From the NCBI GenBank assembly GCA_963734545.1, contig CAVTHO010000005.1, positions 198,886-262,885 of the forward strand: 64,000 nucleotides of DNA. Reading direction: 5' to 3'. The translations under genes and the position numbers were made by a program. Numbering within the stretch: position 1 is the first letter of the stretch; the number at the start of each line of letters is the position of its first letter. This DNA comes from an uncultured Spirochaetota bacterium (GTDB taxonomy: Bacteria > Spirochaetota > Spirochaetia > SZUA-6 > Fen-1364). A model generated the notes under the pieces. That model saw nothing but the letters and a program-made list of their open reading frames with translations, did no database searches and was not told the DNA's origin. Positions 1 through 64,000 of the stretch are shown in pieces.

Positions 1-1005
1 AGGGCCTCTGCCCTCACCAGCAGGCTTCTTGCCTTCAGCCGCAAACAGATCCTCCAGCCCGCCGTCCTGGACATGAACAAAGTGGTCGCCAATTCCGTGA
101 CGCTCCTGCGCCCCCTGATCGGTGAGGATATCGAGCTCGTGGTGCGTCTTGCCCCCGTCTCCCTGTGCGTACGCGCGGACCATTACCAGATGGAGCAGAT
201 CCTCATGAATCTCGCGGTGAACGCGCGCGACGCGATGCCCGGCGGCGGAAAGCTCCTTCTGGAGACCGCCGGCCTCGAAGTGGGAGTCGACGGCGAGGCC
301 TCGTTCGAGGAATCCGAGCCCGGATTCCACACCATCCTGCCGGCAGGATTGGCGCCGGGGCCATATGTCGTGCTCAGGGTGCAGGACAACGGCGTGGGCA
401 TGTCGGAGGAGACCCGGGAGCGCCTCTTCGAGCCGTTCTTCACCACGAAGGATGAAGGCAAGGGTTCCGGACTCGGGCTCTCCACCGTGTATGGCATCAT
501 CACGCAGTCCGGAGGCCGGGTACGGGTCGAAACCGCGCTGAGCAGGGGCACGACATTCACCGTCTGTCTCCCCCGGGTCCCGGCGGCCGACGAGCACACC
601 GCGGCGGATGACACCCCGCCTTCCCCGGGAAGCGGAAGCGGCACCGTTCTGCTCGTGGAGGATGAGTCCGATGTGCGCGAGCTCGCGCGCCGCGTCCTGG
701 AAAAAGGCGGCTACCACGTGATACCGGTCGCCTCGGCGCGGGAAGCGCTCCTGATTGCGGAGGGCTCGGCGGTCATCGATGTCGTCGTGACGGACGTGGT
801 CATGCCCGGAGGGATGAGCGGGGTGGAGATGGGGGAACGGTTGGCCCGCACGCGCCCGACGCTTCCCGTGCTGTACATGTCCGGCTACACCGACGACGCG
901 CGAATTCATGGCAAGACCGCTTCCGAGAGACTGCCGTTCCTGGGAAAGCCTTTCCAGCCGGCCGAGCTTCTGGCTCGCGTCCAGACCATGATCAAGAACA
1001 GCTGA
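1..1005 (+). CDS. Hybrid sensor histidine kinase, C-terminal part (HATPase_c + receiver domain); 5' end outside window
   Basis: Frame 1 is open from nt 1 (RASALTSRLLAFSRKQILQPAVLDMNKV...). It has HATPase_c N/G1/G2 boxes (NLAVNARDAM, DNGVGM, GSGLGLS), then a receiver domain (VLLVEDE, VVTDVVMPG, YMSGY, GKPF). Confidence 0.85.
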   Translation, partial: RASALTSRLLAFSRKQILQPAVLDMNKVVANSVTLLRPLIGEDIELVVRLAPVSLCVRADHYQMEQILMNLAVNARDAMPGGGKLLLETAGLEVGVDGEASFEESEPGFHTILPAGLAPGPYVVLRVQDNGVGMSEETRERLFEPFFTTKDEGKGSGLGLSTVYGIITQSGGRVRVETALSRGTTFTVCLPRVPAADEHTAADDTPPSPGSGSGTVLLVEDESDVRELARRVLEKGGYHVIPVASAREALLIAEGSAVIDVVVTDVVMPGGMSGVEMGERLARTRPTLPVLYMSGYTDDARIHGKTASERLPFLGKPFQPAELLARVQTMIKNS

Positions 1006-1028
1006 GGTCTCGCCCTTCGCAGCCCTCG

Positions 1029-2324
1029 ATGGCCGGGCGGCCCGCGAAGGCCTCTGGTGGAAAAGCACCGGGGCTGTGTTATAATCTCGCTTCCGTGAAA
1101 GCCGCAGCGATCATTGCCGTTTTTCTTGCCGTTTTTTCAGGGAACGCTGCCGGTGCGAACCTGCGCATGCTTTACATTGCCCAGGCCGGCTATCAGCCGC
1201 GGGACATCCAGGCCCGTGCAGAGGAGTACAGGCGCACATTCGGGAAAGAGGTCAAGCTGACCTTCGCGCAATACGAGGAGGTCTACGGGCTCATCGGGGC
1301 ATCGGCTGCCCACCAGATGCCCGGTTTCGATGTGGTGCTTGCGGACCTGATCTGGATGGATGACTACGTGTCCCGGGGGATCCTTGAACAGGTGCCCGAG
1401 AAGCTGAGCGCCAAGATAGCGGAAGGGATCGTCAGCGCCATCTACCGGCCGTTCGAGAAAGACGGGAAATTCTGGGCTTTTCCGTTCCTGGCCAATCACA
1501 AGCTCTTCTATGTCGACACGGCACTGTTGAAGAAAGCTGGATTTTCGCGTCCGCCCTCCACCCTCGAGGACATGGTGGCCATGGCGCGGGCGGCAAAACG
1601 GTCCGGCGTCATCACGTACCCGATTTTCGCCTCCTGGAACAAAGAGGAATCGCTCGTCTGCGATTTCACGCTTCTCGTGGGCGCGTTCGGTGGGAACCTC
1701 GTGGACGAGAAGGCGCTTCCCCGGGTCGATTCCCCGCCGTGCGTGCAGGCCCTGCAGTTCATGGTTTCCCTGCTGGATGCGGGACTCGTCAGTCCCTATT
1801 CCCTGAGAAGCGACGAGGTATTCGCGGGTGAGGCCTTCCTGATGGGAGACGTTCTCTTCGAGACAAACTGGACGTTCGTGACCGGCAGGATGCGGGACAA
1901 CCTGTACGGCAACGGCACCAACCTGACCGCTGCCCTCATTCCCGTGGCGCGCTCGGTGAGGCCCCGGGTCCGCACCTCCACGGTCTCGGGCTACCAGGGG
2001 CTTGCCGTGATGCGGAACTCCGTTCTGAAGAGGGAAGCCTGGCGGTTCATCGAATTCCTGGCCTCCCCCGAGTTCCAGAGGCAGCACCTTTCGGAAATGT
2101 CCGTCTGGACGGCGGTCTGGAACGAGCCGCGTACCCGGCAGATCGACACCGAGATAGGGCTCAAGATGATACAGCTCGAGGGGGCACACGACAGGATCGG
2201 ACACCCCCAGTACCGGATGATCAGTCTCATCCTGCAGGACGCTCTCTACGACGCCTTGACGAAGAAAGACTCTCCTGCGCATGCGCTCCGGCATGCGCAG
2301 CAGCGGATCGAGGCACTGGAATGA
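1029..2324 (+). CDS. Extracellular solute-binding protein, family 1 (sugar type); probable co-sensor for the downstream kinase
   Basis: N-terminal hydrophobic signal/anchor (AAIIAVFLAVFSGNAAG) and SBP_bac_1-like sequence throughout (FDVVLADLIWMDDYV, KFWAFPFLANHKLFYV). The stop overlaps the kinase start (ATGA at 2321-2324). Start is uncertain (ATG 1029 or in-frame GTG 1095). Confidence 0.75.
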   Translation: MAGRPAKASGGKAPGLCYNLASVKAAAIIAVFLAVFSGNAAGANLRMLYIAQAGYQPRDIQARAEEYRRTFGKEVKLTFAQYEEVYGLIGASAAHQMPGFDVVLADLIWMDDYVSRGILEQVPEKLSAKIAEGIVSAIYRPFEKDGKFWAFPFLANHKLFYVDTALLKKAGFSRPPSTLEDMVAMARAAKRSGVITYPIFASWNKEESLVCDFTLLVGAFGGNLVDEKALPRVDSPPCVQALQFMVSLLDAGLVSPYSLRSDEVFAGEAFLMGDVLFETNWTFVTGRMRDNLYGNGTNLTAALIPVARSVRPRVRTSTVSGYQGLAVMRNSVLKREAWRFIEFLASPEFQRQHLSEMSVWTAVWNEPRTRQIDTEIGLKMIQLEGAHDRIGHPQYRMISLILQDALYDALTKKDSPAHALRHAQQRIEALE

Positions 2325-4435
2325 ACCCGGGCAAGACCCTTCTGCGTCGTCTGGGCAGACTCAAGATCTCGGCAAAGGTCAGCGCGGTGTCGATCGTCAT
2401 CGTGCTCTTCCAGGGCATTCTCTCCATGGTCGGGGTGAGCGTGCTCATCACCCAGACCAACCTGGCCACGTTTCACGCTCAGCTGGAACGCACGGCGCAC
2501 TCGGTGGAGTCTTTCATCGACTCCACCAAGAGCGATCTCGCCGTCAAGGCCAACCTGCTGGCGGGGCAGCAGAATATCATCGATTACACGGACTACGACC
2601 TGCGCAATCTCCTCCTGCAGGAGCTCTCCATCATGCGACTGCCCCTGAAGGTGGACGCGTTGTGCATCGTGAATGCCAATCGTGAGCCTGTCGCAGCGAT
2701 CGGGGAGCGGTCCCTTCGCGAGTCGTTCACCCGCCAGTCGCTCGTGATAAACTGGTGGGAAGGGAACCCGCTGTTCATCGCCCCCTACGAAGACCAGATC
2801 CACCTCTGGGCGCTCAGCCCCATCGTCCAGGCAAAAAAGGTCATCGGCGTGCTCGGTGTCGGGCTCAACATGGATTCCAATTTCATCAACAGGATCGAGT
2901 CGATCAACAACGCGGCGATCCTGCTTTCCTGGCAGAGAAAAATATTCGTCAGCGGCACGCTTCCCGAGACCTTCTTCGAAGGGTTCGTGAAGATAGCCCG
3001 GGTCACGGACCCGGGGGAGCAGGCCACCGCGCAGCGGGCCGGAGGGCGCTACGTTGTTTCCACTTCGACGGCACCGAGCCTCAGGGGGCTCCTCGTGCAC
3101 TGCTTCCTGGATACGGGGGACTCGAGCAGGCTCCTGGCCAGCTACCGCGCCTTCTCACTCGGATTTCTCTTCGTGGTCATCGTGCTCGGCTTCCTGACCT
3201 CCCTCCTGCTGTACCGGTTCACGTTCCTCACTCCCTTCCGGCTTTTCAATGACGCCATCCGCAGCATTTCCGCGGGAGACCTCGGCTACCCGATTGCGAA
3301 AATGGGGGAAGACGAGTTCGGCGACCTGGCCCGGTCCTTCGAGGACATGACGAAGAGCCTGCGGGCAAGAGAGAAGGAGCTGGCCGAGCTGGGCAAGTAC
3401 AATGCCCTGGTTCTCTCCAATGTCAGCTCGGGCATTCTCACGATCGCCTTCGACGGCATCATCACGGCCATCAATCCGGCCGCCTGCGCGCTGCTGGGTC
3501 TGGACGAATCGGACAGCGGGACGGGACGGGCCCTGAGGGATATGTCGATTCCACGGGAGCTCACGCGCCTCATCGACGAAAGCCTTCACGCGGAATCCCC
3601 GGTCGCCGTGCGGGAGATCAAGTCCGAGATCGAAGGCTCGGCGCGCGTGCTGTCCGTCTCCACCTCACCGTTCCTTTCGCAGCACAATACCAAGCTCGGT
3701 ATCATCGTGATCATCGCCGACGTCACCCATGAGAAGGAGCTGGAGCAGAAGCTCGAGCTCTCCTCCCGCATGGCGGCCATGGGAGAGATGGTGGCAGGCG
3801 TTGCCCACCAGATACGCAACCCGCTGGCCATCATGAAGGTTTCCGCCGAGCTCCTGCGCGACCACATCGAAGCCTCCGCGGGCGGCGCCCAGCCCCACCG
3901 GCTGGCCTCCATGATCGTGAACGAGGCGGACACCCTCGGCGCAGTGGTATCCAACTTCCTTGATTTCGCCCGGCCGCACGCGGTCAAAAAGGAACCCGCA
4001 TCCGTGGACGAGATCCTGCGCCGCGTCATAGACGTGCTCCCCCTGGCGAGCTTCCCGGGCACGACTGTCACATGCCGCTTCGCCTCCGACCTGCCCCGGG
4101 TGGCGCTGGACAAGAGCCTCATCGAGCAGGCGTTCCGGAACCTCCTGATCAACGCGCTGGAGGCCTCCCCGGTCGGGCAGCCGGTGTGCGTGAGCGCGTG
4201 GAAGGATGACGGCCGGGTCGCGGTGGAGATACGTGATTCGGGCAATGGGATGGACGAGGCGACCCAGAGACGGATCTTCAACCCGTTCTTCACCACCAAG
4301 AGCGATGGGACCGGCCTGGGGTTGTCCATCGTGCACCGGATCGTGGAAAGCCACGGCGGGCGGATCGAGATGGAATCCGCGCCCGGCAGGGGGACGACAT
4401 TCCGCGTGTTCCTGCAGGAGGAACGGGTTCAATGA
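2321..4435 (+). CDS. Sensor histidine kinase (2 TM, periplasmic Cache-like domain, HAMP, PAS, HisKA, HATPase_c)
   Basis: Two hydrophobic segments flank an extracytoplasmic domain of about 250 aa. It has a HAMP-like linker, a PAS-like segment, an H-box (VAGVAHQIRNPLAIM) and N/G1/G2 boxes (NLLINALEA, DSGNGM, GTGLGLS). It is ATGA-coupled to both neighbours. Confidence 0.9.
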   Translation: MNPGKTLLRRLGRLKISAKVSAVSIVIVLFQGILSMVGVSVLITQTNLATFHAQLERTAHSVESFIDSTKSDLAVKANLLAGQQNIIDYTDYDLRNLLLQELSIMRLPLKVDALCIVNANREPVAAIGERSLRESFTRQSLVINWWEGNPLFIAPYEDQIHLWALSPIVQAKKVIGVLGVGLNMDSNFINRIESINNAAILLSWQRKIFVSGTLPETFFEGFVKIARVTDPGEQATAQRAGGRYVVSTSTAPSLRGLLVHCFLDTGDSSRLLASYRAFSLGFLFVVIVLGFLTSLLLYRFTFLTPFRLFNDAIRSISAGDLGYPIAKMGEDEFGDLARSFEDMTKSLRAREKELAELGKYNALVLSNVSSGILTIAFDGIITAINPAACALLGLDESDSGTGRALRDMSIPRELTRLIDESLHAESPVAVREIKSEIEGSARVLSVSTSPFLSQHNTKLGIIVIIADVTHEKELEQKLELSSRMAAMGEMVAGVAHQIRNPLAIMKVSAELLRDHIEASAGGAQPHRLASMIVNEADTLGAVVSNFLDFARPHAVKKEPASVDEILRRVIDVLPLASFPGTTVTCRFASDLPRVALDKSLIEQAFRNLLINALEASPVGQPVCVSAWKDDGRVAVEIRDSGNGMDEATQRRIFNPFFTTKSDGTGLGLSIVHRIVESHGGRIEMESAPGRGTTFRVFLQEERVQ

Positions 4436-5784
4436 AACGGATTCTCATTGTGGACGACGAGCAGAACATGGTGGCCGCGATGGAAATGCTCTTCCAGGGC
4501 GAAGGGTACGAAACGACAACGGCGAAGCACGGCGGCGAAGCCCTCGAAATCGTTCGCGGGGGCGAGCGGTTCGACGTCATACTTTCAGACATGCGGATGC
4601 CCGACATGGGCGGGACCGACCTGCTCCGGGCACTTCACGAGGAGGCCATCACCACTCCGTTCGTCCTGATCACGGCGTACGGGACGATTGAGAATGCAGT
4701 GGAAGCCATGAAGCTTGGTGCCGTCGACGTCGTCACCAAGCCCTTCAACAAGGAGGTGCTCCTGGCGCTGATTTCCCGTATCTGCCGCATCGAATCGCTC
4801 AAGGAGGAGAACAAGCTTCTGAAAGAGGCGCTGCGGCTCGACTCATTCATGTATGACTCCGAGGTCATGAGAGAGATCCAGTCGGTGATCGACAAGGTGG
4901 GACCCGTTCCGACGCCGGTGCTCATCACGGGGGAAAGCGGGACGGGGAAGGAGATCGTGGCCCGGCTGCTGCACGAGCGCTACGCGGGAGAGTTCGAGCG
5001 CAAGCCATTCGTGTCCGTGAATTGTCCTGCCGTGCCTGAGACGCTGTTGGAGAGCGAGCTTTTCGGCTACCGAAAGGGAGCGTTCACGGGCGCAACGAGC
5101 GACTACAAGGGGAAGGTGGGAATAGCCGATGGCGGGACGCTCTTCTTCGACGAGATCGGGGACCTCCCGCTGGGTCTTCAACCCAAGCTCCTGAGGCTGC
5201 TGGAGAACAAGACATACGAGCCGCTGGGCACCGGTGCCCCGCGCAAGGTGGATATCCGCGTGCTCTGCGCAACGAACAAGGAATTGAAAAAACTGGTGCA
5301 TGAAGGCGGATTTCGGGAGGATCTCTTCTACCGGATCAATACGATCACGATCGCCCTCCCCCCGCTGCGGGAGCGCGCGACGGACATTCCTCTTCTGGCC
5401 GGGCTGTTCCTGGAGCAATTCTCCCACGAGCTGGGCAAGAGAATCAGCGGCTTCGGAAAGGGAGCGCTGGAGAAACTCTGCCGCTATGCCTGGCCAGGGA
5501 ATGTCCGCGAGCTGAAAAATGTCATTGAGCGCGCTGTTGTGCTCTGCACCGGTGTCACGATCGAGCAGAAGGACCTTCCCGCGGAGCTGCGGGAAGAATA
5601 CCATGCCAGTTTCGAAGCGGATGGCAACAAGCTGGCAAACCTGGAGCGCCGGCTGCTGGTCGAAGCCCTCGAAAAAAGCGGGTGGAATGCGTCTGAGGCG
5701 GCACGAAAGCTCGGCATTACCCGAAACACCATCCGTTATCGCATCCAGAAGTACGATCTTGATGGTGGCCGAATTTCACCATAG
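4432..5784 (+). CDS. Sigma-54-dependent response regulator (NtrC family: REC + AAA+ + Fis-type HTH)
   Basis: REC domain (ILIVDDE, ILSDMRMPDMGG), Walker A GESGTGKE, sigma-54 contact loop GAFTGA, Walker B LFFDEIG, and a C-terminal HTH (AARKLGITRNTIRYRIQKY). Confidence 0.92.
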   Translation: MKRILIVDDEQNMVAAMEMLFQGEGYETTTAKHGGEALEIVRGGERFDVILSDMRMPDMGGTDLLRALHEEAITTPFVLITAYGTIENAVEAMKLGAVDVVTKPFNKEVLLALISRICRIESLKEENKLLKEALRLDSFMYDSEVMREIQSVIDKVGPVPTPVLITGESGTGKEIVARLLHERYAGEFERKPFVSVNCPAVPETLLESELFGYRKGAFTGATSDYKGKVGIADGGTLFFDEIGDLPLGLQPKLLRLLENKTYEPLGTGAPRKVDIRVLCATNKELKKLVHEGGFREDLFYRINTITIALPPLRERATDIPLLAGLFLEQFSHELGKRISGFGKGALEKLCRYAWPGNVRELKNVIERAVVLCTGVTIEQKDLPAELREEYHASFEADGNKLANLERRLLVEALEKSGWNASEAARKLGITRNTIRYRIQKYDLDGGRISP

Positions 5785-5948
5785 GTGGTTATTTTGAGCC
5801 ACTTCATGATTTACGAAAAAGATGTTTTACCGATTTTTCCTAGCGCACAATGTCCCTTACTTACGTTTTGGTTTTGAATCATACTACTTAGCCTGCAAGG
5901 CAGCCCCTTTTCGTGACCATTCGAGACATCCGCATGAATATGCAACTT

Positions 5949-5964
5949 TGGCATTCTTATTGCA
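5949..5964 (+). promoter_or_regulatory. Sigma-54 (-24/-12) promoter upstream of xylF
   Basis: TGGCATtcttaTTGCA matches TGGCAC-N5-TTGCW with correct GG/GC spacing. It lies about 30 nt upstream of the GTG start (5994) and RBS AAGGAGG, directly downstream of the sigma-54 activator gene. It is embedded in a perfect 9-bp inverted repeat (AATATGCAA 5937-5945 / TTGCATATT 5960-5968). Confidence 0.6.
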
Positions 5965-5993
5965 TATTTCTTGCTACACCAAGGAGGTGTAAG

Positions 5994-7097
5994 GTGAAAA
6001 GAGCATTTCTCACTCTCATCGTCCTCGTGCTGTCCCTGTCGGTTTGTGCCCTCGCTTTCGCGAGCGGAGGAGCCGAGGGAGGCAAGCCCGTGGCCAAGGG
6101 CGCGAAGATAAAGATCGGACTGTCATTCTCCGATTTCGCGACAGAGCGCTGGCCGGTAGAGCAGGCACTGCTCACCAAGCTCGGCTACGACAAGGGCGCC
6201 CAGGTCATATCACAGGTCGCCAACCATGACGAGAAGCTGCAGAACGACCAGATCGAGAACATGGTTCTCCAGGGGGTCAATGCACTGATCATCGTGGCGG
6301 AAAACGGCGATTCGGCGGCAACCGCGGCGGCAGCGGCGCACGACGCAGGCGTCAAGGTCATTGCCTATGACCGCCTGATCAAGACTCCGAAGATCGACGC
6401 GTACATCTCCTTCGACAACACGGAAGTCGGTCGCCAGCAGGCCTCGGGGGTTCTGAAGGTCAAGAACAGCGGCAACTTCGTCCTTCTCGGCGGAAGCCCC
6501 ACGGACAACAACGCCATCCTGTTCAGGAACGGCCAGATGGAGATCCTGAAGCCCCTCATCGACAAAGGGCAGATCAAAATCGTGGCTGATCAGTGGGTGG
6601 AGAACTGGGAGCCGTCCAACGCAACCAAGACAATGGAGAACATCCTCACGGCCATCAACAACAAGGTCGACGCGGTTGTCGCCTCCAATGACGGCACGGC
6701 GCTCGGCGCTCTGCAGGCCATGCAGGCCCAGGGTCTTGCCGGCAAAGTGCCCATCTCTGGCCAGGACGCCACCGCGCCCGGCTGCAAGTCCATCGTCGAG
6801 GGCGGGCTGACCGTGACCGTGTTCAAGGACGTGCGCAGGCTCTCTCCTCTTGCCATCGACCTTGCCATCGACCTCGTGACCGGCGTGAAGACGGGTCCCG
6901 TGGGACAGCTCAAGATGTACAACCTCGCTGACCTCACGCTGAACAACAAGCTCACCGGACAGGTGCCGTTCTACCAGCTGCCGGTCGTCCAGGTAGACAA
7001 GAACAACGTGTACGATGTAGTGATAAAGAGCGGATTCCAGAAATACGACGACGTCTACAGGGACATTCCCGAAAGCAAGCGCCCGGCGAGGCCCTGA
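5994..7097 (+). CDS. xylF: D-xylose-type ABC transporter substrate-binding protein
   Basis: Strong collinear resemblance to E. coli XylF as I recall it (IENM..GV..L.I, KV.AYDR.I, YISFDN..VG, GGSP.DNNA.LFR.GQM..LKP, DAVVASND, ISGQDA). The GTG start at 5994 is preceded by AAGGAGG, giving signal peptide VKRAFLTLIVLVLSLSVCALAFA. The ORF-track ATG at 5913 is probably too far upstream. Confidence 0.88.
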   Translation: MKRAFLTLIVLVLSLSVCALAFASGGAEGGKPVAKGAKIKIGLSFSDFATERWPVEQALLTKLGYDKGAQVISQVANHDEKLQNDQIENMVLQGVNALIIVAENGDSAATAAAAAHDAGVKVIAYDRLIKTPKIDAYISFDNTEVGRQQASGVLKVKNSGNFVLLGGSPTDNNAILFRNGQMEILKPLIDKGQIKIVADQWVENWEPSNATKTMENILTAINNKVDAVVASNDGTALGALQAMQAQGLAGKVPISGQDATAPGCKSIVEGGLTVTVFKDVRRLSPLAIDLAIDLVTGVKTGPVGQLKMYNLADLTLNNKLTGQVPFYQLPVVQVDKNNVYDVVIKSGFQKYDDVYRDIPESKRPARP

Positions 7098-7115
7098 CCG
7101 CACGACGCTGAATTG

Positions 7116-7147
7116 AAAACGGGGAAGCGCCGCTTCCCCGTTTTTTT
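7116..7147 (+). terminator. Intrinsic terminator/attenuator hairpin between xylF and xylG
   Basis: aaaaCGGGGAAGCgccGCTTCCCCGttttttt: a perfect GC-rich stem, a 3-nt loop and a T7 tract, placed right after the binding-protein gene. Confidence 0.7.
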
Positions 7148-7158
7148 AGGAGGAGCAC

Positions 7159-8700
7159 GTGGAGAGCGACGTCATACTGGATATTTCACACGTGACCAAG
7201 ACATTTCCGGGCGTCACCGCTTTGAACGACGTCTCCCTGCAGATCCGCCGCGGCGAGATCCACGGTTTGTGCGGGGAGAACGGCGCGGGCAAGTCCACGC
7301 TTGTGAAGATACTCTCCGGCGTCTACCCGTATGGCACCTACGAGGGCGCCATTACCTTCCAGGGCAAGGAGCTGCGTTTCGAGCAGAAATCCATCAGGGC
7401 TGCAATCGAGGCGGGTATCGCCATCGTGTACCAGGAGCTGACCCTCATCCCGAAGATGACCGTCGGGGAGAACATTTTCCTTGGCAAGGAACCCGTGGAG
7501 GGCCGCCGCATCAACCGCTCGCGCCTGTACGCGCAGAGCAGGGACATCCTGGCCAAGTACGGCCTGGACATCCTCCCGCAAGCCCGGGTCCTGGACCTCG
7601 GCGTGGGCAAGCAGCAGATGGCGGAGATCGCCAAGGCTCTTTCGGAGGACGCGAAGCTCCTCATCCTGGACGAGCCGACTTCCGCCCTCACGCAAACAGA
7701 GGTCCTCAAGCTCATGGAAATCCTGCGGGGCCTGAAGGCGCATGGCGTCACCTGCATCTACATTTCCCATAAGCTGGAGGAATTTTTCGGCATTACGGAC
7801 CGTGTGACGGTGCTGCGCGATGGAAAGCTCATCTCCACCATGGAAACAAAGGACGCGAGCACGGAGACGCTCGTCAAGTTGATGGTCGGCCGGGAGATGA
7901 CGGACCGGTTCCCGCCGAGCCAGCGCACTCCCGGGGAGGTGATCCTCTCCGTGCGCGGGCTGCACGCGGAAGATCCCCAGGTTCCCGGCAGGGAAATCCT
8001 GAAAGGGGTGGACTTCGACCTCCGCAGGGGGGAGATCCTCGGCATCGCCGGCCTCATGGGCTCCGGCAGAACGGAGCTCGTGACCACGATCTTCGGCGAA
8101 TACGCCACGATCACCGCGGGCAGCATCGTCCTGGAAGGACAGCAGGTGCACATCGGCTCGGCCCGGGCTGCCATGGATCACGGGATCAGCCTCGTGCCGG
8201 AAGACCGCAAGCAGCTCGGACTGGTGCTCATCCAGTCAGTGCTGAAAAACATTGCCCTGCCGAACCTGAACAGGTTTGCCGCTCTGCTGCGCATCGACAA
8301 GCAGGCAGAGCTGCACGAAACGGAAAAGTACGCCAAGAGCCTTGCCATCAAGACCCCGTCCCTGAGCGTCGCCGTGGACAACCTGAGCGGCGGCAACCAG
8401 CAGAAGGTTGTCATCGCAAAGTGGCTCATGTCCGCGCCCAAGGTTCTCATCCTGGATGACCCCACCCGCGGCATAGACGTGGGAGCCAAGTTCGAGGTCT
8501 ACAAGCTCATGAACGAGCTCGCGGCTCAGGGCATGGCCATCATCATGATCTCCTCCGAGCTGGAGGAGGTGATCGGCATGAGCGACAGGGTCGTCGTCAT
8601 GTGCGAGGGCCGGTCGAACGGCGTGCTCGCGCGGAGCGAAGCCACACAGGAGCGCGTGATGACGCTCGCTACAGGCATCACCACAAATGGAACGAGGTAA
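7159..8700 (+). CDS. xylG: Xylose/ribose-type ABC transporter ATP-binding protein (two fused NBDs)
   Basis: GTG start after TAGGAGGAG. Two NBD halves: GENGAGKST / LGVGKQQMAEIAKAL / LILDEPT / YISHKL, and a second half with LSGGNQQKVVIAKWL / LILDDPTRGIDV. Confidence 0.9.
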   Translation: MESDVILDISHVTKTFPGVTALNDVSLQIRRGEIHGLCGENGAGKSTLVKILSGVYPYGTYEGAITFQGKELRFEQKSIRAAIEAGIAIVYQELTLIPKMTVGENIFLGKEPVEGRRINRSRLYAQSRDILAKYGLDILPQARVLDLGVGKQQMAEIAKALSEDAKLLILDEPTSALTQTEVLKLMEILRGLKAHGVTCIYISHKLEEFFGITDRVTVLRDGKLISTMETKDASTETLVKLMVGREMTDRFPPSQRTPGEVILSVRGLHAEDPQVPGREILKGVDFDLRRGEILGIAGLMGSGRTELVTTIFGEYATITAGSIVLEGQQVHIGSARAAMDHGISLVPEDRKQLGLVLIQSVLKNIALPNLNRFAALLRIDKQAELHETEKYAKSLAIKTPSLSVAVDNLSGGNQQKVVIAKWLMSAPKVLILDDPTRGIDVGAKFEVYKLMNELAAQGMAIIMISSELEEVIGMSDRVVVMCEGRSNGVLARSEATQERVMTLATGITTNGTR

Positions 8701-8703
8701 AGC

Positions 8704-9918
8704 ATGAGCTCAGTCAGCCTGCCCGCACAACGGAAGAGTCTCTTCGCGTCCAGCACCCAGACCGTCACGATGATCGCGGCCCTGCTGATCATCTGGCTCC
8801 TGTTCGGAGCGCTCACGAACTTCACATTCCTCTCGCCCCGGAACCTCTCCAACCTGTTCCGGCAGATGACGATCATCTCGTTTCTGGCCTGCGGCATGGT
8901 ATTCGTGATCGTCACGGGAAGAATCGACCTCTCGGTGGGATCGGTGACAGGGTTCATCTCCGCCATCGCCGCCGTGCTCCAGGCCCGGACCTTCCCCGAC
9001 TTCCTGCCGAAGCTGTTTCCCGCCCTCGCGGGAACCCCGTGGATAGGAGTCATCTCCACTATTGCGACCATCGTCATTGCAATGAGCGTTGGCATCCTGG
9101 TCGGCATGTTCCAGGGCTCCATCATCGCCTACCTCGGGGTGCCTGCATTCATGGTCACACTGGGCGGCATGCTCATGTTCCGCGGCGGCGTCCTTGGCGT
9201 GACCCGTGGCGAATCGGTCATGCCCATCGAGAACTCCCTGCGCCTGATAGCCCAGGGATACCTCTCCGACTGGCTTGGCCTGATCTTTGCGGCGGCAGCC
9301 GCCGTCGTCATCTTTATCATGACATTCAGCACCCGTGCGCGGCAGCAGCAGTTCGGGTTCGCGCTCGCCCCGTTCTGGAAGGACCTTGCCAAGGCCATGG
9401 CCGCTTCGTTTGGCCTCTTTGTCTATGTCGTGATCATGAACATCTACCGCGGCGTGCAGACCCCTGTGCTCCTCCTGGCGATCGTCGTTGTCATCATGTC
9501 CTACCTGGCCAATTCCACCCGGTTCGGCAGGTATTCCTACGCCATCGGAGGCAACCCCGAGGCCACGCGGCTCTCAGGGGTAAACATAAAAAAGAACCTC
9601 TTCCTCATATTCGTGCTCATGGGCGCCCTTTGCGCCGTGGCCGGCATCGTGCTCACCGGCTACGTGGCGGCGGGGACAATCGGGGCAGGCACCAACTACG
9701 AGCTGGATGCCATCGCCTCGTGCATCCTCGGCGGCACCTCCCCCCTGGGCGGCAGTGGAACGATCATCGGCGCCATGCTCGGCTCCCTCATCATCGCAAG
9801 CCTTGCCAACGGCATGAGCGTCATGAACGTCGCACCGTTCTGGCAGTACATCGTCCGCGGCCTGGTGCTCATCCTCGCCGTCTATCTGGACGTGGCAACC
9901 CGGAAAGGTCGACGGTAG
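8704..9918 (+). CDS. xylH: Xylose-type ABC transporter permease (BPD_transp_2)
   Basis: Polytopic membrane protein with the CUT2 permease core (GRIDLSVGS, RFGRYSYAIGGNPEATRLSGVN, ELDAIASCILGGTS.LGGSGT). It starts 4 nt after the xylG stop. Confidence 0.88.
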   Translation: MSSVSLPAQRKSLFASSTQTVTMIAALLIIWLLFGALTNFTFLSPRNLSNLFRQMTIISFLACGMVFVIVTGRIDLSVGSVTGFISAIAAVLQARTFPDFLPKLFPALAGTPWIGVISTIATIVIAMSVGILVGMFQGSIIAYLGVPAFMVTLGGMLMFRGGVLGVTRGESVMPIENSLRLIAQGYLSDWLGLIFAAAAAVVIFIMTFSTRARQQQFGFALAPFWKDLAKAMAASFGLFVYVVIMNIYRGVQTPVLLLAIVVVIMSYLANSTRFGRYSYAIGGNPEATRLSGVNIKKNLFLIFVLMGALCAVAGIVLTGYVAAGTIGAGTNYELDAIASCILGGTSPLGGSGTIIGAMLGSLIIASLANGMSVMNVAPFWQYIVRGLVLILAVYLDVATRKGRR

Positions 9919-9987
9919 GGGAGGAACAAGCCCCGGGACTCCGCGTTCCCTTGCGGTCGCGCCGATCCCCGCGCTATCATTCCCTCG

Positions 9988-11301
9988 ATGGCCTTCACGG
10001 TCCTGATTGTGGACGACGAAAGGGAGATGTGCCTCTCCCTTTCGGAGATCTTTTCCTCCCACGGTTTCTCCTCGGTCACGGCGACCGATCCCCATGCGGT
10101 ACCCGCCCTCATCGAGAAGCACGGGGTGGGGCTCATCCTCCTGGACATTCACATGCCCCAGCAGAGCGGCATCGATCTGCTGAAGCTCATCAAGAGCCGG
10201 GACCGTTCCCTGCCGATCATCATGATCACCGGCTACCCTTCCATCGAGAATGCGGTGGAGTCCATGCGCTATGGCGCGCACAACGTATTCGTCAAGCCGC
10301 TCAAGATCCGCGAGCTCGTGAAGGAGATCGAGCAGATCCGGGATTCCCGGGCGCGCGCAGGAGCCGACTCCGGAGAAGCCGCCCTGGTGACGGGGAACCC
10401 GGAGATGCTCCGCATCCTGACAGAGATCGACCGCGTGGCCCCCACGGACGCCCCGGTCCTTATCACGGGCGAAAGCGGCACGGGAAAGGAGCTGGTGGCA
10501 GGCGCCATCCACCGCCGGAGCACGCGGCGGGACGGGCCATTCATCAAGGTGAATTGCGCCTCCATACCGGACACCCTGCTGGAGAGCGAGATGTTCGGCC
10601 ACGAGCAGGGCGCATTCACCGATGCGGTCCGCCGCCATATCGGAAAACTGGAGCTCGCCGATCGCGGCACGCTCTTTCTCGACGAGATCGGAGATATGAC
10701 GCTCTCCACCCAGCCCAAGCTGCTCCGGGTCCTGCAGGACGGCGAGTTCCAGAGGCTGGGAGGGGTGGAAACCTTCCGATCCAGCGCGCGGATCATCGCC
10801 GCAACCAACAACGACATCGGTGAGCTCATGGGAGAAAAGGGGTTCCGTGAAGACCTCTTCTACCGGCTTTCGGTGGTGACGATCCACCTGCCTGCTCTGC
10901 GCGAGAGAAAGGACGACATCGAGAGGCTTCTCAGCCATTTCCTGGGGCTTTTCAGCAGGAAATACTCGAGGGACATCGCGTCCGTGTCCGAATCGGTGCG
11001 GGACATCCTTTTCCGGCACGAATGGCCGGGCAACGTCCGGGAGCTGCGCAACTGTGTCGAGCGCGCGGTGATTTTCTGCGATTCTCACGAGCTCCGGGAG
11101 GAGCATCTGCCCGCCCAGTACGTGAAGCTGAGAGACCAGGGCTTCCCGGACAGCCTGGAGTCCATCTATGAGAAACTCTCCCGGCAGAGGATCTCCGAGG
11201 CGCTCGCAAGGACCAGCGGGGAGAAGCAGAAGGCGGCAAAGCTCCTCAATATCAGCAGGAAAACGCTGTACAACAGGATGAAGAAGCTCGGGATGGAATG
11301 A
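9988..11301 (+). CDS. Sigma-54-dependent response regulator (NtrC family)
   Basis: REC domain (VLIVDDE, ILLDIHMP), Walker A GESGTGKE, GAFTDA variant of the GAFTGA loop, LFLDEIG, and a C-terminal HTH (AAKLLNISRKTLYNRMKKLG). Confidence 0.9.
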   Translation: MAFTVLIVDDEREMCLSLSEIFSSHGFSSVTATDPHAVPALIEKHGVGLILLDIHMPQQSGIDLLKLIKSRDRSLPIIMITGYPSIENAVESMRYGAHNVFVKPLKIRELVKEIEQIRDSRARAGADSGEAALVTGNPEMLRILTEIDRVAPTDAPVLITGESGTGKELVAGAIHRRSTRRDGPFIKVNCASIPDTLLESEMFGHEQGAFTDAVRRHIGKLELADRGTLFLDEIGDMTLSTQPKLLRVLQDGEFQRLGGVETFRSSARIIAATNNDIGELMGEKGFREDLFYRLSVVTIHLPALRERKDDIERLLSHFLGLFSRKYSRDIASVSESVRDILFRHEWPGNVRELRNCVERAVIFCDSHELREEHLPAQYVKLRDQGFPDSLESIYEKLSRQRISEALARTSGEKQKAAKLLNISRKTLYNRMKKLGME

Positions 11302-13134
11302 AAGACGCGGACGCGACGCCCCTCCTGCAGATGCGCGGCATCAGGGTCTCCTATGGGAACATTCCCGCCCTGCGGGACGCGGACTTCGACCTGTACCGCG
11401 GGGAAATACATGCGCTGGTGGGAGCCCATCGGGCCGGGCAAGTCCTCGTTGGTGAAGCTGCTGAGCGGGGCGGTGCGCAAGGACGCGGGTGAAATAATCT
11501 TCGACGGCCGGCGGATGGAATCGTTCACCCCGCGCACCGCGATCAGGAACGGCATCGGGATCGTCTACCAGCACCTCAACATCATCCCCTCTCTGAGCGC
11601 CGCGGAGAACATCTTCGCCGGGCGGCTCCTGAAGGCCGGGATGCTCAGACTCAACCATCATCGGATGCGCGACGAGGCCGCCGCTCTCTTTGCCCGGCTC
11701 TCGTTCCCCCTGGACGTGGATGTTCCGGTGCACCGGCTCACCGTTGCGGCGCAGCACATGGTGGAGCTGGCGCGGGTACTCTCCTTCAATCCGCGCATCC
11801 TGATCCTGGACGAGGTGTCCAACAAGCTCACCCCTGAGGAGATGGAGCGCATCTATCCGATGCTGCTGCAGTTCAAGGCCGACGGCAAGAGCGTGGTGTA
11901 CATCTCGCACAACATGGATGAGATCTTCCAGTTCGCCGACCGCGTGACCATCCTCAAGGACGGCCGCAGGATGGACACGGAGCGCATCGAGGACCTGGAT
12001 CGCGTCAAGCTCATCAAGCTCACCTACTCGTTCGTGCTCAGCCGCGAGGAGCTGGGCAGACAGAACCTCGAGCTCTACAGCCTGAAGCTGTACAATGAAA
12101 ACATCATCAAGAACATTCCCGTCGGCGTGATCATCCTCAACGCGGAGCAGGGAATCTACCTCATCAATTACGCGGCCACGAAGATACTGGGGCTCGAGGC
12201 AGGGGTGGTCGGCCGGCAGTTCGCGGAGGTGGTGCGCCCGGATGAGTTTCCGGACATGGCTGATGTCATGGAAATGATCGGGTCACGACAGGAGCTGTTC
12301 CTGAAAGAAGCCCCTTACCGTGGAGAGAAGATTCTGAAGGTCTCGGTTTTCCCTTTCCGCGACGAGGACTACGACTTCCTGGGAACCATCATCCTGGTGG
12401 AGGACATATCCCGGGAGCGTTCCATCGAGGAATACCTCCTGCGCACGGAAAAGCTTGCGTCCACGGCGGAGCTGGCGGCAGGAGTGGCGCACGAGATCAA
12501 CAACCCCCTGGGCATCGTGCAGAACTACGTTGAGCTGCTGAAGCTGCGGGACCTCGACGCCGACTCCCGGGTGAAGCTGGAGAAGATCGAAAACGAGGTG
12601 AACCGGATCGAGAAGATCGTCGGAAGCCTTCTTTCGTTCTCGAAGTTCAGCGACGTGAGTTTTCACGAGATCGACGTCGCAGAGGTTCTCGATGAGGTGA
12701 TGCTTCTCCTCGCGCATCGATTCACGGAGAAGGGCATAGCGGTGGACAGGAAGATGCCGCCGGATTCGGCGCTCATCCTGGGTGACGAGAACAAGCTGAA
12801 GCAGCTTTTCCTCAACCTCTTCTCCAACAGCATCGAGGCCGTTGCGGATGGCGGAGCAATCCACGTGGATCTGGCCGTGGAAGAGGCGCGGGGGACCGTG
12901 GAGTTCCTGATTACGGACAACGGGTGCGGGATTCCTGCCGAGATCGCCGGTCGGATCTACGATCCTTTCTTCAGCACGAAGAAAAGCAGGAAGAACGCGG
13001 GACTCGGGCTTTCCATCTGTCAGAGGATCGTGGAGCTGCACAACGGGATGATCACCTGCACAAGCGTGCCCGGCAGATCCACAAGCTTCCTGGTGAGGTT
13101 CCCTCGAATCGTTCCCGGCGCGTCCCGTGTGTAA
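11298..13134 (+). CDS. ABC-type nucleotide-binding domain fused to a PAS-histidine kinase (one frame break at about 11433-11442)
   Basis: ORFs 11298-11492 and 11353-13134 join into one protein if one nt is removed at GCC GGG [C] AAG. This gives Walker A GAHRAGKS, Q-loop IVYQH, signature-like LTVAAQHMVELARVL, Walker B ILILDEVS and H-loop YISHNMDE. A PAS-like region, H-box AAGVAHEINNPLGIV and HATPase_c (DNGCGI, NAGLGLS) follow. No TM segment is visible. It is ATGA-coupled to the activator gene. Confidence 0.75.
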
Positions 13135-13263
13135 GCCGTTACCCATGAAACAGGCCCGGCGGAAAGCATATTTCCCATGGATCCGGGGCGGCGGGTATGA
13201 CACATCGCGGTGATTGCAAGTTCTTGCCCCGCAATAAGTTGGAAGAGGCGCACGGAGCCGTCG

Positions 13264-13279
13264 CGGCACGCTTCTTGCT
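13264..13279 (+). promoter_or_regulatory. Sigma-54 (-24/-12) promoter upstream of the binding-protein gene
   Basis: cGGCACGcttcTTGCT matches TGGCACG-N4-TTGCW. It lies about 48 nt upstream of ATG 13327 (RBS AAAGGAG), downstream of the activator/kinase pair. Confidence 0.6.
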
Positions 13280-13326
13280 TGGTACCCGCATCCGGCCGCA
13301 TGACGGCCACTATGAAAGGAGTCCAT

Positions 13327-14283
13327 ATGAAGAGACTGGTTCTGATCGTATGCGCCTTGCTGATGTTCGGGCTCGCGCTGGGCTTTGCGGGCGGTGCCAA
13401 GGAGGCCAAAACCTTCGAGGTGGCCGTGTCGCTGCCCGGTTCCGTCGAGTTCTTCAGCGTCGAGCGAAGAGGGATGGACAAGGCTGCTGCGGAGTTCGGC
13501 ATCAAGCTCACCTACTCTGACGCCGAATGGGACGCGGGCAAGCAGCTCTCCCAGGTGGAAAATTTCGCCGCAAAGAAGGTCGACCTGATCCTCTTGTGCG
13601 CGGCCGATAATCAGGCGCTCCTGCCAGCGGTGAAAGTATGCAAGGATGCCAAGATCCCCCTCATTACCTTTACCAACGTGATCGGGCCCAACCCGGACGG
13701 AAAGCTTGACGGGGTTCTCTCGTTTATCGGCACAAACGAAGTGACCATCGGACGCCTGATTGGCCAGATGGCGGAAAAGGCCCTGGACGGAAACCCGGCA
13801 AACATCGTTCTCATAGAAGGGACCCCGGGTACTCCCCCGCAGAGAATGCGGACCCAGGGATTCAAGGAAATCGTGGACAAGCACCCCAACTGGAAGATCG
13901 TGTATTCACAGGCCATTACCGGCTGGACCAAGGAAGGCGCGCTGGCAGCAATGGAGGCTTTCCTGCAGTCCGGGCAGAGGGTGGACCTGGTTGCCTGCCA
14001 GTGGTACGGCGGCGCCACCGCGGCCGCTCAGGCGCTGAAGGAGAAAGGGTACAGCCAGAACAAGGTGACCATTACAGGCTACGAGTTTTCCAAGGAGCTT
14101 GCCCCGTTCATCAAGGACGGAACGGTGGACATGACTGCCAACTACTCCATCGAGGATACGGGATACAAGGCGGTCCAGGCTGCTGCTAAGTATCTGAAGG
14201 GCGAAAAGATCCCCTCGTTCACCGAGGTGGTGCCCTACATTGTCTCAAAGGAAAACGTGGACTCGGTCGTACCGGAGATGTAG
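13327..14283 (+). CDS. Ribose-type (Peripla_BP_4) sugar ABC transporter substrate-binding protein
   Basis: Start chosen at ATG 13327, after AAAGGAG and in frame with ORF 13210. Signal peptide MKRLVLIVCALLMFGLALGFAGG. RbsB-like body (QVENFAAKKVDLILL, IPLITF, IVLIEGTPGTPPQRMR, KVTITGYEF). Confidence 0.85.
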   Translation: MKRLVLIVCALLMFGLALGFAGGAKEAKTFEVAVSLPGSVEFFSVERRGMDKAAAEFGIKLTYSDAEWDAGKQLSQVENFAAKKVDLILLCAADNQALLPAVKVCKDAKIPLITFTNVIGPNPDGKLDGVLSFIGTNEVTIGRLIGQMAEKALDGNPANIVLIEGTPGTPPQRMRTQGFKEIVDKHPNWKIVYSQAITGWTKEGALAAMEAFLQSGQRVDLVACQWYGGATAAAQALKEKGYSQNKVTITGYEFSKELAPFIKDGTVDMTANYSIEDTGYKAVQAAAKYLKGEKIPSFTEVVPYIVSKENVDSVVPEM

Positions 14284-14313
14284 GCCGGCGCTTCGACAGT
14301 CTGCACGCGGGGC

Positions 14314-14350
14314 GCGGTCCCTGCCCGCACGGGCAGGGGCCGCATTTTTT
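14314..14350 (+). terminator. Intrinsic terminator/attenuator hairpin after the binding-protein gene
   Basis: GCGGTCCCTGCCCG-ca-CGGGCAGGGGCCGC (one G-U pair) followed by aTTTTTT. The arrangement matches the one after xylF. Confidence 0.6.
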
Positions 14351-14356
14351 CAAAAA

Positions 14357-15610
14357 ATGAGGGACATAATGGGACCCTGGATCGCCACGCAACTGTTCGT
14401 CGGAAAGAACGAAACGTCGGCCGCCACCCGCGCGCGCGTCGGGGATGCCATTGCCCGGGTGCGCGAGCTGGCACGTGTCGACGCGGTCATGATCTGGCCT
14501 TCAGCCGCGCCCGGGCTCACCGAGGAGCTGGTGCGTGCCGCACGGAATTGCGGCATTTCGCCCTTTCTCTGGTTTCCGATCCTGGCGGACGTCCCGGGCG
14601 CGCCCGTGCCCCTCGATTCCCTCACCCGGAACAGCGACGGCTCGAGAGGGAACGGCTCAATCGGCGCATGGGAGGGTCTGGCCGGCGGTGAAGAGAACTT
14701 CCTTTTTTCCTGCCCCAATGCCGCAGGAAATCTGGGCTCCGTATTCCGGACATACGAGTCGCTCCTGTCCTCTCTCGACGTGGGAGGGGTCATGCTGGAC
14801 AGGATCCGTTTCCCCTCACCCGCCGCGGGCTGGGAATCCCTCTTCTGCTGCTTCTGCGAGTCTTGCCGCGACGGCTTTCAGGAGTTCGCTGGTCTCTCCC
14901 TCGATTCGATGCGTCAACGCGCCCAGGCCTTCATGACCCATATTCGGGAACAGGGCCTCTCGGAGCTGCACGCCGTCTGGACGGCACCCGGCGCGCTATG
15001 GACGGCGGCCGGACTGGAAAAGCTGGCCGCATTCCGCAGCCGGTCGATCACATCAGTGGTCGGGCGCTTCAGCTCCCTTGCGCGCGCACGCGGCCTGGCC
15101 GTCGGGCTCGATCTATTCAGCCCTTCGCTTGCGCCGCTGGTCGGCCAGGACTACGAGGCCCTGAGCAGCCTTTGTGACTGGATCAAGCCGATGACCTACT
15201 GCAACGCCGTGGGCCCGGCAGGTTTGCCCCTGGAGATCGCAAGCCTGTGGAAGGCGCTGCGTGCTCTGCATTCCGGCGCCGATGAATCGTCGGTCGGGGA
15301 CCTCCTGCGCAATGTCTTTTCCTGGCAGCTTCCCGGTGCGGCGGAGGACCTGCTCCGCAGCGGTCTTTCCACGGAGGTCATCTCCTCAGAGCTGGAGATG
15401 ATCGGACGAATGAGTCTCGCCTCCCGGACAAAAATCTACGCGGGCATCGAGGCGGTGAGAATGCCCGAGTTCGGAATCGATGTCACCTCCGGCATGCTGG
15501 CGCGCAGCCTGCAGCAGGTACGTCCGCCCGCCGACGGGATTGTGGCCTCCTGGAACCTGCTTCATGTCCCGGAAGAGAACCTCAGGCTCATCGGTGAGCT
15601 GAAAGGGTGA
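14357..15610 (+). CDS. Hypothetical cytoplasmic TIM-barrel, glycoside-hydrolase-like protein
   Basis: No signal peptide. Alternating beta/alpha pattern. Cys cluster FCCFCESCRDGF recalls the C-x-C-x-x-C zinc site of GH42-type barrels (from memory). It sits inside the ABC operon, and its stop overlaps the ATPase start (GTGA). Start is ATG 14357 or ATG 14369. Confidence 0.5.
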   Translation: MRDIMGPWIATQLFVGKNETSAATRARVGDAIARVRELARVDAVMIWPSAAPGLTEELVRAARNCGISPFLWFPILADVPGAPVPLDSLTRNSDGSRGNGSIGAWEGLAGGEENFLFSCPNAAGNLGSVFRTYESLLSSLDVGGVMLDRIRFPSPAAGWESLFCCFCESCRDGFQEFAGLSLDSMRQRAQAFMTHIREQGLSELHAVWTAPGALWTAAGLEKLAAFRSRSITSVVGRFSSLARARGLAVGLDLFSPSLAPLVGQDYEALSSLCDWIKPMTYCNAVGPAGLPLEIASLWKALRALHSGADESSVGDLLRNVFSWQLPGAAEDLLRSGLSTEVISSELEMIGRMSLASRTKIYAGIEAVRMPEFGIDVTSGMLARSLQQVRPPADGIVASWNLLHVPEENLRLIGELKG

Positions 15611-17112
15611 GCGCGAGCATGGAAACGCTCCTTCGTCTTTCCGGCATCAGCAAGAGTTTTCCCGGTGTGCAGGCGCTGGACGCCATCGACCTGGAGATCG
15701 GCAGGGGTGAGGTGCATGCCCTTCTCGGGGAAAACGGCGCGGGGAAGTCGACCCTGGTAAAGGTCATCGCAGGGGTCCATCCCAGTGACGGGGGAACGCT
15801 GGTCTTCGAGGGTCGCGAGCGGCATTTCGCATCCCCTGGTGAGGCCTCCGCGGCCGGCATCGCCATGATCCATCAGGAGACGAGCCTCATCCCCACGCTG
15901 ACGGTCATGCAGAACGCGTTCCTCGGCATCGAGCGGAGGTCGTTCCTCAATGTGATCGACGATCGGCGCACCCGACGTGAATTCCTGGCTGCCTGCGAAA
16001 GACTCTCGTTCAAGCTGCCCCCGGCGCGGCTGGCCCGCGAATTGAGCGTGGCCGAGCAGAAGATGACGGAGATCCTGAAGGCGATGCTCCGCAATGCGTC
16101 CTTTCTCATCATGGACGAGCCTACCGACGCCCTTTCGGATGCCGAGATCGCGCACCTCTTCCGCATCATCCAGGACCTGAAGAGGGACCGGGTCACCGTG
16201 CTCTACATCACGCACTACCTGGACGAGGTGTTCCGCGTCGCGGACCGGATCACCGTGCTGCGGGACGGCAGGAAGGTGGGCACACGGAACGCGGCGGAGC
16301 TTGACAGGAATGCCATCGTCAGAATGATGATCGGCCAGGAGATCGAGGAGGGAGGAGAGTCCCGGCCCCGCGCGGCGCGCGGGGCAGAGGCCCTCCGCGC
16401 GGAAAACCTCGTCCGGGGGCGCGTGGTGAACGGTATTTCCTTCACCGCCTACCAGGGAGAGATACTGGGCATTGCCGGCGTGCTGGGCTCGGGAAAGACG
16501 GAGCTTGCCCGGCTGCTCTTCGGCGCCGACAGGCCCGATGCCGGGGCAATCTTCGTCGACGGGCGCGTACGGAGAATCGGCTCACCAACGGAGGCGGCAG
16601 CACAGGGTATCGGGATGGTGCCCGAGGACAGGAAGCGCCTCGGTCTTCTGCTGGGACACGAAGTGTACAAGAACATCACCATCGCCGCCGTGTCGAGGTT
16701 TTCCCGCGGGATATTCATACGCAAATCGGAAGAGCTGGCGGCGGTGGACAGGGTAGTGAAGAAGCTTTCGATCCGGATCAGGGGTCCTGCGCAGGCCGTC
16801 AAATACCTGAGCGGGGGCAACCAGCAGAAGGTGGTGATCGCAAAATGGCTCGTGGCTGACAAGAAAGTACTGATCATGGACGAACCCACCCGGGGAATCG
16901 ACGTGGGCTCCAAGATCGAGATCCACCGGATCATGAGAGCTCTGGCCGATGCGGGAGCCTGCATCATATTCATCTCCGCGGAGGTTCCCGAGATCGTGCG
17001 GGTGTCGGACAGGATCCTCGTCATGCAGGGAGGCGGAATCGTCGCCGAGCTGGAACGGGGGGCGACCCAGGAGCAGGTGGTCCACATGATGCTGAAAGGA
17101 AACGGTCAATGA
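15607..17112 (+). CDS. Sugar ABC transporter ATP-binding protein (two fused NBDs, RbsA-like)
   Basis: GENGAGKST, LSVAEQKMTEILKAM, LIMDEPT, YITHYL; second half LSGGNQQKVVIAKWL, LIMDEPTRGIDV. Confidence 0.9.
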   Translation: MSASMETLLRLSGISKSFPGVQALDAIDLEIGRGEVHALLGENGAGKSTLVKVIAGVHPSDGGTLVFEGRERHFASPGEASAAGIAMIHQETSLIPTLTVMQNAFLGIERRSFLNVIDDRRTRREFLAACERLSFKLPPARLARELSVAEQKMTEILKAMLRNASFLIMDEPTDALSDAEIAHLFRIIQDLKRDRVTVLYITHYLDEVFRVADRITVLRDGRKVGTRNAAELDRNAIVRMMIGQEIEEGGESRPRAARGAEALRAENLVRGRVVNGISFTAYQGEILGIAGVLGSGKTELARLLFGADRPDAGAIFVDGRVRRIGSPTEAAAQGIGMVPEDRKRLGLLLGHEVYKNITIAAVSRFSRGIFIRKSEELAAVDRVVKKLSIRIRGPAQAVKYLSGGNQQKVVIAKWLVADKKVLIMDEPTRGIDVGSKIEIHRIMRALADAGACIIFISAEVPEIVRVSDRILVMQGGGIVAELERGATQEQVVHMMLKGNGQ

Positions 17113-18078
17113 AAGAGATGGCGGGTCTCCGACAGTGGGTGGCGGCGCGGCGCGGCGGCTTCTCCATGAAGAAATACGGCCTGATGATCGGATTCATCTT
17201 CATGGGGATAGTCATTTCGATCATCACCCCCAACTTCCTCACTCCCACCAACCTCCTGAACATTTTGCGTCAGAGCTCGATCGTGGGCGTCATGGCGATC
17301 GGCACGGCGTTCGTCATCATTGGCGGCGGCTTCGACATTTCGGTCGGCTCCCTGCTGGCCCTTGCCGCCGCGATGAGCCTCAAGCTCCAGCAGTCCATGC
17401 CGTGGTACATCGTCATCGTCGTCGTGCTCGCCGTCGGCGGCCTGGCAGGACTGCTGAACGGCGTGCTGACCGCAAAGGTCCACATCGTGGCCATCATCAC
17501 GACCCTCGGGACCATGACGATCCTGCGCGGCCTCACCTACCTGTACACGGGCGGTTATCCGATCACCGGATCCTCCACGGAGTTCCAGTTCATCGGCTCG
17601 GGATACATCGGGCCCATCCCCTTCCCGATCATCATCTTCCTCGCCATGGTGATCCTCTGGCAGTTCATCCTCAAGAAGACCACCCTCGGCAGATATGCCT
17701 GCGCGGTGGGCGGCAACAAGGAGGCGACCCGACTCTCAGGCGTTCCCGTGGACTTCTACCACATCATGACCTTTGTCATCGGCGGGATCATGGCCGCAAT
17801 GTCCGGGCATCATCTATGCGGCGCGCCTGAACGCGGCGACTCCCCTTGCAGGGCAGGGCTACGAGCTCGACGCCATTGCCTCCTGCGTCATCGGCGGCAC
17901 GAGCGTCTCAGGCGGCGAAGGGAGCATCGTGGGAATCCTGATCGGCGTGCTCCTGCTGAATATCGTCAACAACATGTTCAACCTGCTCGGGATCCAGGTC
18001 TACATCCAGTACCTCGTAAAGGGAGTCATCATCCTGACCGTGGTGGGGTTCGACTCCTACTCGCGCTACAAGCAATAG
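17109..18078 (+). CDS. Sugar ABC transporter permease (RbsC-like), one frame break at about 17802-17811
   Basis: ORF 17109 (..GGFDISVGS.., RYACAVGGNKEATRLSGV, IGGIMAAMSG) continues in ORF 17773 (IIYAARLNAATPLAGQGYELDAIASCVIGGTSVSGGEGS...) after removing one nt at TCC GGG [C] ATC. Confidence 0.8.
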
Positions 18079-18179
18079 GCCGGGACAGCTTCGCGGGCGC
18101 TGTCGTTGGTCAGATAACCATCACGATTGACCATTTTTTGCTATTTTTATGTCCTTATTATTGACAAAATGACGTTTTA

Positions 18180-20027
18180 ATGAGATTTAAGACGATGCAG
18201 TCCACATTCTCACCTCTATCGGCGAAGAAGCCTTTCGCACTTGACGACGTGAGGGAGCCGGAGCTCTTCAGGGACCAGTTCCCCTACACGGAGATCCCTC
18301 GAATCCTCTTCGACGGGACCGACGTGCATCCCCACCCCGCAAAAGAGATCTGGATAACGGACACCACTTTTCGAGACGGCCAGCAGGCCCGGCCGCCCTA
18401 CACGCCGGACCAGATTGCCGCCATCTTCCATTTCCTGCACAGGCTGGGCGGGCCGAAGGGTGTCATCAGGCAGAGCGAGTTCTTCCTCTACTCGCGGCGC
18501 GACGCGCAGGCGGTGGATGCCTGTCTCGCCCTGCGGCACGAGTTTCCCGAGATCACCGGATGGATACGCGCAGACGCCAGGGACCTTGCCATTGTAAAGA
18601 ACTTCGGACTGAAAGAGACGGGCATTCTCACCTCGGTTTCCGACTACCACATCTTTCTCAAGCTCAAGTCCACGCGGGCGAAGATACTGGACGAATACCT
18701 GGGAATCGTGAAGTCGGCCCTGGATGCCGGCATCACGCCGCGCTGTCATTTCGAGGATATCACCCGGGCCGACATCCACGGATTCTGCCTGCCTTTCGCG
18801 GAAAAGCTCCTCGCGTTGATGCAGGAGGCGAAGACCCGCATCAAGATACGCCTCTGCGACACCATGGGTTTCGGCGTGACATACCCCGGGGCAGCGCTGC
18901 CCCGGAGCGTGCCCCGCCTGGTCCATTCGTTCACCACGGAGCTGGGCTACCCCGGAACGCTTCTGGAGTGGCACGGCCACAACGATTTCCACAAGGTGCA
19001 CGTCAATGCAGTCACCGCGTGGCTGTACGGCTGCTCGGCTCTCAACTCGACGGTGCTGGGGTTCGGAGAGCGCACCGGCAACCCTCCCCTGGAAGCGGCC
19101 GTGGTGGAGTACATCGGACTGAGGGGCACGAATGACGGCATGGACCCGCGCGTCATCACCGAGATGGCGGATTATTTCAGAAACGAGATCCGGGCTCCCA
19201 TTCCGTCGAACTACCCGTTCGTGGGAAGCGAGTTCAATGTGACCCGGGCGGGCATCCACGCCGACGGCATGCTCAAGAATCCCGAGATCTACAACATCTT
19301 CGATACGGAGAAGATCCTGCGGCGGCCGCTTCGGGTCATGGTCACGGACAAGTCCGGCATGGCGGGAATCGCCCAATGGATCAATGAGAACATTCCCTCG
19401 ATCACGGGCCGCGCTTTCGAGCAGGTGGGAAAGCGGCACCCGGGCGTCCGCCACATCGCCGCGTGGGTTGCGGAGCAGTACATGCAGGGCCGCACCACGA
19501 GCATCTCTTCGGATGAGCTGGTGGCGCACGCCAAACATTTCCTGCCCTCGCTTTTCGTATCCGACTTCCAGAAGGCAAAGGAGGCGGCAATCGAGAAGGC
19601 GCGGCACATCGCGGAGCATATCTCCGCCTCGCCGGACGTGCGTTCCCTGGATCCCGCCCGGATGGAGAGCTTCCTGCACGAGGTAGTGAGCCGTGAGGCG
19701 TCCATTCAGCTCCTGGCCGTCACCAACCGGGAGGGCAGGCGGATCTCCCAGGCCTACACGCAGCGCGGGGAGAAAGGCATGTTCCGCAATCTGATGAACA
19801 AGGACTTCCGGAAGCACGACTGGTTCGTCGCGGTGCTCAGGTCCGCCGAGCCGTACTACTCCGACCTCTTCTTCTCGAAGTACACGGGAAAGCTCATCAT
19901 GACCGCCGCCATGCCCATCCTCGACATCGAGGGCGGCATGTACGCGGTCATGGATATCGATTTTCGCTTCGATGAGCTGGTGAAGCTGATCAACCCCATT
20001 CCGGATGAGATCATGGAAACGGGATAG
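18180..20027 (+). CDS. HMGL-like (DRE-TIM) acyl-CoA:2-oxoacid condensing enzyme (IPMS / homocitrate / Re-citrate synthase family) with a C-terminal Cache/PAS-like domain
   Basis: ITDTTFRDGQQ metal/substrate motif and EWHGHNDFH (HxH metal ligands), typical of this family. The last ~150 aa (LLAVTNREGRRISQAY...YYSDLFFSKYTGKLIMTAAMPILD..GGMYAVMDIDF) read like a Cache-type ligand-binding fold. Confidence 0.7.
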   Translation: MRFKTMQSTFSPLSAKKPFALDDVREPELFRDQFPYTEIPRILFDGTDVHPHPAKEIWITDTTFRDGQQARPPYTPDQIAAIFHFLHRLGGPKGVIRQSEFFLYSRRDAQAVDACLALRHEFPEITGWIRADARDLAIVKNFGLKETGILTSVSDYHIFLKLKSTRAKILDEYLGIVKSALDAGITPRCHFEDITRADIHGFCLPFAEKLLALMQEAKTRIKIRLCDTMGFGVTYPGAALPRSVPRLVHSFTTELGYPGTLLEWHGHNDFHKVHVNAVTAWLYGCSALNSTVLGFGERTGNPPLEAAVVEYIGLRGTNDGMDPRVITEMADYFRNEIRAPIPSNYPFVGSEFNVTRAGIHADGMLKNPEIYNIFDTEKILRRPLRVMVTDKSGMAGIAQWINENIPSITGRAFEQVGKRHPGVRHIAAWVAEQYMQGRTTSISSDELVAHAKHFLPSLFVSDFQKAKEAAIEKARHIAEHISASPDVRSLDPARMESFLHEVVSREASIQLLAVTNREGRRISQAYTQRGEKGMFRNLMNKDFRKHDWFVAVLRSAEPYYSDLFFSKYTGKLIMTAAMPILDIEGGMYAVMDIDFRFDELVKLINPIPDEIMETG

Positions 20028-20115
20028 CGTCCTTCCGTCGACGGGCGCGGATGAATGACTTATAGTACCCGATGGCCCGTGCCATCTCTTCTCATGAGGG
20101 GCTGAAGGAGCAATC

Positions 20116-21242
20116 GTGGGCGGAATAATCAGGCGGGAGCTCTTCCGCGCGCCCCTCTCGGGACGCAACAGGTTCCGGCGGACAATGCAGTTCCAGAGCG
20201 TGGACCGGGTGCCGCATTTCGAATTCGGCTACTGGAACGAGACTTACAAAGCGTGGCACGAACAGGGCCTGCCCCGCGAGGTGGACACCGAGCAGAAGGC
20301 CAACCGCTACTTCGGGTTCGACCGGTTCGAGCTCTGTCCGGTGAACGACTGGAACTGGCTCTGTCCCCCGTTCGAGGAGAAGGTGATCGAGGAGGATGAC
20401 CGGCACCGCACGATCATCGACAAGGACGGCGTGACGTGCGTCGTGAACAAGGACGGCTCGTCGTCGATTCCCGCACGTGCTCGACTACCCCCTGAAAGAC
20501 AGGGAAAGCTGGAACCGGATGAGGGAAAGGCTCGACCCCGGCAGCCCGGGCAGGTTCCCTCAGAACTGGGAGGAGCTGAAGGCGGGCTATCACAACCGGG
20601 ACTACCCCCTTGGCGTGCATGCGGGCAGCCTCCTCGGTTTTCTCCGCGACCTGATGGGGTTCGAAAACATCGCCATCGCCTTCTATGACATGCCCGACCT
20701 CATGACGGAGATGATCGACTACATGGTCGATTTCAACATCGCCGTTCTGTCGAAGCTCGTTCCCGACATCGATTTCGACTACGCCAACGGCTGGGAAGAC
20801 ATCGCCTTCAGGAACGGGCCGATCATCGGGCCGGACATGTTCCGCCAGTTCCTGCAGCCGGGCTACAGGAGGATCGCCTGCATACCTGCGCAGCCGCGGC
20901 GTCAACGTGATCTTTACCGATTGCGACGGTGATATCACCCCGATCGTCGACATCTGGATCGAAGCCGGCTTCACCTGCCAGTTCCCCATCGAGGTCGCGG
21001 CAGGCACCGATCCCCTGGCCCTTCGCGCGCGCTTCGGCGAGCGCGTGCTCCTGATCGGCGGAGTGAACAAGCGCGCCCTGATTGCCGGGAAAGACGCGAT
21101 CGACAGGGAAATGGAGCGCCTGGCGCCTCTCGTCGCCCAGGGTGGGTTCATCCCCCACGTCGATCACCGCTGCCCGCCCGACGTCACCTTCGAGAATTAT
21201 CATTATTATCTGGACGCAAAGAAGCGGATCCTCGGGTTCTGA
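20116..21242 (+). CDS. Uroporphyrinogen decarboxylase (URO-D)-family protein, two frame breaks (about 20469-20474 and 20875-20882)
   Basis: Three ORFs (20116, 20477, 20907) concatenate into one URO-D-like protein (..VDRVPHFEFGYW.., GFENIAIAFYD, FRNGPIIGPDMFRQF, VNVIFTDCDGDITPIVDIWIEAG, GGFIPHVDHRCPPDV). GTG start after GAAGGAG. Confidence 0.7.
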
Positions 21243-21254
21243 AAGGAGCGAGTG

Positions 21255-22005
21255 ATGAAACTGGCGGGAAACACCGTCCTGATCACCGGCGGGGCCACCG
21301 GCATCGGATTCGTCCTGGCAGAGGCCTTTCTGAAGGAAGGCAGCATCGTGCTCGTGTGCGGCCGCAGAGAGGACAGGCTGGCGGAGGCCAAGAAACGCCA
21401 CCCGGCCCTGCACACCCGGGTGAGCGATATCACCCGGGAAGAGGATCGCCGGACGCTGGGTGACTGGGCGATCTCTCACAACGTGAACATTCTGATCAAC
21501 AACGCGGGCATGCAGCGTGAAGTGGATTTCACGCGCGGGCTGCCGTCCCTTGACGAGGGGGACAACGAGATCCGGTGCAACCTGGAGGGCCCGCTGTATC
21601 TGACCGCTCTTCTTCTGCCTCACCTGCAGAGCCGGCAGAATGCGGCGATCGTCAACGTTTCTTCCGGATTGGGGTTCATCCCCATCGCCCGCATGCCCGG
21701 TCTATTGCGCCACCAAGGCGGCCCTTCACTCGTTCACCGTTTCCCTGCGCCACCAGCTCGCGGGCAAAGGCGTCAATGTCTTCGAGGTCATACCGCCCAC
21801 CGTGGATACCGAGCTCGACAGGGGAGCGCGGGCGAGGCGGGGACAGACAGACCGGGGCATACCGGCACAGGACGTGGCGGACGCGGTCATGAAAGGCATG
21901 AAGGAGGACCAGCTGGAAATTGCGGTGGGAATGGCCGCAAACCTCGTGGCAGGATCACGGGCCAATTTCGACCAGATATTCAAGAACATGAACGCGGGGC
22001 GGTAG
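21255..22005 (+). CDS. Short-chain dehydrogenase/reductase (SDR), one frame break at about 21696-21702
   Basis: TGGATGIG cofactor motif, NNAG, and catalytic YCATKAA reached after removing one G at ATG CCC G GTC. RBS AAAGGAG. The 391-aa ORF-track reading is a read-through of the wrong frame. Confidence 0.8.
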
Positions 22006-22013
22006 CGGTCCGC

Positions 22014-23597
22014 TCAGCCTGTTCTCTTCTTCTCCTTGAGGTCGTCCTTGTTCAGGATGAGGATATTGCCCGCGTCGTCCTGCACGTACACCTCGGTACC
22101 CGACACCACGATGTAGGTGGAGGCATCCACTTTTCGCTCCGACTGCGCCTGGAGCACGGCGGTTGCGTCAAACCTTCCGAGGTAGGCGCCCTGACCCGAG
22201 TCGATGACGGCATACACCGAGGGTTCCGATGCGGCCAGATAGGTGGTCGGAACGAGATTGTCCTTGCCTTCCTGGCGGACGGCGAGCGTCGTCGGGTCGA
22301 GCGTGACCAGCCGGACGGCACCATTGCGGTCCGGGCGTCCGGCGGCAACGACGAGCGAGCCCCCGACGGTGACGTACAAGCGGCCGCGCACCGAATTGAG
22401 GTCCGACTGGGTGAGGAGCTTTCCTGATACCCGGTCGATCAGAACGAGCTTGCCGAAGTGCTCGGGGGATTCTGCAACGGCATAGATGAACAGCACCTGC
22501 CCCGGCGCGGCGGGCTGCACGGCGGCAGCCGGCTGGGCTGCCTCCTGCTGCTTCTGCTGGATCAGGGCCTGCTCGTCCGCGGCGATCTTGGCCCGCTGGT
22601 CCTGCACCGCCTTCTGGCTCGCATCAAGCTGCTGCTGCTGGGCGGCCGCGGTCTGCTCCTTCTGCTGGATCTTCTGCTGCTGAGCCTGCACCGCCTGCTC
22701 CTGCTTCTGAACTTCCGCCTGCGCGGCAGCGGCAGCCTGTTTCTGCTCAGCGGTCGCTCCCGGGGCGGACGCCGCGGCCTGGGCCTGCGCCGCGGCCTGC
22801 TTGCTCTGCTCGAGGGCCTGCGTCTGCTCCTGCAGCTTCTGCTTTTCCTGCTGGATCTTCTCCTGCTGACCGGCCACCTGCTGCTGCCCCTGCTCGATGC
22901 CTTTCTGCTGGAGCTCGGTGAGGTCTTTCCTTTCCGGCAGGGCCTTGCCGGGCTGGGTCTGGAGGTTTTCGATCACCTTGGGCGCCGCGAGCTGACCCGC
23001 CCCGACAGCGCTGAGGCTGCCTTTCTGCGCGCCGCTGGAGAGCGGTATCACCATGCGGGTCTTGCCGGGCCAGTCGGTATACTTCGTGCCGATTCCCGCA
23101 TTGTCGGAAGAAAGATACCCCATCACCACGCTCTTGTAGACCGAGCCGAGGTACTTCATATCCCCGCGGAACACGGCGTTGTAGTATACGACGAACCGGG
23201 CGAGCACCATCGCGTCCGCCTGCGAATATGCGTAAGCAGCCTGCAGGTACCCGCCCACCGCGCGCATGATGTTGACCACGTCATCCACTTCGGCGCTTGC
23301 TTCGATGACAAAGATATCGGCATCGAAACGGGTACCTTCGCCGGCCCCGATGGCGTGAATAACGCGGTATTTGCCGGCATAGGTGAACTCAGCCGTCTTG
23401 TCTCCGACATTCCGTCCGAGCGCCCTGCCGATCCCGAATATCTCGTCCAGAGTGTCGATTCTGCTGTGCGGCCCGACATAGTTGGTGAAAATGATGTTGG
23501 CGCCCTGGCCCTTGTTGAGCTCGTCCCTGTCGACCTGCAGCCCGTACGCCAGCATGCCCGCAAGCAGCAAAAGGAGCGCGGTGAATCCCTTTTTCAT
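22014..23597 (-). CDS. Secreted P83/100-family protein with a central Gln/Ala-rich coiled-coil region
   Basis: Signal peptide MKKGFTALLLLLAGMLAYG. The N-terminal block (VDRDEL..FTNYVGP..GIGRAL..YYNAVFRGD..DNAGIG..WPGKTRMVIPL) and C-terminal block match my recollection of Borrelia P83/100. About 150 aa of Q/A/E/K low complexity lies in the middle. Confidence 0.6.
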   Translation of the reverse strand: MKKGFTALLLLLAGMLAYGLQVDRDELNKGQGANIIFTNYVGPHSRIDTLDEIFGIGRALGRNVGDKTAEFTYAGKYRVIHAIGAGEGTRFDADIFVIEASAEVDDVVNIMRAVGGYLQAAYAYSQADAMVLARFVVYYNAVFRGDMKYLGSVYKSVVMGYLSSDNAGIGTKYTDWPGKTRMVIPLSSGAQKGSLSAVGAGQLAAPKVIENLQTQPGKALPERKDLTELQQKGIEQGQQQVAGQQEKIQQEKQKLQEQTQALEQSKQAAAQAQAAASAPGATAEQKQAAAAAQAEVQKQEQAVQAQQQKIQQKEQTAAAQQQQLDASQKAVQDQRAKIAADEQALIQQKQQEAAQPAAAVQPAAPGQVLFIYAVAESPEHFGKLVLIDRVSGKLLTQSDLNSVRGRLYVTVGGSLVVAAGRPDRNGAVRLVTLDPTTLAVRQEGKDNLVPTTYLAASEPSVYAVIDSGQGAYLGRFDATAVLQAQSERKVDASTYIVVSGTEVYVQDDAGNILILNKDDLKEKKRTG

Positions 23598-23625
23598 CGG
23601 TCACTCTCCCTTTTTCGAGTATATC

Positions 23626-25424
23626 CTAGTTGTGATCCTTTCGCAGTACGGTCAGGGCCCGCGAGCGGATCTGCTGCGGGAAATCCCCTCGAGAGATGGC
23701 AAGGAGGGCGGCAATGGCCGCCGGCTCGTCCGTCTCCCCTTCGTACGCGCCGATGCGCTCGAACGCATTGAGCGCCGCGGAGGCGACCCGGTCATCCGGC
23801 GGGGACGTTCCCGCACGGGAGAGGGCCGCCGCAATGGCGCGCGAGGAGGCTCCGTCGGAGTCGCTCGCAAGGGAGCCCAGCGCCTCGATTTCGGCGGAAA
23901 GAGCGATGGAGTCGTACTCGCTGGCGATGACCTGGATCAGCGCCTGTCGGGACCGGGTCGACCCGACCAGGCCGAGGAGCCGCGCAGCCTCGGTGCGCAC
24001 GTCGGGGAAGCTGTTGATCACCTTCATGTTGCGATAGACCGGATTGAGAAGACCCTCACCGCTGAAGTGCTCCAGCAATCTCGCAACATACCAGGTGCTC
24101 TTGCCGATGGAGTGATCGTCGATGCGCTCGCGAATTCGCGCAAGGAGCAGCAGGAGGGTGTCCCGATTGTCCACCGCCGCCAGGCTCTGCAGGAAGAGAT
24201 AGTCGGGAATGCTGCTGAGAAGAGCCTCATTTCCGCCGGGCGGTCCTGCGTCCGTCCTTCCCGAGTGGGCTTCGTCGTGTCCCTCCTGCGGCCAGGCGTC
24301 CCGAGCAGCCGTCGTCCCGCGTGCCACCGTGACGGGGTACGTGCCACCGAATCGGGGACTTCCGCATCGTCGGCCGATTTTGCGCCGGCGGGACGCGGGG
24401 CGCCGATTGCATAGAGGATCCAATCGCGGCCGCCCACATAGAGGGTGCCATCGCGGCCCCGCACCATCGAGCCGAAAGTCCCGACGGGAAACGAGCCGGT
24501 TCCCGGACGCGCGGGATCGATCAGGAGGAGGGTTCCGTCGGTGGCGAACTCGTACAGGGGAGGGCTGCCCAGCAGGGGAGCTGCTTCCACGCGCTTTCCC
24601 GCGGTGATCTTCCACACCTGCCTGCCTTTTTCCGACAGCCCGACTACCTGACCATTCGAAGCAGCGGCAACAATCCGGCCGTCACCCGCCGACACCCCTG
24701 CAACGCGCGTGCCGATGGAATACCGCCATGCGATGTCTCCGCCCGGATTGACCGCTATCACGAATCCCTCGACAGTCCCCACGAGCACCCTGCCCCCTGG
24801 CGCAAGCGCGAGCGCAGTCGGCACGGCGCCGAGCGGCAGCGACCATTTGAAGTCGCCCCACGGGGTGAGCGCGTAGAGCCGCTGGTCCGCGGCAACGAGG
24901 TAGATCGTTCCCGCCCCGTCCACGGCCGGTGCGCGCGCGATTGCCCCGGGGAGGGTGATTGTCCATTGCGGGCGTCCGAGGTGGGACAACGCGACGAGTG
25001 TTCCCGCGGCTGTGCCGACATACACGGTTCCATCTGCGGCGACCGCCGGGTCCCCCGCGGGGCGCCCGTCCAGACGAATGCGCCACAAGGGGCGCCCGGA
25101 GGGATTGATTGCCACGAAATCACTGTTCTTCAGACCCGCGTAGATGCTCCCGTCACCGCCGAGCGCGAGGCAATCCCACGGGAGCCACCCGAGATCGCAC
25201 TTCCACTGGAGAATTCCGGCGGGGTCCCACGCGTAGAGGAAGCCGTCCTCCGAGGCCGCGTAGATTGTCCCCTGCGCCGCCACCGCGGGCCTGCTGCGGA
25301 TCTGCCCACCCGTCGCATATCGCCACAGAATGCCGAGCGCCGGGGAATGAATCGCTTCAGGCTCTGGCAGGGCGGGTGCGCACAGTGAGACGGCGAGGAC
25401 GAGAAGCGCGAGCCTCAGTTTCAT
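23626..25424 (-). CDS. Secreted PQQ-like beta-propeller protein fused to C-terminal HEAT/ARM-like repeats (frame break at about 24341-24352)
   Basis: Signal peptide MKLRLALLVLAVSLCAP. It has repeated ...G.IYA...DG.LYA... beta-propeller blades (ORF 24024-25460 frame). After AEVPDS the sequence continues in ORF 23626-24615 as helical repeats (LLNPVYRNMKVINSFPDVRTEAARLLG...). It could alternatively be two genes. Confidence 0.6.
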
Positions 25425-25596
25425 CCCAGATGAACCTACTACGCGGGGCCGGTTTCGCAAAGCTGTCGTTCGGCGGGAGCCGCCTCATTGGCCGTCGTGC
25501 GCTCCAATGTTCCTTGCCTCGCTGTCCGGACAGGGTTATTTTTGTTGAAACGTATCTATTCAGAGCTGCTTCGACAGCAGCCGCAAGGAGGCAGAA

Positions 25597-26178
25597 ATGT
25601 TCATAGACTATTTGACCCTGATGCTGATCAATCTTGCCGCGGGTCTCTTCATCATGGCGGTGTTCGTATTCTGGTTCTTGAACGGGGACCGCAAGAAGGT
25701 GGCGCCGGGCCTGCTGGTGAGCGGATTCGTCGCGCTCGTCACGGGGCTGCACGAGATATTCACCTGGCCGATCGTCAGCAGCTACAACATCCCCTTCGGC
25801 GAGATGTCGGTGTTCTTCGGAGTTCTCTTCTTTGCCACGGGGATCGCGATCCTGAGGGACTGGGATCTTCTCAGCCTCGGAGTATATGCGGTGTTTGCCG
25901 GTGCCGCGTCCATTGTCCTGGGCATCAGGATCTTTTCCCTCAAGATGACGAGCGAGCCGCTGGTGTCAATGGCGGGCTTCGTCCTTACCGGCCTCCTTGC
26001 CATGCTCGCGCTGCCGGCGTATGTGCTGCGCAAGAACCTTGTCGTGCGCATCCTCGCCTCTCTGGGCCTCGTGGGCGCATCCGCCATCTGGGCCTTTCTC
26101 GGCTATCTCGCCTACTGGGCGCACCTTGCGAACTTCTCCAAGTGGGTGCCCACTGTCATGCAGGCGGCACCGAAATAG
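25597..26178 (+). CDS. Small integral membrane protein (about 6 TM), function unknown
   Basis: RBS AAGGAGG 7 nt upstream. Six hydrophobic helices. It may be DUF981-like, but I cannot verify the family. Confidence 0.55.
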   Translation: MFIDYLTLMLINLAAGLFIMAVFVFWFLNGDRKKVAPGLLVSGFVALVTGLHEIFTWPIVSSYNIPFGEMSVFFGVLFFATGIAILRDWDLLSLGVYAVFAGAASIVLGIRIFSLKMTSEPLVSMAGFVLTGLLAMLALPAYVLRKNLVVRILASLGLVGASAIWAFLGYLAYWAHLANFSKWVPTVMQAAPK

Positions 26179-26246
26179 AGCTTCGCCCGGTCCTGCCCCA
26201 CGCGTGCGCTTGACGGGGCAGGGCCGGGTCTGTTTCCCTCTCTTCA

Positions 26247-27233
26247 ATGACACGCATCCTGTTTCGACGGAGCGATGGCTCGCTCGACACCTCGCTGGGA
26301 ATAGAAGAAATCCCCGCTGCGCTGGCTGAGCAGGGCGGTCTGCTCTGGGTGGATTTCCTCGACGAGCCTGACGCGTCCTGCGAGCGCATCCTCCGCGACA
26401 TTTTCCATTTTCATCCGCTGGCCATCGATGACGCGCTCCGGGAAAGCCATGTGCCCAAGCTGGACGACTGGGACTCCTATCTCTACATCGTGCTCCACGC
26501 GCTCGCTTTCGACCCCGCGGCGGCGGAGCAGCTCTCCACGCGCGAGCTGGACATTTTCGCGGGCCCTCACTATCTCGTGACTCACCGGGAGGAGGACATC
26601 CCGCCCCTCGATCGGGTCTGGGACGCCTGCCCGCATGATGAAAGGATGATGGGAAGGGGGGCAGCGCGGCTCCTCTATCACCTCGTGGACGAGATCATCG
26701 CCGGTCATATGCCCGTGGTGGATGCAATCGACGAGGAGATGGAGCGCATCGAAGAGCTCATTCTCTCCGCCTCCGGACCCGGAACCCTCCCGCATGTCCT
26801 GCGCATCAAGAGGTCGCTCCTGCACCTCCGGCGGATCGTGGCCCCGCAGCGGGAGACGCTGAACAGGCTCGCGCGTGACGAGCTCGCCGTCATCGAGCCC
26901 GGCCAGCGCGTGTACTTTCGCGACGTCTACGACCACCTCGTGCGCCTGTACGACATTGCGGAGGGGATTCGAGACCTGGCATCCGGCGCGCTGGACACGT
27001 ACCTGTCGGTGATCAACAACCGGATGAACGAAGTGATGAAGACGTTCACCCTGATCACCACGCTTTTCATGCCCATCTCTTTCATCACGGGCTTTTTCGG
27101 CATGAACTTCTTCACCGCCTCCAATCCGCCTCCCGCCATGACAGGGAGGATCGCGCTCGGAGCGATCTGCGCCGCGGTCGTCCTCATCCCCTGCCTCATG
27201 TACCTGTGGCTGAGGCGGAGGCGATGGGTCTGA
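26247..27233 (+). CDS. corA: Magnesium/cobalt transporter CorA
   Basis: Cytoplasmic funnel domain followed by two C-terminal TM helices with the signature GMNF (FFGMNFF). Confidence 0.88.
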   Translation: MTRILFRRSDGSLDTSLGIEEIPAALAEQGGLLWVDFLDEPDASCERILRDIFHFHPLAIDDALRESHVPKLDDWDSYLYIVLHALAFDPAAAEQLSTRELDIFAGPHYLVTHREEDIPPLDRVWDACPHDERMMGRGAARLLYHLVDEIIAGHMPVVDAIDEEMERIEELILSASGPGTLPHVLRIKRSLLHLRRIVAPQRETLNRLARDELAVIEPGQRVYFRDVYDHLVRLYDIAEGIRDLASGALDTYLSVINNRMNEVMKTFTLITTLFMPISFITGFFGMNFFTASNPPPAMTGRIALGAICAAVVLIPCLMYLWLRRRRWV

Positions 27234-27245
27234 CAGGGGCCCGGT

Positions 27246-28223
27246 TCACACCGCTATCTGCCGGCACGATGGTCCGGGATACCCCATGTCGGGAGTGGTG
27301 AAAGCGGCACCCTGACGGCCGCGGGCGTCCACCGCAATGATGCCGCCGCGGCCGCCGGTCCGCCTGTGAATGGACCGCAGCACCGCCTCCACCGCCTCTT
27401 GCGGGTGCTCGCCGCGTGCCGCCCGGTCCGAGACGGACTTCGCGGCGGCCGTGCGAATGAAGGCCTCTCCCCATCCCGTGCAGCAGACTGCCGCGCCCTC
27501 GTCATCCGCGTAGATGCCGCAGCCCACCAGGGGAACGTCGCCCACCCGGCCCGCCCTCTTTCCCCGCGTGCCCCCGGTGCTGGCGCCGGCGCACACCGCG
27601 TACCCCGGCCCGGATCCGTTTCGGACTCCGATCACGACGCCCACCGTCCCCCGGCTTTCGTGAGCCGCCTCACCGGTACCCGGGTTGACGCGGCCCTCCT
27701 CGTCGAAAAAGGTGCGGGCGTCGGGTCTGCCCGCGGCCACCCACGCCTGGAAGCCTTGGCGCTCGCGGGCGTTGACGAGGCTCGCCGGGTCCACCGGCGC
27801 GAATCCCGCCGACAGCGCAAACCGCTCGGCGCCCTCTGCGATGAGGAGCACGTGTTCGGTCCGTTCCATGACGGCAAGGGCGATCTCCGATGGATTGCCG
27901 AAACGGCCGACGGAGGCCACCGCCCCGGCTCTGAGGTTCTTCCCTTCCATCACCGCCGCGTCGAGCTCCACCTTGCCATCCTCGTTGAGGAAGCTCCCCG
28001 TGCCCGCGTCGAATGTGGGATCGTTTTCCAGAATCCTGAGCGCGGACACGACGACGTCCAGCGGACGCGCCCCCTTGTTCAGCGCCTCCATCGCGGCGCC
28101 GTACGCCCGGCGCACCCCTTCGATGTGCGGTCCCTTGAGGTCTGCCGGTATGTTCCACGCGCCGCCGTGCACCTGTACGACGAATCGAGAGTCCGTTGAT
28201 ACGATGGACCAGTGGGAGAACAT
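27246..28223 (-). CDS. Isoaspartyl peptidase / L-asparaginase (Ntn-hydrolase, plant-type asparaginase family)
   Basis: HGGAW, DPTFDAGTGS, autoprocessing site GTVGVV, GRVGD.PLVGCG. Start taken at ATG 28223 (MFSHWSIV) after AAGGAG, so it does not overlap the upstream gene. Confidence 0.85.
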   Translation of the reverse strand: MFSHWSIVSTDSRFVVQVHGGAWNIPADLKGPHIEGVRRAYGAAMEALNKGARPLDVVVSALRILENDPTFDAGTGSFLNEDGKVELDAAVMEGKNLRAGAVASVGRFGNPSEIALAVMERTEHVLLIAEGAERFALSAGFAPVDPASLVNARERQGFQAWVAAGRPDARTFFDEEGRVNPGTGEAAHESRGTVGVVIGVRNGSGPGYAVCAGASTGGTRGKRAGRVGDVPLVGCGIYADDEGAAVCCTGWGEAFIRTAAAKSVSDRAARGEHPQEAVEAVLRSIHRRTGGRGGIIAVDARGRQGAAFTTPDMGYPGPSCRQIAV

Positions 28224-28239
28224 CTCTCGCTCCTTTTCC

Positions 28240-28929
28240 TCAGCCTTGCAGGCCGCGCATGACTGCCTGAATGACACGCTCGTCGCCCGGCATCAGAAAG
28301 TGGAGAAGCACCGGTATCTGCACCTCGCTCCCAAATGGAAGGCGTGAGCTCACGGCGGGCGAGATGACGATGTCCAGCGGCGACCAGATCGACGTGAAGG
28401 AGACCTGTGCAAGACGATCGGCATCCCGATTGAGGTCCAGCAGGAACGGGCTGCCCGGCCGCATCTGCCGCACGCCCGGGAGCGGCTCCAGGTACGCGGT
28501 GCCGGTTCCGTGATGCGGCGTGGAGATCGTCACAAAATGCGCAATGCGCGCAAGCCCGCCCAGGCGCTGCGCATAGTAGCGCGCCACGAGCCCGCCCATG
28601 CTGAAGGCCACAATGTCCAGGGATCGGCGGGGGCCGAGCCTCGCGTCAATGAACCGCCGCAGGTCATCGGCCGACTGTTCGAGGGTGACCGAGCCGTCGT
28701 TCGGCTCCAATGCAAATGCGAGCGCGCGCCACCCCGCCCTGTCGAGCCGCGCCGCCATTCGCTTGAACATCGAGGAGGTATCCCAGAGGCCGGGCACAAG
28801 CACGACAGACCGGGACGTGCTGACCGCATCGGCCTGCGCGGGCTCGGCCTTTCCTCCGGCGCGCGTCCCGGCAACAGGCAGGAGAGCGGCGATCAGCAGG
28901 AATGCGGCTTTCCGGACAGCACCGCTCAT
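28240..28929 (-). CDS. Secreted alpha/beta-hydrolase, small lipase/esterase type
   Basis: Signal peptide (AAFLLIAALLPVAG), oxyanion region VVLVPGLWD, nucleophile elbow AFSMGG. Overall size resembles class-2 lipases. Confidence 0.72.
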   Translation of the reverse strand: MSGAVRKAAFLLIAALLPVAGTRAGGKAEPAQADAVSTSRSVVLVPGLWDTSSMFKRMAARLDRAGWRALAFALEPNDGSVTLEQSADDLRRFIDARLGPRRSLDIVAFSMGGLVARYYAQRLGGLARIAHFVTISTPHHGTGTAYLEPLPGVRQMRPGSPFLLDLNRDADRLAQVSFTSIWSPLDIVISPAVSSRLPFGSEVQIPVLLHFLMPGDERVIQAVMRGLQG

Positions 28930-28930
28930 C

Positions 28931-30124
28931 CTATCGCTCGATGAACGCTTTCAGCCTGCCCAGACCTTCCCTTATCATTGGAATGTCGATGCCGGAATAG
29001 GCGAACCGGATGTACATCTCCTTCTCACCGGGAAGCGGACGTCCGAAATGAAGCCGCGTGCAGAATGACACGCCGGTCTCGCGAAGAACGGTCTGGCGAA
29101 AGCTGTTGTAATCGTGCAATCCGGTCTTCTTCATGGCACCGGTCACATTGGGAAAGAGATAAAAAGTCGCGTTCGGCTTGAAACAGCGGACCCCTTCGAT
29201 GGAGTTCAGGATCTCCACCGCCACGTCCCGCCTTTCCCGGAATGTATCCAGGATCCTCTTCGGCCCCTGCTGGTCCCCCGCGAGCCCCGCAATGGCGCCG
29301 TACTGGATGAAATGGTTGGAACAGGATTCGTCGTTGACATTGAGCTTCGCAATGACGTCGATGACCTCCCGCGGCCCGATTGCCGCGCCGAGCCGCCATC
29401 CGGACATGGCGAACTTCTTGGAGAAGGTGTAGAGGATCACGCTGCGCTCCGCCATTCCCGGCAGAGACGCGAGAGAAAGGGACTCCCCCGAATAGCGCAT
29501 GTCGAAGTACGCCTCGTCGCAGAGCACGTACAGGTCGTGCTTCAGCGCCAGGCGCGCGAGCTCGGCGCGCTCTTCCGGAGAGCACTCCGCCCCCATGGGA
29601 TTCTGGGGGTCGTTCAGCACCAGGAGCCTCGTCCGAGGGGTGATCTGCCTCTTGATGCTGTCCATGTCCAGGCGGAAATTATCGCTCCCCTCCCGGTATC
29701 CGTATGGCACCGCCTTGCCGCCGTGGAACTCGATCTGGGATTCGTAGATCGGGTAGCCCGGATTGGGATACAGGACCTCGTCCCCCGGATTCATGAGCGC
29801 CTGAAAAAACTTGCCGATCACCGGCTTGCCGCCTGGCTGGATGGCCACGTTCTCCATGGTGTAGGGCACGCCGCGGGCCGCGCGCACATTTGCCGCAAGC
29901 GCTTCGCGAAGCTGCGGGATGCCGGCCGTAGGGCAGTAGCCGGTCTTCCCGTTCCTCATCGCCTCGATGGCGGCGCCCATCACGTCATCCGGGGTGGGGA
30001 CATTCAGGTCACCGAGGTGAAAGGGATAAACCTTGTTGCCTTGCGCCGCAAAGGCTGCGGCCTCCGCGGAGACGGCGAAGGCCGTTTCGGATCCCAGGCG
30101 TGAAATGCGGTCAGCAATCCTCAT
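28931..30124 (-). CDS. Class I/II PLP-dependent aminotransferase (aspartate aminotransferase-like)
   Basis: Typical fold-type I motifs: NP.NP.G, DEAY, and PLP lysine in YTFSKKFAMSGWRLG. Confidence 0.88.
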   Translation of the reverse strand: MRIADRISRLGSETAFAVSAEAAAFAAQGNKVYPFHLGDLNVPTPDDVMGAAIEAMRNGKTGYCPTAGIPQLREALAANVRAARGVPYTMENVAIQPGGKPVIGKFFQALMNPGDEVLYPNPGYPIYESQIEFHGGKAVPYGYREGSDNFRLDMDSIKRQITPRTRLLVLNDPQNPMGAECSPEERAELARLALKHDLYVLCDEAYFDMRYSGESLSLASLPGMAERSVILYTFSKKFAMSGWRLGAAIGPREVIDVIAKLNVNDESCSNHFIQYGAIAGLAGDQQGPKRILDTFRERRDVAVEILNSIEGVRCFKPNATFYLFPNVTGAMKKTGLHDYNSFRQTVLRETGVSFCTRLHFGRPLPGEKEMYIRFAYSGIDIPMIREGLGRLKAFIER

Positions 30125-30312
30125 CTCGGCGCCTCCTTGGGAACATCTGTCGATAGGAGAGCATCATACCACGGGTCGACGGGCGGAGTCAGACCAGGCT
30201 GATCCGTCAAACGTAGCGATGGACGAGGCCGACGGTCAACGAAAACCGCACGGTGCCTCCGCGGAGCCCCCTTGCTTGCGCAACAGTCAGTCGGACGATA
30301 ATCTGGGAATGC

Positions 30313-30966
30313 GTGAAAACGTACGTCGTGCTTGCGGGGAACATCGGGGCAGGGAAATCGACGCTGGTCCGCATGATGTGCGATCGGCTGGGCTGGGAGC
30401 CTTATTACGAGCCGGTGGCGGAGAATCCCTACCTGGAGGACTTCTACCGTGACATGAATCGATGGGCCTTTCATTCGCAGGTCTTTTTCCTGACACATCG
30501 GGCACGGTCGCACCATGCGCTGCTCGACTATCCTCGCCCGGTGGTCCAGGACCGCTCTTTCTACGAGGACGCGGAAGTGTTCGCGCGCGCCCAGCACAGG
30601 CGGGGCTCCCTGAGCGATCGTGACTGGGCCTCCTACCTCGAGCTCTACGGCATTCTCACGGCGCTTCTCGCCCCGCCGGACCTCGTGGTGTACCTCCGCG
30701 CATCCGTGCCCACGCTGCGGCGGCGGATCGCTCAGCGGGGACGCGGCATGGAGGCCGGGATCTCCGACGAGTATCTCGTGGAGCTGAATGCGCTCTACGA
30801 AGACTGGATCGCGGGTTTCGACCGCGCCCCCGTGCTCGTGGTGCCCGCGGATCGCCTGGACTTCGTCAGGGATTCGCAGGATCTGCACGCGATCATCACC
30901 ACGGTTCAGAGCCGCCTCCTGGGCAGGCAGGGGACCCTGTTCCCCGAAGAGGGCGCTCCTCCCTGA
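30313..30966 (+). CDS. Deoxynucleoside kinase (dCK/dGK family)
   Basis: P-loop GNIGAGKST, YEPV..NPYL..FY, DRS..ED..F, and LID arginines RRRIAQRGR. In-frame GTG 30313 is the likely start; ORF-track ATG 30253 gives an atypical 20-aa extension. Confidence 0.8.
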   Translation: MKTYVVLAGNIGAGKSTLVRMMCDRLGWEPYYEPVAENPYLEDFYRDMNRWAFHSQVFFLTHRARSHHALLDYPRPVVQDRSFYEDAEVFARAQHRRGSLSDRDWASYLELYGILTALLAPPDLVVYLRASVPTLRRRIAQRGRGMEAGISDEYLVELNALYEDWIAGFDRAPVLVVPADRLDFVRDSQDLHAIITTVQSRLLGRQGTLFPEEGAPP

Positions 30967-31760
30967 TGAGCGCAACGATCATCGCGGCCGCCCGGGCGCT
31001 CGCGCGGCAGGCTGACAGGCTTCGCTTCAAAGAGCCGGTCCGCTACGTCTACAATCCGCTCGTGTACGCACGGCACCCCCACGAGGAGTATCTGGAAAGA
31101 TATGCAGCCTCTCGCAAGCGCCTGGTACTCCTGGGAATGAATCCGGGCCCCTGGGGCATGGCGCAGACCGGCGTGCCCTTCGGCGAGGTTGCGCTCGTTC
31201 GAGACTGGCTGGGTATCTCCGGAATTGTGACCCGGCCGCGTCAGCAGCATGCACGGGTACCGGTTCAGGGATTTGCGTGCGCGCGCAGTGAAGTGAGCGG
31301 CATGCGGCTCTGGGGGCTGATGCAGGCGCACTACGGGAGCGCGGGGGCGTTCTCGACAGACGCTTTCGTGTCCAACTACTGCCCTCTCCTGTTCCTCGAC
31401 GCTGCCGGCAGGAATATCACCCCGGACAGGATTCACCGGGACGATCGTGAGCCGCTCTATTCCCTGTGCGACAGGTTCCTGGCCATAGTAGTCGACGCGC
31501 TGCGCCCTGAATGGCTCGTGGGCGTAGGAGCATTTGCCGCGCGCCGCGCTCGAGCCGCCGCATCCTGCGGATTTGGCATCGCCGTACGGGGTATTCCCCG
31601 AACGGGTACTCCCGTACCCGGCGCCGCCGGGCTGCCCGACGTGCCTGCGCGGGCCGTTCGGGTCACCTCCATCCTCCATCCCAGCCCGGCAAGCCCGCGC
31701 GCCAATCGGGATTGGGCGGCGCAGGTGGAGGAAGCGCTCACTGCCCAGGAGATCTGGTGA
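30966..31760 (+). CDS. SMUG1-family (family 3) uracil-DNA glycosylase carrying an internal repeat insertion
   Basis: GMNPGPWGMAQTGVPFG motif A and HPSPASPRAN motif B. Its start abuts the dNK stop. Confidence 0.75.
   Translation: MSATIIAAARALARQADRLRFKEPVRYVYNPLVYARHPHEEYLERYAASRKRLVLLGMNPGPWGMAQTGVPFGEVALVRDWLGISGIVTRPRQQHARVPVQGFACARSEVSGMRLWGLMQAHYGSAGAFSTDAFVSNYCPLLFLDAAGRNITPDRIHRDDREPLYSLCDRFLAIVVDALRPEWLVGVGAFAARRARAAASCGFGIAVRGIPRTGTPVPGAAGLPDVPARAVRVTSILHPSPASPRANRDWAAQVEEALTAQEIW
31565..31630. repeat. GC-rich palindromic repeat (family member) inside the SMUG-type glycosylase CDS
   Basis: CTGCGGATTTGGCATCGCCGTACGGGGTATTCCCCGAACGGGTACTCCCGTACCCGGCGCC. The 26-mer at 31584-31609 is the exact reverse complement of 44306-44331. 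It shares CCGAACGGGTRCTCCCGTACC with 62.9 kb and GCGGATTTG with 53.9 kb. Confidence 0.8.
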
Positions 31761-31808
31761 CGGCGTCGCGCTTAACAGCGCCACGGTTCCGTGGTACCCT
31801 GTGAGTGC

Positions 31809-32222
31809 ATGCTGACCATTTCATCCAGAGGCGTGTACGGCCTGACCGCGGTGGTGGAGCTGGGGCGTCGCCACGGGCAGGGCACCGTGCAGATCAGGGA
31901 CATCGCGAAGGCCCACAACATCCCGCAGCACTACCTGGAGCAGATTCTGGTCACGCTGAAGAAAGCCCGACTGGTAAAGAGCCATCGCGGCTCACAGGGA
32001 GGCTACAGCCTGGCCAGAGGTCCCGCACAGATCAGGGTGCTCGAAGTCCTGGAGAGCGTCGAAGGAGAGCTTGAAGTCGTTCCCGTCCGAAAACGGGACG
32101 GTGTCCTGGCATTCTTCTGGAGCTCGCTCGATCAGGGGATTCGGGAAATCCTTGCCTTGAGTATTGAAGACCTGATCCTGGACATGCAGAAAGCCGACAG
32201 CCTGGTCAACTACTCCATTTGA
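31809..32222 (+). CDS. Rrf2-family transcriptional regulator
   Basis: MLTISSRGVYGLTAVVELG...IRDIA....IP..YLEQIL..L.KA.LV.S.RG..GGY.LAR winged-helix signature. No obvious C-terminal Cys triad. Confidence 0.85.
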   Translation: MLTISSRGVYGLTAVVELGRRHGQGTVQIRDIAKAHNIPQHYLEQILVTLKKARLVKSHRGSQGGYSLARGPAQIRVLEVLESVEGELEVVPVRKRDGVLAFFWSSLDQGIREILALSIEDLILDMQKADSLVNYSI

Positions 32223-32261
32223 TACGGCGCCTCTCGCGCTCCCCCCCTGCCTATCCAATAC

Positions 32262-32290
32262 TTGACTATCTCACTTGAGAATGTTATTCT
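32262..32290 (+). promoter_or_regulatory. Possible sigma-70-type promoter for the dsrE-like/tusA-like pair
   Basis: TTGACT (32262-32267), a 17-nt spacer, then TATTCT (32285-32290), about 25 nt upstream of ATG 32315 (RBS GGAGGTGG). ACTTGA occurs twice, 13 nt apart, across the spacer. Confidence 0.35.
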
Positions 32291-32314
32291 GTCATTGACC
32301 TGCACGGAGGTGGC

Positions 32315-32794
32315 ATGACGGAAAAGAAAAAACTCTCCCTGATCTGTTTCAGTGGAGATTTCGACAAGAGCGTCGCGGCCTTCACCCTGGCAACAGGGGC
32401 CGCAGCGGTGAACTACGAGGTGAACATGTTCTTCACCTTCTGGGGTCTGAACATCGTGAAGTCAGGCAGACGGCGCCGGCTCGTCGGCCGGGGTCCCCTT
32501 GCCCGGGTTTTCAATTTCCTCGCCGGCGGATCCGGCAACCTGCCGATGAGCAGGCTCAACTTTATGGGCGCCAGCCCCGGTTTGATGTCGCGCATGATGA
32601 AAAAGCGGAATGTCGCGACGCTGGAGCAGCTCGTACAGGCGGCCAAGGACCTGCGGGTGGGGCTGTATGCCTGCGAAATGTCCATGAATATCCTGGGCAT
32701 GAAACAGCCGGACTTCATCCCTGAAATAAAGGAAGTGATCGGCGTGCCGACATTCCTGAAGCTGTCGGAGGGCGGAGAAACCCTGTTCATATGA
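32315..32794 (+). CDS. DsrE/DsrF-like (DrsE_2) sulfur-relay family protein
   Basis: LSLICFSGDFDK..AAF.LA.GAAA...V.MFFTFWGL and a conserved Cys in LYACEMSM. It is ATGA-type coupled to the tusA-like gene. Confidence 0.72.
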   Translation: MTEKKKLSLICFSGDFDKSVAAFTLATGAAAVNYEVNMFFTFWGLNIVKSGRRRRLVGRGPLARVFNFLAGGSGNLPMSRLNFMGASPGLMSRMMKKRNVATLEQLVQAAKDLRVGLYACEMSMNILGMKQPDFIPEIKEVIGVPTFLKLSEGGETLFI

Positions 32795-33021
32795 GCATGA
32801 TAAAGCAATCCCTGGACATCACGCAGGAGCACTGCCCGATGACATTTGTGAAGGCGAGGCTGGCACTGGAAAAACTGGCCGCGGGCGACCAGTTGGAGGT
32901 CTTCCTGAGCGAAGGCGAGCCGCTGCAGAGCGTGCCGCGCTCAGCGACCGAGCAGGGTTACAAGGTCCTGGAGGTTGCCCAGGTGGAGGGAACCCGCTAC
33001 AGAGTCCTGTTCGAGAAGTAG
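32791..33021 (+). CDS. TusA/SirA-like sulfur carrier protein
   Basis: 76 aa with an N-terminal active-site Cys in LDITQEHCPMTFVKARLAL and a two-layer alpha/beta pattern. Confidence 0.8.
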   Translation: MSMIKQSLDITQEHCPMTFVKARLALEKLAAGDQLEVFLSEGEPLQSVPRSATEQGYKVLEVAQVEGTRYRVLFEK

Positions 33022-33030
33022 CAGACCGGC

Positions 33031-33100
33031 GATTCAGCGCGCCGCGGTATTCCTCGGATTCAGCGCGCCGCGGTATTCCGCGGATTCTGGCGCGGGCCCG
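33031..33100. repeat. GC-rich palindromic repeat, tandem 26-nt units, between convergent genes and forming the 3' end of the kinase CDS
   Basis: GATTCAGCGCGCCGCGGTATTCCTCG / GATTCAGCGCGCCGCGGTATTCCGCG / GATTCTGGCGCGGGCC. The core GCGCCGCGGTAYTCCGCGGATT is shared with 53.9 and 62.9 kb. Confidence 0.8.
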
Positions 33101-34743
33101 CGATCTCCTGCCTGCGCGCGTCCTGCCCGGGAACCCTCGGGAGCATTGAGCAGGGCGAAGCTTTCCTTGTTGCTCCTGTACAGCCTCTTGAACACTTCGA
33201 ATCCGCGCGCGTACACGCCGGCGCGCCCTGCATCCGGGGCAAAAGCCTTCCGAATAGAAACGAGGGCCGCGGCAGCCTCGAAGCTGGGGATACGGCCCAA
33301 TGCTATGCCGCACAGCAAGGCCGCGCCTGCAGCACCCGCATTCTGCGGGCTCGCGACCGCCTCCACGCGCTTTCCCGTCACGTCGGCGAGGATCTGGCTG
33401 GTGCTGTCCGAAATCGCGCCGCCTCCCGCGAAACGCAGTTTCTCCACCGGGGAGGTCTTTGCCTCCATGCACTCCAGTATCCAGCGCTTGTGATAGGCGA
33501 TCCCCTCCACCACTGCGCGAATCAGATTCCGTTTGCCGGTCTCCAGCCCGATATTGAAAAACATTCCGCGGGCATTCGGGTCCTCGAAGGGAGACCTGTT
33601 GCCGTGGAGCCAGGGTGTGAAGATGGCCCCCCCGCTGCCTGCCTCGGTTTCCTGGATCACATGATCGAGGTATTCCAGAAGGGTCGCGTATCCGCTGTCC
33701 GGCCGGTCATGCGCCTGCCGTCCTTCCTGGTAGACGCCGATTTCATCCAGGGCCAGATGGTCCCGTACCCACTCGAGGCACTTCCCTGAAGTCTCCTGCT
33801 CGCCGATGTAATTGTAGAAGCCTGGCCGGGCCGCGAGGATGGAGCCAATGAAGTGGTCCAGATCCACGATGCGCCGCTGCACGACCCGGGAGACCCATCC
33901 AGAGGTTCCCACGTAGACGTGTGTATCACCGGGCGCGACACAGCCGCACCCGACGGCCAGCATGGTCACGTCCCCGCCTCCACCGATGACCGGCGTCCCT
34001 TCCCTGAGGCCCAGCTCGTGCGCGGCAACCGGGGTGAGCGCGCCGACCGTTGCCGTGGAGGGGACGACACCCGGCATGTGCCGCGGCGCGACGCCGAAAG
34101 TGCGAAGCAGAGGCCTGCTCCATCCCCTCCGGCCCGGCCGTGTGTCGTAGAGAAAGGTGACGTGGGCGCTGTCTTCCGTCATCAGCGCGTTGCCCGTGCA
34201 GCGCAGGAGCAGATACTCCTTCACGTCGAGCCAGGCATGGATCCGACGGAAGACATCCGGCTCATTCTCCCTGACCCATGCATACTTCCACACGGGGTCC
34301 TTGACGCTCGCCGAGGCACCGCCGGTGACAATGAGAGAAAGAAGGAGCCTGCGCGCGTTCAGCCCTGCCACACGAAGCCCGGATCCGATGCCACGGGTCC
34401 ACTGCGCACCGGCACGCTGGTCCATGTAGCTCATGGCGGGACGGAGAGCGCGGCCCTCCGCGTCGACGAGCACCAACCCCTGCATCTGGCAGCAGAAGGA
34501 GAGCGCGCCGATCGATTCGGAGGGAACCCCGGTCCGGGCCAGCACGTCGCGGGTGGTGACCCTCATGGCATTCCACCAGTCCTCGGGGTCCTGTTCCGCT
34601 CCGCCGGAAGGGAAGATGCGCAAGGGATACTTCTGGGTCGCGCTTCCGAGCAGCCGCAGCGTGCTGCCCAGCGCGAAAAGGCAGGTCTTTGCGCTCGTGG
34701 TTCCGATGTCGAAGGCAAGGACGTGGAGCGGCTCAGTCATCAT
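33034..34743 (-). CDS. FGGY-family carbohydrate kinase (xylulokinase-like)
   Basis: N-terminal LAFDIGTTSAKT phosphate-1 motif, GGGDV..LAVGCG, and a C-terminal FGGY_C region (GGGA.S....QILADV.G). The last ~20 aa (..ESAEYRGALNPRNTAAR) are encoded by the repeat. Confidence 0.85.
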   Translation of the reverse strand: MMTEPLHVLAFDIGTTSAKTCLFALGSTLRLLGSATQKYPLRIFPSGGAEQDPEDWWNAMRVTTRDVLARTGVPSESIGALSFCCQMQGLVLVDAEGRALRPAMSYMDQRAGAQWTRGIGSGLRVAGLNARRLLLSLIVTGGASASVKDPVWKYAWVRENEPDVFRRIHAWLDVKEYLLLRCTGNALMTEDSAHVTFLYDTRPGRRGWSRPLLRTFGVAPRHMPGVVPSTATVGALTPVAAHELGLREGTPVIGGGGDVTMLAVGCGCVAPGDTHVYVGTSGWVSRVVQRRIVDLDHFIGSILAARPGFYNYIGEQETSGKCLEWVRDHLALDEIGVYQEGRQAHDRPDSGYATLLEYLDHVIQETEAGSGGAIFTPWLHGNRSPFEDPNARGMFFNIGLETGKRNLIRAVVEGIAYHKRWILECMEAKTSPVEKLRFAGGGAISDSTSQILADVTGKRVEAVASPQNAGAAGAALLCGIALGRIPSFEAAAALVSIRKAFAPDAGRAGVYARGFEVFKRLYRSNKESFALLNAPEGSRAGRAQAGDRGPAPESAEYRGALNPRNTAAR

Positions 34744-35395
34744 GGGCGGCCGGCTCCTTCCTCGCGTACTTGCGCAGATAGTACTGGTGCATGAAGCCGG
34801 CTTCCAGCCGGTTGATGGGCCGGGCGCCGCCGAGAAACTCAGCCTCGATGAACGCCTTGCAGCCCTTCTCCAGTATCTGGCAGCAGGTGAATGCCTCTTC
34901 GAGGTCGCGCCCCACGCAGATTGCGCCGTGATTGGCGAGCAGGGCCGCGTTGCGGCCGCGCAGGGCTTTCAAGGTGACGCGCACGATCTTCCGGGTGCTG
35001 GGCAGCGCATACGCCGCGCAGCGCACGCCGGGTCCGATGATCTGGGCAAGGTCGTCCAGGATCGGCGGGACATTGCGCCGTGCCGCGGCAACGGTGGAGG
35101 CGTTCATCGAATGCGTATGGACGACCGCCTGTGCATCGCGTCTGTCGGCATAGATCGCCACGTGCAGCCGCCATTCGCTCGAGGGCTTCTTCCCGGTGAA
35201 GCTTCCGTCCGCGAGCGTCACGACGGAGATATCCGAGGGCTCAAGAGTCCGGTAGTCACCTGCCGTCGGCGTGATCACCATGCGAAGGGCATCCAGACGC
35301 ATGCTGATGTTCCCCCAGGTTCCCGCGACGAGACCGGTTTCGAGCAGCCTCCGCCCCATGGCGCAGAGCTGCTCTTTCGCAAGGGCCATGTCCAT
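34733..35395 (-). CDS. Class II aldolase/adducin-family protein (fuculose-/ribulose-phosphate aldolase/epimerase-like)
   Basis: Start at MDMALAKEQ, ATGA-coupled to the upstream stop at 35395. GTWGNIS, zinc-ligand region HVAIY....AQAVVHTHS, and LLANHG. Confidence 0.85.
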   Translation of the reverse strand: MDMALAKEQLCAMGRRLLETGLVAGTWGNISMRLDALRMVITPTAGDYRTLEPSDISVVTLADGSFTGKKPSSEWRLHVAIYADRRDAQAVVHTHSMNASTVAAARRNVPPILDDLAQIIGPGVRCAAYALPSTRKIVRVTLKALRGRNAALLANHGAICVGRDLEEAFTCCQILEKGCKAFIEAEFLGGARPINRLEAGFMHQYYLRKYARKEPAAHDD

Positions 35396-36864
35396 CACGC
35401 TGCCCCCTCTTTCTGCGCGGTCTCCCCGACATTGGCGAAGACCCGGTCGAAGCGCTCCAGGGCGTCGTCGACCACCTCGTCCGTGTCCGCGGCGCTCGTG
35501 TACAGCCTGCTTCCTGCCAGCGTCACGATCCCCTCTGCCGTGAATGCGGCGCCGAACTCCTCCATCATCTGCTTTCTCTGCTTGATCTCCTTCAGCACCC
35601 TGAGGATGCGCAGGAGTTTCAGCTCGACGAACATGCCGGCCGCTGTTTCCAGGTGGCAGATCGAGCCCTGGTTGTACGCCACGTAGGGAAGCCCGCGCCG
35701 CGCCAGAAGCATCTTCAACCCCTCGGTGAGCCGGTCCCCCGCCCGCCCCGCCGCCTCGCACGCGCCCGTCCTCTCGATCTCCTGAATCGTGAAGAATCCG
35801 GCTGCCGCGCTCACCGGGGTGGCGGCCAGAGTGCCGCCGCAGTACGCGCGCCTTTTTCCGCTCTCTATCCCCGCTGCGAGCAGCCTGAGGAGATCGCTGC
35901 GTCCGCCGAGGCCGCCTGCCCCGGGGAAGCCTCCTGCCACGATCTTCCCGAAGATCGTGAGGTCGGGCCGTACATTGAAATAGCCCTGGGCCCCGCCGAG
36001 TCCGACGCGAAAACCGCTGACCACCTCGTCGAAGACCAGGAGCGCACCGTACCTGTCGCAGAGGCGTCGGGCTTCGCGGTTGTAGTCCGCTGTCACGGGA
36101 CGCGTCCCGCTTTCTGGTCCAAGAGGCTCGAGGATGACGGCGGCAGTGCCTCCGCGCAGCCGGTTCACCGACAGGACCCTTTCCAGAGAAGCAAGGTCAT
36201 TCGGCCTGGCCTCTGTTGTGTGACGTGTGCTGGACCGGGGAATGCCATGCGCCTCGAACCTCCGCGTGCCGGGAATCTTCAGGCTGTATACCATCTGATC
36301 CGACCACCCGTGATATGCGCCTCCGATCTTCACGATTTTCGCCTTGCCGGTTGCCAGCCGGGCAACGCGCAGCGCGGCCATCACCGCTTCGGTTCCGCTG
36401 CCGAGCATGCGGAACATCTCCACGGCCGGCATGTGGCGGCGGATTTCCTTTGCCAGCGCGAGCTCGAACTCGTGGAAGAGCCCCGTCGAAGGGCCGCAGC
36501 GATTGAGGAGACGGATGACCTGGTCGCGCACAGCGGGAGGGTTGCTGCCGAGAATGGTCGGCCCGCCTGCCTGCAGGAAATCGATGTAGCGGTTCCCGTC
36601 GATGTCATAGAGGTAGGGTCCCTCGGCCCTGTCGATCACGAGGGGGAACGGATAGTTGAAAGCGAGGTTGTGCTGGACGCCGCCGGGGATGTACTGCCTG
36701 GCTTCCGTGATAATAACTTTCGACTTGCTGCACTTCTCGTCGAAGCATCGAAGATAGCGATCCATGGCCTCGCGGCGGATAGGAAGGGCCGGGCGCCGCA
36801 TGAGTGCCGCCAGCTGCGCATAGATCGCCGTCACGTCATGATAGTTGCTGATTCCGTACCCCAT
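35395..36864 (-). CDS. Class III PLP-dependent aminotransferase (glutamate-1-semialdehyde aminomutase-like)
   Basis: GSGTEA, VILEP, LVFDEVVSGFR, and PLP lysine region IFGKIVAGGFP. It has an unusually long N-terminal (~45 aa) and C-terminal extension. Confidence 0.85.
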   Translation of the reverse strand: MGYGISNYHDVTAIYAQLAALMRRPALPIRREAMDRYLRCFDEKCSKSKVIITEARQYIPGGVQHNLAFNYPFPLVIDRAEGPYLYDIDGNRYIDFLQAGGPTILGSNPPAVRDQVIRLLNRCGPSTGLFHEFELALAKEIRRHMPAVEMFRMLGSGTEAVMAALRVARLATGKAKIVKIGGAYHGWSDQMVYSLKIPGTRRFEAHGIPRSSTRHTTEARPNDLASLERVLSVNRLRGGTAAVILEPLGPESGTRPVTADYNREARRLCDRYGALLVFDEVVSGFRVGLGGAQGYFNVRPDLTIFGKIVAGGFPGAGGLGGRSDLLRLLAAGIESGKRRAYCGGTLAATPVSAAAGFFTIQEIERTGACEAAGRAGDRLTEGLKMLLARRGLPYVAYNQGSICHLETAAGMFVELKLLRILRVLKEIKQRKQMMEEFGAAFTAEGIVTLAGSRLYTSAADTDEVVDDALERFDRVFANVGETAQKEGAA

Positions 36865-36891
36865 CGCCGATCCCCTTGATTTCGCCTAAGT

Positions 36892-36932
36892 GCATGATAG
36901 ACTCATGCTTCGTGGCGAGTGAGTGCTCACTC
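36892..36932. promoter_or_regulatory. Two palindromes in the divergent promoter region (candidate TetR operators)
   Basis: GCATGA-tagac-TCATGC (36892-36908) and GAGTGAG-tg-CTCACTC (36917-36932). They lie between the aminotransferase start (36864, minus) and the tetR start (37003, plus). Confidence 0.4.
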
Positions 36933-37002
36933 CCAATAGTGTATCTCAATTTATCAGGTTTCGATAGAATTGCAAGAGCTGTTGTACAAGGGGAATCACC
37001 GC

Positions 37003-37671
37003 ATGGAAGAACAGTATTTCACCGCCACATTCGGCCGGCTCCCGCTCGAAAAACAGGAGCGTCTCCTCACGATTGCCAAGCAGGCGTTCGCGAAGGGCGG
37101 TTTTGCCGCAACGAGCGTGAACGCCATTGCGGCTGCCGCGGGAATCAGCATTGGTACACTGTATAAGTACTTTCGCTCCAAGGAAGACCTCTTCCTGACG
37201 ATCATCGGCCAGGGCCACGACCTGCTGCAAAACGTATTGGAGGGAATTGTCGGCGGCACCGATCTCCTGCCGGCCAAGATAGAGCGTCTTCTCCAGGCCG
37301 CAGTCGCCTATTCCGAACAGGACCCGGATTTCGTGAAGATCTACATCGACTGCACGACGCAGGGCCTTGCGCCGCTGGCGGCCCGCTTGTCACGCAGCAT
37401 CGAGAGCATCGCCGCGGACGCGTACCGCCGCCTCCTCAGCGAAGCTCAAGCGCGTGGAGAGATCGATCCTGCGCTGGACACATCCGTCGCCGCCTTCTGT
37501 CTCGACAACCTTCTCCTCATGCTCCAGTACTCCTTCGGCTGCGGCTACTACCGGGAAAGGCTCGCCCTGTTCGCAGGCAGCACAGCCCTGTCCGACCCGC
37601 AAACCGTGATCAAGGGAAGCATGCACTTCATCGCGAACGCGCTCGGCTGTGTCGCGCATGAGTCCGGTTGA
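37003..37671 (+). CDS. TetR/AcrR-family transcriptional regulator
   Basis: N-terminal HTH FAATSVNAIAAAAGISIGTLYKYFRSKEDLF. Start taken at ATG 37003 (MEEQYF). Confidence 0.85.
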   Translation: MEEQYFTATFGRLPLEKQERLLTIAKQAFAKGGFAATSVNAIAAAAGISIGTLYKYFRSKEDLFLTIIGQGHDLLQNVLEGIVGGTDLLPAKIERLLQAAVAYSEQDPDFVKIYIDCTTQGLAPLAARLSRSIESIAADAYRRLLSEAQARGEIDPALDTSVAAFCLDNLLLMLQYSFGCGYYRERLALFAGSTALSDPQTVIKGSMHFIANALGCVAHESG

Positions 37672-37771
37672 TGGTTGTTGTCCGCGGAGGAGCCGCTCGT
37701 TAATTTATACGTGGCGCGCGTGCTCTGCCGTACTGCCGCAGGGGAGCCGGAGCGCCGCCAAGGAGGCTCCG

Positions 37772-38977
37772 GTGATCATCGAACCGAAAATCAGGAATAA
37801 TGTCTGCCTGACCGCACACCCCACGGGGTGCGCCCGTCAGGTGGCAGACCAGATCGAATACGTGCGGAAACACGGCGTAATGAAATCGGCCGCAGGGCTC
37901 CCGACCCGGGCCCTGATTGTCGGCTCCTCCAATGGCTACGGGCTGGCTTCCCGCATCGTGGCCGCGTACGGATGCGGTGCAGCCACGGTCGGCATCGCCT
38001 TCGAGCGGCCCGGCTCCAACGACCAGGGTCGTGACAAAGTCGGCACGGCCGGCTGGTACAACGACCAGGCGTTCCTGAAACGCGCGGCGGCCGACGGCCT
38101 GGGTGCGTGGAGCCTGAACGGCGACGCCTTCTCCCAGGAAGTGAAAGATCAGGCAATCGATCTGATCCGCAGCAACCTCGGCCCTGTAGACCTCCTGATC
38201 TACAGCATCGCCTCCCCTCGGCGGCAGGATCCTGCCACCGGCACCCTCCACTCTTCGGTAATCAAGCCGATCGGCAAGCCGTACGTATCAGCCAGCCTTG
38301 ATTTTCTGACCGGAGTAGTGTCGGAAACGCGCGCCGATCCCGCGGTCTCCCAGCAGGAAATCGACGACACGGTCAAGGTCATGGGCGGTGAGGACTGGAA
38401 GCTCTGGGTGGAGGCGCTCCAGCGGGCAGGCCTGCTCGCGGACCGCGCAACCACCGTCGCATTCTCCTACATCGGACCGTCCTTTACCGCTCCCATCTAT
38501 CGGGACGGCACTATCGGCCGGGCCAAGGAGCACCTGGAGGAGACCGCCCGGCAGCTTCACAGCGTCCTTTCACGGCGCGGCGGCCGGGCACTGGTGTCGG
38601 TGAACAAGGCCCTGGTCACGCGGGCCAGCGCCGTCATACCTGCGGTTCCGCTTTACATCGCCATACTCTACCGGGTCATGAAGGAGAAGGGACTGCACGA
38701 GGCGTGCATCCAGCAGATGGACCGGCTCTTCCGCGAATTCCTGTACGCGGACCGCCCGCTGCAGGTTGACAGTGAGGGCCGGGTACGGCTGGATGACCTG
38801 GAGATGAGGGAGGACGTGCAGGGCGAGGTGGCACGACGCTGGCAGCAGGCCGCAACGGATACCATCCAGCAGCTGGCGGACGTGGAGGGATTCCGCAGTG
38901 AATACCTCAACTATCATGGATTCGGCGTGCACGGCATCGACTACGGCGTAGAAGTGGATCCGCGCGGAGACGCGTAG
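37772..38977 (+). CDS. fabV: Trans-2-enoyl-CoA/ACP reductase (FabV/TER family)
   Basis: GTG 37772 after AAGGAGG gives VIIEPKIRNNVCLTAHPTGC, the family N-terminus. GSSNGYGLASR, YSIASP, the Y...K region (FSYIGP....IYRDGTIGRAKEHLE), and KALVTRASAVIP. Confidence 0.85.
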   Translation: MIIEPKIRNNVCLTAHPTGCARQVADQIEYVRKHGVMKSAAGLPTRALIVGSSNGYGLASRIVAAYGCGAATVGIAFERPGSNDQGRDKVGTAGWYNDQAFLKRAAADGLGAWSLNGDAFSQEVKDQAIDLIRSNLGPVDLLIYSIASPRRQDPATGTLHSSVIKPIGKPYVSASLDFLTGVVSETRADPAVSQQEIDDTVKVMGGEDWKLWVEALQRAGLLADRATTVAFSYIGPSFTAPIYRDGTIGRAKEHLEETARQLHSVLSRRGGRALVSVNKALVTRASAVIPAVPLYIAILYRVMKEKGLHEACIQQMDRLFREFLYADRPLQVDSEGRVRLDDLEMREDVQGEVARRWQQAATDTIQQLADVEGFRSEYLNYHGFGVHGIDYGVEVDPRGDA

Positions 38978-38980
38978 GCA

Positions 38981-39170
38981 TGGATGCCGAGGGCGAGCGA
39001 GTCCAGGGATGGACGAAAGCGAGCCCGTAGGCCTTCCGCGGTATCCCGCGGAGTTGGATGGCGAGGGCGAGCGAGTCCAGGGATGGACGAAAGCGAGCCC
39101 GTAGCCAGGACGGCGAGGGCCGACGAGCACATGGATGTGCGAAAGGAGGCCCGTAGCCCTTCCGCGGTGG
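38981..39170. repeat. Intergenic tandem repeat, period 74 nt (two near-identical copies plus one diverged)
   Basis: TGGATGSCGAGGGCGAGCGAGTCCAGGGATGGACGAAAGCGAGCCCGTAG occurs at 38981-39030 and 39055-39104 with one mismatch. A third, diverged copy runs from 39105 to about 39170. Spacer CCTTCCGCGGTATCCCGCGGAGT resembles the CCGCGG repeat family. It lies between the convergent fabV and fhs genes. Confidence 0.85.
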
Positions 39171-39207
39171 GTCAGTGAAGCGTCCGAGGGTGTGAGAGAA
39201 GCTGTAC

Positions 39208-40991
39208 CTAGAACAGTCCCTTCACCCTGCCCGTGTCTCAACGTCCACGTCGATGTTGCGGAACGCCGGCTCCGACGCGGTCCCGGGCATCAGCTTGATG
39301 TCTCCCGCCACGGGCACGATGAACCCCGCCCCCCGGTACTGCAGGATGTCGCGGATGGGAAGCGTCCACCCCTTCGGCCGTGCCCTTGATGCGTCGGGTC
39401 GTGCGACAGGGAGAGGTGCGTCTTCACCATGCAGGTGCCCAGCTTCGAGAGCTCGGCGTCCGCCTCTATGGCCTTCAGCTTCTCCTGCGCCAGCCGGCGT
39501 GTAGGAGACCCCGTCCGCGCCGTAGACCTTGGTGGCGATGAGCCGGATCCGCTCCGACAGCGGCGTGGAAAGCTCGTAGAGGAACTTGAACTTCGACGGC
39601 TGGTTGCAGGCGTCCACCACGGTCTCCGCCAGCTCCACGCGCGCCCTCGCCGCCCTTTTCCCAGTGCTTCGAGACGCGCCACACGCGCGCCCGCGGCTTC
39701 CGCGGCACTTGCTGCATGAGCGGCGATCTCCTCGTCGGTGTCCGTGTAGAAGTGGTTGATGCAGACCACGGGCTCGATGCCCGGAGAGCTTGATCGTCTC
39801 GATGTGCGCCACGAGGTTCTCCAGCCCCTTCTCCACCAGCGGCACGTTCTTTTCCGTGTAGGCCTTGTCCAGCGCCTTCCCGGGCGCCACCCGCGGCCCG
39901 CCGCCGTGCATCTTCAGCGCGCGCACGGTGCACACGAGCACGGAGCAGTTCGGCGTGAGCCCGCTGAAGCGGCACTTCAGGTTCCAGAACTTCTCGAACC
40001 CGATGTCCGCGGCGAAGCCGCTCTCCGTCACGTGGTAGTCGGCCAGCTTCAGCGCCACGCGGTCCGCGATGATCGACGACTGGCCGATGGCGATGTTGGC
40101 AAAGGGCCCCGCGTGCACGAGCACCGGCTGGCCCTCGATGGTCTGCAGGAGGTTCGGGTTGATGGCCTTGGCCATGAGGGCGGTCATGGCCCCGTCACAG
40201 CCCAGGTCGTGCGTGGTGACGGGCTGCCCGGACTTGCTGTAGGCCACGACGATCCGGCCCATGCGCTCGCGCATGTCCTTCAGGTCCGAGGCAACGGCGA
40301 GGATGGCCATGATCTCCGAGGAGACGGTGATCTGGAACCCGCTCTTCATCATGAACCCGTCCATGTCGGAGCCCAGGCCGATGATGATCTCCCGCAGCGC
40401 CTGCGCGCAGAAGTCGATGCACCAGCCCTGCGCGATGTTGCGGGGGTCGATGTCCAGGCGCGTGAGGCCGCGCTTGCGCGAGGCCCGCGTCGCCGTAGTT
40501 GAACTCGTGCTGCATCCGCGCGGTGAGCGCCACCATGGAGAGGTTGTGCGCGTTGGTGATGGCATCGATGTCGCCGGTGAGCCCGAGGGAGAAATCGGTG
40601 AGCGGGATGCACTGCGCCAGCCCGCCGCCCGCGGCCGAGCCCTTGATGTTGAACGTCGGTCCCGCCGGAAGGCTGGCGGATGGCGCCGATGACCTTCTTG
40701 CCGATCTTCCCGAGGCCCTCCACGAGCCCCATGGTCGTGGTGGACTTGCCCTCGCCCAGGGGGGTGGGGGTGATGGCCGTGACCTCGACGTATTTCCCGT
40801 CGGGCCGTGCCTGTCAGCCTGTTCGAGGATGCTCATGTAGTCGAGCTTGGCCACATAGTGGCCGTAGGGCAGGAGCTCCTTTTCCTCGAGGCCCAGCTCC
40901 CGGCGCAAGCTGCTTCACCGGCTTCATGTCCGGCTTCCGCGGCCTCCGCAATCTCCCAGTCCTTCATCGTCTTCGGATCAAGCCTGCTCAT
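39208..40991 (-). pseudogene. fhs: Formate--tetrahydrofolate ligase with 11 reading-frame breaks (degraded gene or low-quality consensus)
   Basis: Segments in all three minus frames concatenate into a full FHS: MSRLDPKTMKDWEIAEAAEAG | MKPVKQLA | RELGLEEKELLPYG... | [26 protein letters not shown]...RQPSGG | [13 protein letters not shown]... | [13 protein letters not shown]...HAGPFANIA...VRALKMHGG...IKLSG | IEPVVCINHFYTDTDEE... | VSKHWEKGGEGAR | ELAETVV...GADGVSYTP | LAQEKLKAIE...SLSHDP | ..ARPKGWTLPIRD...AGFIVPVAGDIKLMPG...NIDVDV | DTGRVKGLF*. RBS GAGGAGGAG. Confidence 0.85.
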
Positions 40992-41109
40992 CTTCTCCTC
41001 CTCGGCTGCAACCTCGCGCGCATCATGCGGAGATGAACCGTGCGTAGTGTATATCCCCTGCCCGGGGGTAGCAACTGATCCGCTCACCGTTGTATCCTCG
41101 GCCCGTACA

Positions 41110-42565
41110 ATGACCTCACCGCAGGACTCCCACACGCACGATGCACCGGCACACGATGAGGGCGGTTTTTTCCAGCGGCTTGCCCGGCGCACGGAGAGCT
41201 CCCTTCTCTGCGTGGGCATCGATCCGCCCCTGGAGGCTGTCCCCGTCGGGGAGCTCTTCGCATACGGCCGGAGGATCGTGGACGCTACGCGCGAAGCGGC
41301 ATGCCTGTACAAGCCGAACATCGCATTCTTCGAGGCGCGCGGCATCGAGGGTCTGGAAAGGCTGCGGGAGCTGATCGACTACATTCACGAGGCAGGCTTC
41401 CTCGTGCTCCTCGACGCCAAGAGGGGCGACATCTCCTCCACGGCCGCCGCGTACGGGCATGCGGCCTTCACCCAGTGGCGGGCGGACGCCCTGACGGTCA
41501 ACCCGCTCCTCGGCGGGGATGGTGTGGAGCCGTTCACCGCGTACACGGATCGCGGCGTCTTTATCCTGTGTCATACCTCCAATCCCGGGGCGAAGGAGCT
41601 CCAGGAGCTCGATGTGGGAGGCATGCCCCTGTACGAGCGCATCGCCCGGCTTGCCGACGGATGGAACTCGCGCGGCAACGTGGGTCTCGTGGTGGGAGCA
41701 ACGTTTCCGGAGGTTCTCGAGCGCGTGCGCATGATCGTACCGGATATGTGGCTGCTGCTTCCCGGCATCGGCGCCCAGGGCGGCGACCTCGACGCGAGTC
41801 TCGAGGCGGCATTGGACGACTCGGGAACCAGGGTCCTCGTGAATGTATCCCGCTCAATCTCGGACGCCGCCGACCCGCGCGCAGCGGCAATCGCGTACAG
41901 GGACCGGGTGAACACCGCCCGGGAGAAGCGTGCGCGGCGCGCCAGGACACTGCGGCCGGGCACATCCCGCGCTCTTGCCGACCAGATCGCCCTGGGCCTG
42001 CACGAGCTGGGCGCCATTCGCTTCGGAGAGTTCACCCTCAAGTCCGGACTGCTTTCCCCCCTGTACGTCGATCTCCGTCTCCTGGTGAGCAACCCGAAGC
42101 TCATGGCGCTCGTGGCGCGCTCGCTCGCCCGGCTTCTGCAGGACCTCCGGTTCGACCGCATCGCGGCCATTCCCTACGGCGGGCTCCCCATCGGACAGGC
42201 CGTGGCAATGGCGTGCGACAGACCGCTCATCTATCCGCGCAAGGAGGCCAAGGAGCACGGGACGAAGAACCTGATCGAAGGCGCATACTCGGCCGGAGAG
42301 ACGGTCGTCGTCCTGGATGACCTGATCACGACCGGCGGGAGCAAGCTCGAGGCCATGGCGCCGCTCACGGACGCGGGCCTGAAGGTGAAGGACGTGGTCG
42401 TCCTGGTGGACCGGGAACAGGGCGGAAGAGCAGGAGCTCGCCGCGCATGGGCTGGCTCTCCATGCCGTGCTCACGCTAAGCGAGCTCCTGGACTCACTGG
42501 TGCGCGGCGGCAGGATCAGCGAAACGGTGCGCAGGGATGTGCGCGCTCGCCTCGGGATCGGTTGA
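41110..42565 (+). CDS. pyrF/pyrE: Bifunctional orotidine-5'-phosphate decarboxylase (type 2) / orotate phosphoribosyltransferase fusion; one frame break at about 42421-42430
   Basis: The N-terminal half is PyrF type 2 ([27 protein letters not shown]). The C-terminal half is PyrE ([19 protein letters not shown] loop [13 protein letters not shown]). The tail [21 protein letters not shown]...GIG* is reached by dropping one A at GGA[A]GAG. ORF-track residues upstream of ATG 41110 are antisense to fhs. Confidence 0.8.
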
Positions 42566-43549
42566 CCTTTCCTGCCGGATCGCGGGGGTTCGCCTTTCCA
42601 ATCCCCTCGTCCTGGCCTCCGGTATCTGGGGCACCTCTCCCTCCCTGCTGGAGCGGGCCGCCCGTACGGGAGCCGGCGCGGTCACCGCAAAGACCTGCAC
42701 CCCCGTCCCGCGCAGGGGCCACAGGAATCCGACGGCAATCGACTGGGGTCATGGCCTGATCAACGCCATGGGGCTGCCGAATCCGGGCGCGGAGGAGGAG
42801 GTCAGGCTCCTTCAGGAAGCCGTCCGCAGGCTGGCCCCCCTCGGGGTGCCGCTCATTGCGAGCATCTCCGCGGACACGGCGGAGGACTTCGGCCGAGGCC
42901 GCCGCGATCGTCTCACGCGCGGGCCCTGCCCTCATCGAGGTGAACATCTCCTGCCCCAACGTGCAGTCGGAGCAATGCGAGATGTTCGCCGCCTCGGCGG
43001 AGGCTGCCGCGCAGGTCACGCGCAGCGTGAAAGCCGCCACGTCCATCCCCTGCATCATCAAGCTCTCCCCGAACGTGCCCGACATCGGGGCGATCGCCCG
43101 GGCGGTCGTGGCCGCGGGCGCGGACGCCATCACGGCCATCAACACCATGCCGGGCATGCTCGTGGATGCGGAGACAGGCGCGCCGGTTCTGGCCAACCGC
43201 AGCGGCGGCATCTCGGGGCCGGCGCTCAAGCCCATTGCGCTTCGATGCGTGCACGAGATCGCCTCGGCCGTGGAGCGTTCCCCTCATCGGCACCGGCGGC
43301 GTGCTCTCGGGCCAGGATGCGGTGGAGATGATATCCGCGGGCGCGGTCTGCGTGGGAGTGGGCTCCGCTGTCTTCTATCGCGGGGAGAACGCGTTCTCGC
43401 TCATCCGGGACGAGCTCTCCCGATGGCTGCGGGACCGCGGGTACACCTGTCTGCAGGAGATCCGCGGCAGGACCCACCGGCCATTGGACGCGCGAGGCGG
43501 GAGCAATCCCGCCGCCCGTGCCCGGCTGGGAGGAAGACGATGCCCGATA
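42537..43549 (+). CDS. pyrD: Dihydroorotate dehydrogenase, class 1B catalytic subunit; at least 2 frame breaks (about 42885-42897 and 43273-43280); 3' end uncertain
   Basis: L.NP...[74 protein letters not shown]. These segments are spread over three frames. Confidence 0.8.
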
Positions 43550-44361
43550 GTCTTCACCGGCCCGCGCGCGTCACCAGGAGGATCGTGGAGAACGCGAAGA
43601 CCGTTTCGCTCGTCCTGGATGTCTCGATGACGGCAGCTCCCGGGCAGTTTGCCATGCTCTGGATTCCCGGCATGGACGAGAAACCATTCAGCATCTCGGA
43701 CGCAGACCCGCTTCAGTTCACCATCGCCCGGGTCGGACCGTTCAGCGACGTCCTGCATGCTCTCGAAGTCGGCGACACGCTTTGGGTGCGCGGTCCCTTC
43801 GGCACGGGGATACTCGGCGGCAGCGGGGCGCACGCTCCTCGTGGGCGGAGGCTACGGCGCCGCGCCGCTGTGCTTCCTGGGGCGCTCGATCCTGGAAGCA
43901 GGAGCCGCCGGTATCGAGGCCGCGCTGGGGGCCCGGACCTCGGCTGACCTCCTGTTCGTGGAGCGATTTCAGGCCCTTGGCGCGGAGGTGCACGTGGCAA
44001 CCGAAGACGGCTCCGCGGGCACGCGGGGACGCGTGACGGATGTCGTGGCGCCGCTCCTGGAATCGGGCAGGTTCGCGCGGCTGTGCGCCTGCGGTCCCGA
44101 GGGCATGCTGGAAAGCCTTGCCGATGCTCTGCCGCGCGGCCCGCGTGCCCGCGGAGCTGTCCTACGAGGCATACATGCGCTGCGGCATCGGCATCTGCGG
44201 CTCCTGCGAGCACGGCGGCGCGCCTGGTGTGCATGGACGGCCCGGTCGTCTCCGTCGCGGCGCCCGAGTACGGGAGTGCGCGGGGACGCGCTCGGCCCGA
44301 AGGCCGTACCCGTTCGGGGAATACCCCGTACGGAACCGCCATGGGGACTGACCGGCCATGA
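43540..44361 (+). CDS. pyrK: Dihydroorotate dehydrogenase electron-transfer subunit (FAD/[2Fe-2S]); 3 frame breaks (about 43804-43812, 44129-44136, 44214-44224)
   Basis: RBS GGAGGAAG then ATG 43540. [38 protein letters not shown], and Fe-S motif [23 protein letters not shown]. The C-terminal tail contains a repeat element. The stop overlaps the methyltransferase start (ATGA). Confidence 0.75.
44290..44345. repeat. GC-rich palindromic repeat (family member) in the 3' end of pyrK
   Basis: GGCCGTACCCGTTCGGGGAATACCCCGTACGGAACCGCC. The 26-mer at 44306-44331 is the exact reverse complement of 31584-31609. Confidence 0.8.
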
Positions 44362-45143
44362 GCGTGCGGCCCTTCTTCTCGACCGGCCAGCTCACGATTT
44401 TCAATGCGAACGTGCTCTCCACCCGGGCGGTCGCCCCCGGCAGCGTCAACCTGATCGTCACGTCACCTCCCTACAACGTCGATATCGCCTACGGAAAACA
44501 CGACGACGCGCTCTCCTACCCGCAGTATCTCCGGTTCAGCCGCAGGTGGCTGGCACGGTGCTTTTCCTGGCTCCGGGAGGACGGAAGGCTCTGCCTGAAC
44601 ATCCCCCTGGACAAGAACAAGGACGGCCAGCAGAGCGTGGGTGCCGACCTTACATCCATCGCAAAGGAGATCGGCTTCCACTACCACTCGACGATCGTGT
44701 GGAACGAAGGGAATATCTCCCGGCGCACCGCGTGGGGCTCGTGGATGAGCGCCTCCGCGCCATACGTGATCGCCCCCGTGGAGTTGATCGTTGTTCTGTA
44801 TCGCGCGCACTGGAAAAGGCGTTCCGGCACCGGCGAGTCGGACATCACGAGACGCGAGTTCATGGACTGGACAAACGGGCTCTGGACATTCAACGGGGAA
44901 AGCAGGAAAAGGACGGGCCACCCGGCTCCGTTCCCCCTGGAGCTGCCCCGGCGCTGCGTCAAGCTCTTCAGCTTTGTCGGTGACACGGTCCTCGACCCCT
45001 TCATGGGCAGCGGCACGACGCTGTGTGCCGCCGCAGGCTGCGGCAGAAAGGCCATCGGCATCGAGATCGAGGAACGCTACTGCGCGCTTGCCGCGGCGCG
45101 CCTTGAAAGAACGCTCCCGATGGACCACAATGCAGGGCCGTGA
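44358..45143 (+). CDS. Beta-class DNA methyltransferase (N4-cytosine or N6-adenine), no adjacent endonuclease
   Basis: Catalytic motif IV-like IVTSPPYNV near the N-terminus, and AdoMet motif I-like VLDPFMGSGTT near the C-terminus (beta-class order). HPAPFP motif. Intact frame. Confidence 0.85.
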   Translation: MSVRPFFSTGQLTIFNANVLSTRAVAPGSVNLIVTSPPYNVDIAYGKHDDALSYPQYLRFSRRWLARCFSWLREDGRLCLNIPLDKNKDGQQSVGADLTSIAKEIGFHYHSTIVWNEGNISRRTAWGSWMSASAPYVIAPVELIVVLYRAHWKRRSGTGESDITRREFMDWTNGLWTFNGESRKRTGHPAPFPLELPRRCVKLFSFVGDTVLDPFMGSGTTLCAAAGCGRKAIGIEIEERYCALAAARLERTLPMDHNAGP

Positions 45144-45644
45144 CCATCCGGATCATCATCACCGGCGGCACCTTCGACAAGCACTACGACGAGATCCGGG
45201 GCAACCTGACCTTCAAGGACACCCACCTGCCCGAGATCCTCAAGTTCGTGCGCTGCTCCGTCCCGATCGAGGTGGAGCTGAACCAGCTCATCGACAGCCT
45301 CGACATGCACACTTGCCAACCGTCAGCAGGTGCTCGAGTCCTGCCGGCGGGCACCGGAAGAACTCATCGTCATCACCCACGGCACGGACACGATGGTGGA
45401 AACGGCCGGTGTGCTGGGCGCGGCAGGGTTGGAGAAGACGATCGTCCTCACCGGCGCCATGGTGCCGTACATCTTCAACAACTCCGACGCCGTGTTCAAC
45501 CTCGGGTGCGCGGTCACCGCCGTGCAGGTCCTGCCGCGCGGCGTCTACATCGCAATGAACGGACGCGTCTTTCCGTGGGACGACGTGCGAAAGAACAGGG
45601 AACTGGGAATCTTCGAGCGCAGGAGCGAATCCGGAGCAACATGA
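45140..45644 (+). CDS. Short asparaginase-domain protein (N-terminal asparaginase/glutaminase fold only); one frame break at about 45305-45325
   Basis: IIITGGTFDK (TGGT nucleophile motif) in ORF 45140 and ITHGTDTM, LTGAM in ORF 45330. GTGA overlap with the methyltransferase stop. Confidence 0.65.
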
Positions 45645-45703
45645 ACGCCTTCTTTCCCCTGTGATCTCTTGCGCACAGTCGTCAAACCTGCTATCACCAG
45701 ATA

Positions 45704-46684
45704 ATGCCCGACTTATCGTCCACCTACATGGGATTGCGCCTGAAAAATCCGCTCATCGCCGGCAGCTCCGGACTCACCGGCACACCGGAAAGCCTGCTGG
45801 CCCTGCAGGCCGGCGGCGTGGCCGCCGTGGTTCTCAAGTCGATCTTCGAAGAGGAGATCGCGTCCGAATACACCGAGGTTCTCACGAAGGCCAGGCAGAA
45901 GGGCATGAGCCTGGAGTCCTACGACTACTACGACTACCAGATCCGCAGCGAACGGGTCACGTCATACGTGGAGCTGGTCCGGCGGGCCAAGAAGGATCTG
46001 TCCATACCCGTTATCGCCAGCGTCAACTGCACCTACTCGCATGAATGGGTCTCATTTGCCCGTGACCTCGAGGCCGCAGGCGCGGACGGCCTGGAGCTGA
46101 ACATGTTCTTCCTTCCCTCCGACCTGAAGCGCTCCAGCGAAGAGCGGGAAAAAGAGTACTTCCTCATCATCGAGCGGGTCCTCAAGGAAGTGCGCGTGCC
46201 CGTCGCCTTGAAGATCAGCCCGTACTTCTCCACTCTGGCGCAGATGATCAACAGGCTGTCGCGCACAGGCGTCGCGGCGCTCGTCCTCTTCAACCGCTTC
46301 TACTCGATCGACTTCGACATCGAAAAGATGGCCGTCACCGCCTCCCACACGCTGAGCACCGAGGCAGAGCTTGCCGCGCCCCTTCGATGGGTGGCGCTCA
46401 TGTCCCGGCGCGTGGGCTGCGATCTTGCGGCATCCACCGGCATGCACGACGGGGTCGGACTGATCAAGCAGCTCCTGGCCGGAGCAAAAGCGGCGCAGGC
46501 CGTGTCCGCCCTTTATCGCAATGGCCCGGGCTACGCGGCCAGGATGCTGGAGGAGCTGGGAAACTGGATGGACCGGCACGGATACAGGGCAATCGCCGAT
46601 TTCCGTGGGAAGATGAGCCAGGCAGAGAGCGAGGATCCGGCCGCTTACGAGCGGGTCCAGTTCATGAAGCAGTTTGGCGAATGA
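45704..46684 (+). CDS. Dihydroorotate dehydrogenase-like / dihydropyrimidine dehydrogenase (PreA)-like flavoprotein paralogue
   Basis: LKNP.IAGSSGLT, VLKS, IASVN, LELN, ALKISPYF, and LFNRF. This is a class-1 DHOD-like TIM barrel but is clearly distinct from the pyrD at 42537. Confidence 0.72.
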   Translation: MPDLSSTYMGLRLKNPLIAGSSGLTGTPESLLALQAGGVAAVVLKSIFEEEIASEYTEVLTKARQKGMSLESYDYYDYQIRSERVTSYVELVRRAKKDLSIPVIASVNCTYSHEWVSFARDLEAAGADGLELNMFFLPSDLKRSSEEREKEYFLIIERVLKEVRVPVALKISPYFSTLAQMINRLSRTGVAALVLFNRFYSIDFDIEKMAVTASHTLSTEAELAAPLRWVALMSRRVGCDLAASTGMHDGVGLIKQLLAGAKAAQAVSALYRNGPGYAARMLEELGNWMDRHGYRAIADFRGKMSQAESEDPAAYERVQFMKQFGE

Positions 46685-46711
46685 AGGGAAGGGCGGCAGG
46701 GGCCTGCCCGC

Positions 46712-48989
46712 ATGAAAAAGCGAATCACCCTTGGCCTGCAGATCGACCAGCTCGTTTCAGGTTACGCGCGCCTGCTCCTTGCAGGAGTCATGGCCGGGAG
46801 CAGGGAACATGACGTCAATCTGATCGTCTTCTCCGGGAGAGTTCTCCACTCTCCCGAGGGGCACCAGTATCAGAACAACGTCATATTCGACTACATCAGG
46901 CCGGGCACGGTGGATGCCCTTGTCATGGCCACGGGAACGCAGTGCACGTACCAGTCCACCGCCGAGTTCCGTGACTACACGCGGCGTTTCGGGGCAATGC
47001 CGCTCGTCAGCGTCGGCATTCGGATCGAAGACGTGCCGAGCATCCTCGTCGACAATCAGAAGGGCGTCCTCGAGGCCATGGCGCATCTTGTCAATGAGCA
47101 TGGGTGCCGTCGCATCGCTTTCCTCCAGGGCCCCACGCGGAATCCCGAAGCGGACGCCCGATTTGCCGCCTATCGCGAGTCGGTGCGAACGTGGGGCCTT
47201 GCCGATGATCCGGAACTCTGCCTGGCGGGAGACTTCACCGCGTCAGGGGCACGACTCGCGCTGGACGTCTATCTGAGACGTCATCGCGCGCCCGGGTTCC
47301 AGGCGCTCGTTGCCGCCAATGACGCGATGGCCATTGCGGCCGCGCAGCTTCTCGGCGAATGGGGATTCTCCGTCCCGCGCGACGTGGCAATCGTCGGCTT
47401 CGACAATATCACCACGTCCCAGTTCGCTCTCCCGCCCGTCACGACTGTCGATCAGTCCGTCTACGAGCAGGGGCGCGCGGCGGTGGATTGCGCGGTGCGG
47501 CTCCTTCGCGCCGAGCAGGTTCCCCTCGAAGTCGTCCTTCCCACCCGGCTGGTTCTCCGCACCTCGTGCGGCTGCCTGCCGCGCTCGGTCGTGGAGCTCG
47601 GCGCTCTCCCCGCCCGCCCCGGCAGGTCCGGCGCCTCCTCGGACCCGCGCGCCATCAGCGATCGCTGCGGGGCCCGGTTGGCGGAAAAGGGATTCGTCGC
47701 GGGTGCGCGAATCTCGCGGGACGCGCTGATTCCGCTCATCGCAACACGCCGGCACGGAGGAGTTCTTCCGCGTCCTGCAGGACCTGCTGCGGGAAGAGAT
47801 CGCGCACGGAGCCGATACCTCGTACTGGCAGGTCCTCCTGAACGGCCTGCAGGAGGAGCTCGTCTCCCTGGCGGACACCGAGGCAGAAGTGGCGCGGGTC
47901 GGGGTGATGCTGCAGAAGGCGCGGGTGCTCCTCGCGGAAATGCTCCGCCTCGAGCAGGGAAAAGGCTGGACTGATCTCCAGAGTCATCTGCACTCGCTTC
48001 GCTCCCTCATGGAGCGGCTCATCTCGGTCGCCTCCATCGACGAGCTGATGGGCGATCTTGCCGATGAGCTCCCGCGCGTTGCCATCAGCACCTGCTTCAT
48101 TGCCGGATACTCCGGCGAGATACGACACGGACGCGCGGACACGTGGGTGATCCCCGCCCGCGCCGAGGTGATGCTCGCCTGCATCGACGGGCACCGGAAA
48201 GTGTTGCGTGAGACGGAGCGCTATTTTGCGCCGGCGGAAAGCCTCGTGCCGGCGGGGCTGCTCCCGGAAGACCGGCGGTACACGCTCATCGCCACCTCGA
48301 TGTATTTCCGGGAGGACCAGATCGGCTACCTCGTGTTCGAGCCGGGAGACCGCGACAACGCGGTCTACGAAGCGTTCTCCGTGCAGTTGAGCAACATGCT
48401 CAAGGGCTCCCTCCTGTTCACTGCCCGGCAAAGGGTGGAAGAGAGGCTGCGGGAGGTCCTTGCGGATCTCGAGGAATACAACCAGAGGCTCTCCGGCCTC
48501 TCCCAGACCGATGAGCTGACCGGCCTGTACAACAGGCGGGGATTCCTGAACTTCGGAAAGCAGAGTCTCGGTATCGCGCGCCGCATGAGCAGGGAAGGGA
48601 ACCTTTTCTTCGTCGATCTGGACGATTTGAAGCTGATCAATGACACGTACGGCCACCAGGAGGGTGACCTGGTGATCAGGCAGGCGGCGAAGACCCTTCT
48701 GGATACTTTCCGCCGAATGGACATCATTGCCCGGCTCGGTGGTGACGAATTCGCCATTCTTGCGGTCAACACGACCTCCGGTTTTCTCGACACTGTCCGG
48801 AAGAGGTTGGACGAGAATCTTGCCGCCTATAATAACGATGCGGGGAAGGGGTACCGTATTTCAATGAGCATCGGCGCCGTCGCGTTCGACCCGCGCGCTC
48901 CTGTCAGCCTCGAGGCGCTCCTGGGCAGCGCGGATGAGCTCCTCTACGCGGAGAAGAAGAGGAAGAAGGAAGCCGGGAATGCCTCGTGA
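46712..48989 (+). CDS. Cytoplasmic LacI-type sugar-binding domain (no HTH) - helical middle domain - GGDEF diguanylate cyclase; one frame break at about 47733-47750
   Basis: Peripla_BP-like region ending ..VAANDAMAIAAAQLL...VPRDVAIVGFDNI....LPPVTTVDQS. Frame B is open from 47736 and reads AGTEEFFRVLQDLL... into ORF 47889. The C-terminus has DELTGLYNRRGF, I-site RRMD and an intact GGDEF. Confidence 0.75.
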
Positions 48990-50310
48990 TGAGAATCAGC
49001 GGCCGACTGCTCCGCGGGAGAGGTATGACCTGGTGATCGCGGGCACGGGCCCTGCCGGCCTGGGCGCCGGGTTCGCGTTCTCGGAAGCGCGGCCGGGCGC
49101 TTCCGTGCTGATGATCGATTCCTCCTCCATCAGCACCGGCGGCCTGTGCAATGACTGCAAGATGAACTTCACGTTTCCCATTGGGTTTCCGCTGGAGTAT
49201 TGGACACCCCCGGCGGCGGAGCGCTACCTCTCTGCCGTCATCGCGCGGCTGCGGCCGGCCATCCTCGAGAAGAAGAATATCGGGGTTTACAGCCGAAGGG
49301 CGGAGAAGCTGGGCGTGCAGGTGCTGGAGGTCCGCCAGTCCCACCTGGGCACGGACGGCGGCGTGAATCTGGTGCGCGAGCTCGTGCAGGATCTGTCTTC
49401 CCGGGGGGTATCGTTCTCACTCGGTGAAACGGTGCGCGACGTCAGGGAGAACGAACGCGTGGTGGTCACCGATCGGCGGGAAATCGAGTATGGAAGCCTT
49501 GTCGTGGCCCCGGGCAGAAGGGGATTCGCATTCCTGCAGCAGCTCATGGACAGGCTGGGAGTGCCCTATGTGGACAACGTGGTGGACATCGGGCTGCGGC
49601 TGGAGATGCGGGCCGAGAACTATCCCATCGTCAAGGACTACTACGATCCGAAATTCCTCTTCCCCCAGAAGGTGCGGACCTTCTGCACCAACAGCGGAAA
49701 GGCCTACGTGGTGAAGGAGAAGTACGAGGGCCGCGAGAATCGCGACTATTTCAGCATCAACGGCCACGCCTTCTCCCAGCGGGGAAAGGCCAGCGGACTG
49801 GTGAATTTCGCCCTGCTGAAGACGGTCCGGTTCACGGAGCCGCTGGCGAGCGGACAGGAGTTCGCCGCCATGCTCGGCCAGCAGGCCATGCTCATGGGAG
49901 GCGGTCAGCCTCTCATGCAGAGGGTCGGGGACTTCCGGCTGGGCAAGCGCTCCAAGGCGGAGAGCTTCACCGGTGACCTGTACGACTTCGCGCCCACGCT
50001 TCCCTCCTGCACCCCCGGGGACATCGCCCTTGCCATGCCCGCAAAAATCCTGCGCGCGATCTGGAGATCGATGAAGCTTCTGGACACGATCATTCCCGGC
50101 GTCCTGCATCCTTCCACGGTCATGTACTATCCCGAGATAAAGCTCTACGGCAACAAGCCGCGCTTCATCGATGAGAGCTTCCAGGCGCGGCCGGGCATCT
50201 GGATGATCGGCGATGGCGCCGGCACGAGCCGGGGGATCACCGCCGCCTGGGCCAGCGGCATCCGCGCGGTGGAGGGGATCCTGAATCAGAACCCGCCCCC
50301 GCGCGCGTAG
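48979..50310 (+). CDS. FAD-dependent oxidoreductase (COG2509-like, uncharacterised)
   Basis: Rossmann motif YDLVIAGTGPAGLGAG and C-terminal GDGAG.SRGI. Start at ATG 48979 overlaps the GGDEF gene stop. Confidence 0.7.
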   Translation: MPRDENQRPTAPRERYDLVIAGTGPAGLGAGFAFSEARPGASVLMIDSSSISTGGLCNDCKMNFTFPIGFPLEYWTPPAAERYLSAVIARLRPAILEKKNIGVYSRRAEKLGVQVLEVRQSHLGTDGGVNLVRELVQDLSSRGVSFSLGETVRDVRENERVVVTDRREIEYGSLVVAPGRRGFAFLQQLMDRLGVPYVDNVVDIGLRLEMRAENYPIVKDYYDPKFLFPQKVRTFCTNSGKAYVVKEKYEGRENRDYFSINGHAFSQRGKASGLVNFALLKTVRFTEPLASGQEFAAMLGQQAMLMGGGQPLMQRVGDFRLGKRSKAESFTGDLYDFAPTLPSCTPGDIALAMPAKILRAIWRSMKLLDTIIPGVLHPSTVMYYPEIKLYGNKPRFIDESFQARPGIWMIGDGAGTSRGITAAWASGIRAVEGILNQNPPPRA

Positions 50311-50316
50311 CCGGCG

Positions 50317-50688
50317 CTACTGAACTTTGATGGTCGCGTGCGTCATGGTCGGATGGATCGTGCACTTGTACGTGTACGTGCCGGGGAGCGTCAGCATCAG
50401 GCTGTACGATGCCCCCGGTGCAATAGGTCCGCTGTCAAAGGCCGGTGAGCCTGCCGCATCTGTCACCGTATGGGAAACGCCGTCGTAGTTGGTCCATGTC
50501 ACGGTCACGCCGCTCGAGGTAGTGATCGTCGCGGGAAAGAACGTGTACCCGGAAATGCCCGGTCCGCTGTGTGACCCTCCTGAACTGCCCATGCCTGAGC
50601 CCGGGCCCGAACCATAGCCCATGCCCATGCTGCACGATGCGATTGTGGCGGTGATGAGGACCAGGGTAAGAATCTTGCGCGCTTGCAT
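50317..50688 (-). CDS. Cupredoxin (plastocyanin/amicyanin-like) lipoprotein
   Basis: Start MQARKIL after AGGAG. Lipobox TIASC, a Gly/Ser-rich tether, and type-1 copper ligands H (GVSHTV) and C-x2-H-x2-M (YKCTIHPTM). Confidence 0.75.
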   Translation of the reverse strand: MQARKILTLVLITATIASCSMGMGYGSGPGSGMGSSGGSHSGPGISGYTFFPATITTSSGVTVTWTNYDGVSHTVTDAAGSPAFDSGPIAPGASYSLMLTLPGTYTYKCTIHPTMTHATIKVQ

Positions 50689-50755
50689 TCGCTCTCCTGA
50701 AACCCCGCCGGGTTGGCCCGGCGGGGCACTGAAATCCGATCCTGGACCCGCGGCC

Positions 50756-51250
50756 TCAGGATTTCTGACTGACGAATTCCTCGATCTTCTCCAGGAGCTC
50801 GCCCGCGTTCTTGCTGCCGGCCTTTTCGAGGATGATGTACTGCTGGACGGCCTTCGCAAGATTGCCCTGCTGCAGGTAGGCCTCGCCGTAGTACTCACGC
50901 GCCTCCGGGAAGTTCGGCTTCAGCTTCAAGGCAGTTTCATAGTAGGTGAATGCCTTGGCGACATTGCCCATCTTCCGCGTGCTGAAGCCGAGCATGTTGT
51001 AGGCTTCCGCATAGTCGCGCTTCAGGTCGATGGCCCTCTGAAAAAAGTTGGCGGCCTCCGCGTATTTTCCCGCCTGGGATGCCGCATACCCTGAATTGTA
51101 CAAGTCAACCGGGCTGGGTGAAGCGGCCGATGTCCCGCTGGAGCTGCCGCTCGCGCCCGTGCCGCCGCCACCACCTCCGCCTCCGGATCCCGCGGCGAAG
51201 ACCGTACCCGCCAGGAAAAGGGAAAGAAGAAAAACCACGATCTTTCTCAT
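50756..51250 (-). CDS. Secreted TPR-repeat protein
   Basis: Start MRKIVVFLLSLFLAGTVFA after GAGGAGG. Poly-Gly/Ser linker, then three TPR-like units (YAEAANFFQRAIDL.., AYNMLGFSTRKMGN.., AREYYGEAYLQQGN..). Confidence 0.7.
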   Translation of the reverse strand: MRKIVVFLLSLFLAGTVFAAGSGGGGGGGGTGASGSSSGTSAASPSPVDLYNSGYAASQAGKYAEAANFFQRAIDLKRDYAEAYNMLGFSTRKMGNVAKAFTYYETALKLKPNFPEAREYYGEAYLQQGNLAKAVQQYIILEKAGSKNAGELLEKIEEFVSQKS

Positions 51251-51359
51251 GTCAATAAACCTCCTCGGGCACCGTTGCGCCCGTATGAATAACCTTCGTT
51301 CACACTTACATACGCAGACCGCGGGTCCGTGGATTTTCCGGGCGCCCCATTTCTGATGG

Positions 51360-51869
51360 ATGCAGCATTGGCCAAATGACTGTATGCTGTCCCTGATGAG
51401 GATTCTTCGCATCCTGCGTCTTGTCCGACAGGGAGCGACCGTGCTCCTGCTCGTTGCGCTCGTGCTGCCTCTCGCGCGATGCAGCGGGCAGGCGAGCGGA
51501 GAGCCGGCGGATCCGGAACAGGGACCGCGTGCCTACACCTACTACTACGCGTGGAGTGACTTCGATCCCCTTTCTCCGGCGAGCTGGCTGGTCCTGGCGA
51601 TTTTCGCGTGGCCTGCAGCGCTCGTTCTGTACGAGGTGATCTCCCGTCGCCCCGGGTCGATCTGGCTGCGGGCAGCCCAGGTTCTCCTGTTCGCGGGATC
51701 GATCTATGTCCTGTACATCCGTACGTTCCTCTATGAGCTGTGGTACGGCGGCTACATTGCCTACATCGCGTTGTCGGCGTGTCTGCTCGCGTCCCTTGCC
51801 GAGCTTGTCGTGATCGTCAGAATGAGATTCAGGGAACCTCTATCCCCACCTGGCTCCAGGCGCCGGTAG
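51360..51869 (+). CDS. Hypothetical membrane protein
   Basis: Four predicted hydrophobic helices and a possible lipobox LARC. No recognisable family. Start is uncertain (51360/51384/51396). The 3' end overlaps the convergent protease gene by about 40 nt. Confidence 0.4.
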   Translation: MQHWPNDCMLSLMRILRILRLVRQGATVLLLVALVLPLARCSGQASGEPADPEQGPRAYTYYYAWSDFDPLSPASWLVLAIFAWPAALVLYEVISRRPGSIWLRAAQVLLFAGSIYVLYIRTFLYELWYGGYIAYIALSACLLASLAELVVIVRMRFREPLSPPGSRRR

Positions 51870-52899
51870 CGGCCTGTTCCCCCTCGTTGCCGTAGAGCTG
51901 AAGCGCATTCAGGACAGTCAACCGCGCAAAATCCATGAACTGCGCCGTCGGGGCGAGGCGCGCATCAGTCAGCGTCCGGTACCATATCTGCCCGGCCTTT
52001 TCCCAGGAGTATCCGCCTAGGGAAATGGCGAGGCTGGCGAATGCCTTGTTGGGAATGCCGGAATTGATGTGCACCCCGCCGTCGTCCGAGGTTGTCGCCA
52101 CGTAGTCTCTCATGTGCGCCGGCTGCGGGTCCTTGCCCAGGACGGGATCGTCATAGGCGGTTCCGGGCGCCTTCATGGATCTCAGGGCAACCCCTTTGAC
52201 ACCCGGCCGCAGGAGGCCTGCCCCGATGAGCCAGTCCGCCTGCACGGCAGACTGGCGGGGTGCCGCGGTGTACTGCTTGACCATGGAACCGAACACGTCT
52301 GAGACGGACTCGTTCAACGCTCCCGACTGCCCGTTGTAGTCGAGGTTGGCCGTGTGCCCGGTCACCCCGTGCGTCAACTCATGGCCAATGACGTCAACGG
52401 CAATGGTAAACCGATTGAAGAGCCGTCCATCGCCGTCGCCGAAGATCATCCGTTCACCGTTCCAGTAGGCGTTGTCATAGTCCGTGCCGTAGTGCACCGT
52501 CGCGTCCAGCTCCATACCGGCCCCATCCACCGAGTTGCGTCGGCAGGTGTCCCAGTACAGGTCAAAGGTCGCGCCCAGGCCGTCGTATGCCTCATCAACA
52601 GCGGCATCCCCTGTCGGCCCTTGTCCCTCCGCGCGTACCCTGTTCCCGGGGATCCTCTCCGTGTGGGCGGCGTCAAAGACAGCTCGCCGCTTGTGCGGCT
52701 CGCCGGGCGCGGCCACAGGAGGGATTGCCCTCTGCCGGATGTACACGGCGGCGCGTGCTGTTCGCATTTCCGCCGCCCGCCGGAGCGTCTGCGCGGCCAT
52801 GGCGCGCTGGGCATCCGATCCGTTCCTCATTATCGCCTCCAGGAGGTGAGGAGGAAGAATGCAGAATATGGAATGGCGGTGAGGCGATTCGCAGCCCAT
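51829..52899 (-). CDS. M4 (thermolysin-family) zinc metallopeptidase, protealysin-like (no signal peptide, short propeptide)
   Basis: HELTH zinc motif (VIGHELTHGV), third ligand region GALNES.SD, and the PPL-type propeptide motif (ILPPHLLEAI) characteristic of protealysin-like proteases. Confidence 0.85.
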   Translation of the reverse strand: MGCESPHRHSIFCILPPHLLEAIMRNGSDAQRAMAAQTLRRAAEMRTARAAVYIRQRAIPPVAAPGEPHKRRAVFDAAHTERIPGNRVRAEGQGPTGDAAVDEAYDGLGATFDLYWDTCRRNSVDGAGMELDATVHYGTDYDNAYWNGERMIFGDGDGRLFNRFTIAVDVIGHELTHGVTGHTANLDYNGQSGALNESVSDVFGSMVKQYTAAPRQSAVQADWLIGAGLLRPGVKGVALRSMKAPGTAYDDPVLGKDPQPAHMRDYVATTSDDGGVHINSGIPNKAFASLAISLGGYSWEKAGQIWYRTLTDARLAPTAQFMDFARLTVLNALQLYGNEGEQAATGAWSQVGIEVP

Positions 52900-52911
52900 G
52901 CGTGTCTCCTT

Positions 52912-53223
52912 TTACGACGGATTCTCCGCTCCAAGCGTACGAAGGTAGGCCAGCAGGGCAAGGAGAGAACGGTCTGCGGCGGACTCCACCACCTTCACGG
53001 TGTGGGATTTTCCTCCGTCTTCGACGGTAATACGGTAGGAGCGGTAGTCTGCTGCCCCGACGGGGCGGATTGAATCTGATTGATCGAAGAAATGCGCGGC
53101 GCGCACCATGGATTCGATTTCACCTGCCTGAAGCGTGGTCAGTCGCTCAGTATCGATGCGGAGCGGCCTCCGAAGGCCGGGAAAGTAGGCGAACCCGCCG
53201 AGTGTCTCGAATTGGATGCGCAT
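52912..53223 (-). CDS. Emfourin-like small protein (putative inhibitor of the adjacent M4 protease)
   Basis: 103 aa from MRIQFETLGGFAYFPGL...YRITVEDGGKSHTV. It is 12 nt upstream of and co-oriented with the protease gene. Its size, N-terminus and context match my recollection of the emfourin family. The upstream part of the 164-aa ORF looks non-coding. Confidence 0.55.
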   Translation of the reverse strand: MRIQFETLGGFAYFPGLRRPLRIDTERLTTLQAGEIESMVRAAHFFDQSDSIRPVGAADYRSYRITVEDGGKSHTVKVVESAADRSLLALLAYLRTLGAENPS

Positions 53224-53332
53224 GGCGCTTTTCTGACTCGTCAAAAAGTACTCTCGTGCTGCCCACCGGTCAATCCATCGCGGGGTCGGTCCCCGCCGCC
53301 GCGTCATTTCCTGAGTATATTCAAGCGGAGGT

Positions 53333-54328
53333 TTGTCGATGAATCCAAGGCCGTTCAAAGCTGATGTGCCCACTCTGCACCCCGCAACCCTCCTGGGTCC
53401 GATCACGATACGGGTCGGGGACCTCGAGCGTTCGGTCCAGTTCTATGAAAAGGCGATCGGCCTTGCGTCCGCTCGCCAGGCCGGAGGGCACACTGCTCTC
53501 GGCGTGAAAGATGAGCCGCCCCTGATTTTCCTGCAGGAAACGCCCGGCGCGCGGCATGCGCCGAGGAGCTCCGGGCTCTACCACTTCGCGATATTGCTCC
53601 CCACCCGGGCCGACCTTGGCCGTGCCCTGCAGCGGCTGATCGACTCCGATATCCGCTTTGGCCAGGCGGATCACCTCGTGAGCGAGGCCCTGTACCTTTC
53701 GGACCCGGACGGAAATGGCATGGAGATTTATCGGGATCGACCGCGCACGGAATGGACCTGGCGCGCCGGGAAAGTCGAGATGACGGTCGATCCGCTGGAC
53801 CTCGACAGCCTGCTGAAAGACGCGGGAACAATCGAGGGCTCACCGCGCGCCGGGGAGATTCGCGCCGCGGTACCCCGCGGATTTGATGGCGCCGCGGTAC
53901 TCCGCGGATTTGATGGCGCCTCCGCACCCCGCGGATTCGGCGCCGCGCCGGCAGGTACCACCATCGGGCATCTCCACCTCCAGGTGTCGGACGTACAGAA
54001 GGCTGTGGAGTTCTACCACGGCGTGCTCGGATTCGACATCACCGCCTCATTTCAAGGAGCGGCGTTCCTCAGTGCGGGCGGCTATCATCACCATCTCGGA
54101 CTGAACAGCTGGAACTCGCGCGGAGCGCCCGCCGCCCCGCCCGGCTCCTCCGGGCTGGAGTCATTCACGATCCGGGTGCCCTCCGCAGACGAGCAGGGGC
54201 GCATCGCAGCGCGCCTCAGGCAGGCGGGTGTACCCGGCGTCTTCGAGAATGGACGGTTGAGCGTGCGGGACCCGTGGAATATCGGGATAGAGATTATTTC
54301 GGAAACGCCCGCGAGCCCCGCCGGCTGA
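53333..54328 (+). CDS. Two-domain VOC/glyoxalase-family protein (CatE-like) with a repeat-encoded inter-domain insertion
   Basis: Two VOC modules (ITIRVGDLERSVQFYEKAIGL...H.A...; IGHLHLQVSDVQKAVEFYHGVLGF...HHHLGLN) separated by AAVPRGFDG AAVLRGFDG ASAPRGFG. Confidence 0.8.
   Translation: MSMNPRPFKADVPTLHPATLLGPITIRVGDLERSVQFYEKAIGLASARQAGGHTALGVKDEPPLIFLQETPGARHAPRSSGLYHFAILLPTRADLGRALQRLIDSDIRFGQADHLVSEALYLSDPDGNGMEIYRDRPRTEWTWRAGKVEMTVDPLDLDSLLKDAGTIEGSPRAGEIRAAVPRGFDGAAVLRGFDGASAPRGFGAAPAGTTIGHLHLQVSDVQKAVEFYHGVLGFDITASFQGAAFLSAGGYHHHLGLNSWNSRGAPAAPPGSSGLESFTIRVPSADEQGRIAARLRQAGVPGVFENGRLSVRDPWNIGIEIISETPASPAG
53862..53950. repeat. GC-rich palindromic repeat, tandem 27-nt (9-codon) units inside the VOC gene
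   Basis: GCGCCGCGGTACCCCGCGGATTTGATG (53862-53888) / GCGCCGCGGTACTCCGCGGATTTGATG (53889-53915) / GCGCCTCCGCACCCCGCGGATTCG / GCGCCGCGCC. Confidence 0.85.
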
Positions 54329-54409
54329 AAAAGGCCCGCCATTACGGCGGGCCCTTGCCTTGACTTCTTCTATGAGAGCGATCTGTTCAGCCTGCCGGCC
54401 GACGCGCGC

Positions 54410-55522
54410 TCAATCGTAGACCAGCTGCGCGATGTCGGGCTGGTCCATGTTGGTGGAGTCGTAGAACTTGGCACCGGTGTCGACGTTCGCGACCGCTTGT
54501 CCCTTCTTCGCCTGAACGGCAAGCTCAACAGCCTTGTAGCCGATCTGGTACGGGTCCTGCGTGATCGCGCCGAAGAAGTACTTGTTCCGGATGGCCGCCT
54601 TCTGGGCTTTGCCGGCATCGAACCCGATGACCACCAGGCCGGGATACTGGGTAGGCAGCGCGCTGCCGTCGTTGGTGGCCGAAAGAACCGCCCGTGCGGT
54701 CCCCTCATTCGAGCAGAAGATGCCGAGGACATTGTCCGACTGGACACGGTTCAGCAGGGCCGCGGCGGAATTGGTGGCGTCCGTATCCTTCGGCGAAGCA
54801 GGAACTACCACGTTGATGATGATGGCCTTTCCGCTGGTCGGGCTGTCCGGGGCGATATACGCCGGGTTCCCCGTCACGCTGATGTCGGCCTTGGAGTGGC
54901 TGGTCTGGGTGGTGATGAGCTGGATCATCCTGTCCCGGAATCCCTTTCCGCGATCTGTCACCGACTGGCTCGTTGCGTCCTGGTTGAAGTCTATGATCAT
55001 GACCGGGCTCGCGTTGCTCGCCGCTGCGATCTTGTCTTTGAGCGCGGCGAACATCTTGTCGGCGGCGACTCCCGCCGCGGCATAGCTGTTGGTGGCCGCG
55101 GTCGCGTAAATCGAGCCTTTCGGCGCATTCGGAACGCCGGAGTCGAATCCGATGATGGGGATCTTCCGCCGCACAGCCTCGTTCAGCTGATCCATAACGG
55201 AGTTCGTGTCGAGCGCCGCAAGCGCGATGGCCGCAGGGTTCTTTGCCATTGCGTTCTGCAGCATCTGCACCTGGGGCTGGATGTCGGCTTCACTGGGCGG
55301 CCCTTCGAAGGTGATATCGACGCCGTACTTCGCTGCCGCATCCTCCGCACCCTTCTTCACCGTCTGCCAGAACTGATGCTGGAACCCCTTGGAAATGACG
55401 GGAATGTACATCTTCCCGCCCTGCGCTGCCTGCTCTCCGCCACCGCTGGCAAACGCCGGAAGGGCGAGAGCAACAAAGAGCGCGGCCGCTGCCATGAGCA
55501 GCACGCCTTTTCGTAGGGACAT
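54410..55522 (-). CDS. Sugar ABC transporter substrate-binding protein (Peripla_BP_4)
   Basis: Signal peptide (LLMAAAALFVALALPAFASGG) and the CUT2 binding-protein pattern (IPVISKGFQHQFWQ, IALAALD, IPIIGFDSG, GIFCSNEG, VVIGFDAG). Confidence 0.85.
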   Translation of the reverse strand: MSLRKGVLLMAAAALFVALALPAFASGGGEQAAQGGKMYIPVISKGFQHQFWQTVKKGAEDAAAKYGVDITFEGPPSEADIQPQVQMLQNAMAKNPAAIALAALDTNSVMDQLNEAVRRKIPIIGFDSGVPNAPKGSIYATAATNSYAAAGVAADKMFAALKDKIAAASNASPVMIIDFNQDATSQSVTDRGKGFRDRMIQLITTQTSHSKADISVTGNPAYIAPDSPTSGKAIIINVVVPASPKDTDATNSAAALLNRVQSDNVLGIFCSNEGTARAVLSATNDGSALPTQYPGLVVIGFDAGKAQKAAIRNKYFFGAITQDPYQIGYKAVELAVQAKKGQAVANVDTGAKFYDSTNMDQPDIAQLVYD

Positions 55523-55688
55523 ACTGGTACCTCCTCTGCGTGTCTGCCTCGAACATGCGTTCGGGGCTGGTTCATGAGTCCTGCAGCCGGCGCGGGCGTC
55601 AGGCCTCGCTTTTTCACATCCCTGTGCTCGGGCTCGCTGTCCGCTGCGCGGCCAGCTTCCGCCCTATGGCTCGGCCTCGACGTCCTGT

Positions 55689-56984
55689 CTATGGCTGCCG
55701 CTCGATTTCCTTCTGCTGCGGAAGATCCTTGTGCTTGACCATTTCGGCAAACTCGTGATCCGCCGCCTTCTCTTCCGCCCGGATTCGGGCCTGCTCCGCC
55801 TTCTCCTCCACTCTCATCTTCGCGAAGGCGGCCTTCAGCTCGCTTTTCGCCTTTGCGATCTGCACCCGAATCGCAGCGGCCTGCGAGGTCTCACCGGCCG
55901 CCCTGCGCGACGAGGCGTCCTGCTTCATGGCGGCGATCTTCTCCAGCATCGACGCCTTGTACGCATCCGCCGGCGTCTCGATCCGCACTTCCGCCGCCTT
56001 CTTGTTGCGGTACATGTCCAGGAGCACGGCTCCAATGACGATGATTCCCGTGAAGAAAGTCTGGTAGTGAGCCTCGAGGTTCAGGGCCGGCAGCCCGGTG
56101 GCCAGCACCGACATGATGAACACGCCGATGATGGTTCCCCAGATCGTGCCGATGCCTCCCGCAAGCGAGGTCCCTCCGATGACTGCTGCCGCGATGGCAT
56201 ACAGCTCGAATCCCTGCCCCTGCGCGGGCAGGACCGTGGTGTAGATCGCGGCATAGGCGATTCCGCCGATGCCCGCCGTGGCACCGGCGATGACATAGAC
56301 CAGCAGCTCCCACTTCTTCACGTCGACGCCGGAGAGACGGGCCGCTTCCTTGTTGCTGCCGATGGCATACGTGTAGCGGCCCAGCTTCGTGCTGGAGAGG
56401 AGCAGATGGCAGAGCACGGCAACGGCGGCGAGCAGGAGCGCGCCCGTCGGTATGGCCCCTCCGGACTTACCGATGTAGAGGAAGATGCTCTTGAACCATC
56501 CGCCCTCCGTGCCGCGGATGGGGAAGGTGGCGCTCTGCACGTTGGCAACAATGGAGCCGACGCCCATCGAGATCATCATTGTGCCCAGTGTCACGATGAA
56601 CGGGGGCATCTTCAGCCGGGAGACGAACAGGCCATTGATGTAGCCGAACGCGATGCCCACCACGATGATAAGGAGAAGGGAGGGGACCATCGGGAATCCA
56701 TGCTTGAGCGCGGTGCCGCCGATGATGGCGGCGCACATCATGACCGTCCCGATGGAAAGGTCGATCCCGCCGCTGATGATGACAAAAGTCACGCCCATCG
56801 AGATGAAGCCAATGTAGTAGGCGGCGCTGATGATGTTCACCAGGGTGGGGTAGGAGAAGTAGTTGCGCCCGAACAGGCCGAACAGGACGTAGAGAATGAC
56901 AAGGGCCCCCGGGGCAAGCACCCACTTCAGCCCCCGTTCCCGGAACCACTGCATTCGACTCATCTCGAGCGTCATATCCGCCAT
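55689..56984 (-). CDS. Sugar ABC transporter permease with a ~100-aa charged C-terminal extension
   Basis: CUT2 permease core (GGIDLSIGT, LGRYTYAIGSNKEAARLSGV, ELYAIAAAVIGGTSLAGG.GT). A Lys/Glu/Ala-rich predicted coiled-coil tail follows (..AAIRVQIAKAKSELKAAFAKMRVEEKAEQARIRAEEKAADHEF..). Confidence 0.85.
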   Translation of the reverse strand: MADMTLEMSRMQWFRERGLKWVLAPGALVILYVLFGLFGRNYFSYPTLVNIISAAYYIGFISMGVTFVIISGGIDLSIGTVMMCAAIIGGTALKHGFPMVPSLLLIIVVGIAFGYINGLFVSRLKMPPFIVTLGTMMISMGVGSIVANVQSATFPIRGTEGGWFKSIFLYIGKSGGAIPTGALLLAAVAVLCHLLLSSTKLGRYTYAIGSNKEAARLSGVDVKKWELLVYVIAGATAGIGGIAYAAIYTTVLPAQGQGFELYAIAAAVIGGTSLAGGIGTIWGTIIGVFIMSVLATGLPALNLEAHYQTFFTGIIVIGAVLLDMYRNKKAAEVRIETPADAYKASMLEKIAAMKQDASSRRAAGETSQAAAIRVQIAKAKSELKAAFAKMRVEEKAEQARIRAEEKAADHEFAEMVKHKDLPQQKEIERQP

Positions 56985-56987
56985 GCT

Positions 56988-58520
56988 TCAGCTCCTGCTG
57001 AGGACCGCTTGGTGGCCAATGGTCGCGTACCCCATGATGGCTTCCTGGCTGGCCTCTTCAATGGGAAGCTCCCCGGTGAGCCTTCCCTCTGACATTACGA
57101 TGATGCGGTCGCTCATGCGGAGGATCTCAGGCAGCTCCGACGAGATCATGATGACCGACTTGCCCTCTCGGGTCAGCTCGTTCATCAGCGTATAGATTTC
57201 ACTTTTCGCCCCCACGTCGATCCCGCGGGTCGGCTCGTCGAAGATCAGGATGTCGCAGTTGCGGATGAGCCACTTGGCGATAACGACCTTCTGCTGGTTC
57301 CCCCCGGAGAGATTTCTCAGGAGCTGTTCAAGGGAGGGCGTCTTGATGTTCAGCCGGCGCACGTACTCTTCAGTCGCCTGCCGCACCTTTTTTGCATTGA
57401 TGAACAGGCCGCGCTGGAAGCGGTTGTACGTGGCCAATGCCAGGTTGTCCCGCACGCTCAGGTTGACCGCGAGGCCGAAGCGCTTGCGGTCTTCTGAGAG
57501 GTAGCCGATCCCGTTCGCCACGGCATCCTCCGGCGACTGGATGGACACGCGGCGTCCCCGCACCTCGATCGTGCCGCTCTGGACCTCGTCCGCGCCGAAG
57601 ATGGCCCGCGCCGTTTCGGTCCGGCCGGATCCCATCAGCCCGGCGATGCCGAGGATTTCCCCCTGCCGCAGGTCGAAGCTGACGTCCCGCACGAGCCTCC
57701 CGGCGTTCAGCCGGTTCACCCGCAGAACGACCGGCGCGTTCGGTGGAACGCTGCCGCGCGTCTTCGGCTGCTCGTAGATGACCCGGCCCACCATCATGTT
57801 GATGATCTGCTGCTTGGTCACCTCGGCGGTCGGCTTCGTATCGACGCGCTCGCCGTCGCGCAGAACCGTCACCCGATGGGCAATGCGGTGGATCTCGTCG
57901 AGGCGGTGGGAAATGTGGATCATCGCCACGCCCCGGCTCGCCAGGTCGCGCATGATGGCGAAAAGCTCGTCGATCTCGGCGTCCGTCAGCGCGGCTGTCG
58001 GCTCGTCCAGGATCAGAATTCGCAGTCGGTGCGACACCGCCTTCGCGATCTCCACCATCTGCTGCTTGCCGACTGACAGCCGCCCGAGCGGCTCGTTGGG
58101 ATCGATGTTCATCTTCAGCCGCTTGAACAACTCCTCCGCCCGCCGGGTCTGCTCGCGCTTGTCCAGAAAGATGCCATTGAGACGGGTGGATTCCCTTCCG
58201 ATGAAGATGTTCTGGGCCACCGTGAGGTGATACATCATGTTCAATTCCTGGTGGATGATCCCGATGCCCATCTCGAGGGCATGCTTGGGGCTGCGCGGAT
58301 TGAACAAGTGGCCGAGGTAGTGGATTTCCCCGGAATCTTTCGCATTGATGCCGATGAGGACCTTCATGAGCGTCGACTTGCCGGCGCCGTTCTCCCCGAC
58401 CAGCGCGTGGATCTCAGCCTCGTCGAGATCGAAGTCCACCTGCCGCAGGGCATGCACACCAGTGAAGCGTTTGTCGATTCTCTGCATGGAGAGGATTTGC
58501 CGGCCCATATTGATTGCCAC
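56988..58520 (-). CDS. Sugar ABC transporter ATP-binding protein (two fused NBDs)
   Basis: GENGAGKSTL, LSVGKQQMVEIAKAV, LILDEPT, HISHRL; second half LSGGNQQKVVIAKWL, LIFDEPTRGIDV. Confidence 0.9.
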   Translation of the reverse strand: MAINMGRQILSMQRIDKRFTGVHALRQVDFDLDEAEIHALVGENGAGKSTLMKVLIGINAKDSGEIHYLGHLFNPRSPKHALEMGIGIIHQELNMMYHLTVAQNIFIGRESTRLNGIFLDKREQTRRAEELFKRLKMNIDPNEPLGRLSVGKQQMVEIAKAVSHRLRILILDEPTAALTDAEIDELFAIMRDLASRGVAMIHISHRLDEIHRIAHRVTVLRDGERVDTKPTAEVTKQQIINMMVGRVIYEQPKTRGSVPPNAPVVLRVNRLNAGRLVRDVSFDLRQGEILGIAGLMGSGRTETARAIFGADEVQSGTIEVRGRRVSIQSPEDAVANGIGYLSEDRKRFGLAVNLSVRDNLALATYNRFQRGLFINAKKVRQATEEYVRRLNIKTPSLEQLLRNLSGGNQQKVVIAKWLIRNCDILIFDEPTRGIDVGAKSEIYTLMNELTREGKSVIMISSELPEILRMSDRIIVMSEGRLTGELPIEEASQEAIMGYATIGHQAVLSRS

Positions 58521-58727
58521 GATTATTGCGTGCTTTCCGGCTTATGTAAAGAGAGAGCTTTCAATCGTGCGGCTCGCCATACATGCGCTACGAAACAATG
58601 GTACGAATAACGCGCACGGAGAGTCAAGCTGCGGCACTCCCTCGTCAGAAATCCATTTGAAGGAAAGCCATTCCGGCGCCTTACGCGACCGTTGCCCCGG
58701 CGCGGGCACGACGATACATTCTACGCG

Positions 58728-59468
58728 ATGAGAATCGGTGAAAATGCCGAGGCTCTTGAGCTCACGATGAGCTTCCTCGGCAACCGGGGAGTCATTTATC
58801 CCACGCTCTTCTGGGATGACGCGGACGGCGCGACCCTGGTGGATGCGGGCATGCCCGGGCATCTGCCCGACATTGAAGGGAAGCTCCACGACCTGGGGCT
58901 GAAGCTCACCGACATCCGCAGGATACTCCTGACCCATCAGGACATCGACCACATCGGCTCGGCCGCCGACATCGCGCGCGCATCAGGGGCCGAGGTGTAC
59001 GCGCACGAGGCGGACGTTCCCTATATCCAGGGAGAAAAACCTCTTCTCAAGCTGGACATGAGCAGGTACGAGTCCCGGCTCCTCGCTCTACCCAAGAAGC
59101 AGCAGGACCGGGTACGCGCGTTCCTCTCTTCACCACCGCGGGTCAGGGTGGATCGCGTCTTGAATGGCGGAGAGGAGTTGTCTTTCCACGGTGGGATCGT
59201 GGTCATCCCCACGCCGGGCCACACGCCGGGGCATGTGTGCTACTACGTCAAGACGCAGATGCTGCTGATGGCGGGAGACGCGCTGCGCGTCGAGGAGGGC
59301 AGCCTGATCGGTCCAAGCCCCCTGGGAACGCCGGACATGCGGCGGGCAGTGAGCTCCCTGAAGAACCTCCAACCCTACCGTATCGACATGGTGCTCTGCT
59401 ATCACGGAGGGCTCGCTCAGCGGGAAGTAGGCTCCCGGCTGCGGGAGCTCGCCAGGATCGGGGGCTGA
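58728..59468 (+). CDS. MBL-fold metallo-hydrolase
   Basis: H-x-H-x-D-H-type motif as LTHQDIDHIGS, plus later ligands (TPGHTPGH, YHGG). Start at ATG 58728 is assumed. Confidence 0.8.
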   Translation: MRIGENAEALELTMSFLGNRGVIYPTLFWDDADGATLVDAGMPGHLPDIEGKLHDLGLKLTDIRRILLTHQDIDHIGSAADIARASGAEVYAHEADVPYIQGEKPLLKLDMSRYESRLLALPKKQQDRVRAFLSSPPRVRVDRVLNGGEELSFHGGIVVIPTPGHTPGHVCYYVKTQMLLMAGDALRVEEGSLIGPSPLGTPDMRRAVSSLKNLQPYRIDMVLCYHGGLAQREVGSRLRELARIGG

Positions 59469-59564
59469 AGCTGCCCGCTCCGCTGATCGCACCCGCTCGC
59501 CGACACGCGCGTGTGCAGGCCCAGGCGTTTCCTCATGTACGACTATTTTAGTACTATTTATCCG

Positions 59565-60608
59565 ATGCCAGGTCACGCGGTTTCGGAAAAACAGGTTCTG
59601 GACGCTCTTCGCACCGTGCAGGAACCGGAGTTGCATCGGGACCTCGTGTCGCTGGACTTCATTCGCGATATCCGCATCAACGGCGCGGATGTCGCGTTTT
59701 CAGTGACTCTCACTACCCCCGCCTGCCCGTTGAAGGACCAGATCAGGGAGGAGAGTGAAAAAGCCATCCGGGAGCTCGTTCCGGGTGTGCAGCGTATCGA
59801 CATCACCTTCGACGCCCGGGTCCGTGCGGACAAACGAATACAGGACAAGATCAATCTCCCAATCAAGACCATTGTCGCGGTGGGCAGCGGGAAAGGCGGT
59901 GTGGGCAAGTCCACCATCAGCGTCAATCTCGCGGTGGGGCTCGCGCAATGGGGCGCCAAGGTGGGATTGCTGGACGCGGACATCTATGGACCCAATATCC
60001 CCACCCTGATGGGAGTGCAGGACCTTCCTCCGCCGGACGGAGAAAAAATGGTGCCGGTGCTTGCCCACGGTGTGCGGGTCATGAGCATGGGGTTTCTCGT
60101 CGGAGCGGAGGAAGCCCTGGTCTGGCGGGGCCCGATGATCCACAGCGCGCTCCGCCAGCTCCTCACGGAAGTGGTGTGGGGCGAGCTCGATTACCTCGTG
60201 GTGGACCTGCCGCCGGGCACCGGGGACGCGCAGCTCAGCATCGCCCAGCTTGTGCCTCTCACGGGGGGCATTGTGGTCACCACCCCGCAGCTTCTCTCCG
60301 TGAGCGACGCCCGTCGGGGGGTCACCGCGTTCCGAAAGCTGGGGGTCCCTGTCCTGGGCGTCGTGGAGAACATGAGCGGCGATGTCTTCGGCAGCGGCGG
60401 CGGCGAGCGCGCCGCGGCCGAGATGGGCGTGCCATTTCTTGCCCGCATTCCGCTGGACCCCCGCGTCTCCCGGCTGGGAGACGAAGGCCGGCCCGCCGTC
60501 ACCGTCGAGGAGGCCCTCGAATCGAAGGTGGCATTCCGCGAGCTTGCCCGCAGCGTCGCTGCCGCGATCAGCGTGCACCAGTTCCAGGAGAACGGGAAGG
60601 GGCGATGA
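59565..60608 (+). CDS. apbC: Mrp/ApbC-type Fe-S cluster carrier ATPase with N-terminal DUF59/MIP18 domain
   Basis: The DUF59 part has [13 protein letters not shown] and TTPACP. Deviant Walker [12 protein letters not shown]. CxxC is absent, but the typical ...[13 protein letters not shown] region is present. Start at ATG 59565 is assumed. Confidence 0.85.
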
Positions 60609-61375
60609 AACTACATGTCGATATCAGGCGCTTCGACCCCCGGTCGGGAGCGCCCTCCTTTGAACAGGGATATGAGGTGGAAGCGGAGCCCACGGACCGG
60701 CTGCTCGACGTGCTCCTCCGCATCAAGAGCCTTCAGGATGCCTCCCTCTCCTTCCGCTACAGCTGCGCGCACGGCGTGTGCGGCTCCGACGCCATGCGCA
60801 TCAACGGCAAGGAACGCCTGGCGTGCAAGACCCTGGTGCGCGATGTCGCGGGCACCGGTGAGGCGAATGGGCAGGAGGCGGTACGGGTGCAGATCGAGCC
60901 GCTGCGCCACTTGCCGGTGCTGCGTGACCTGATCGTGGACCAGGCGGAGTTCTTCCGCCGCAGCCTGACGGTCACTCCGTTTCTCCTGCCCGCGGGAACC
61001 GCCGTGGACAGGGAAATGCTCCAGGCGCCGCAGCAGCAGCAGCAATTCGAGGATGCGACGAAATGCATCAACTGCGCGGCCTGTTTTTCCGCGTGTCCCG
61101 TGCTGGAAAAGAACCCGCGGTTCCTCGGACCCGCGGCCATCGTGCATGCCGCCCGGTTCGTTGAGGACAGCCGCGACTGGGGCCTGGCGCCGCGGCTGGA
61201 CGCCCTGGACACTCCGGACGGGGTCTGGGGGTGCGAGAATCACTTCGAATGCACGCGGGTCTGTCCGCGGGAGATCAAGGTGACGAAGCTGATCAATCTC
61301 ATGAAGCGGCGCGTGACGCAGGAGCGGGAAAAGCGCGGGGAGAACGTTCACGGTTCGTCGGAGAAGGGCGCCTAG
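60605..61375 (+). CDS. Stand-alone succinate dehydrogenase/fumarate reductase iron-sulfur subunit-like protein (SdhB/FrdB fold)
   Basis: ATGA overlap with the apbC stop. [2Fe-2S] motif [21 protein letters not shown] (Asp at the third ligand position, as in E. coli SdhB), [12 protein letters not shown] and [12 protein letters not shown] cluster motifs. There is no flavoprotein or membrane-anchor subunit nearby. Confidence 0.8.
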
Positions 61376-61377
61376 GA

Positions 61378-62370
61378 GTGTCGGACGCGCGGGCTTCACA
61401 GCGAAAGCCGGAGTGGCTGAAGATCCGGCTCAATACGACGGAGAGCTACGTCGCCGTCAAGAATCTCGTGCGCGCGGGGGAGCTGCACACCGTCTGCGAG
61501 GAGGCGCGCTGTCCCAATCTGCACGAGTGCTGGGGCACGCACCGTACGGCGAGCTTCATGATCCTGGGAGACACCTGCACGCGGCGCTGCCGTTTCTGCG
61601 CCGTGGGCACCGGTCTGCCCGGCGAGGTGGACCGCCTGGAGCCCCTGCGCGTGGCAGCGGCCGTCATGCGCATGGGGTTGAAGCACGCTCATGTCACGAT
61701 GGTCAACAGGGATGACCTGGCGGACGGCGGCGCATTCATGATGGCCTCAACTGTCCGCGCCATCCACGCGCGCGTGCCGGACTGCTCGATCGAGGTCCTC
61801 ACCTCTGACTTCATGGGCTCCCGGGAGGCCATCCACGCCGTGGTGGAGAGCGCGGCCGACGTGGTGAGCCACAACGTGGAAACAGTACGCAGGCTGACGC
61901 CCCTCGTGCGCTCGCGCTCCAGCTATGACAGGTCGCTGGAGTTCCTCCGTATCGCAAAAGAGCTCGACCCGGAAGGCGTCACCAAGTCGAGCATCATGCT
62001 CGGGCTGGGCGAATCGCGCGAGGAGGTGATCTCCACACTGGAGGACCTTCGCGCGGCGCGTGTGGACATTGTCAACATCGGGCAGTACCTCCAGCCCACG
62101 CGCAACAACATCCCGGTGGACAGGTACTGGCACCCCGGTGAGTTCGCGGAGCTCAAGGAAGTCGCCATGGAGAAGGGCTTCCTCTACTGCGAGGCAGGGC
62201 CGCTGGTCCGGTCCTCCTATCACGCCGGAGAGCAGTACGAGGGGTTTCGCGAGCACCTCGCCCGCATCCGCGCCGCCGTACCCGGCGGATTGGGCGCCGC
62301 TGTACCCGGCGGATTGGGCGCCGCCGCAGGCGGATCCCGGGCGGCGCAAAATCCAGACCTGCCTACATGA
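61378..62370 (+). CDS. lipA: Lipoyl synthase with a repeat-encoded C-terminal extension
   Basis: KPEWLK, auxiliary-cluster motif CEEARCPNLHEC, radical-SAM motif CTRRCRFC, and C-terminal RSSYHA. GTG 61378 is the likely start, 2 nt after the upstream stop. The tail is AAVPGGLG AAVPGGLG AAAGGS... Confidence 0.88.
   Translation: MSDARASQRKPEWLKIRLNTTESYVAVKNLVRAGELHTVCEEARCPNLHECWGTHRTASFMILGDTCTRRCRFCAVGTGLPGEVDRLEPLRVAAAVMRMGLKHAHVTMVNRDDLADGGAFMMASTVRAIHARVPDCSIEVLTSDFMGSREAIHAVVESAADVVSHNVETVRRLTPLVRSRSSYDRSLEFLRIAKELDPEGVTKSSIMLGLGESREEVISTLEDLRAARVDIVNIGQYLQPTRNNIPVDRYWHPGEFAELKEVAMEKGFLYCEAGPLVRSSYHAGEQYEGFREHLARIRAAVPGGLGAAVPGGLGAAAGGSRAAQNPDLPT
62270..62345. repeat. GC-rich repeat, tandem 24-nt (8-codon) units in the lipA 3' end
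   Basis: GCGCCGCCGTACCCGGCGGATTGG (62270-62293) / GCGCCGCTGTACCCGGCGGATTGG (62294-62317) / GCGCCGCCGCAGGCGGATCCCGG. It is related to the 27-nt unit at 53.9 kb. Confidence 0.85.
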
Positions 62371-63140
62371 TCGACGTTTCCTCGCACCGGCCCGCTGCCG
62401 CCCGGCGAGGTGCGCGAGTCCATCGCGTCCTGCACGTCCGCGACCTCACCGAGAGCGCCTTTGTGCTGCGGTTCTCCCGGGAAGGCCTTGTCTTCCGTGC
62501 CGGGCAGTGGGTGAATCTCGGGCTGCCGCGAAGCAGGGACCAGCGCGAGTACTCGCTTTATTCCTCACCCGGGGATTCCTTCCTCGAGGTCCTCGTCAAG
62601 GAGATCCCTGAAGGAACGGTGTCCCGCGCTCTCCGCCGCTGCCGTCCGGGAGATGCGTTGGAGGTGGACGGGCCTCACGGCTCCTTCACCCTGGTCGAGG
62701 GCACGCGCGCATCCGCTCAATTCCTGTTCATCGCCACCGGCACCGGCGTCTCGCCCTTTCACTGCTTTGCCCGGAACAATCCCGGACTGGACTATCTCCT
62801 GCTGCACGGGGTCAGGGACGCTTCCGAGCTGTACGACAGCGGGACCTTCGCTCCGGACCGATTCATCCCCTGCATCAGCCGGGGACACGGTGCCGAATCC
62901 GCGGGACACGGCGTACCCGCCGAACGGGTGCTCCCGTACCGCGGCGCCAAATCCGCGGAGTACCGCGGCGCGCGTAATGCCTATGCCGGCCGTGTCACCA
63001 CCTACCTGGCCGAGCAGCCGGTGGAGACTTCGCGGTACTGCTACCTGTGTGGCAACAGCGACATGATCTATGAAGCCTACGCGCTGCTGAAGAAGCGCGG
63101 TGTTTCCCACTCCCGCATCTTCGCCGAGGTCTACTTCTAG
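62367..63140 (+). CDS. Ferredoxin-NADP reductase-like flavoprotein (FAD_binding_6 + NAD_binding_1) with a repeat-encoded internal insertion
   Basis: ATGA overlap with the lipA stop. R.YS motif (REYSLYS), GPHG, FIATGTG.SP, and C-terminal CGNSDMI...F.EVYF. An insertion of about 30 aa (GHGAESAGHGVPAERVLPYRGAKSAEYRGARN) lies between ISR and YAGRVT. Confidence 0.75.
   Translation: MIDVSSHRPAAARRGARVHRVLHVRDLTESAFVLRFSREGLVFRAGQWVNLGLPRSRDQREYSLYSSPGDSFLEVLVKEIPEGTVSRALRRCRPGDALEVDGPHGSFTLVEGTRASAQFLFIATGTGVSPFHCFARNNPGLDYLLLHGVRDASELYDSGTFAPDRFIPCISRGHGAESAGHGVPAERVLPYRGAKSAEYRGARNAYAGRVTTYLAEQPVETSRYCYLCGNSDMIYEAYALLKKRGVSHSRIFAEVYF
62890..62975. repeat. GC-rich palindromic repeat (composite family member) inside the FNR-like CDS
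   Basis: GCCGAATCCGCGGGACACGGCGTACCCGCCGAACGGGTGCTCCCGTACCGCGGCGCCAAATCCGCGGAGTACCGCGGCGCGCG. It combines the CCGAACGGGTRCTCCCGTACC block (31.6 kb) with the GTACCGCGGCGC / AATCCGCGG block (33.0 and 53.9 kb). Confidence 0.8.
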
Positions 63141-63191
63141 GTCTCCACGGGATCCGCAGCCCGCGGAGCTCTGCGCCCGCGTTTTCCCGTG

Positions 63192-64000
63192 TCAGCGCAA
63201 AGCAGGCAGCCAGCTTCCGTGCGCCTCGATGAGGTCGTCGCACAGGGAGACGATGTCGTCGAGGGAAAGCTCCGCGGCGGTATGGGGATCGAGCATCGCG
63301 GCCTGGTACACGGTGTCCTTCCGCCGGGTCACCGCGGCTTCCACGGCGAGAAGCTGCACATTGATATTGGTCATGTTGAGCGCCGCGAGCTGCACCGGCA
63401 GCGCCCCGACATGGCAGGGGGTCACTCCGGCGGCATCCACCATGCAGGGTACCTCGACGCACGCTTCTTCGGGAACGTTGTCGATCAGTCCCGTATTCAG
63501 CACGTTGCCGGCTATCCTGAATGGCCTGTCCGTCTCCCGGGCATCCATGAGGTACGAGGCGTACTCCTCCGTCCGCGTGTGGCCCAGCTCGCGATTGCGG
63601 GTCAGGGTCGCGCGCATGGCCGCCCAGTCCTCGATCTGCTTGACGCAGCGCCGAGGGTACTCATCAAGGGGAATGTTGAAGCGCTGAATGAGATCGGGAT
63701 ATCGGGACTTGATGAACCAGGGATTGTACTCGGCGTTGTGCTCGCTGGATTCAGTCACGTAGTATCCGAACCGCCGCATGATCTCGTACCGCACCATGTC
63801 AGCGTGCGGCGCGGGTCGCTCGCGCGCCCTCTTTTTTATCTCCGGGTACAGATCGACGCCTGCCCTTTCCACTTCCAGCAGCCATGCCATGTGATTGATG
63901 CCGGCGATCCTCCCCCGCACGCCGACAGGGTCCATGCCCAGGCCCTCGAGAAGGTGGGGAACGCAGACCTGCACGGAATGGCAGAGCCCCACCGTCTTCA
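63192..64000 (-). CDS. Glycoside hydrolase family 4 (alpha-glucosidase/alpha-galactosidase type), C-terminal part; 5' end outside window
   Basis: The frame is open to the window edge (..KTVGLCHSVQ, the conserved GLCH Cys motif). INHMAW, YY.TESSEH..EY.PWF, and a C-terminal helical domain. Confidence 0.8.
   Translation of the reverse strand, partial: KTVGLCHSVQVCVPHLLEGLGMDPVGVRGRIAGINHMAWLLEVERAGVDLYPEIKKRARERPAPHADMVRYEIMRRFGYYVTESSEHNAEYNPWFIKSRYPDLIQRFNIPLDEYPRRCVKQIEDWAAMRATLTRNRELGHTRTEEYASYLMDARETDRPFRIAGNVLNTGLIDNVPEEACVEVPCMVDAAGVTPCHVGALPVQLAALNMTNINVQLLAVEAAVTRRKDTVYQAAMLDPHTAAELSLDDIVSLCDDLIEAHGSWLPALR

Follow-up and report, generated by a model that had tools for sequence, protein, structure and literature searches.

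The window analysed here, a stretch of 64,000 nucleotides from an uncultured Spirochaetota bacterium, encodes a histidine kinase that opens with an ABC-type nucleotide-binding domain (NBD) and continues into PAS, HisKA and HATPase_c domains. The NBD-kinases that it represents are a real family, of ancient origin and apparently uncharacterised, within the soluble sensor kinases of two-component systems. No report of an NBD-histidine kinase fusion turned up in full-text searches of the literature, in agreement with a preliminary description of this DNA, which knew of no characterised example. All features given below lie on the forward strand, and positions are counted from the first nucleotide of the window.

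The kinase gene occupies positions 11298 to 13134 and encodes 611 aa after repair of a frameshift. Its ATG overlaps the stop codon of the preceding response regulator (RR) gene as ATGA (11298-11301), the coupling that the preliminary description had reported. In the window the gene appears as a pair of ORFs (11298-11492 and 11353-13134). The one-nucleotide break that had been placed at 11433-11442 was located, by blastn alignment with locus L001 (DNA 91.6% identical), as one surplus G at 11436-11438, in a GGG run that is GG in relatives, within Walker A between GAHRAG and KSS (window GGGCCGGGC, L001 GGGCC-GGC). Once this G is removed, Walker A reads GAHRAGKSS, exactly as in P0001 and P0394, homologues without the break that are 94% identical and near-identical, respectively. 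The break also occurs in this genome's public record, where P0404 (574 aa) is the frame-B product.

A profile search of the repaired protein returned the domain series that had been expected, in Pfam ABC_tran (residues 25-174, 1e-23), PAS (267-371), HisKA (391-450) and HATPase_c (495-602), and the other motifs quoted for the kinase (IVYQH, LTVAAQHMVELARVL, ILILDEVS, YISHNMDE and AAGVAHEINNPLG) were all found. Residues 1-240 (11298-12018) form an ABC NBD of the CUT2 N-half type by Pfam, NCBIfam, AF2 and Foldseek; its ABC-type nature, claimed beforehand, is borne out by the ABC_tran match together with RbsA/XylG-group NCBIfam matches to the first ~240 residues of RbsA, YtfR, AlsA, AraG and XylG (E 1e-58 to 1e-41). 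AF2 pLDDT is 85-92 over the whole NBD, and Foldseek gives TM-scores of 0.8-0.85 against the NBDs of LptB, FtsE and MacB. Its motifs are Walker A (42-49), Q91, a signature-like L147-Q152, D171-E172 of Walker B, and H204. A family-specific linker, LTYSFVLSREEL...YNENIIKN, which has invariant residues and low AF2 pLDDT at residues 241-262, precedes a cytoplasmic PAS domain (12091-12414, residues ~265-372; PAS_10 2e-9, PAS_9 3.7e-7) in which P352, F353, D355, G362 and D369 are invariant. The kinase core (12469-13104; Pfam HisKA 6e-14, HATPase_c 2.5e-25) carries the predicted phospho-acceptor His398 (12490-12492); its nearest solved structures are ThkA (3a0r, 5e-40) and ZraS, and the C-terminus gives an NCBIfam AtoS match (9e-73) under the equivalog cut-off. 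No TM segment was found in the kinase, the peak 19-residue Kyte-Doolittle mean being 1.25, which agrees with the absence of a TM helix noted earlier. The NBD had also been called the only candidate sensor; this was overstated, because the conserved cytoplasmic PAS domain is a second candidate.

The family has at least 120 homologues among the matches listed, nearly all of about 605 aa with ABC_tran, HisKA and HATPase_c. More than 115 homologues, with identities as low as 50%, carry no frameshift and have a common architecture, and the single-ORF fusion that had been proposed is thus genuine. About 70 more representatives of 50%-identity clusters extend the family down to ~25% identity, ten of ten distant members scanned have the same domain architecture, and our representative library holds 91 proteins at E<=1e-10 with the family-specific NBD-PAS junction, the most specific and conserved segment of the family. 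In 115 close members, K48, D171 and E172 are present in all, and Q91 and H204 in 114 each. The set of 66 distant members keeps the Gly and Lys of Walker A in all 66, the Asp of Walker B in 65 and the Q-loop Gln in 61, and the H-loop His in just 34. The segment IPSL.A.ENIFAG of the Q-loop and helical subdomain, which borders the groove where permeases usually dock, hardly varies. The signature motif is degenerate and of the CUT2 N-half type. Since this signature is degenerate and the H-loop His is often lost, canonical ATP-sandwich homodimerisation and hydrolysis by the kinase NBD may be weak.

In our tree the kinase NBDs group in a single clade whose sister is formed by the CUT2 ATPase N-halves; identity to these is 32%, against 22% for the C-halves. 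Sequence comparison indicates that the kinase NBD is derived once from the N-half of CUT2 (ribose/xylose-type) ATPases. The N-halves of RbsA, XylG, MglA, AraG and YtfR are homologous to it and share the degenerate L-[ST]-x3-Q signature, whereas the kinase has a single NBD, lacks the C-terminal half and falls in a separate clade. In the Walker A of the kinase family, G-E/A-H-R/G-A-G-K-S, His replaces Asn, and in the window subfamily Arg replaces the canonical Gly.

Gene neighbourhoods were compared at about 45 loci in all, 12 from gene tables and 44 typed with custom HMMs. A sigma-54 RR lies directly upstream of the NBD-kinase at all 32 scorable loci, and the full CUT2 transporter set was found at 21 of 24, the three misses being contig ends. 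A -24/-12 element precedes the first transporter gene at every locus checked except L091; its placement is equivalent at L001, L002, L004 (two cassettes), L005, L085-L090 and L092, and the 21 metagenome loci with the full transporter set have an equivalent element too. The wiring of kinase, sigma-54 activator, sigma-54 promoter and sugar ABC operon seen in the preliminary description is therefore a conserved one, and from this shared gene order the NBD-kinase/RR pair is strongly supported as the predicted dedicated switch of the adjoining CUT2 operon.

In the window the RR (9988-11301) is of the NtrC type, sigma-54-dependent, with REC, AAA+ and HTH_8 domains (Pfam Response_reg 2e-25, Sigma54_activat 6.5e-67, HTH_8 6e-12). 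Its predicted phospho-acceptor Asp53 is retained in 27 of 27 orthologues, and the GAFTGA motif occurs as GAFT[D/N/G]A. The predicted -24/-12 element noted earlier at 13264-13279 was confirmed as CGGCACGCTTCTTGCT, 48 nt 5' of the ATG of an RbsB-like periplasmic sugar-binding protein (13327-14283; Peripla_BP_4, Pfam 1.4e-58), whose top NCBIfam match, RbsB (1.7e-28), is under the equivalog cut-off. A GC-rich hairpin of 13 bp with a T-run after it (14314-14343), which looks like a terminator or attenuator inside the operon, separates this gene from that of a cytoplasmic glycoside-hydrolase-like TIM-barrel protein of 417 aa (14357-15610). Among the downstream genes the binding protein, ATPase and permease had been identified correctly, but the start of the hydrolase-like gene is the ATG at 14357 and not 14240. 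The window protein itself has no Pfam or NCBIfam match, and DUF4015 matches 7 of 40 homologues; the TIM barrel assigned to it is backed at the fold level by AF2 (pLDDT 94) and by top Foldseek matches to the PgaB C-terminal domain, beta-amylase (GH14) and GH18. The CUT2 ABC ATPase (15607-17112, 501 aa) has two fused NBDs (Pfam ABC_tran, two stretches, 6.5e-52), and the CUT2 permease (17109-18078; BPD_transp_2 by Pfam, 322 aa once repaired) carries the EAA-type coupling motif GGNKEATRLSGV; its identity had been recognised, but not the surplus C at 17803 that breaks its frame. A paralogous neighbour cassette (2321-9918) provides a contrast, with a membrane-type HAMP-PAS kinase (2321-4435), a sigma-54 RR (4432-5784), a -24/-12 element (5949-5964), an SBP (5913-7097), an ATPase (7159-8700) and a permease (8704-9918).

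We lean slightly towards a model, built on sequence comparison, in which the NBD engages the cognate CUT2 machinery and relays transport cycling to the sigma-54 RR; the preliminary description had proposed that the kinase may dock on permease or ATPase, or read ATP or transport status. The kinase would be a homodimer, as other HisKA kinases are, and so would present two NBDs, which would bind ATP and make contact with the CUT2 permease at its coupling helices (with a separate orphan permease in some genomes) or with the transporter ATPase. Substrate-driven cycling of the transporter would be passed through the conserved linker and the PAS domain to the DHp helices, and His398 would phosphorylate Asp53 of the RR, opening the sigma-54 promoter and inducing the transporter. 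At five loci (L085, L087, L090, L109 and L115) an additional permease gene lies beside the kinase gene, in some cases accompanied by one for a binding protein, and lacks a dedicated ATPase; the additional permeases at L087 and L090 are mutual orthologues. Furthermore, a partial mirror-tree analysis controlled for PAS, kinase core and RR gave 0.21-0.32 for the NBD against the transporter ATPase, values equalled in at most 2 of 500 permutations, and about 0 for the kinase core against the same ATPase; the residual co-evolution of the NBD was weakest with the permease (0.13). Orphan permeases, CUT2 ancestry and weak NBD-specific co-evolution may be read as indirect hints of transporter coupling, and the residual co-evolution could arise simply because homologous NBD folds are constrained in parallel.

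Other readings of the input have to be weighed against transporter engagement. The NBD might be a self-contained nucleotide sensor or switch, responding to the ATP/ADP ratio or to dimerisation driven by ATP, that makes no transporter contact, while recognition of the imported sugar, or of a metabolite derived from it, falls to the PAS domain and the operon is simply the regulon. The universally kept ATP-binding residues, the loss of the H-loop in half of the distant members, the invariant PAS residues and the low permease value all suit such a sensor, as does the complete ATPase encoded at every locus, which leaves the transporter with no need of a further NBD; the PAS domain could indeed be the actual ligand sensor. 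We consider this unlikely on balance, as it leaves unexplained the single origin specifically from the CUT2 ATPase N-half, the near-invariance of IPSL.A.ENIFAG beside the permease-docking groove, and the ATPase-less permeases adjoining the kinase at five loci. Lower still is the chance that the kinase is a flux sensor, its NBD partnering the transporter ATPase's C-terminal NBD and so reading ATPase turnover directly. The motifs are complementary, a good Walker A and degenerate signature in the kinase NBD facing a degenerate Walker A and LSGGNQQK in the ATPase C-half, and the top partial mirror-tree value (0.32, 2/500 permutations) is for this very pair. However, the C-half is covalently bound to its own N-half partner, such a signal is possible between homologous folds that make no contact, and the complementarity is not general, because the ATPase at L130 and L131 has one NBD only, and its motifs are all canonical.

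The window copy itself may be either mis-assembled or a very recently inactivated module, because kinase and permease each carry a one-base insertion. Real frameshifts at 11436 and 17803 in recently decayed pseudogenes, leaving the system dead here, would fit two independent frame-breaking insertions recognised in the window, both inside one functional module, and a break also present in the public record of the same contig. We regard decay as a real but lesser possibility: each change adds one base to a short G or C run, as is typical of assembly or long-read error, similar splits occur in metagenome family members (L005, L116, L120 and L124), a near-identical unbroken allele exists (P0394), and dN/dS of 0.04-0.11 (against L001, NBD 0.076, entire kinase 0.106) indicates that selection is not relaxed. 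That the fusion itself is a gene-calling or assembly artefact, joining a stand-alone NBD gene to an ordinary PAS kinase beside it, has next to no probability. The window copy does comprise two ORFs, but the break lies inside Walker A and not at a domain boundary, and separate genes are refuted by the L001 alignment, by the unbroken single-ORF homologues from independent assemblies, and by the conserved, family-specific junction.

Several known systems resemble parts of this arrangement. In BceAB-BceS of Bacillus subtilis, a kinase that has no ligand-binding domain uses an ABC transporter as co-sensor and induces the transporter's own operon. Transporter-dependent kinases of this type are cited in PMC12070737 (refs 45-46) and bioRxiv 10.1101/2020.02.28.969956. 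BceS is a membrane kinase in non-covalent contact with the BceB permease, whereas the window kinase is soluble with a covalent NBD, and the Bce exporter-type detoxification pump with its OmpR-type regulator and sigma-70 contrasts with a CUT2 sugar importer and a sigma-54 activator. In PstSCAB-PhoU-PhoR, a PAS-containing kinase that governs the regulon of an ABC importer is informed by that importer's NBD; there PstB is separate and acts via PhoU on the PhoR PAS domain, whereas here the NBD is joined directly to the N-terminal side of the PAS domain and the transporter retains an ATPase of its own. MalK, an importer NBD that also regulates a sugar regulon, sequesters MalT by its C-terminal regulatory domain, with neither phosphorelay nor fusion, unlike the NBD-kinase. 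In CbrA/CrbS (SSS-family domain) and Ks-Amt5 (Amt domain) a transporter module is fused to a kinase and its conformations drive signalling, but the fused part is a membrane substrate-binding domain and not, as here, a cytoplasmic energy-coupling ATPase domain, in a protein with no membrane segment. AtoS/NtrB/ZraS-class kinases and ThkA (3a0r) are alike in the PAS-DHp-CA part and in the partner, a REC-AAA+-HTH_8 sigma-54 activator, but have no ABC NBD. The JGI automatic name 'AtoS' given to family members reflects the C-terminal half only.

The gene at 11298-13134 (+) codes for a histidine kinase that opens with an ABC-transporter nucleotide-binding domain (NBD), and its ATG overlaps, as ATGA, the TGA stop of the gene for an NtrC-type sigma-54-dependent response regulator (9988-11301). 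In the window sequence the kinase is not a single ORF: frame A covers 11298-11492, and the open stretch of frame B extends from 11302 to 13134. The preliminary description had proposed that repair of a one-nucleotide break would give a single reading frame, and this was confirmed by unbroken homologues and by alignment with L001, a relative's locus with 91.6% DNA identity to the window over 8.4 kb. The window kinase contains exactly one extra G, at 11436-11438 (GGGCCGGGC in the window, GGGCC-GGC in L001). When this base is removed, the product is a protein of 611 amino acids whose Walker A motif, GAHRAGKSS, is identical to that of two unbroken kinases, P0001, with 94% overall identity to the window protein, and P0394, which is nearly identical to it.

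The public record of the same genome (NCBI, ENA; a contig of 750,632 bp) is broken too, and its protein of 574 amino acids, P0404, is exactly the frame-B product, beginning at MRWWEPIGPGKSS. Furthermore, the permease gene of the same operon has a one-base insertion at 17803 (CC in the window, C in L001), a frameshift that leaves the split ORFs 17109-18164 and 17773-18078. These are the two breaks recognised, in a window whose GC3 frame plots and ORF tiling are too noisy for a rigorous frameshift count. That both fall in one module, and that both are present in the public record, would fit a real and recent inactivation of this module in this genome, to which we give an appreciable but lesser probability. 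Both breaks are, however, one-base gains in short runs of G or C, the family members L005, L116, L120 and L124 are split in the same way in their assemblies, and no relaxation of selection is seen in the comparison with L001 (dN/dS is 0.076 in the NBD and 0.106 over the entire kinase). These observations favour an assembly error.

Pfam matched on the repaired protein all four domains that had been expected from reading the sequence: ABC_tran at residues 25-174 (1e-23), PAS at 267-371, HisKA at 391-450 (6e-14) and HATPase_c at 495-602 (2.5e-25). With NCBIfam, residues ~5-245 match the N-terminal ~240 positions of RbsA, YtfR, AlsA, AraG, MglA and XylG (E 4e-58 to 1e-41), and residues 259-603 match AtoS. 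Every one of these matches scores far under its equivalog cut-off; that to AtoS (NF008468) reaches 245.6 bits and covers only residues 259-603, against a curated cut-off of 646 bits. The protein has the H-box with phospho-acceptor histidine and the complete HATPase_c of the HisKA class, and the kinase core residues H398, N506, N510, D540, G542, G544, G568 and G570 do not vary among 35 members. The absence of a transmembrane helix, also noticed beforehand, holds on calculation: the Kyte-Doolittle mean over 19 residues never exceeds 1.25, and the kinase is therefore soluble.

An AF2 model of P0001, built from an alignment of 35 sequences, displays the RecA-like core and helical subdomain of an NBD with pLDDT 85-92 (residues 6-235); after a linker of low confidence (241-262) come PAS, a two-helix DHp and CA. 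In Foldseek comparisons the NBD matches those of LptB, FtsE and MacB (target-normalised TM-scores 0.80-0.85, rmsd about 3 Å), and the remainder of the kinase matches YF1-type PAS-kinases and ThkA; the PDB search found no chain spanning both halves.

The NBD is maintained by selection as an ATP-binding domain, and its ATP site is well conserved. Its Walker A motif, GAHRAGKS, fits the pattern GxxxxGK[ST], and among 115 close members the Walker A Gly is invariant, Lys48 and the pair Asp171 and catalytic Glu172 are present in 115/115, and Gln91 of the Q-loop and His204 of the H-loop in 114 each. Arg45 takes the place of the usual second Gly of GxxGxGKS in 111/115 of this subfamily. In 66 distant representatives, the Walker A Gly and Lys are kept by all 66, the Walker B Asp by 65, the catalytic Glu and the Q-loop Gln by 61 each, and the H-loop His by only 34; the signature is also more degenerate in them. 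Instead of the canonical LSGGQ the kinase NBD has LTVAAQ (family consensus L-[ST]-x3-Q), and the same degeneracy occurs in the N-halves of the window's two ATPases of CUT2, the ribose/xylose-type class of sugar ABC transporters (LSVAEQ and LGVGKQ). Because the Walker A, Walker B and Q-loop residues are kept in close and distant members alike, ATP binding looks essential throughout the family; for efficient ATP hydrolysis by the NBD this may not hold.

Among 5.8 billion proteins at least 120 homologues were found, nearly all of ~605 amino acids and with ABC_tran, HisKA and HATPase_c. Distant members were sought among 1.84 billion representatives of 50% clusters, using as query only the family-specific junction between the two halves (residues 215-385). 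This gave 91 proteins at E<=1e-10; of the best 150, about 70 have ~600 amino acids and share the position of the junction, and the architecture is identical in all ten of the most distant representatives scanned. A scan of a genome collection with an alignment of residues 1-400 matched generic ABC patterns, L005-L007 being the true members among the matches listed, and a repeat of the scan on metagenomes, with a junction-only alignment, recovered family loci. To judge from these searches, the NBD-kinase fusion is genuine and defines an old family. Its taxonomic range, taken from few names only, comprises Spirochaetia, Spirochaetaceae, Treponemataceae MAGs and Ca. Vecturithrix. The last of these has a very divergent second type of the kinase (L004 16155-18029, -), ~30% identical and again with ABC_tran, PAS, HisKA and HATPase_c. 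In this locus two NBD-kinase cassettes adjoin, the NBD of the second kinase being only ~30% identical to that of the first, which points to a putative old split inside the family.

Neighbour-joining places the kinase NBDs in a single clade whose sister group is the N-halves of CUT2 ATPases; on average the kinase NBDs are 32% identical to these N-halves versus 22% to the C-halves. They are not recent copies of the local ATPase, and the input domain came once, specifically from the ATPase class of the transporter that is regulated.

The genetic surroundings of the kinase are equally constant. Twelve loci were taken from precomputed gene tables and 44 were typed with HMMs built from those. The regulator lies immediately upstream of the kinase in 32/32 scorable loci, and a full CUT2 set (Peripla_BP_4 sugar-binding protein, ATPase and BPD_transp_2 permease) is present in 21 of the 24 loci with enough flank, the 3 misses being contig ends. 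The order is regulator, kinase, promoter, binding protein, (X), ATPase and permease in 12 loci, the window among them, and promoter, ATPase, permease, binding protein, regulator and kinase in 9 others. Pfam supports REC, AAA+ and HTH domains in the regulator; its phospho-acceptor Asp53 is found in 27/27, and its loop, GAFT[D/N/G]A, keeps the Phe and Thr.

Ahead of the first transporter gene, a -24/-12 element is present in all loci but L091; its -12 part is GTGC in the 'upstream-transporter' loci, outside a [CT]TGC pattern. In the window the element lies at 13264-13279 (+; CGGCACGCTTCTTGCT, of GG-N10-GC type), 48 nt before the ATG of the binding-protein gene. As the 4 matches to the pattern in 64 kb (1.74 expected) do not by themselves reach significance, the sigma-54 promoter proposed at this place in the preliminary description owes its weight to the conserved position across loci, and on that ground it stands. 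Both the window element and a 5'-UTR hairpin downstream of it are conserved in L001 and in a further locus, L002. The hairpin (13289-13315, +; GGCCG-CATGA-CGGCC) lies past the promoter and before the ribosome-binding site. The upstream blocks GATTTCCCAYGG and TGCAAGTT...CGCA are also conserved, and could be candidate binding sites of the activator.

We infer that the NBD may be coupled to the transporter. This coupling is favoured because the input domain derives once from the ATPase class of the regulated transporter, because five loci carry an extra permease without its own ATPase beside the kinase, and because the NBD keeps a residual mirror-tree correlation with the transporter ATPase. The extra permeases are of CUT2 type, occur with or without a binding protein (L087 9842-12254, -; L090 10854-12020, -; L085 14555-16550; L109 6658-8590; L115 11153-12301, -) and are candidates for dedicated sensing permeases. 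Those of L087 and L090 are mutually orthologous (53% identical) and differ from the permeases of the transporters; a sigma-54 site was found ahead of neither. The correlation comes from a partial mirror-tree analysis of 27 complete loci in which PAS, kinase-core and regulator distances were controlled. The NBD gave 0.21 with the N-half and 0.32 with the C-half of the ATPase (reached by at most 2/500 permutations); against the binding protein it gave 0.26 and against the permease 0.13. For the kinase core no correlation was left (-0.03 to 0.05). Plain mirror-tree correlations held no NBD-specific signal; that of the partial correlations is weak, and co-evolution signals between homologous folds can arise without contact.

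A more specific form of this coupling, which we regard as possible but rather unlikely, is that a dimer of the NBD-kinase replaces the ATPase on a CUT2 permease dimer, giving an ABC-importer-like receptor by which external sugar is read as phosphorylation. Such a receptor would consist of a periplasmic binding protein, a permease and the NBD-kinase. The permease would be that of the transporter itself or, in certain genomes, a dedicated orphan accompanied by a binding protein of its own. The conformational cycle of the transporter would relay the binding of external sugar across the membrane, and the readout would be phosphorylation by a kinase without a membrane segment. Three points speak against any docking of the NBD on the transporter: a complete ATPase is present in every locus, the correlation with the permease is the weakest of the four, and the PAS domain, itself conserved, could be what actually senses the ligand.

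Transporter-coupled sensing is established for BceAB-BceS, Pst-PhoU-PhoR (PstB-PhoU-PhoR), MalK-MalT and CbrA, and both CbrA and Ks-Amt5 are fusions of a membrane domain to a kinase. To our knowledge, all systems described so far either have the ABC ATPase domain and the kinase as separate proteins or join a membrane domain to the kinase; in none of those named here is an ATPase domain fused to the kinase. Unlike BceS-like kinases, with their two transmembrane segments, short loop and intramembrane sensing, the NBD-kinase has no such segment, and its partner is a CUT2 importer and not a BceAB-type transporter; the likeness is one of logic only. What is new here is the covalent joining of an ABC ATPase domain to a PAS-kinase, within the known field of transporter-linked two-component sensing. 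No ABC-NBD/histidine-kinase fusion was found in the open-access full-text literature, whose silence is not proof of absence; the Treponema kinase described there is a different protein.

A sizeable family of NBD-kinases appears to be uncharacterised and is mis-annotated, its members being currently misnamed 'AtoS' (JGI) and 'ATP-binding cassette domain-containing protein' or 'ATP-binding protein' (NCBI), a matter of practical interest. The fusion is conserved over roughly a hundred clusters at 50% identity, with its ATP site intact and always beside a sigma-54 activator and a CUT2 importer. It would provide a simple and genetically tractable system in which to study how the conformational cycle of an NBD can become a phosphorylation signal, and could explain the sensing of extracellular sugar by a soluble kinase.

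Of the other operon products, the binding protein (13327-14283) is RbsB-like by NCBIfam, and the ATPase (15607-17112) has two NBDs by Pfam. A half-size ATPase in L130 and L131 had been considered as one needing the kinase NBD as partner; this was ruled out, its motifs being fully canonical and of the normal homodimeric type. The repaired permease has 322 amino acids and the coupling motif GGNKEATRLSGV. Between the binding-protein gene and the following gene, a 13-bp stem (11 G-C pairs) with ATTTTTT at 14314-14343 (+) is likely a partial terminator; if so, the binding-protein message could exceed that of the rest of the operon. The gene after it starts at 14357, and not at 14240 as described earlier. 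Its protein (14357-15610, +) had been called a GH-like TIM barrel, a name that stands at fold level because the AF2 model (pLDDT 94) has this fold, its nearest matches being the PgaB C-terminal domain, beta-amylase and GH18; no profile match was found in Pfam or NCBIfam and no sequence match in the PDB, and 7/40 of its homologues touch DUF4015. Invariant or near-invariant cysteines in this family, C115 and C161-F-C163-x2-C166, suggest a metal site, which would be unusual for a glycoside hydrolase.

Rfam, at gathering thresholds, found no RNA family in the window. Directly upstream, a second cassette at 2321-9918 (+) follows the same logic with a conventional HAMP-PAS kinase (704 amino acids) instead of an NBD-kinase; its regulator is REC-AAA+-HTH and keeps the canonical GAFTGA, its transporter genes code for a binding protein, an ATPase like XylG and a permease, and it has a putative sigma-54 element at 5949-5964 (+; TGGCATTCTTATTGCA). 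Downstream, the gene at 18180-20027 (+), of which only the 3' end aligns in the loci L001 and L093, codes for a predicted unusual enzyme-sensor fusion of 615 amino acids: a homocitrate/isopropylmalate-synthase-like part (HMGL 58-330 and HCS_D2) is followed by a C-terminal Cache/PDC-like part (468-607; dCache_1 4.7e-10, under Pfam's cut-off), with no membrane segment noted. Finally, genes of the URO-D (uroporphyrinogen-decarboxylase-like) family recur by NBD-kinase cassettes in unrelated loci, at L001 9008-10135, L086 4349-5614 and 16011-17824, and L090 6394-7440.

Follow-up and report, generated by a model that had tools for sequence, protein, structure and literature searches.

The seven loci described here lie within the window, the whole 64,000-nt stretch of DNA that was analysed, and probably belong to a family of very short, REP/BIME-like hairpin DNA repeats that is specific to one lineage, a clade of uncultured peat Spirochaetia. 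The main unit of the family, unit A, reads GCG-CCGCGG-TAYY-CCGCGG-ATT and forms a stem of 6 bp with a loop of 4 nt. Its conserved core is 22 nt long, arrays have periods of 23-27 nt, and unit A forms mosaics with the small hairpin modules B and C, joined in relatives by a module D. The copies found in the window are the following.

31552..31575, plus strand: a degenerate unit A, GAGCCGCCGCATCCTGCGGATTTG, with 4 mismatches to the consensus, in the ORF of a SMUG1-type glycosylase (30966-31760, plus strand)
31587..31640, plus strand: module B, 54 nt, in the same SMUG1 ORF, with hairpins GGGG-TATT-CCCC and ACGGG-TACT-CCCGT
33031..33100, plus strand: two 26-nt units A (33039-33060 and 33065-33086) and a partial unit, in the convergent spacer after a TusA-like gene that ends at 33021
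38981..39170, plus strand: a mosaic of a second hairpin family and unit A', intergenic between an enoyl-reductase gene (ends at 38977, plus strand) and fhs (ends at 39222, minus strand)
44290..44345, minus strand: module B, reversed, within the pyrK 3' tail, directly before a methylase start at 44358
53862..53950, plus strand: three 27-nt units A (53862-53883, 53889-53910 and 53916-53937), in frame in the linker that joins the two domains of a VOC/glyoxalase protein (53333-54328, plus strand)
62270..62345, plus strand: two 24-nt units A with a compensated stem (CCGCCG/CGGCGG) and a decayed third unit, in the 37-aa C-terminal tail of lipoyl synthase (61378-62370, plus strand)
62890..62975, minus strand: a composite of a degenerate unit A (62896-62917, minus strand), module B (62909-62940, plus strand) and a unit A (62950-62971, minus strand), in frame inside an FNR-like flavoprotein (62367-63140, plus strand)

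All seven loci contain the common blocks that the earlier note had described, and they are palindromic repeats at the level of DNA, shared among loci in both orientations. Their similarity also exceeds chance: the core GCGCCGCGGTAYYCCGCGGATT, with up to 3 mismatches, matches the window 8 times against 0.01 expected from 100 dinucleotide shuffles. A search for GC-rich perfect stems, 5 bp or longer, that enclose a TAYY/RRTA loop returned 10 hairpins, every one of them within the seven loci (200 shuffles: mean 0.45, maximum 2). In a repeat search of the window, the direct families D2 and D14 correspond to unit A and D4 to a 50-nt unit at 38981-39156; inverted matches were also found (I7, I9 and I13-I16), among which I15 is a 28-nt, 100% reverse complement between 31582-31609 and 44306-44333. 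Tandem arrays were reported by TRF at 33031-33087 (period 26), 53862-53937 (period 27) and 62270-62326 (period 24).

The family is restricted to one lineage, being multi-copy in peat and fen Spirochaetia MAGs and in peat metagenomes. Among the genome matches listed, at least 76 of 102 stretches are from Spirochaetia MAGs, many with several tandem copies; the 26 non-Spirochaetia stretches have one match each, in conserved genes, and many of these represent one orthologous gene across species (the RuvB motif RGTPRIANR; one Lentzea gene). More than 120 peat metagenome stretches, at least, also match the family. This distribution bears on the notion that the loci are independent local minisatellites (VNTR-type slippage), alike only through GC-rich codon usage or convergence on Ala/Gly/Pro linkers. 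Local expansion and contraction of units does occur, and the peptides that they encode resemble linkers in their high content of A, G, P and S. However, the excess of core matches over the shuffles, the identical 22-28-nt blocks, which lie mainly outside genes, run in either orientation and occupy four frames, and the limitation of the motif outside the clade, among the matches listed, to single matches in conserved genes have already largely refuted this explanation, which we regard as very improbable. An artefact of assembling or sequencing GC-rich palindromes in a long-read MAG has a negligible chance of being correct. The window genes pyrD, pyrK and fhs are frameshifted, which suggests indel errors in places, but the same family occupies the same orthologous sites in independent assemblies (several MAG projects, JGI peat metagenomes, ENA and Logan contigs), and these refute the artefact.

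The hairpin is the conserved feature of the family. Compensatory Watson-Crick double changes in the stem number 37 against 7.6 expected. In alignment A5, both sides are changed in 30 cells, compared with 6.7 ± 2.3 expected, and the stem covariation score is 0.213 against 0.094; neither value is reached in any of 500 shuffles. Whole units are added to arrays and lost from them rapidly from strain to strain, as contigs with 99-100% identical flanks differ by one or two whole units at four or more loci (L004/L132, L085/L184, L096/L221 and L061/L182). About 70% of clusters are single units and nearly all others are same-orientation tandems, only 4 of 300 being mixed. In a further pair of contigs with 100% identical flanks, a 22-nt D hairpin lies inside the unit-A loops of L210 and is absent from L132.

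Three loci are internal in-frame insertions (SMUG1, the VOC linker and the FNR-like loop), and each could be delimited against PDB homologues and, as the earlier note had suggested, against orthologues; orthologues in other taxa lack the inserts. In SMUG1, unit A and module B together form an insertion of about 24-27 aa directly before the strand leading to the HPSPASP motif. The exact 24 nt of 31552..31575 are missing from a 96.5% identical relative (L001), which differs from the window by a 24-nt indel, and module B is missing from the SMUG1 gene of a syntenic, 87% identical relative (L135). Presence and absence of the two units are independent of each other across these three sequences, showing that modules appear and vanish independently at a single site; SMUG1 orthologues also form a series of differing unit number at the insertion site. 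The alignment with Geobacter SMUG1 (PDB 5h93) covers only query residues 6-207 and 231-253, and the AF2 model gives residues 204-227, between H189-200 and E232-236, a pLDDT below 50. The VOC array encodes AAVPRGFDG AAVLRGFDG ASAPRGFG; its orthologues have 0, 1, 2 or 3 units at the linker site, and distant orthologues none. Among orthologues of the FNR-like protein, two (L105 and L108) have an empty loop, L106 has a single 24-nt unit there, and the loop of L107 is larger; residues 174-202 of the AF2 model have a pLDDT below 50 and are without secondary structure. Both modelled inserts, in SMUG1 and in the FNR-like protein, are predicted to be disordered loops in otherwise confident folds; Rickettsia palindromic elements (RPEs) likewise lie in loops or linkers.

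Three further loci are read through as C-terminal tails, those of lipA, pyrK and an FGGY kinase. The FGGY-kinase ORF (33034-34743, minus strand) runs into the 33031 array and stops inside it; since the alignment with E. coli XylB (PDB 2itm) ends at residue 523 of 569, its extra tail is about 46 aa. L135 has an array at the same place. For lipoyl synthase, the alignment with M. tuberculosis LipA (PDB 5exi) ends at residue 293 of 330, and the two 24-nt units are missing in the syntenic relatives L105, L107 and L108; the lipA stop codon overlaps the ATG of the next gene. ATGA overlaps occur at both the lipA/FNR and pyrK/methylase junctions. Because a frameshift near 44215, evident when all three frames are read, lies upstream of the pyrK element, the frame in which this element is translated is uncertain. 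The earlier count of five loci in ORFs with the frame kept becomes six ORF-overlapping loci, with the addition of the minus-strand FGGY-kinase tail; only three of the six are internal insertions, and for pyrK a continuing frame cannot be asserted. Likewise, units had been described as whole codons of 27 or 24 nt, but they are not always so, since the 33031 array has a period of 26 nt and periods of 23, 25 and 26 are common outside genes. The one intergenic locus, 38981-39170, consists in order of a C hairpin (38981-39030), A' (39033-39054), C (39055-39104), C'' (39107-39156) and a partial A', and C-A'-B mosaics are also present in L031 and L166. The RNA fold of 38978-39110 has an energy of −66.3 kcal/mol (z = −4.8), a value matched by none of 200 shuffles; fold energies of the genic window loci are unexceptional for GC-rich sequence (z −2.0 to +0.9).

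The window is not typical in this respect, with 6 of its 7 loci touching ORFs against about 25% in relatives. Among approximately 255 classifiable clusters in relatives, about 74% are extragenic, 10% are ORF read-through tails and 15% are internal and in frame, as called by a codon-usage classifier that recognized only 3 of the 6 window loci lying in genes; the genic share is therefore probably an underestimate. In the MAG loci (105 clusters), 38 follow a stop, 29 are only upstream of a gene, 10 are non-coding, 15 have an ORF running in and 13 are internal; the corresponding numbers for the metagenome loci (150 clusters) are 48, 44, 20, 12 and 26. Altogether, 86 of the approximately 255 clusters lie directly after a stop codon, mostly at distances of 1-15 nt. 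The claim that the repeats are mostly inserted in frame in genes thus fails for the family as a whole.

Coding copies are found at protein termini (N or C), in linkers between domains and in disordered loops. They are read only in frames giving small neutral residues (APRYPAD, AAVPRGF, NPRxTAA and ESAxYRGA), and they therefore persist as translated in-frame insertions or tail extensions. The 29 internal copies are distributed as 10, 4, 9 and 6 over four frames, and none uses either of the two Arg-rich frames. This avoidance suggests a DNA-level element whose copies are sieved by selection on the peptide that they encode. In internal arrays the period is divisible by 3 (all 4 arrays in relatives, and the VOC array of the window with 27 nt), whereas extragenic arrays show every period from 23 to 27.

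These observations also allow an assessment of the reading put forward in the earlier note, in which the repeats would be a miniature transposon of the RPE type that characteristically settles in frame inside protein-coding genes. The presence in 32 kb of three internal insertions that keep the frame and of three read-through tails, the predicted disorder of the SMUG1 and FNR-like inserts and the frame preserved by internal arrays are all compatible with it. We nevertheless consider it improbable, given that most copies in relatives are extragenic and clustered directly after stops, that units measure 22-27 nt and not about 150 bp, and that periods other than multiples of 3 are common. Moreover, the element encodes no conserved peptide, since its sequence is translated in four different frames. 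RPEs, by comparison, are approximately 100-150 bp long and each of their families has a conserved peptide (PMC10969869), a description from which the peat family is set apart by its unit size, its four frames and its extragenic majority. The hosts differ as well, being obligate intracellular alphaproteobacteria for RPEs and free-living peat spirochaetes here. What stands of the RPE analogy is the behaviour, as both are palindromic, are inserted in frame in fold-compatible loops or linkers of unrelated housekeeping enzymes, and vary in presence among related genomes; membership in the class does not.

The position of many copies so close to stop codons raises the possibility, doubtful in our opinion, that the repeats are functional cis-elements. 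Hairpins after stops would stabilize mRNA 3' ends, act in attenuation or termination, stall ribosomes, or bind a host protein at CCGCGG-N4-CCGCGG, and the genic copies would be spill-over. E. coli REPs located up to 15 nt from a stop codon do reduce translation (PMC12306157), the stem is conserved by covariation, and copies upstream of gene starts may be biased in orientation (32:10, or 12:4 for those with an explicit SD and start). On the other hand, 3' ends show no orientation bias relative to the upstream gene (18 same, 18 opposite), no Rfam family reaches the gathering score in the entire window, and copy number varies freely between near-identical strains, unlike that of a tuned regulator. 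Intrinsic termination was rejected: with no bias at 3' ends and a 3' tail of ATT(Y) only, without a real U-tract, the copies are not classical intrinsic terminators.

Tandem copy number varies between strains, as in VNTR/MIRU loci. MIRU-type VNTRs of mycobacteria are dispersed tandem loci of strain-variable number, often at overlapping stop/start gene junctions, and in these features they resemble the peat family. Their units, however, measure 46-100 bp, are not simple hairpins and are essentially intergenic. No parent IS of the kind expected for a MITE was seen. SMAG and other small GTAG hairpin repeats of Stenotrophomonas and Pseudomonas are likewise 22-25-nt hairpins that occur as singles, dimers or clusters and are sometimes genic, but they carry a GTAG tag, are RAYT-linked and form head-to-head or tail-to-tail dimers (see also PMC3733652).

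Among known kinds of repeat, the nearest are REP/BIME elements, a group that takes in the GTAG- and CGTC-tagged superfamilies (Di Nocera et al. 2013, PMC3733652). Like the peat family, these are short GC-rich stem-loops with many dispersed copies, mostly intergenic and near gene 3' ends, forming mosaics with small motifs, occasionally found in ORFs at termini or loops, and varying in abundance between lineages; REP copies inside genes are already documented (PMC3733652). The unit of the peat family, with its 22-nt core and 16-nt hairpin, falls at the short end of the REP size range of about 20-40 nt. Position frequencies around 234 copies show GCG 5' of the hairpin and ATT 3' of it and reveal no GTAG/CGTC end tag; the ATT had belonged to the search pattern for these copies. 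Whereas REPINs and BIMEs are typically inverted pairs, the peat family forms head-to-tail arrays with periods of 23-27 nt. It further differs from REPs in that no RAYT was found in the DNA sampled and in that the share of its copies within ORFs, at least about 25%, seems high.

Replication slippage or unequal recombination at the repeats would account for local growth and shrinkage of arrays, and gene conversion among copies for the shuffling of modules. Seeding of new loci would need a putative trans-acting activity on single-stranded hairpins, and the elements are probably mainly selfish or neutral, with at most generic 3'-hairpin effects on mRNA. A tblastn search with E. coli RayT gave only noise (E ≥ 0.17) over the window, 102 genome loci and 120 metagenome loci (approximately 1.35 Mb), its best match containing no Pfam family, and a motif scan found no ORF with an HUH...Y motif in the window or the Spirochaetia MAG loci. 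With neither a RAYT nor a Y1 transposase found in the DNA sampled, the mobilizing step is without a candidate enzyme. In two filled/empty pairs (L005/L037 and L106/L105), CGGCG(C) is present at the empty site and at both insert ends, a pattern that may reflect a target-site duplication, although these two cases are the only ones, are GC-rich and have a motif indistinguishable from the periodicity of the unit itself.

As a speculative proposal, rather unlikely on present data, the hairpins may now be moving, independently of RAYT, through a mechanism that works on single-stranded hairpins after their extrusion and seeds new copies at GCGCCG-like sites and in the loops of other copies, and may in this way be a source of in-frame variation. 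If this were true, hairpins of 22-27 nt would rank with the smallest known mobile units of DNA. They would provide a steady supply of in-frame linker and loop variation in the housekeeping enzymes of free-living bacteria, and would constitute a free-living counterpart of the Rickettsia RPE phenomenon.

Repeat search, TRF, and consensus and hairpin scans recovered the sequence blocks that the earlier note had placed at seven loci of the window (31565-31630, 33031-33100, 38981-39170, 44290-44345, 53862-53950, 62270-62345 and 62890-62975), and all seven were confirmed. Direct repeat families D2 and D14 link positions 33065, 53862, 53889, 53916, 62270 and 62294, inverted matches tie 31551, 33032 and 53861 to 62933-62978, and 31582-31609 is a 28-nt reverse-complement match (100%) of 44306-44333. 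TRF arrays were found with a period of 26 at 33031-33087, 27 at 53862-53937 and 24 at 62270-62326. The 22-nt consensus GCGCCGCGGTAYYCCGCGGATT has 8 matches in the window at no more than 3 mismatches versus 0.01 expected from dinucleotide shuffles, which speaks strongly against the possibility, raised beforehand, that the similarity is no greater than GC-rich codon usage would yield (the 64-kb window has a G+C content of 63.2%). By a structural criterion, a GC-rich stem of 5 bp or more without mismatches around a TAYY or RRTA tetraloop, the 64 kb contain 10 hairpins, all 10 within the seven loci; shuffled windows contain 0.45 on average and never more than 2. The repeat family is real, far beyond chance, because both counts far exceed those of the shuffles. 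At the gathering score, Rfam gave no match in the window. Two other sets of repeats were noticed there. CTGCTG-rich imperfect repeats at 22500-22910 (families D1 and D3), in an ORF at 22014-23597 on the minus strand, probably encode a low-complexity or coiled-coil stretch and have nothing to do with the hairpin family. Extended but imperfect inverted matches (I1-I6, 70-88% identity) between 7250-8630 and 16800-16900 on one side and 57060-58420 on the other are ordinary paralogy of sugar-type ABC-transporter ATPases on opposite strands, outside the repeat family.

The family is composed of small hairpin modules.

Hairpin modules of the repeat family
Unit A: GCG-CCGCGG-TAYY-CCGCGG-ATT, then 1-5 variable bases
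Module B: GGCGT.C.CGCCGAACGGGTRCTCCCGTA, two copies with GGGGTATTCCCC, a pair of similar mini-hairpins
Module C: imperfect hairpin of about 47 nt, core GAGTCCAGGGATGGACGAAAGCGAGCC, three times at 38981-39156
Module D: fourth hairpin, 22 nt (ACTGCACGGTGTACCGTGCAAG), within the loop of unit A or A' in relatives

Mosaics of the window's modules in the order C-A'-B-C' recur in relatives. Module C is a second hairpin family with compensatory stem variants (GTCCA/TGGAC versus GTACA/TGTAC), and combines with a particular A' unit (CTTCCGCGGTAYYCCGCGGAGT) and with B into BIME-like mosaics at 38981-39156 of the window and in the related stretches L031 (~4010-4125), L166 (reverse complement, ~3730-3900) and L109. 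The intergenic mosaic at 38981-39170 folds better than shuffles (z = -4.8); the genic loci of the window show no such excess over shuffles (z from -2.0 to +0.9), and thermodynamic stability alone is therefore no evidence there.

Stem covariation was analyzed on 205 units differing from the consensus by at most 5 mismatches. In the stems, 37 double changes keep Watson-Crick pairing (CCGCCG/CGGCGG, CCACGG/CCGTGG and GCGCGG/CCGCGC among them) and 3 are non-pairing, with 7.6 doubles expected if the two sides were independent. With duplicates collapsed to 97 distinct sequences, both sides of the stem differ in 30 cells compared with 6.7 ± 2.3 after shuffling, and the covariation score is 0.213 versus 0.094; none of 500 shuffles reached either observed value, and slid controls gave far lower covariation. 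Compensated stems are also seen within the window, in both lipA units. The conserved feature of the family is the hairpin.

A single scan of species-representative genomes with CCGCGGTAYYCCGCGGATT returned at least 102 stretches, 76 of which, among the matches listed, belong to peat or fen Spirochaetia MAGs (MFD04408.bin.2.124; SPRUCE 495, 568, 594 and 656; MGr1A1B1C bin_146; binchicken_co54_275; fen_1364/1365), where tandem copies, 2-4 at a spacing of 23-27 nt, are common. The 26 non-Spirochaetia stretches among the matches listed have a single match each, and many of them represent one orthologous gene across species, for example a Lentzea gene or the RuvB motif RGTPRIANR. Scanning metagenomes with the 22-mer yielded over 120 stretches, for the most part from peat series and again with tandem copies; the viral contigs scanned contained no match. 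Orthologues of window proteins carry the name Spirochaetia bacterium. Taken together, these scans and names place the window in the peat/fen Spirochaetia clade, to which the repeat family is specific. An exact-protein look-up with the DsrE-like ORF led to the relative L001; the same look-ups with the FNR-like and methylase ORFs gave no match.

We next classified hairpin clusters by the coding state of their flanks, using a codon-usage score trained on long ORFs of the clade; these flank-based classifiers replaced an earlier codon-usage gene caller that missed weakly biased genes such as SMUG1.

Position of classifiable hairpin clusters relative to genes (MAG loci; metagenome loci)
Right after the stop codon of a well-scoring ORF: 38; 48
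Upstream of a gene only: 29; 44
Both flanks non-coding: 10; 20
ORF entering the repeat: 15; 12
Internal and in-frame: 13; 26
Total: 105; 150

The distance from stop codon to element is mostly 1-15 nt. Sensitivity of the classifier was 97% deep within long genes, with false calls at 0 of 22 intergenic midpoints. The genic share of about 25% in MAG and metagenome loci is a lower bound, because the classifier is blind to insertions in genes of weak codon bias or less than about 250 nt from the end of a gene, and called genic only 3 of the 6 genic loci of the window. Even allowing for this undercount, the description of these repeats as mostly in-frame in genes does not extend to the family as a whole, which is REP-like. 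Elements have no preferred orientation with respect to the upstream gene (18:18), on which ground terminators were rejected; CRISPR was rejected as spacers are absent. Ahead of gene starts in the Spirochaetia loci L002-L103, elements lie more often in the opposite orientation (32:10, or 12:4 with an explicit Shine-Dalgarno sequence and start), so that the end turned towards the gene is far more often GCG than ATT. In several of these loci the element abuts the Shine-Dalgarno sequence.

The window itself contains the following copies.

Copies in the window and their hosts
SMUG1, 30966-31760: in-frame insert of about 24-27 aa right ahead of the strand leading to HPSPASP
VOC protein, 53333-54328: three 27-nt units in the inter-domain linker
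FNR-like protein, 62367-63140: insert in the loop between SRG and NAYAGRVT
LipA: 37 aa past the end of M. tuberculosis LipA homology
FGGY kinase: about 46 aa past XylB homology, stop within the array
pyrK: tail crosses module B, gene frameshifted upstream
38981-39170: intergenic

In-frame insertion into enzymes, as the earlier note had proposed, holds for SMUG1, VOC and the FNR-like protein and is doubtful for pyrK, whose frame is already shifted upstream of module B. The alignment with Geobacter SMUG1 (PDB 5h93) covers residues 6-207 and 231-253, with the insert in between. Compared with the window, SMUG1 of L001 (96.5% identical) lacks exactly the 24-nt unit A, and that of L135 (87% identical, syntenic) has a canonical unit A without the 54-nt B module. 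Alignment of the host proteins with orthologues reveals a unit series of 0, 1, 2 and 3 at both the SMUG1 and VOC sites: the SMUG1 loop contains 0, 1, 2 or at least 3 AAVLGGFG units in orthologues and 0 in outgroups, and the VOC linker 0, 1, 2 or 3 units in orthologues and 0 in more distant homologues. The FNR-like loop varies from 0 to 38 aa, with nothing inserted in many orthologues, 8 aa in others, 26 aa in the window and, in a single orthologue, 38 aa; at the DNA level, among syntenic contigs, L105 and L108 are empty, L106 has one 24-nt unit, and the window and L107 have composites. The two 24-nt units of lipA are missing from relatives. Mapped on AF2 models, the insertion points fall in segments with pLDDT below 50, at residues 204-227 of SMUG1 (mean pLDDT 81; unstructured, between H189-200 and E232-236) and 174-202 of the FNR-like protein.

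Some arrays lie at gene junctions. An ATGA overlap joins the lipA stop to the ATG of the next gene right after the array (62367-62370), and another joins the pyrK stop, in one frame, to the next ATG after the array (44358-44362). In relatives L105-L108 (~1501), 0, 1 or 3 extra 24-nt units, annotated as YSADSAS or PYPADFA repeats, lie just within the FNR-like N-terminus, and arrays therefore straddle gene junctions. The coding sequence of several genes at 39222-44362 is spread over more than one reading frame: matches to the pyrD Pfam profile fall in three frames (positions 2-110, 122-238 and 240-290), those to fhs in two (20-153 and 152-549), and pyrK shifts frame at least 3 times, for example at CEHGGA/RLVCMDGPV near 44215. 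These frameshifts are either indels introduced by long-read assembly or signs of several pseudogenes in a row.

Unit A is found in both orientations. Internal copies (n = 29, a count that overstates independence because some are orthologous) read as APRYPAD (10), NPRxTAA (9), ESAxYRGA (6) and AAVPRGF (4), and none uses the two other frames (RRGTPRI and IRGVPRR). Periods of internal arrays are multiples of 3; extragenic arrays have all periods from 23 to 27 nt. Frame usage and periods both indicate a DNA element that is indifferent to reading frame and is then filtered by selection on the protein. A peptide-level repeat was rejected given that both orientations and four frames are in use. A separate set of six perfect in-frame 24-nt repeats (GAATGCGCCGCTTCGCGTCGCAGG, encoding ECAASRRR; hairpin-like unit with a TTCG-type loop) was noticed in L014, a stretch of a related MAG (6001-6171, minus strand), within a hydrogenase-like/histidine-kinase sensor protein.

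Whole units separate pairs of stretches whose flanks are 99-100% identical: the difference is +2 × 27 nt in L004/L132, -26 and -27 in L085/L184, +27 in L096/L221, and 4 units versus 2 in L061/L182. The 22-nt D hairpin is present in the A' loop of L210 (6347-6418) and absent from L132 (11498-11515), with flanks 100% identical, a difference that could reflect nested insertion, precise loss or gene conversion; D is also nested in A or A' loops elsewhere (L080 ~2365, L087 ~7871, L079 ~2474, L193 ~12670). CGGCG(C) occurs at the empty site and at both insert ends in two filled/empty pairs, two being too few to establish target-site duplication. Target-site inference from "0-unit" and "1-unit" orthologues of VOC and SMUG1 was abandoned as the sequences are too diverged; the VOC "0-unit" allele keeps half a unit. 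Local growth and shrinkage of arrays by slippage or unequal exchange fits the data well, and modules may be shuffled by gene conversion. In about 1.35 Mb of element-bearing DNA, tblastn with E. coli RayT and an HUH...Y regular expression identified no RayT homologue or HUH-motif ORF, a weak RayT match in L179 having no Pfam family. ORF clustering around elements found no element-linked gene, returning ordinary paralogues only (histidine kinases, ABC ATPases). Beside the VOC orthologue in L229 (1063-1070), a neighbouring gene has a group II intron maturase domain (GIIM); retroelements are therefore present in the genomes of the clade.

REPs are defined as short, palindromic, multi-copy and mostly extragenic near 3' ends (PMC12306157), and the spirochaete family qualifies as such. 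Unlike the described REP superfamilies, it lacks their GTAG/CGTC tag, shows no RAYT link in the DNA sampled, and has head-to-tail rather than inverted arrays. Intragenic REPs are documented, some in DNA-repair genes (PMC3733652). The analogy with RPEs drawn in the earlier note stands for the in-frame behaviour, common to both; genic predominance does not carry over, and the family is not an RPE because RPEs are about 150 bp long with family-specific peptides (PMC10969869). No published description of the spirochaete family turned up in our literature search, and to our knowledge it is an undescribed REP-like variant with an unusually legible record of in-frame enzyme invasion.

Arrays displace the called starts and stops of adjacent genes, as in the orthologue N-termini annotated as YSADSAS or PYPADFA repeats, and will confound MAG annotation and assembly. 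Selfish hairpin repeats in enzymes are known mainly from Rickettsia RPEs, plus scattered intragenic REPs. The spirochaete family adds a clear free-living case of such repeats entering the translated sequence of conserved enzymes. Its record is unusually easy to read: three enzymes each present a clean 0-3-unit orthologue series at one loop, near-identical strains differ by whole units, and the frames in use show selection on the peptide that the repeats encode. Therefore, the rate at which repeats enter proteins, the sites and frames that are tolerated, and the speed of turnover are questions testable with existing peat metagenomes, metatranscriptomes and metaproteomes.
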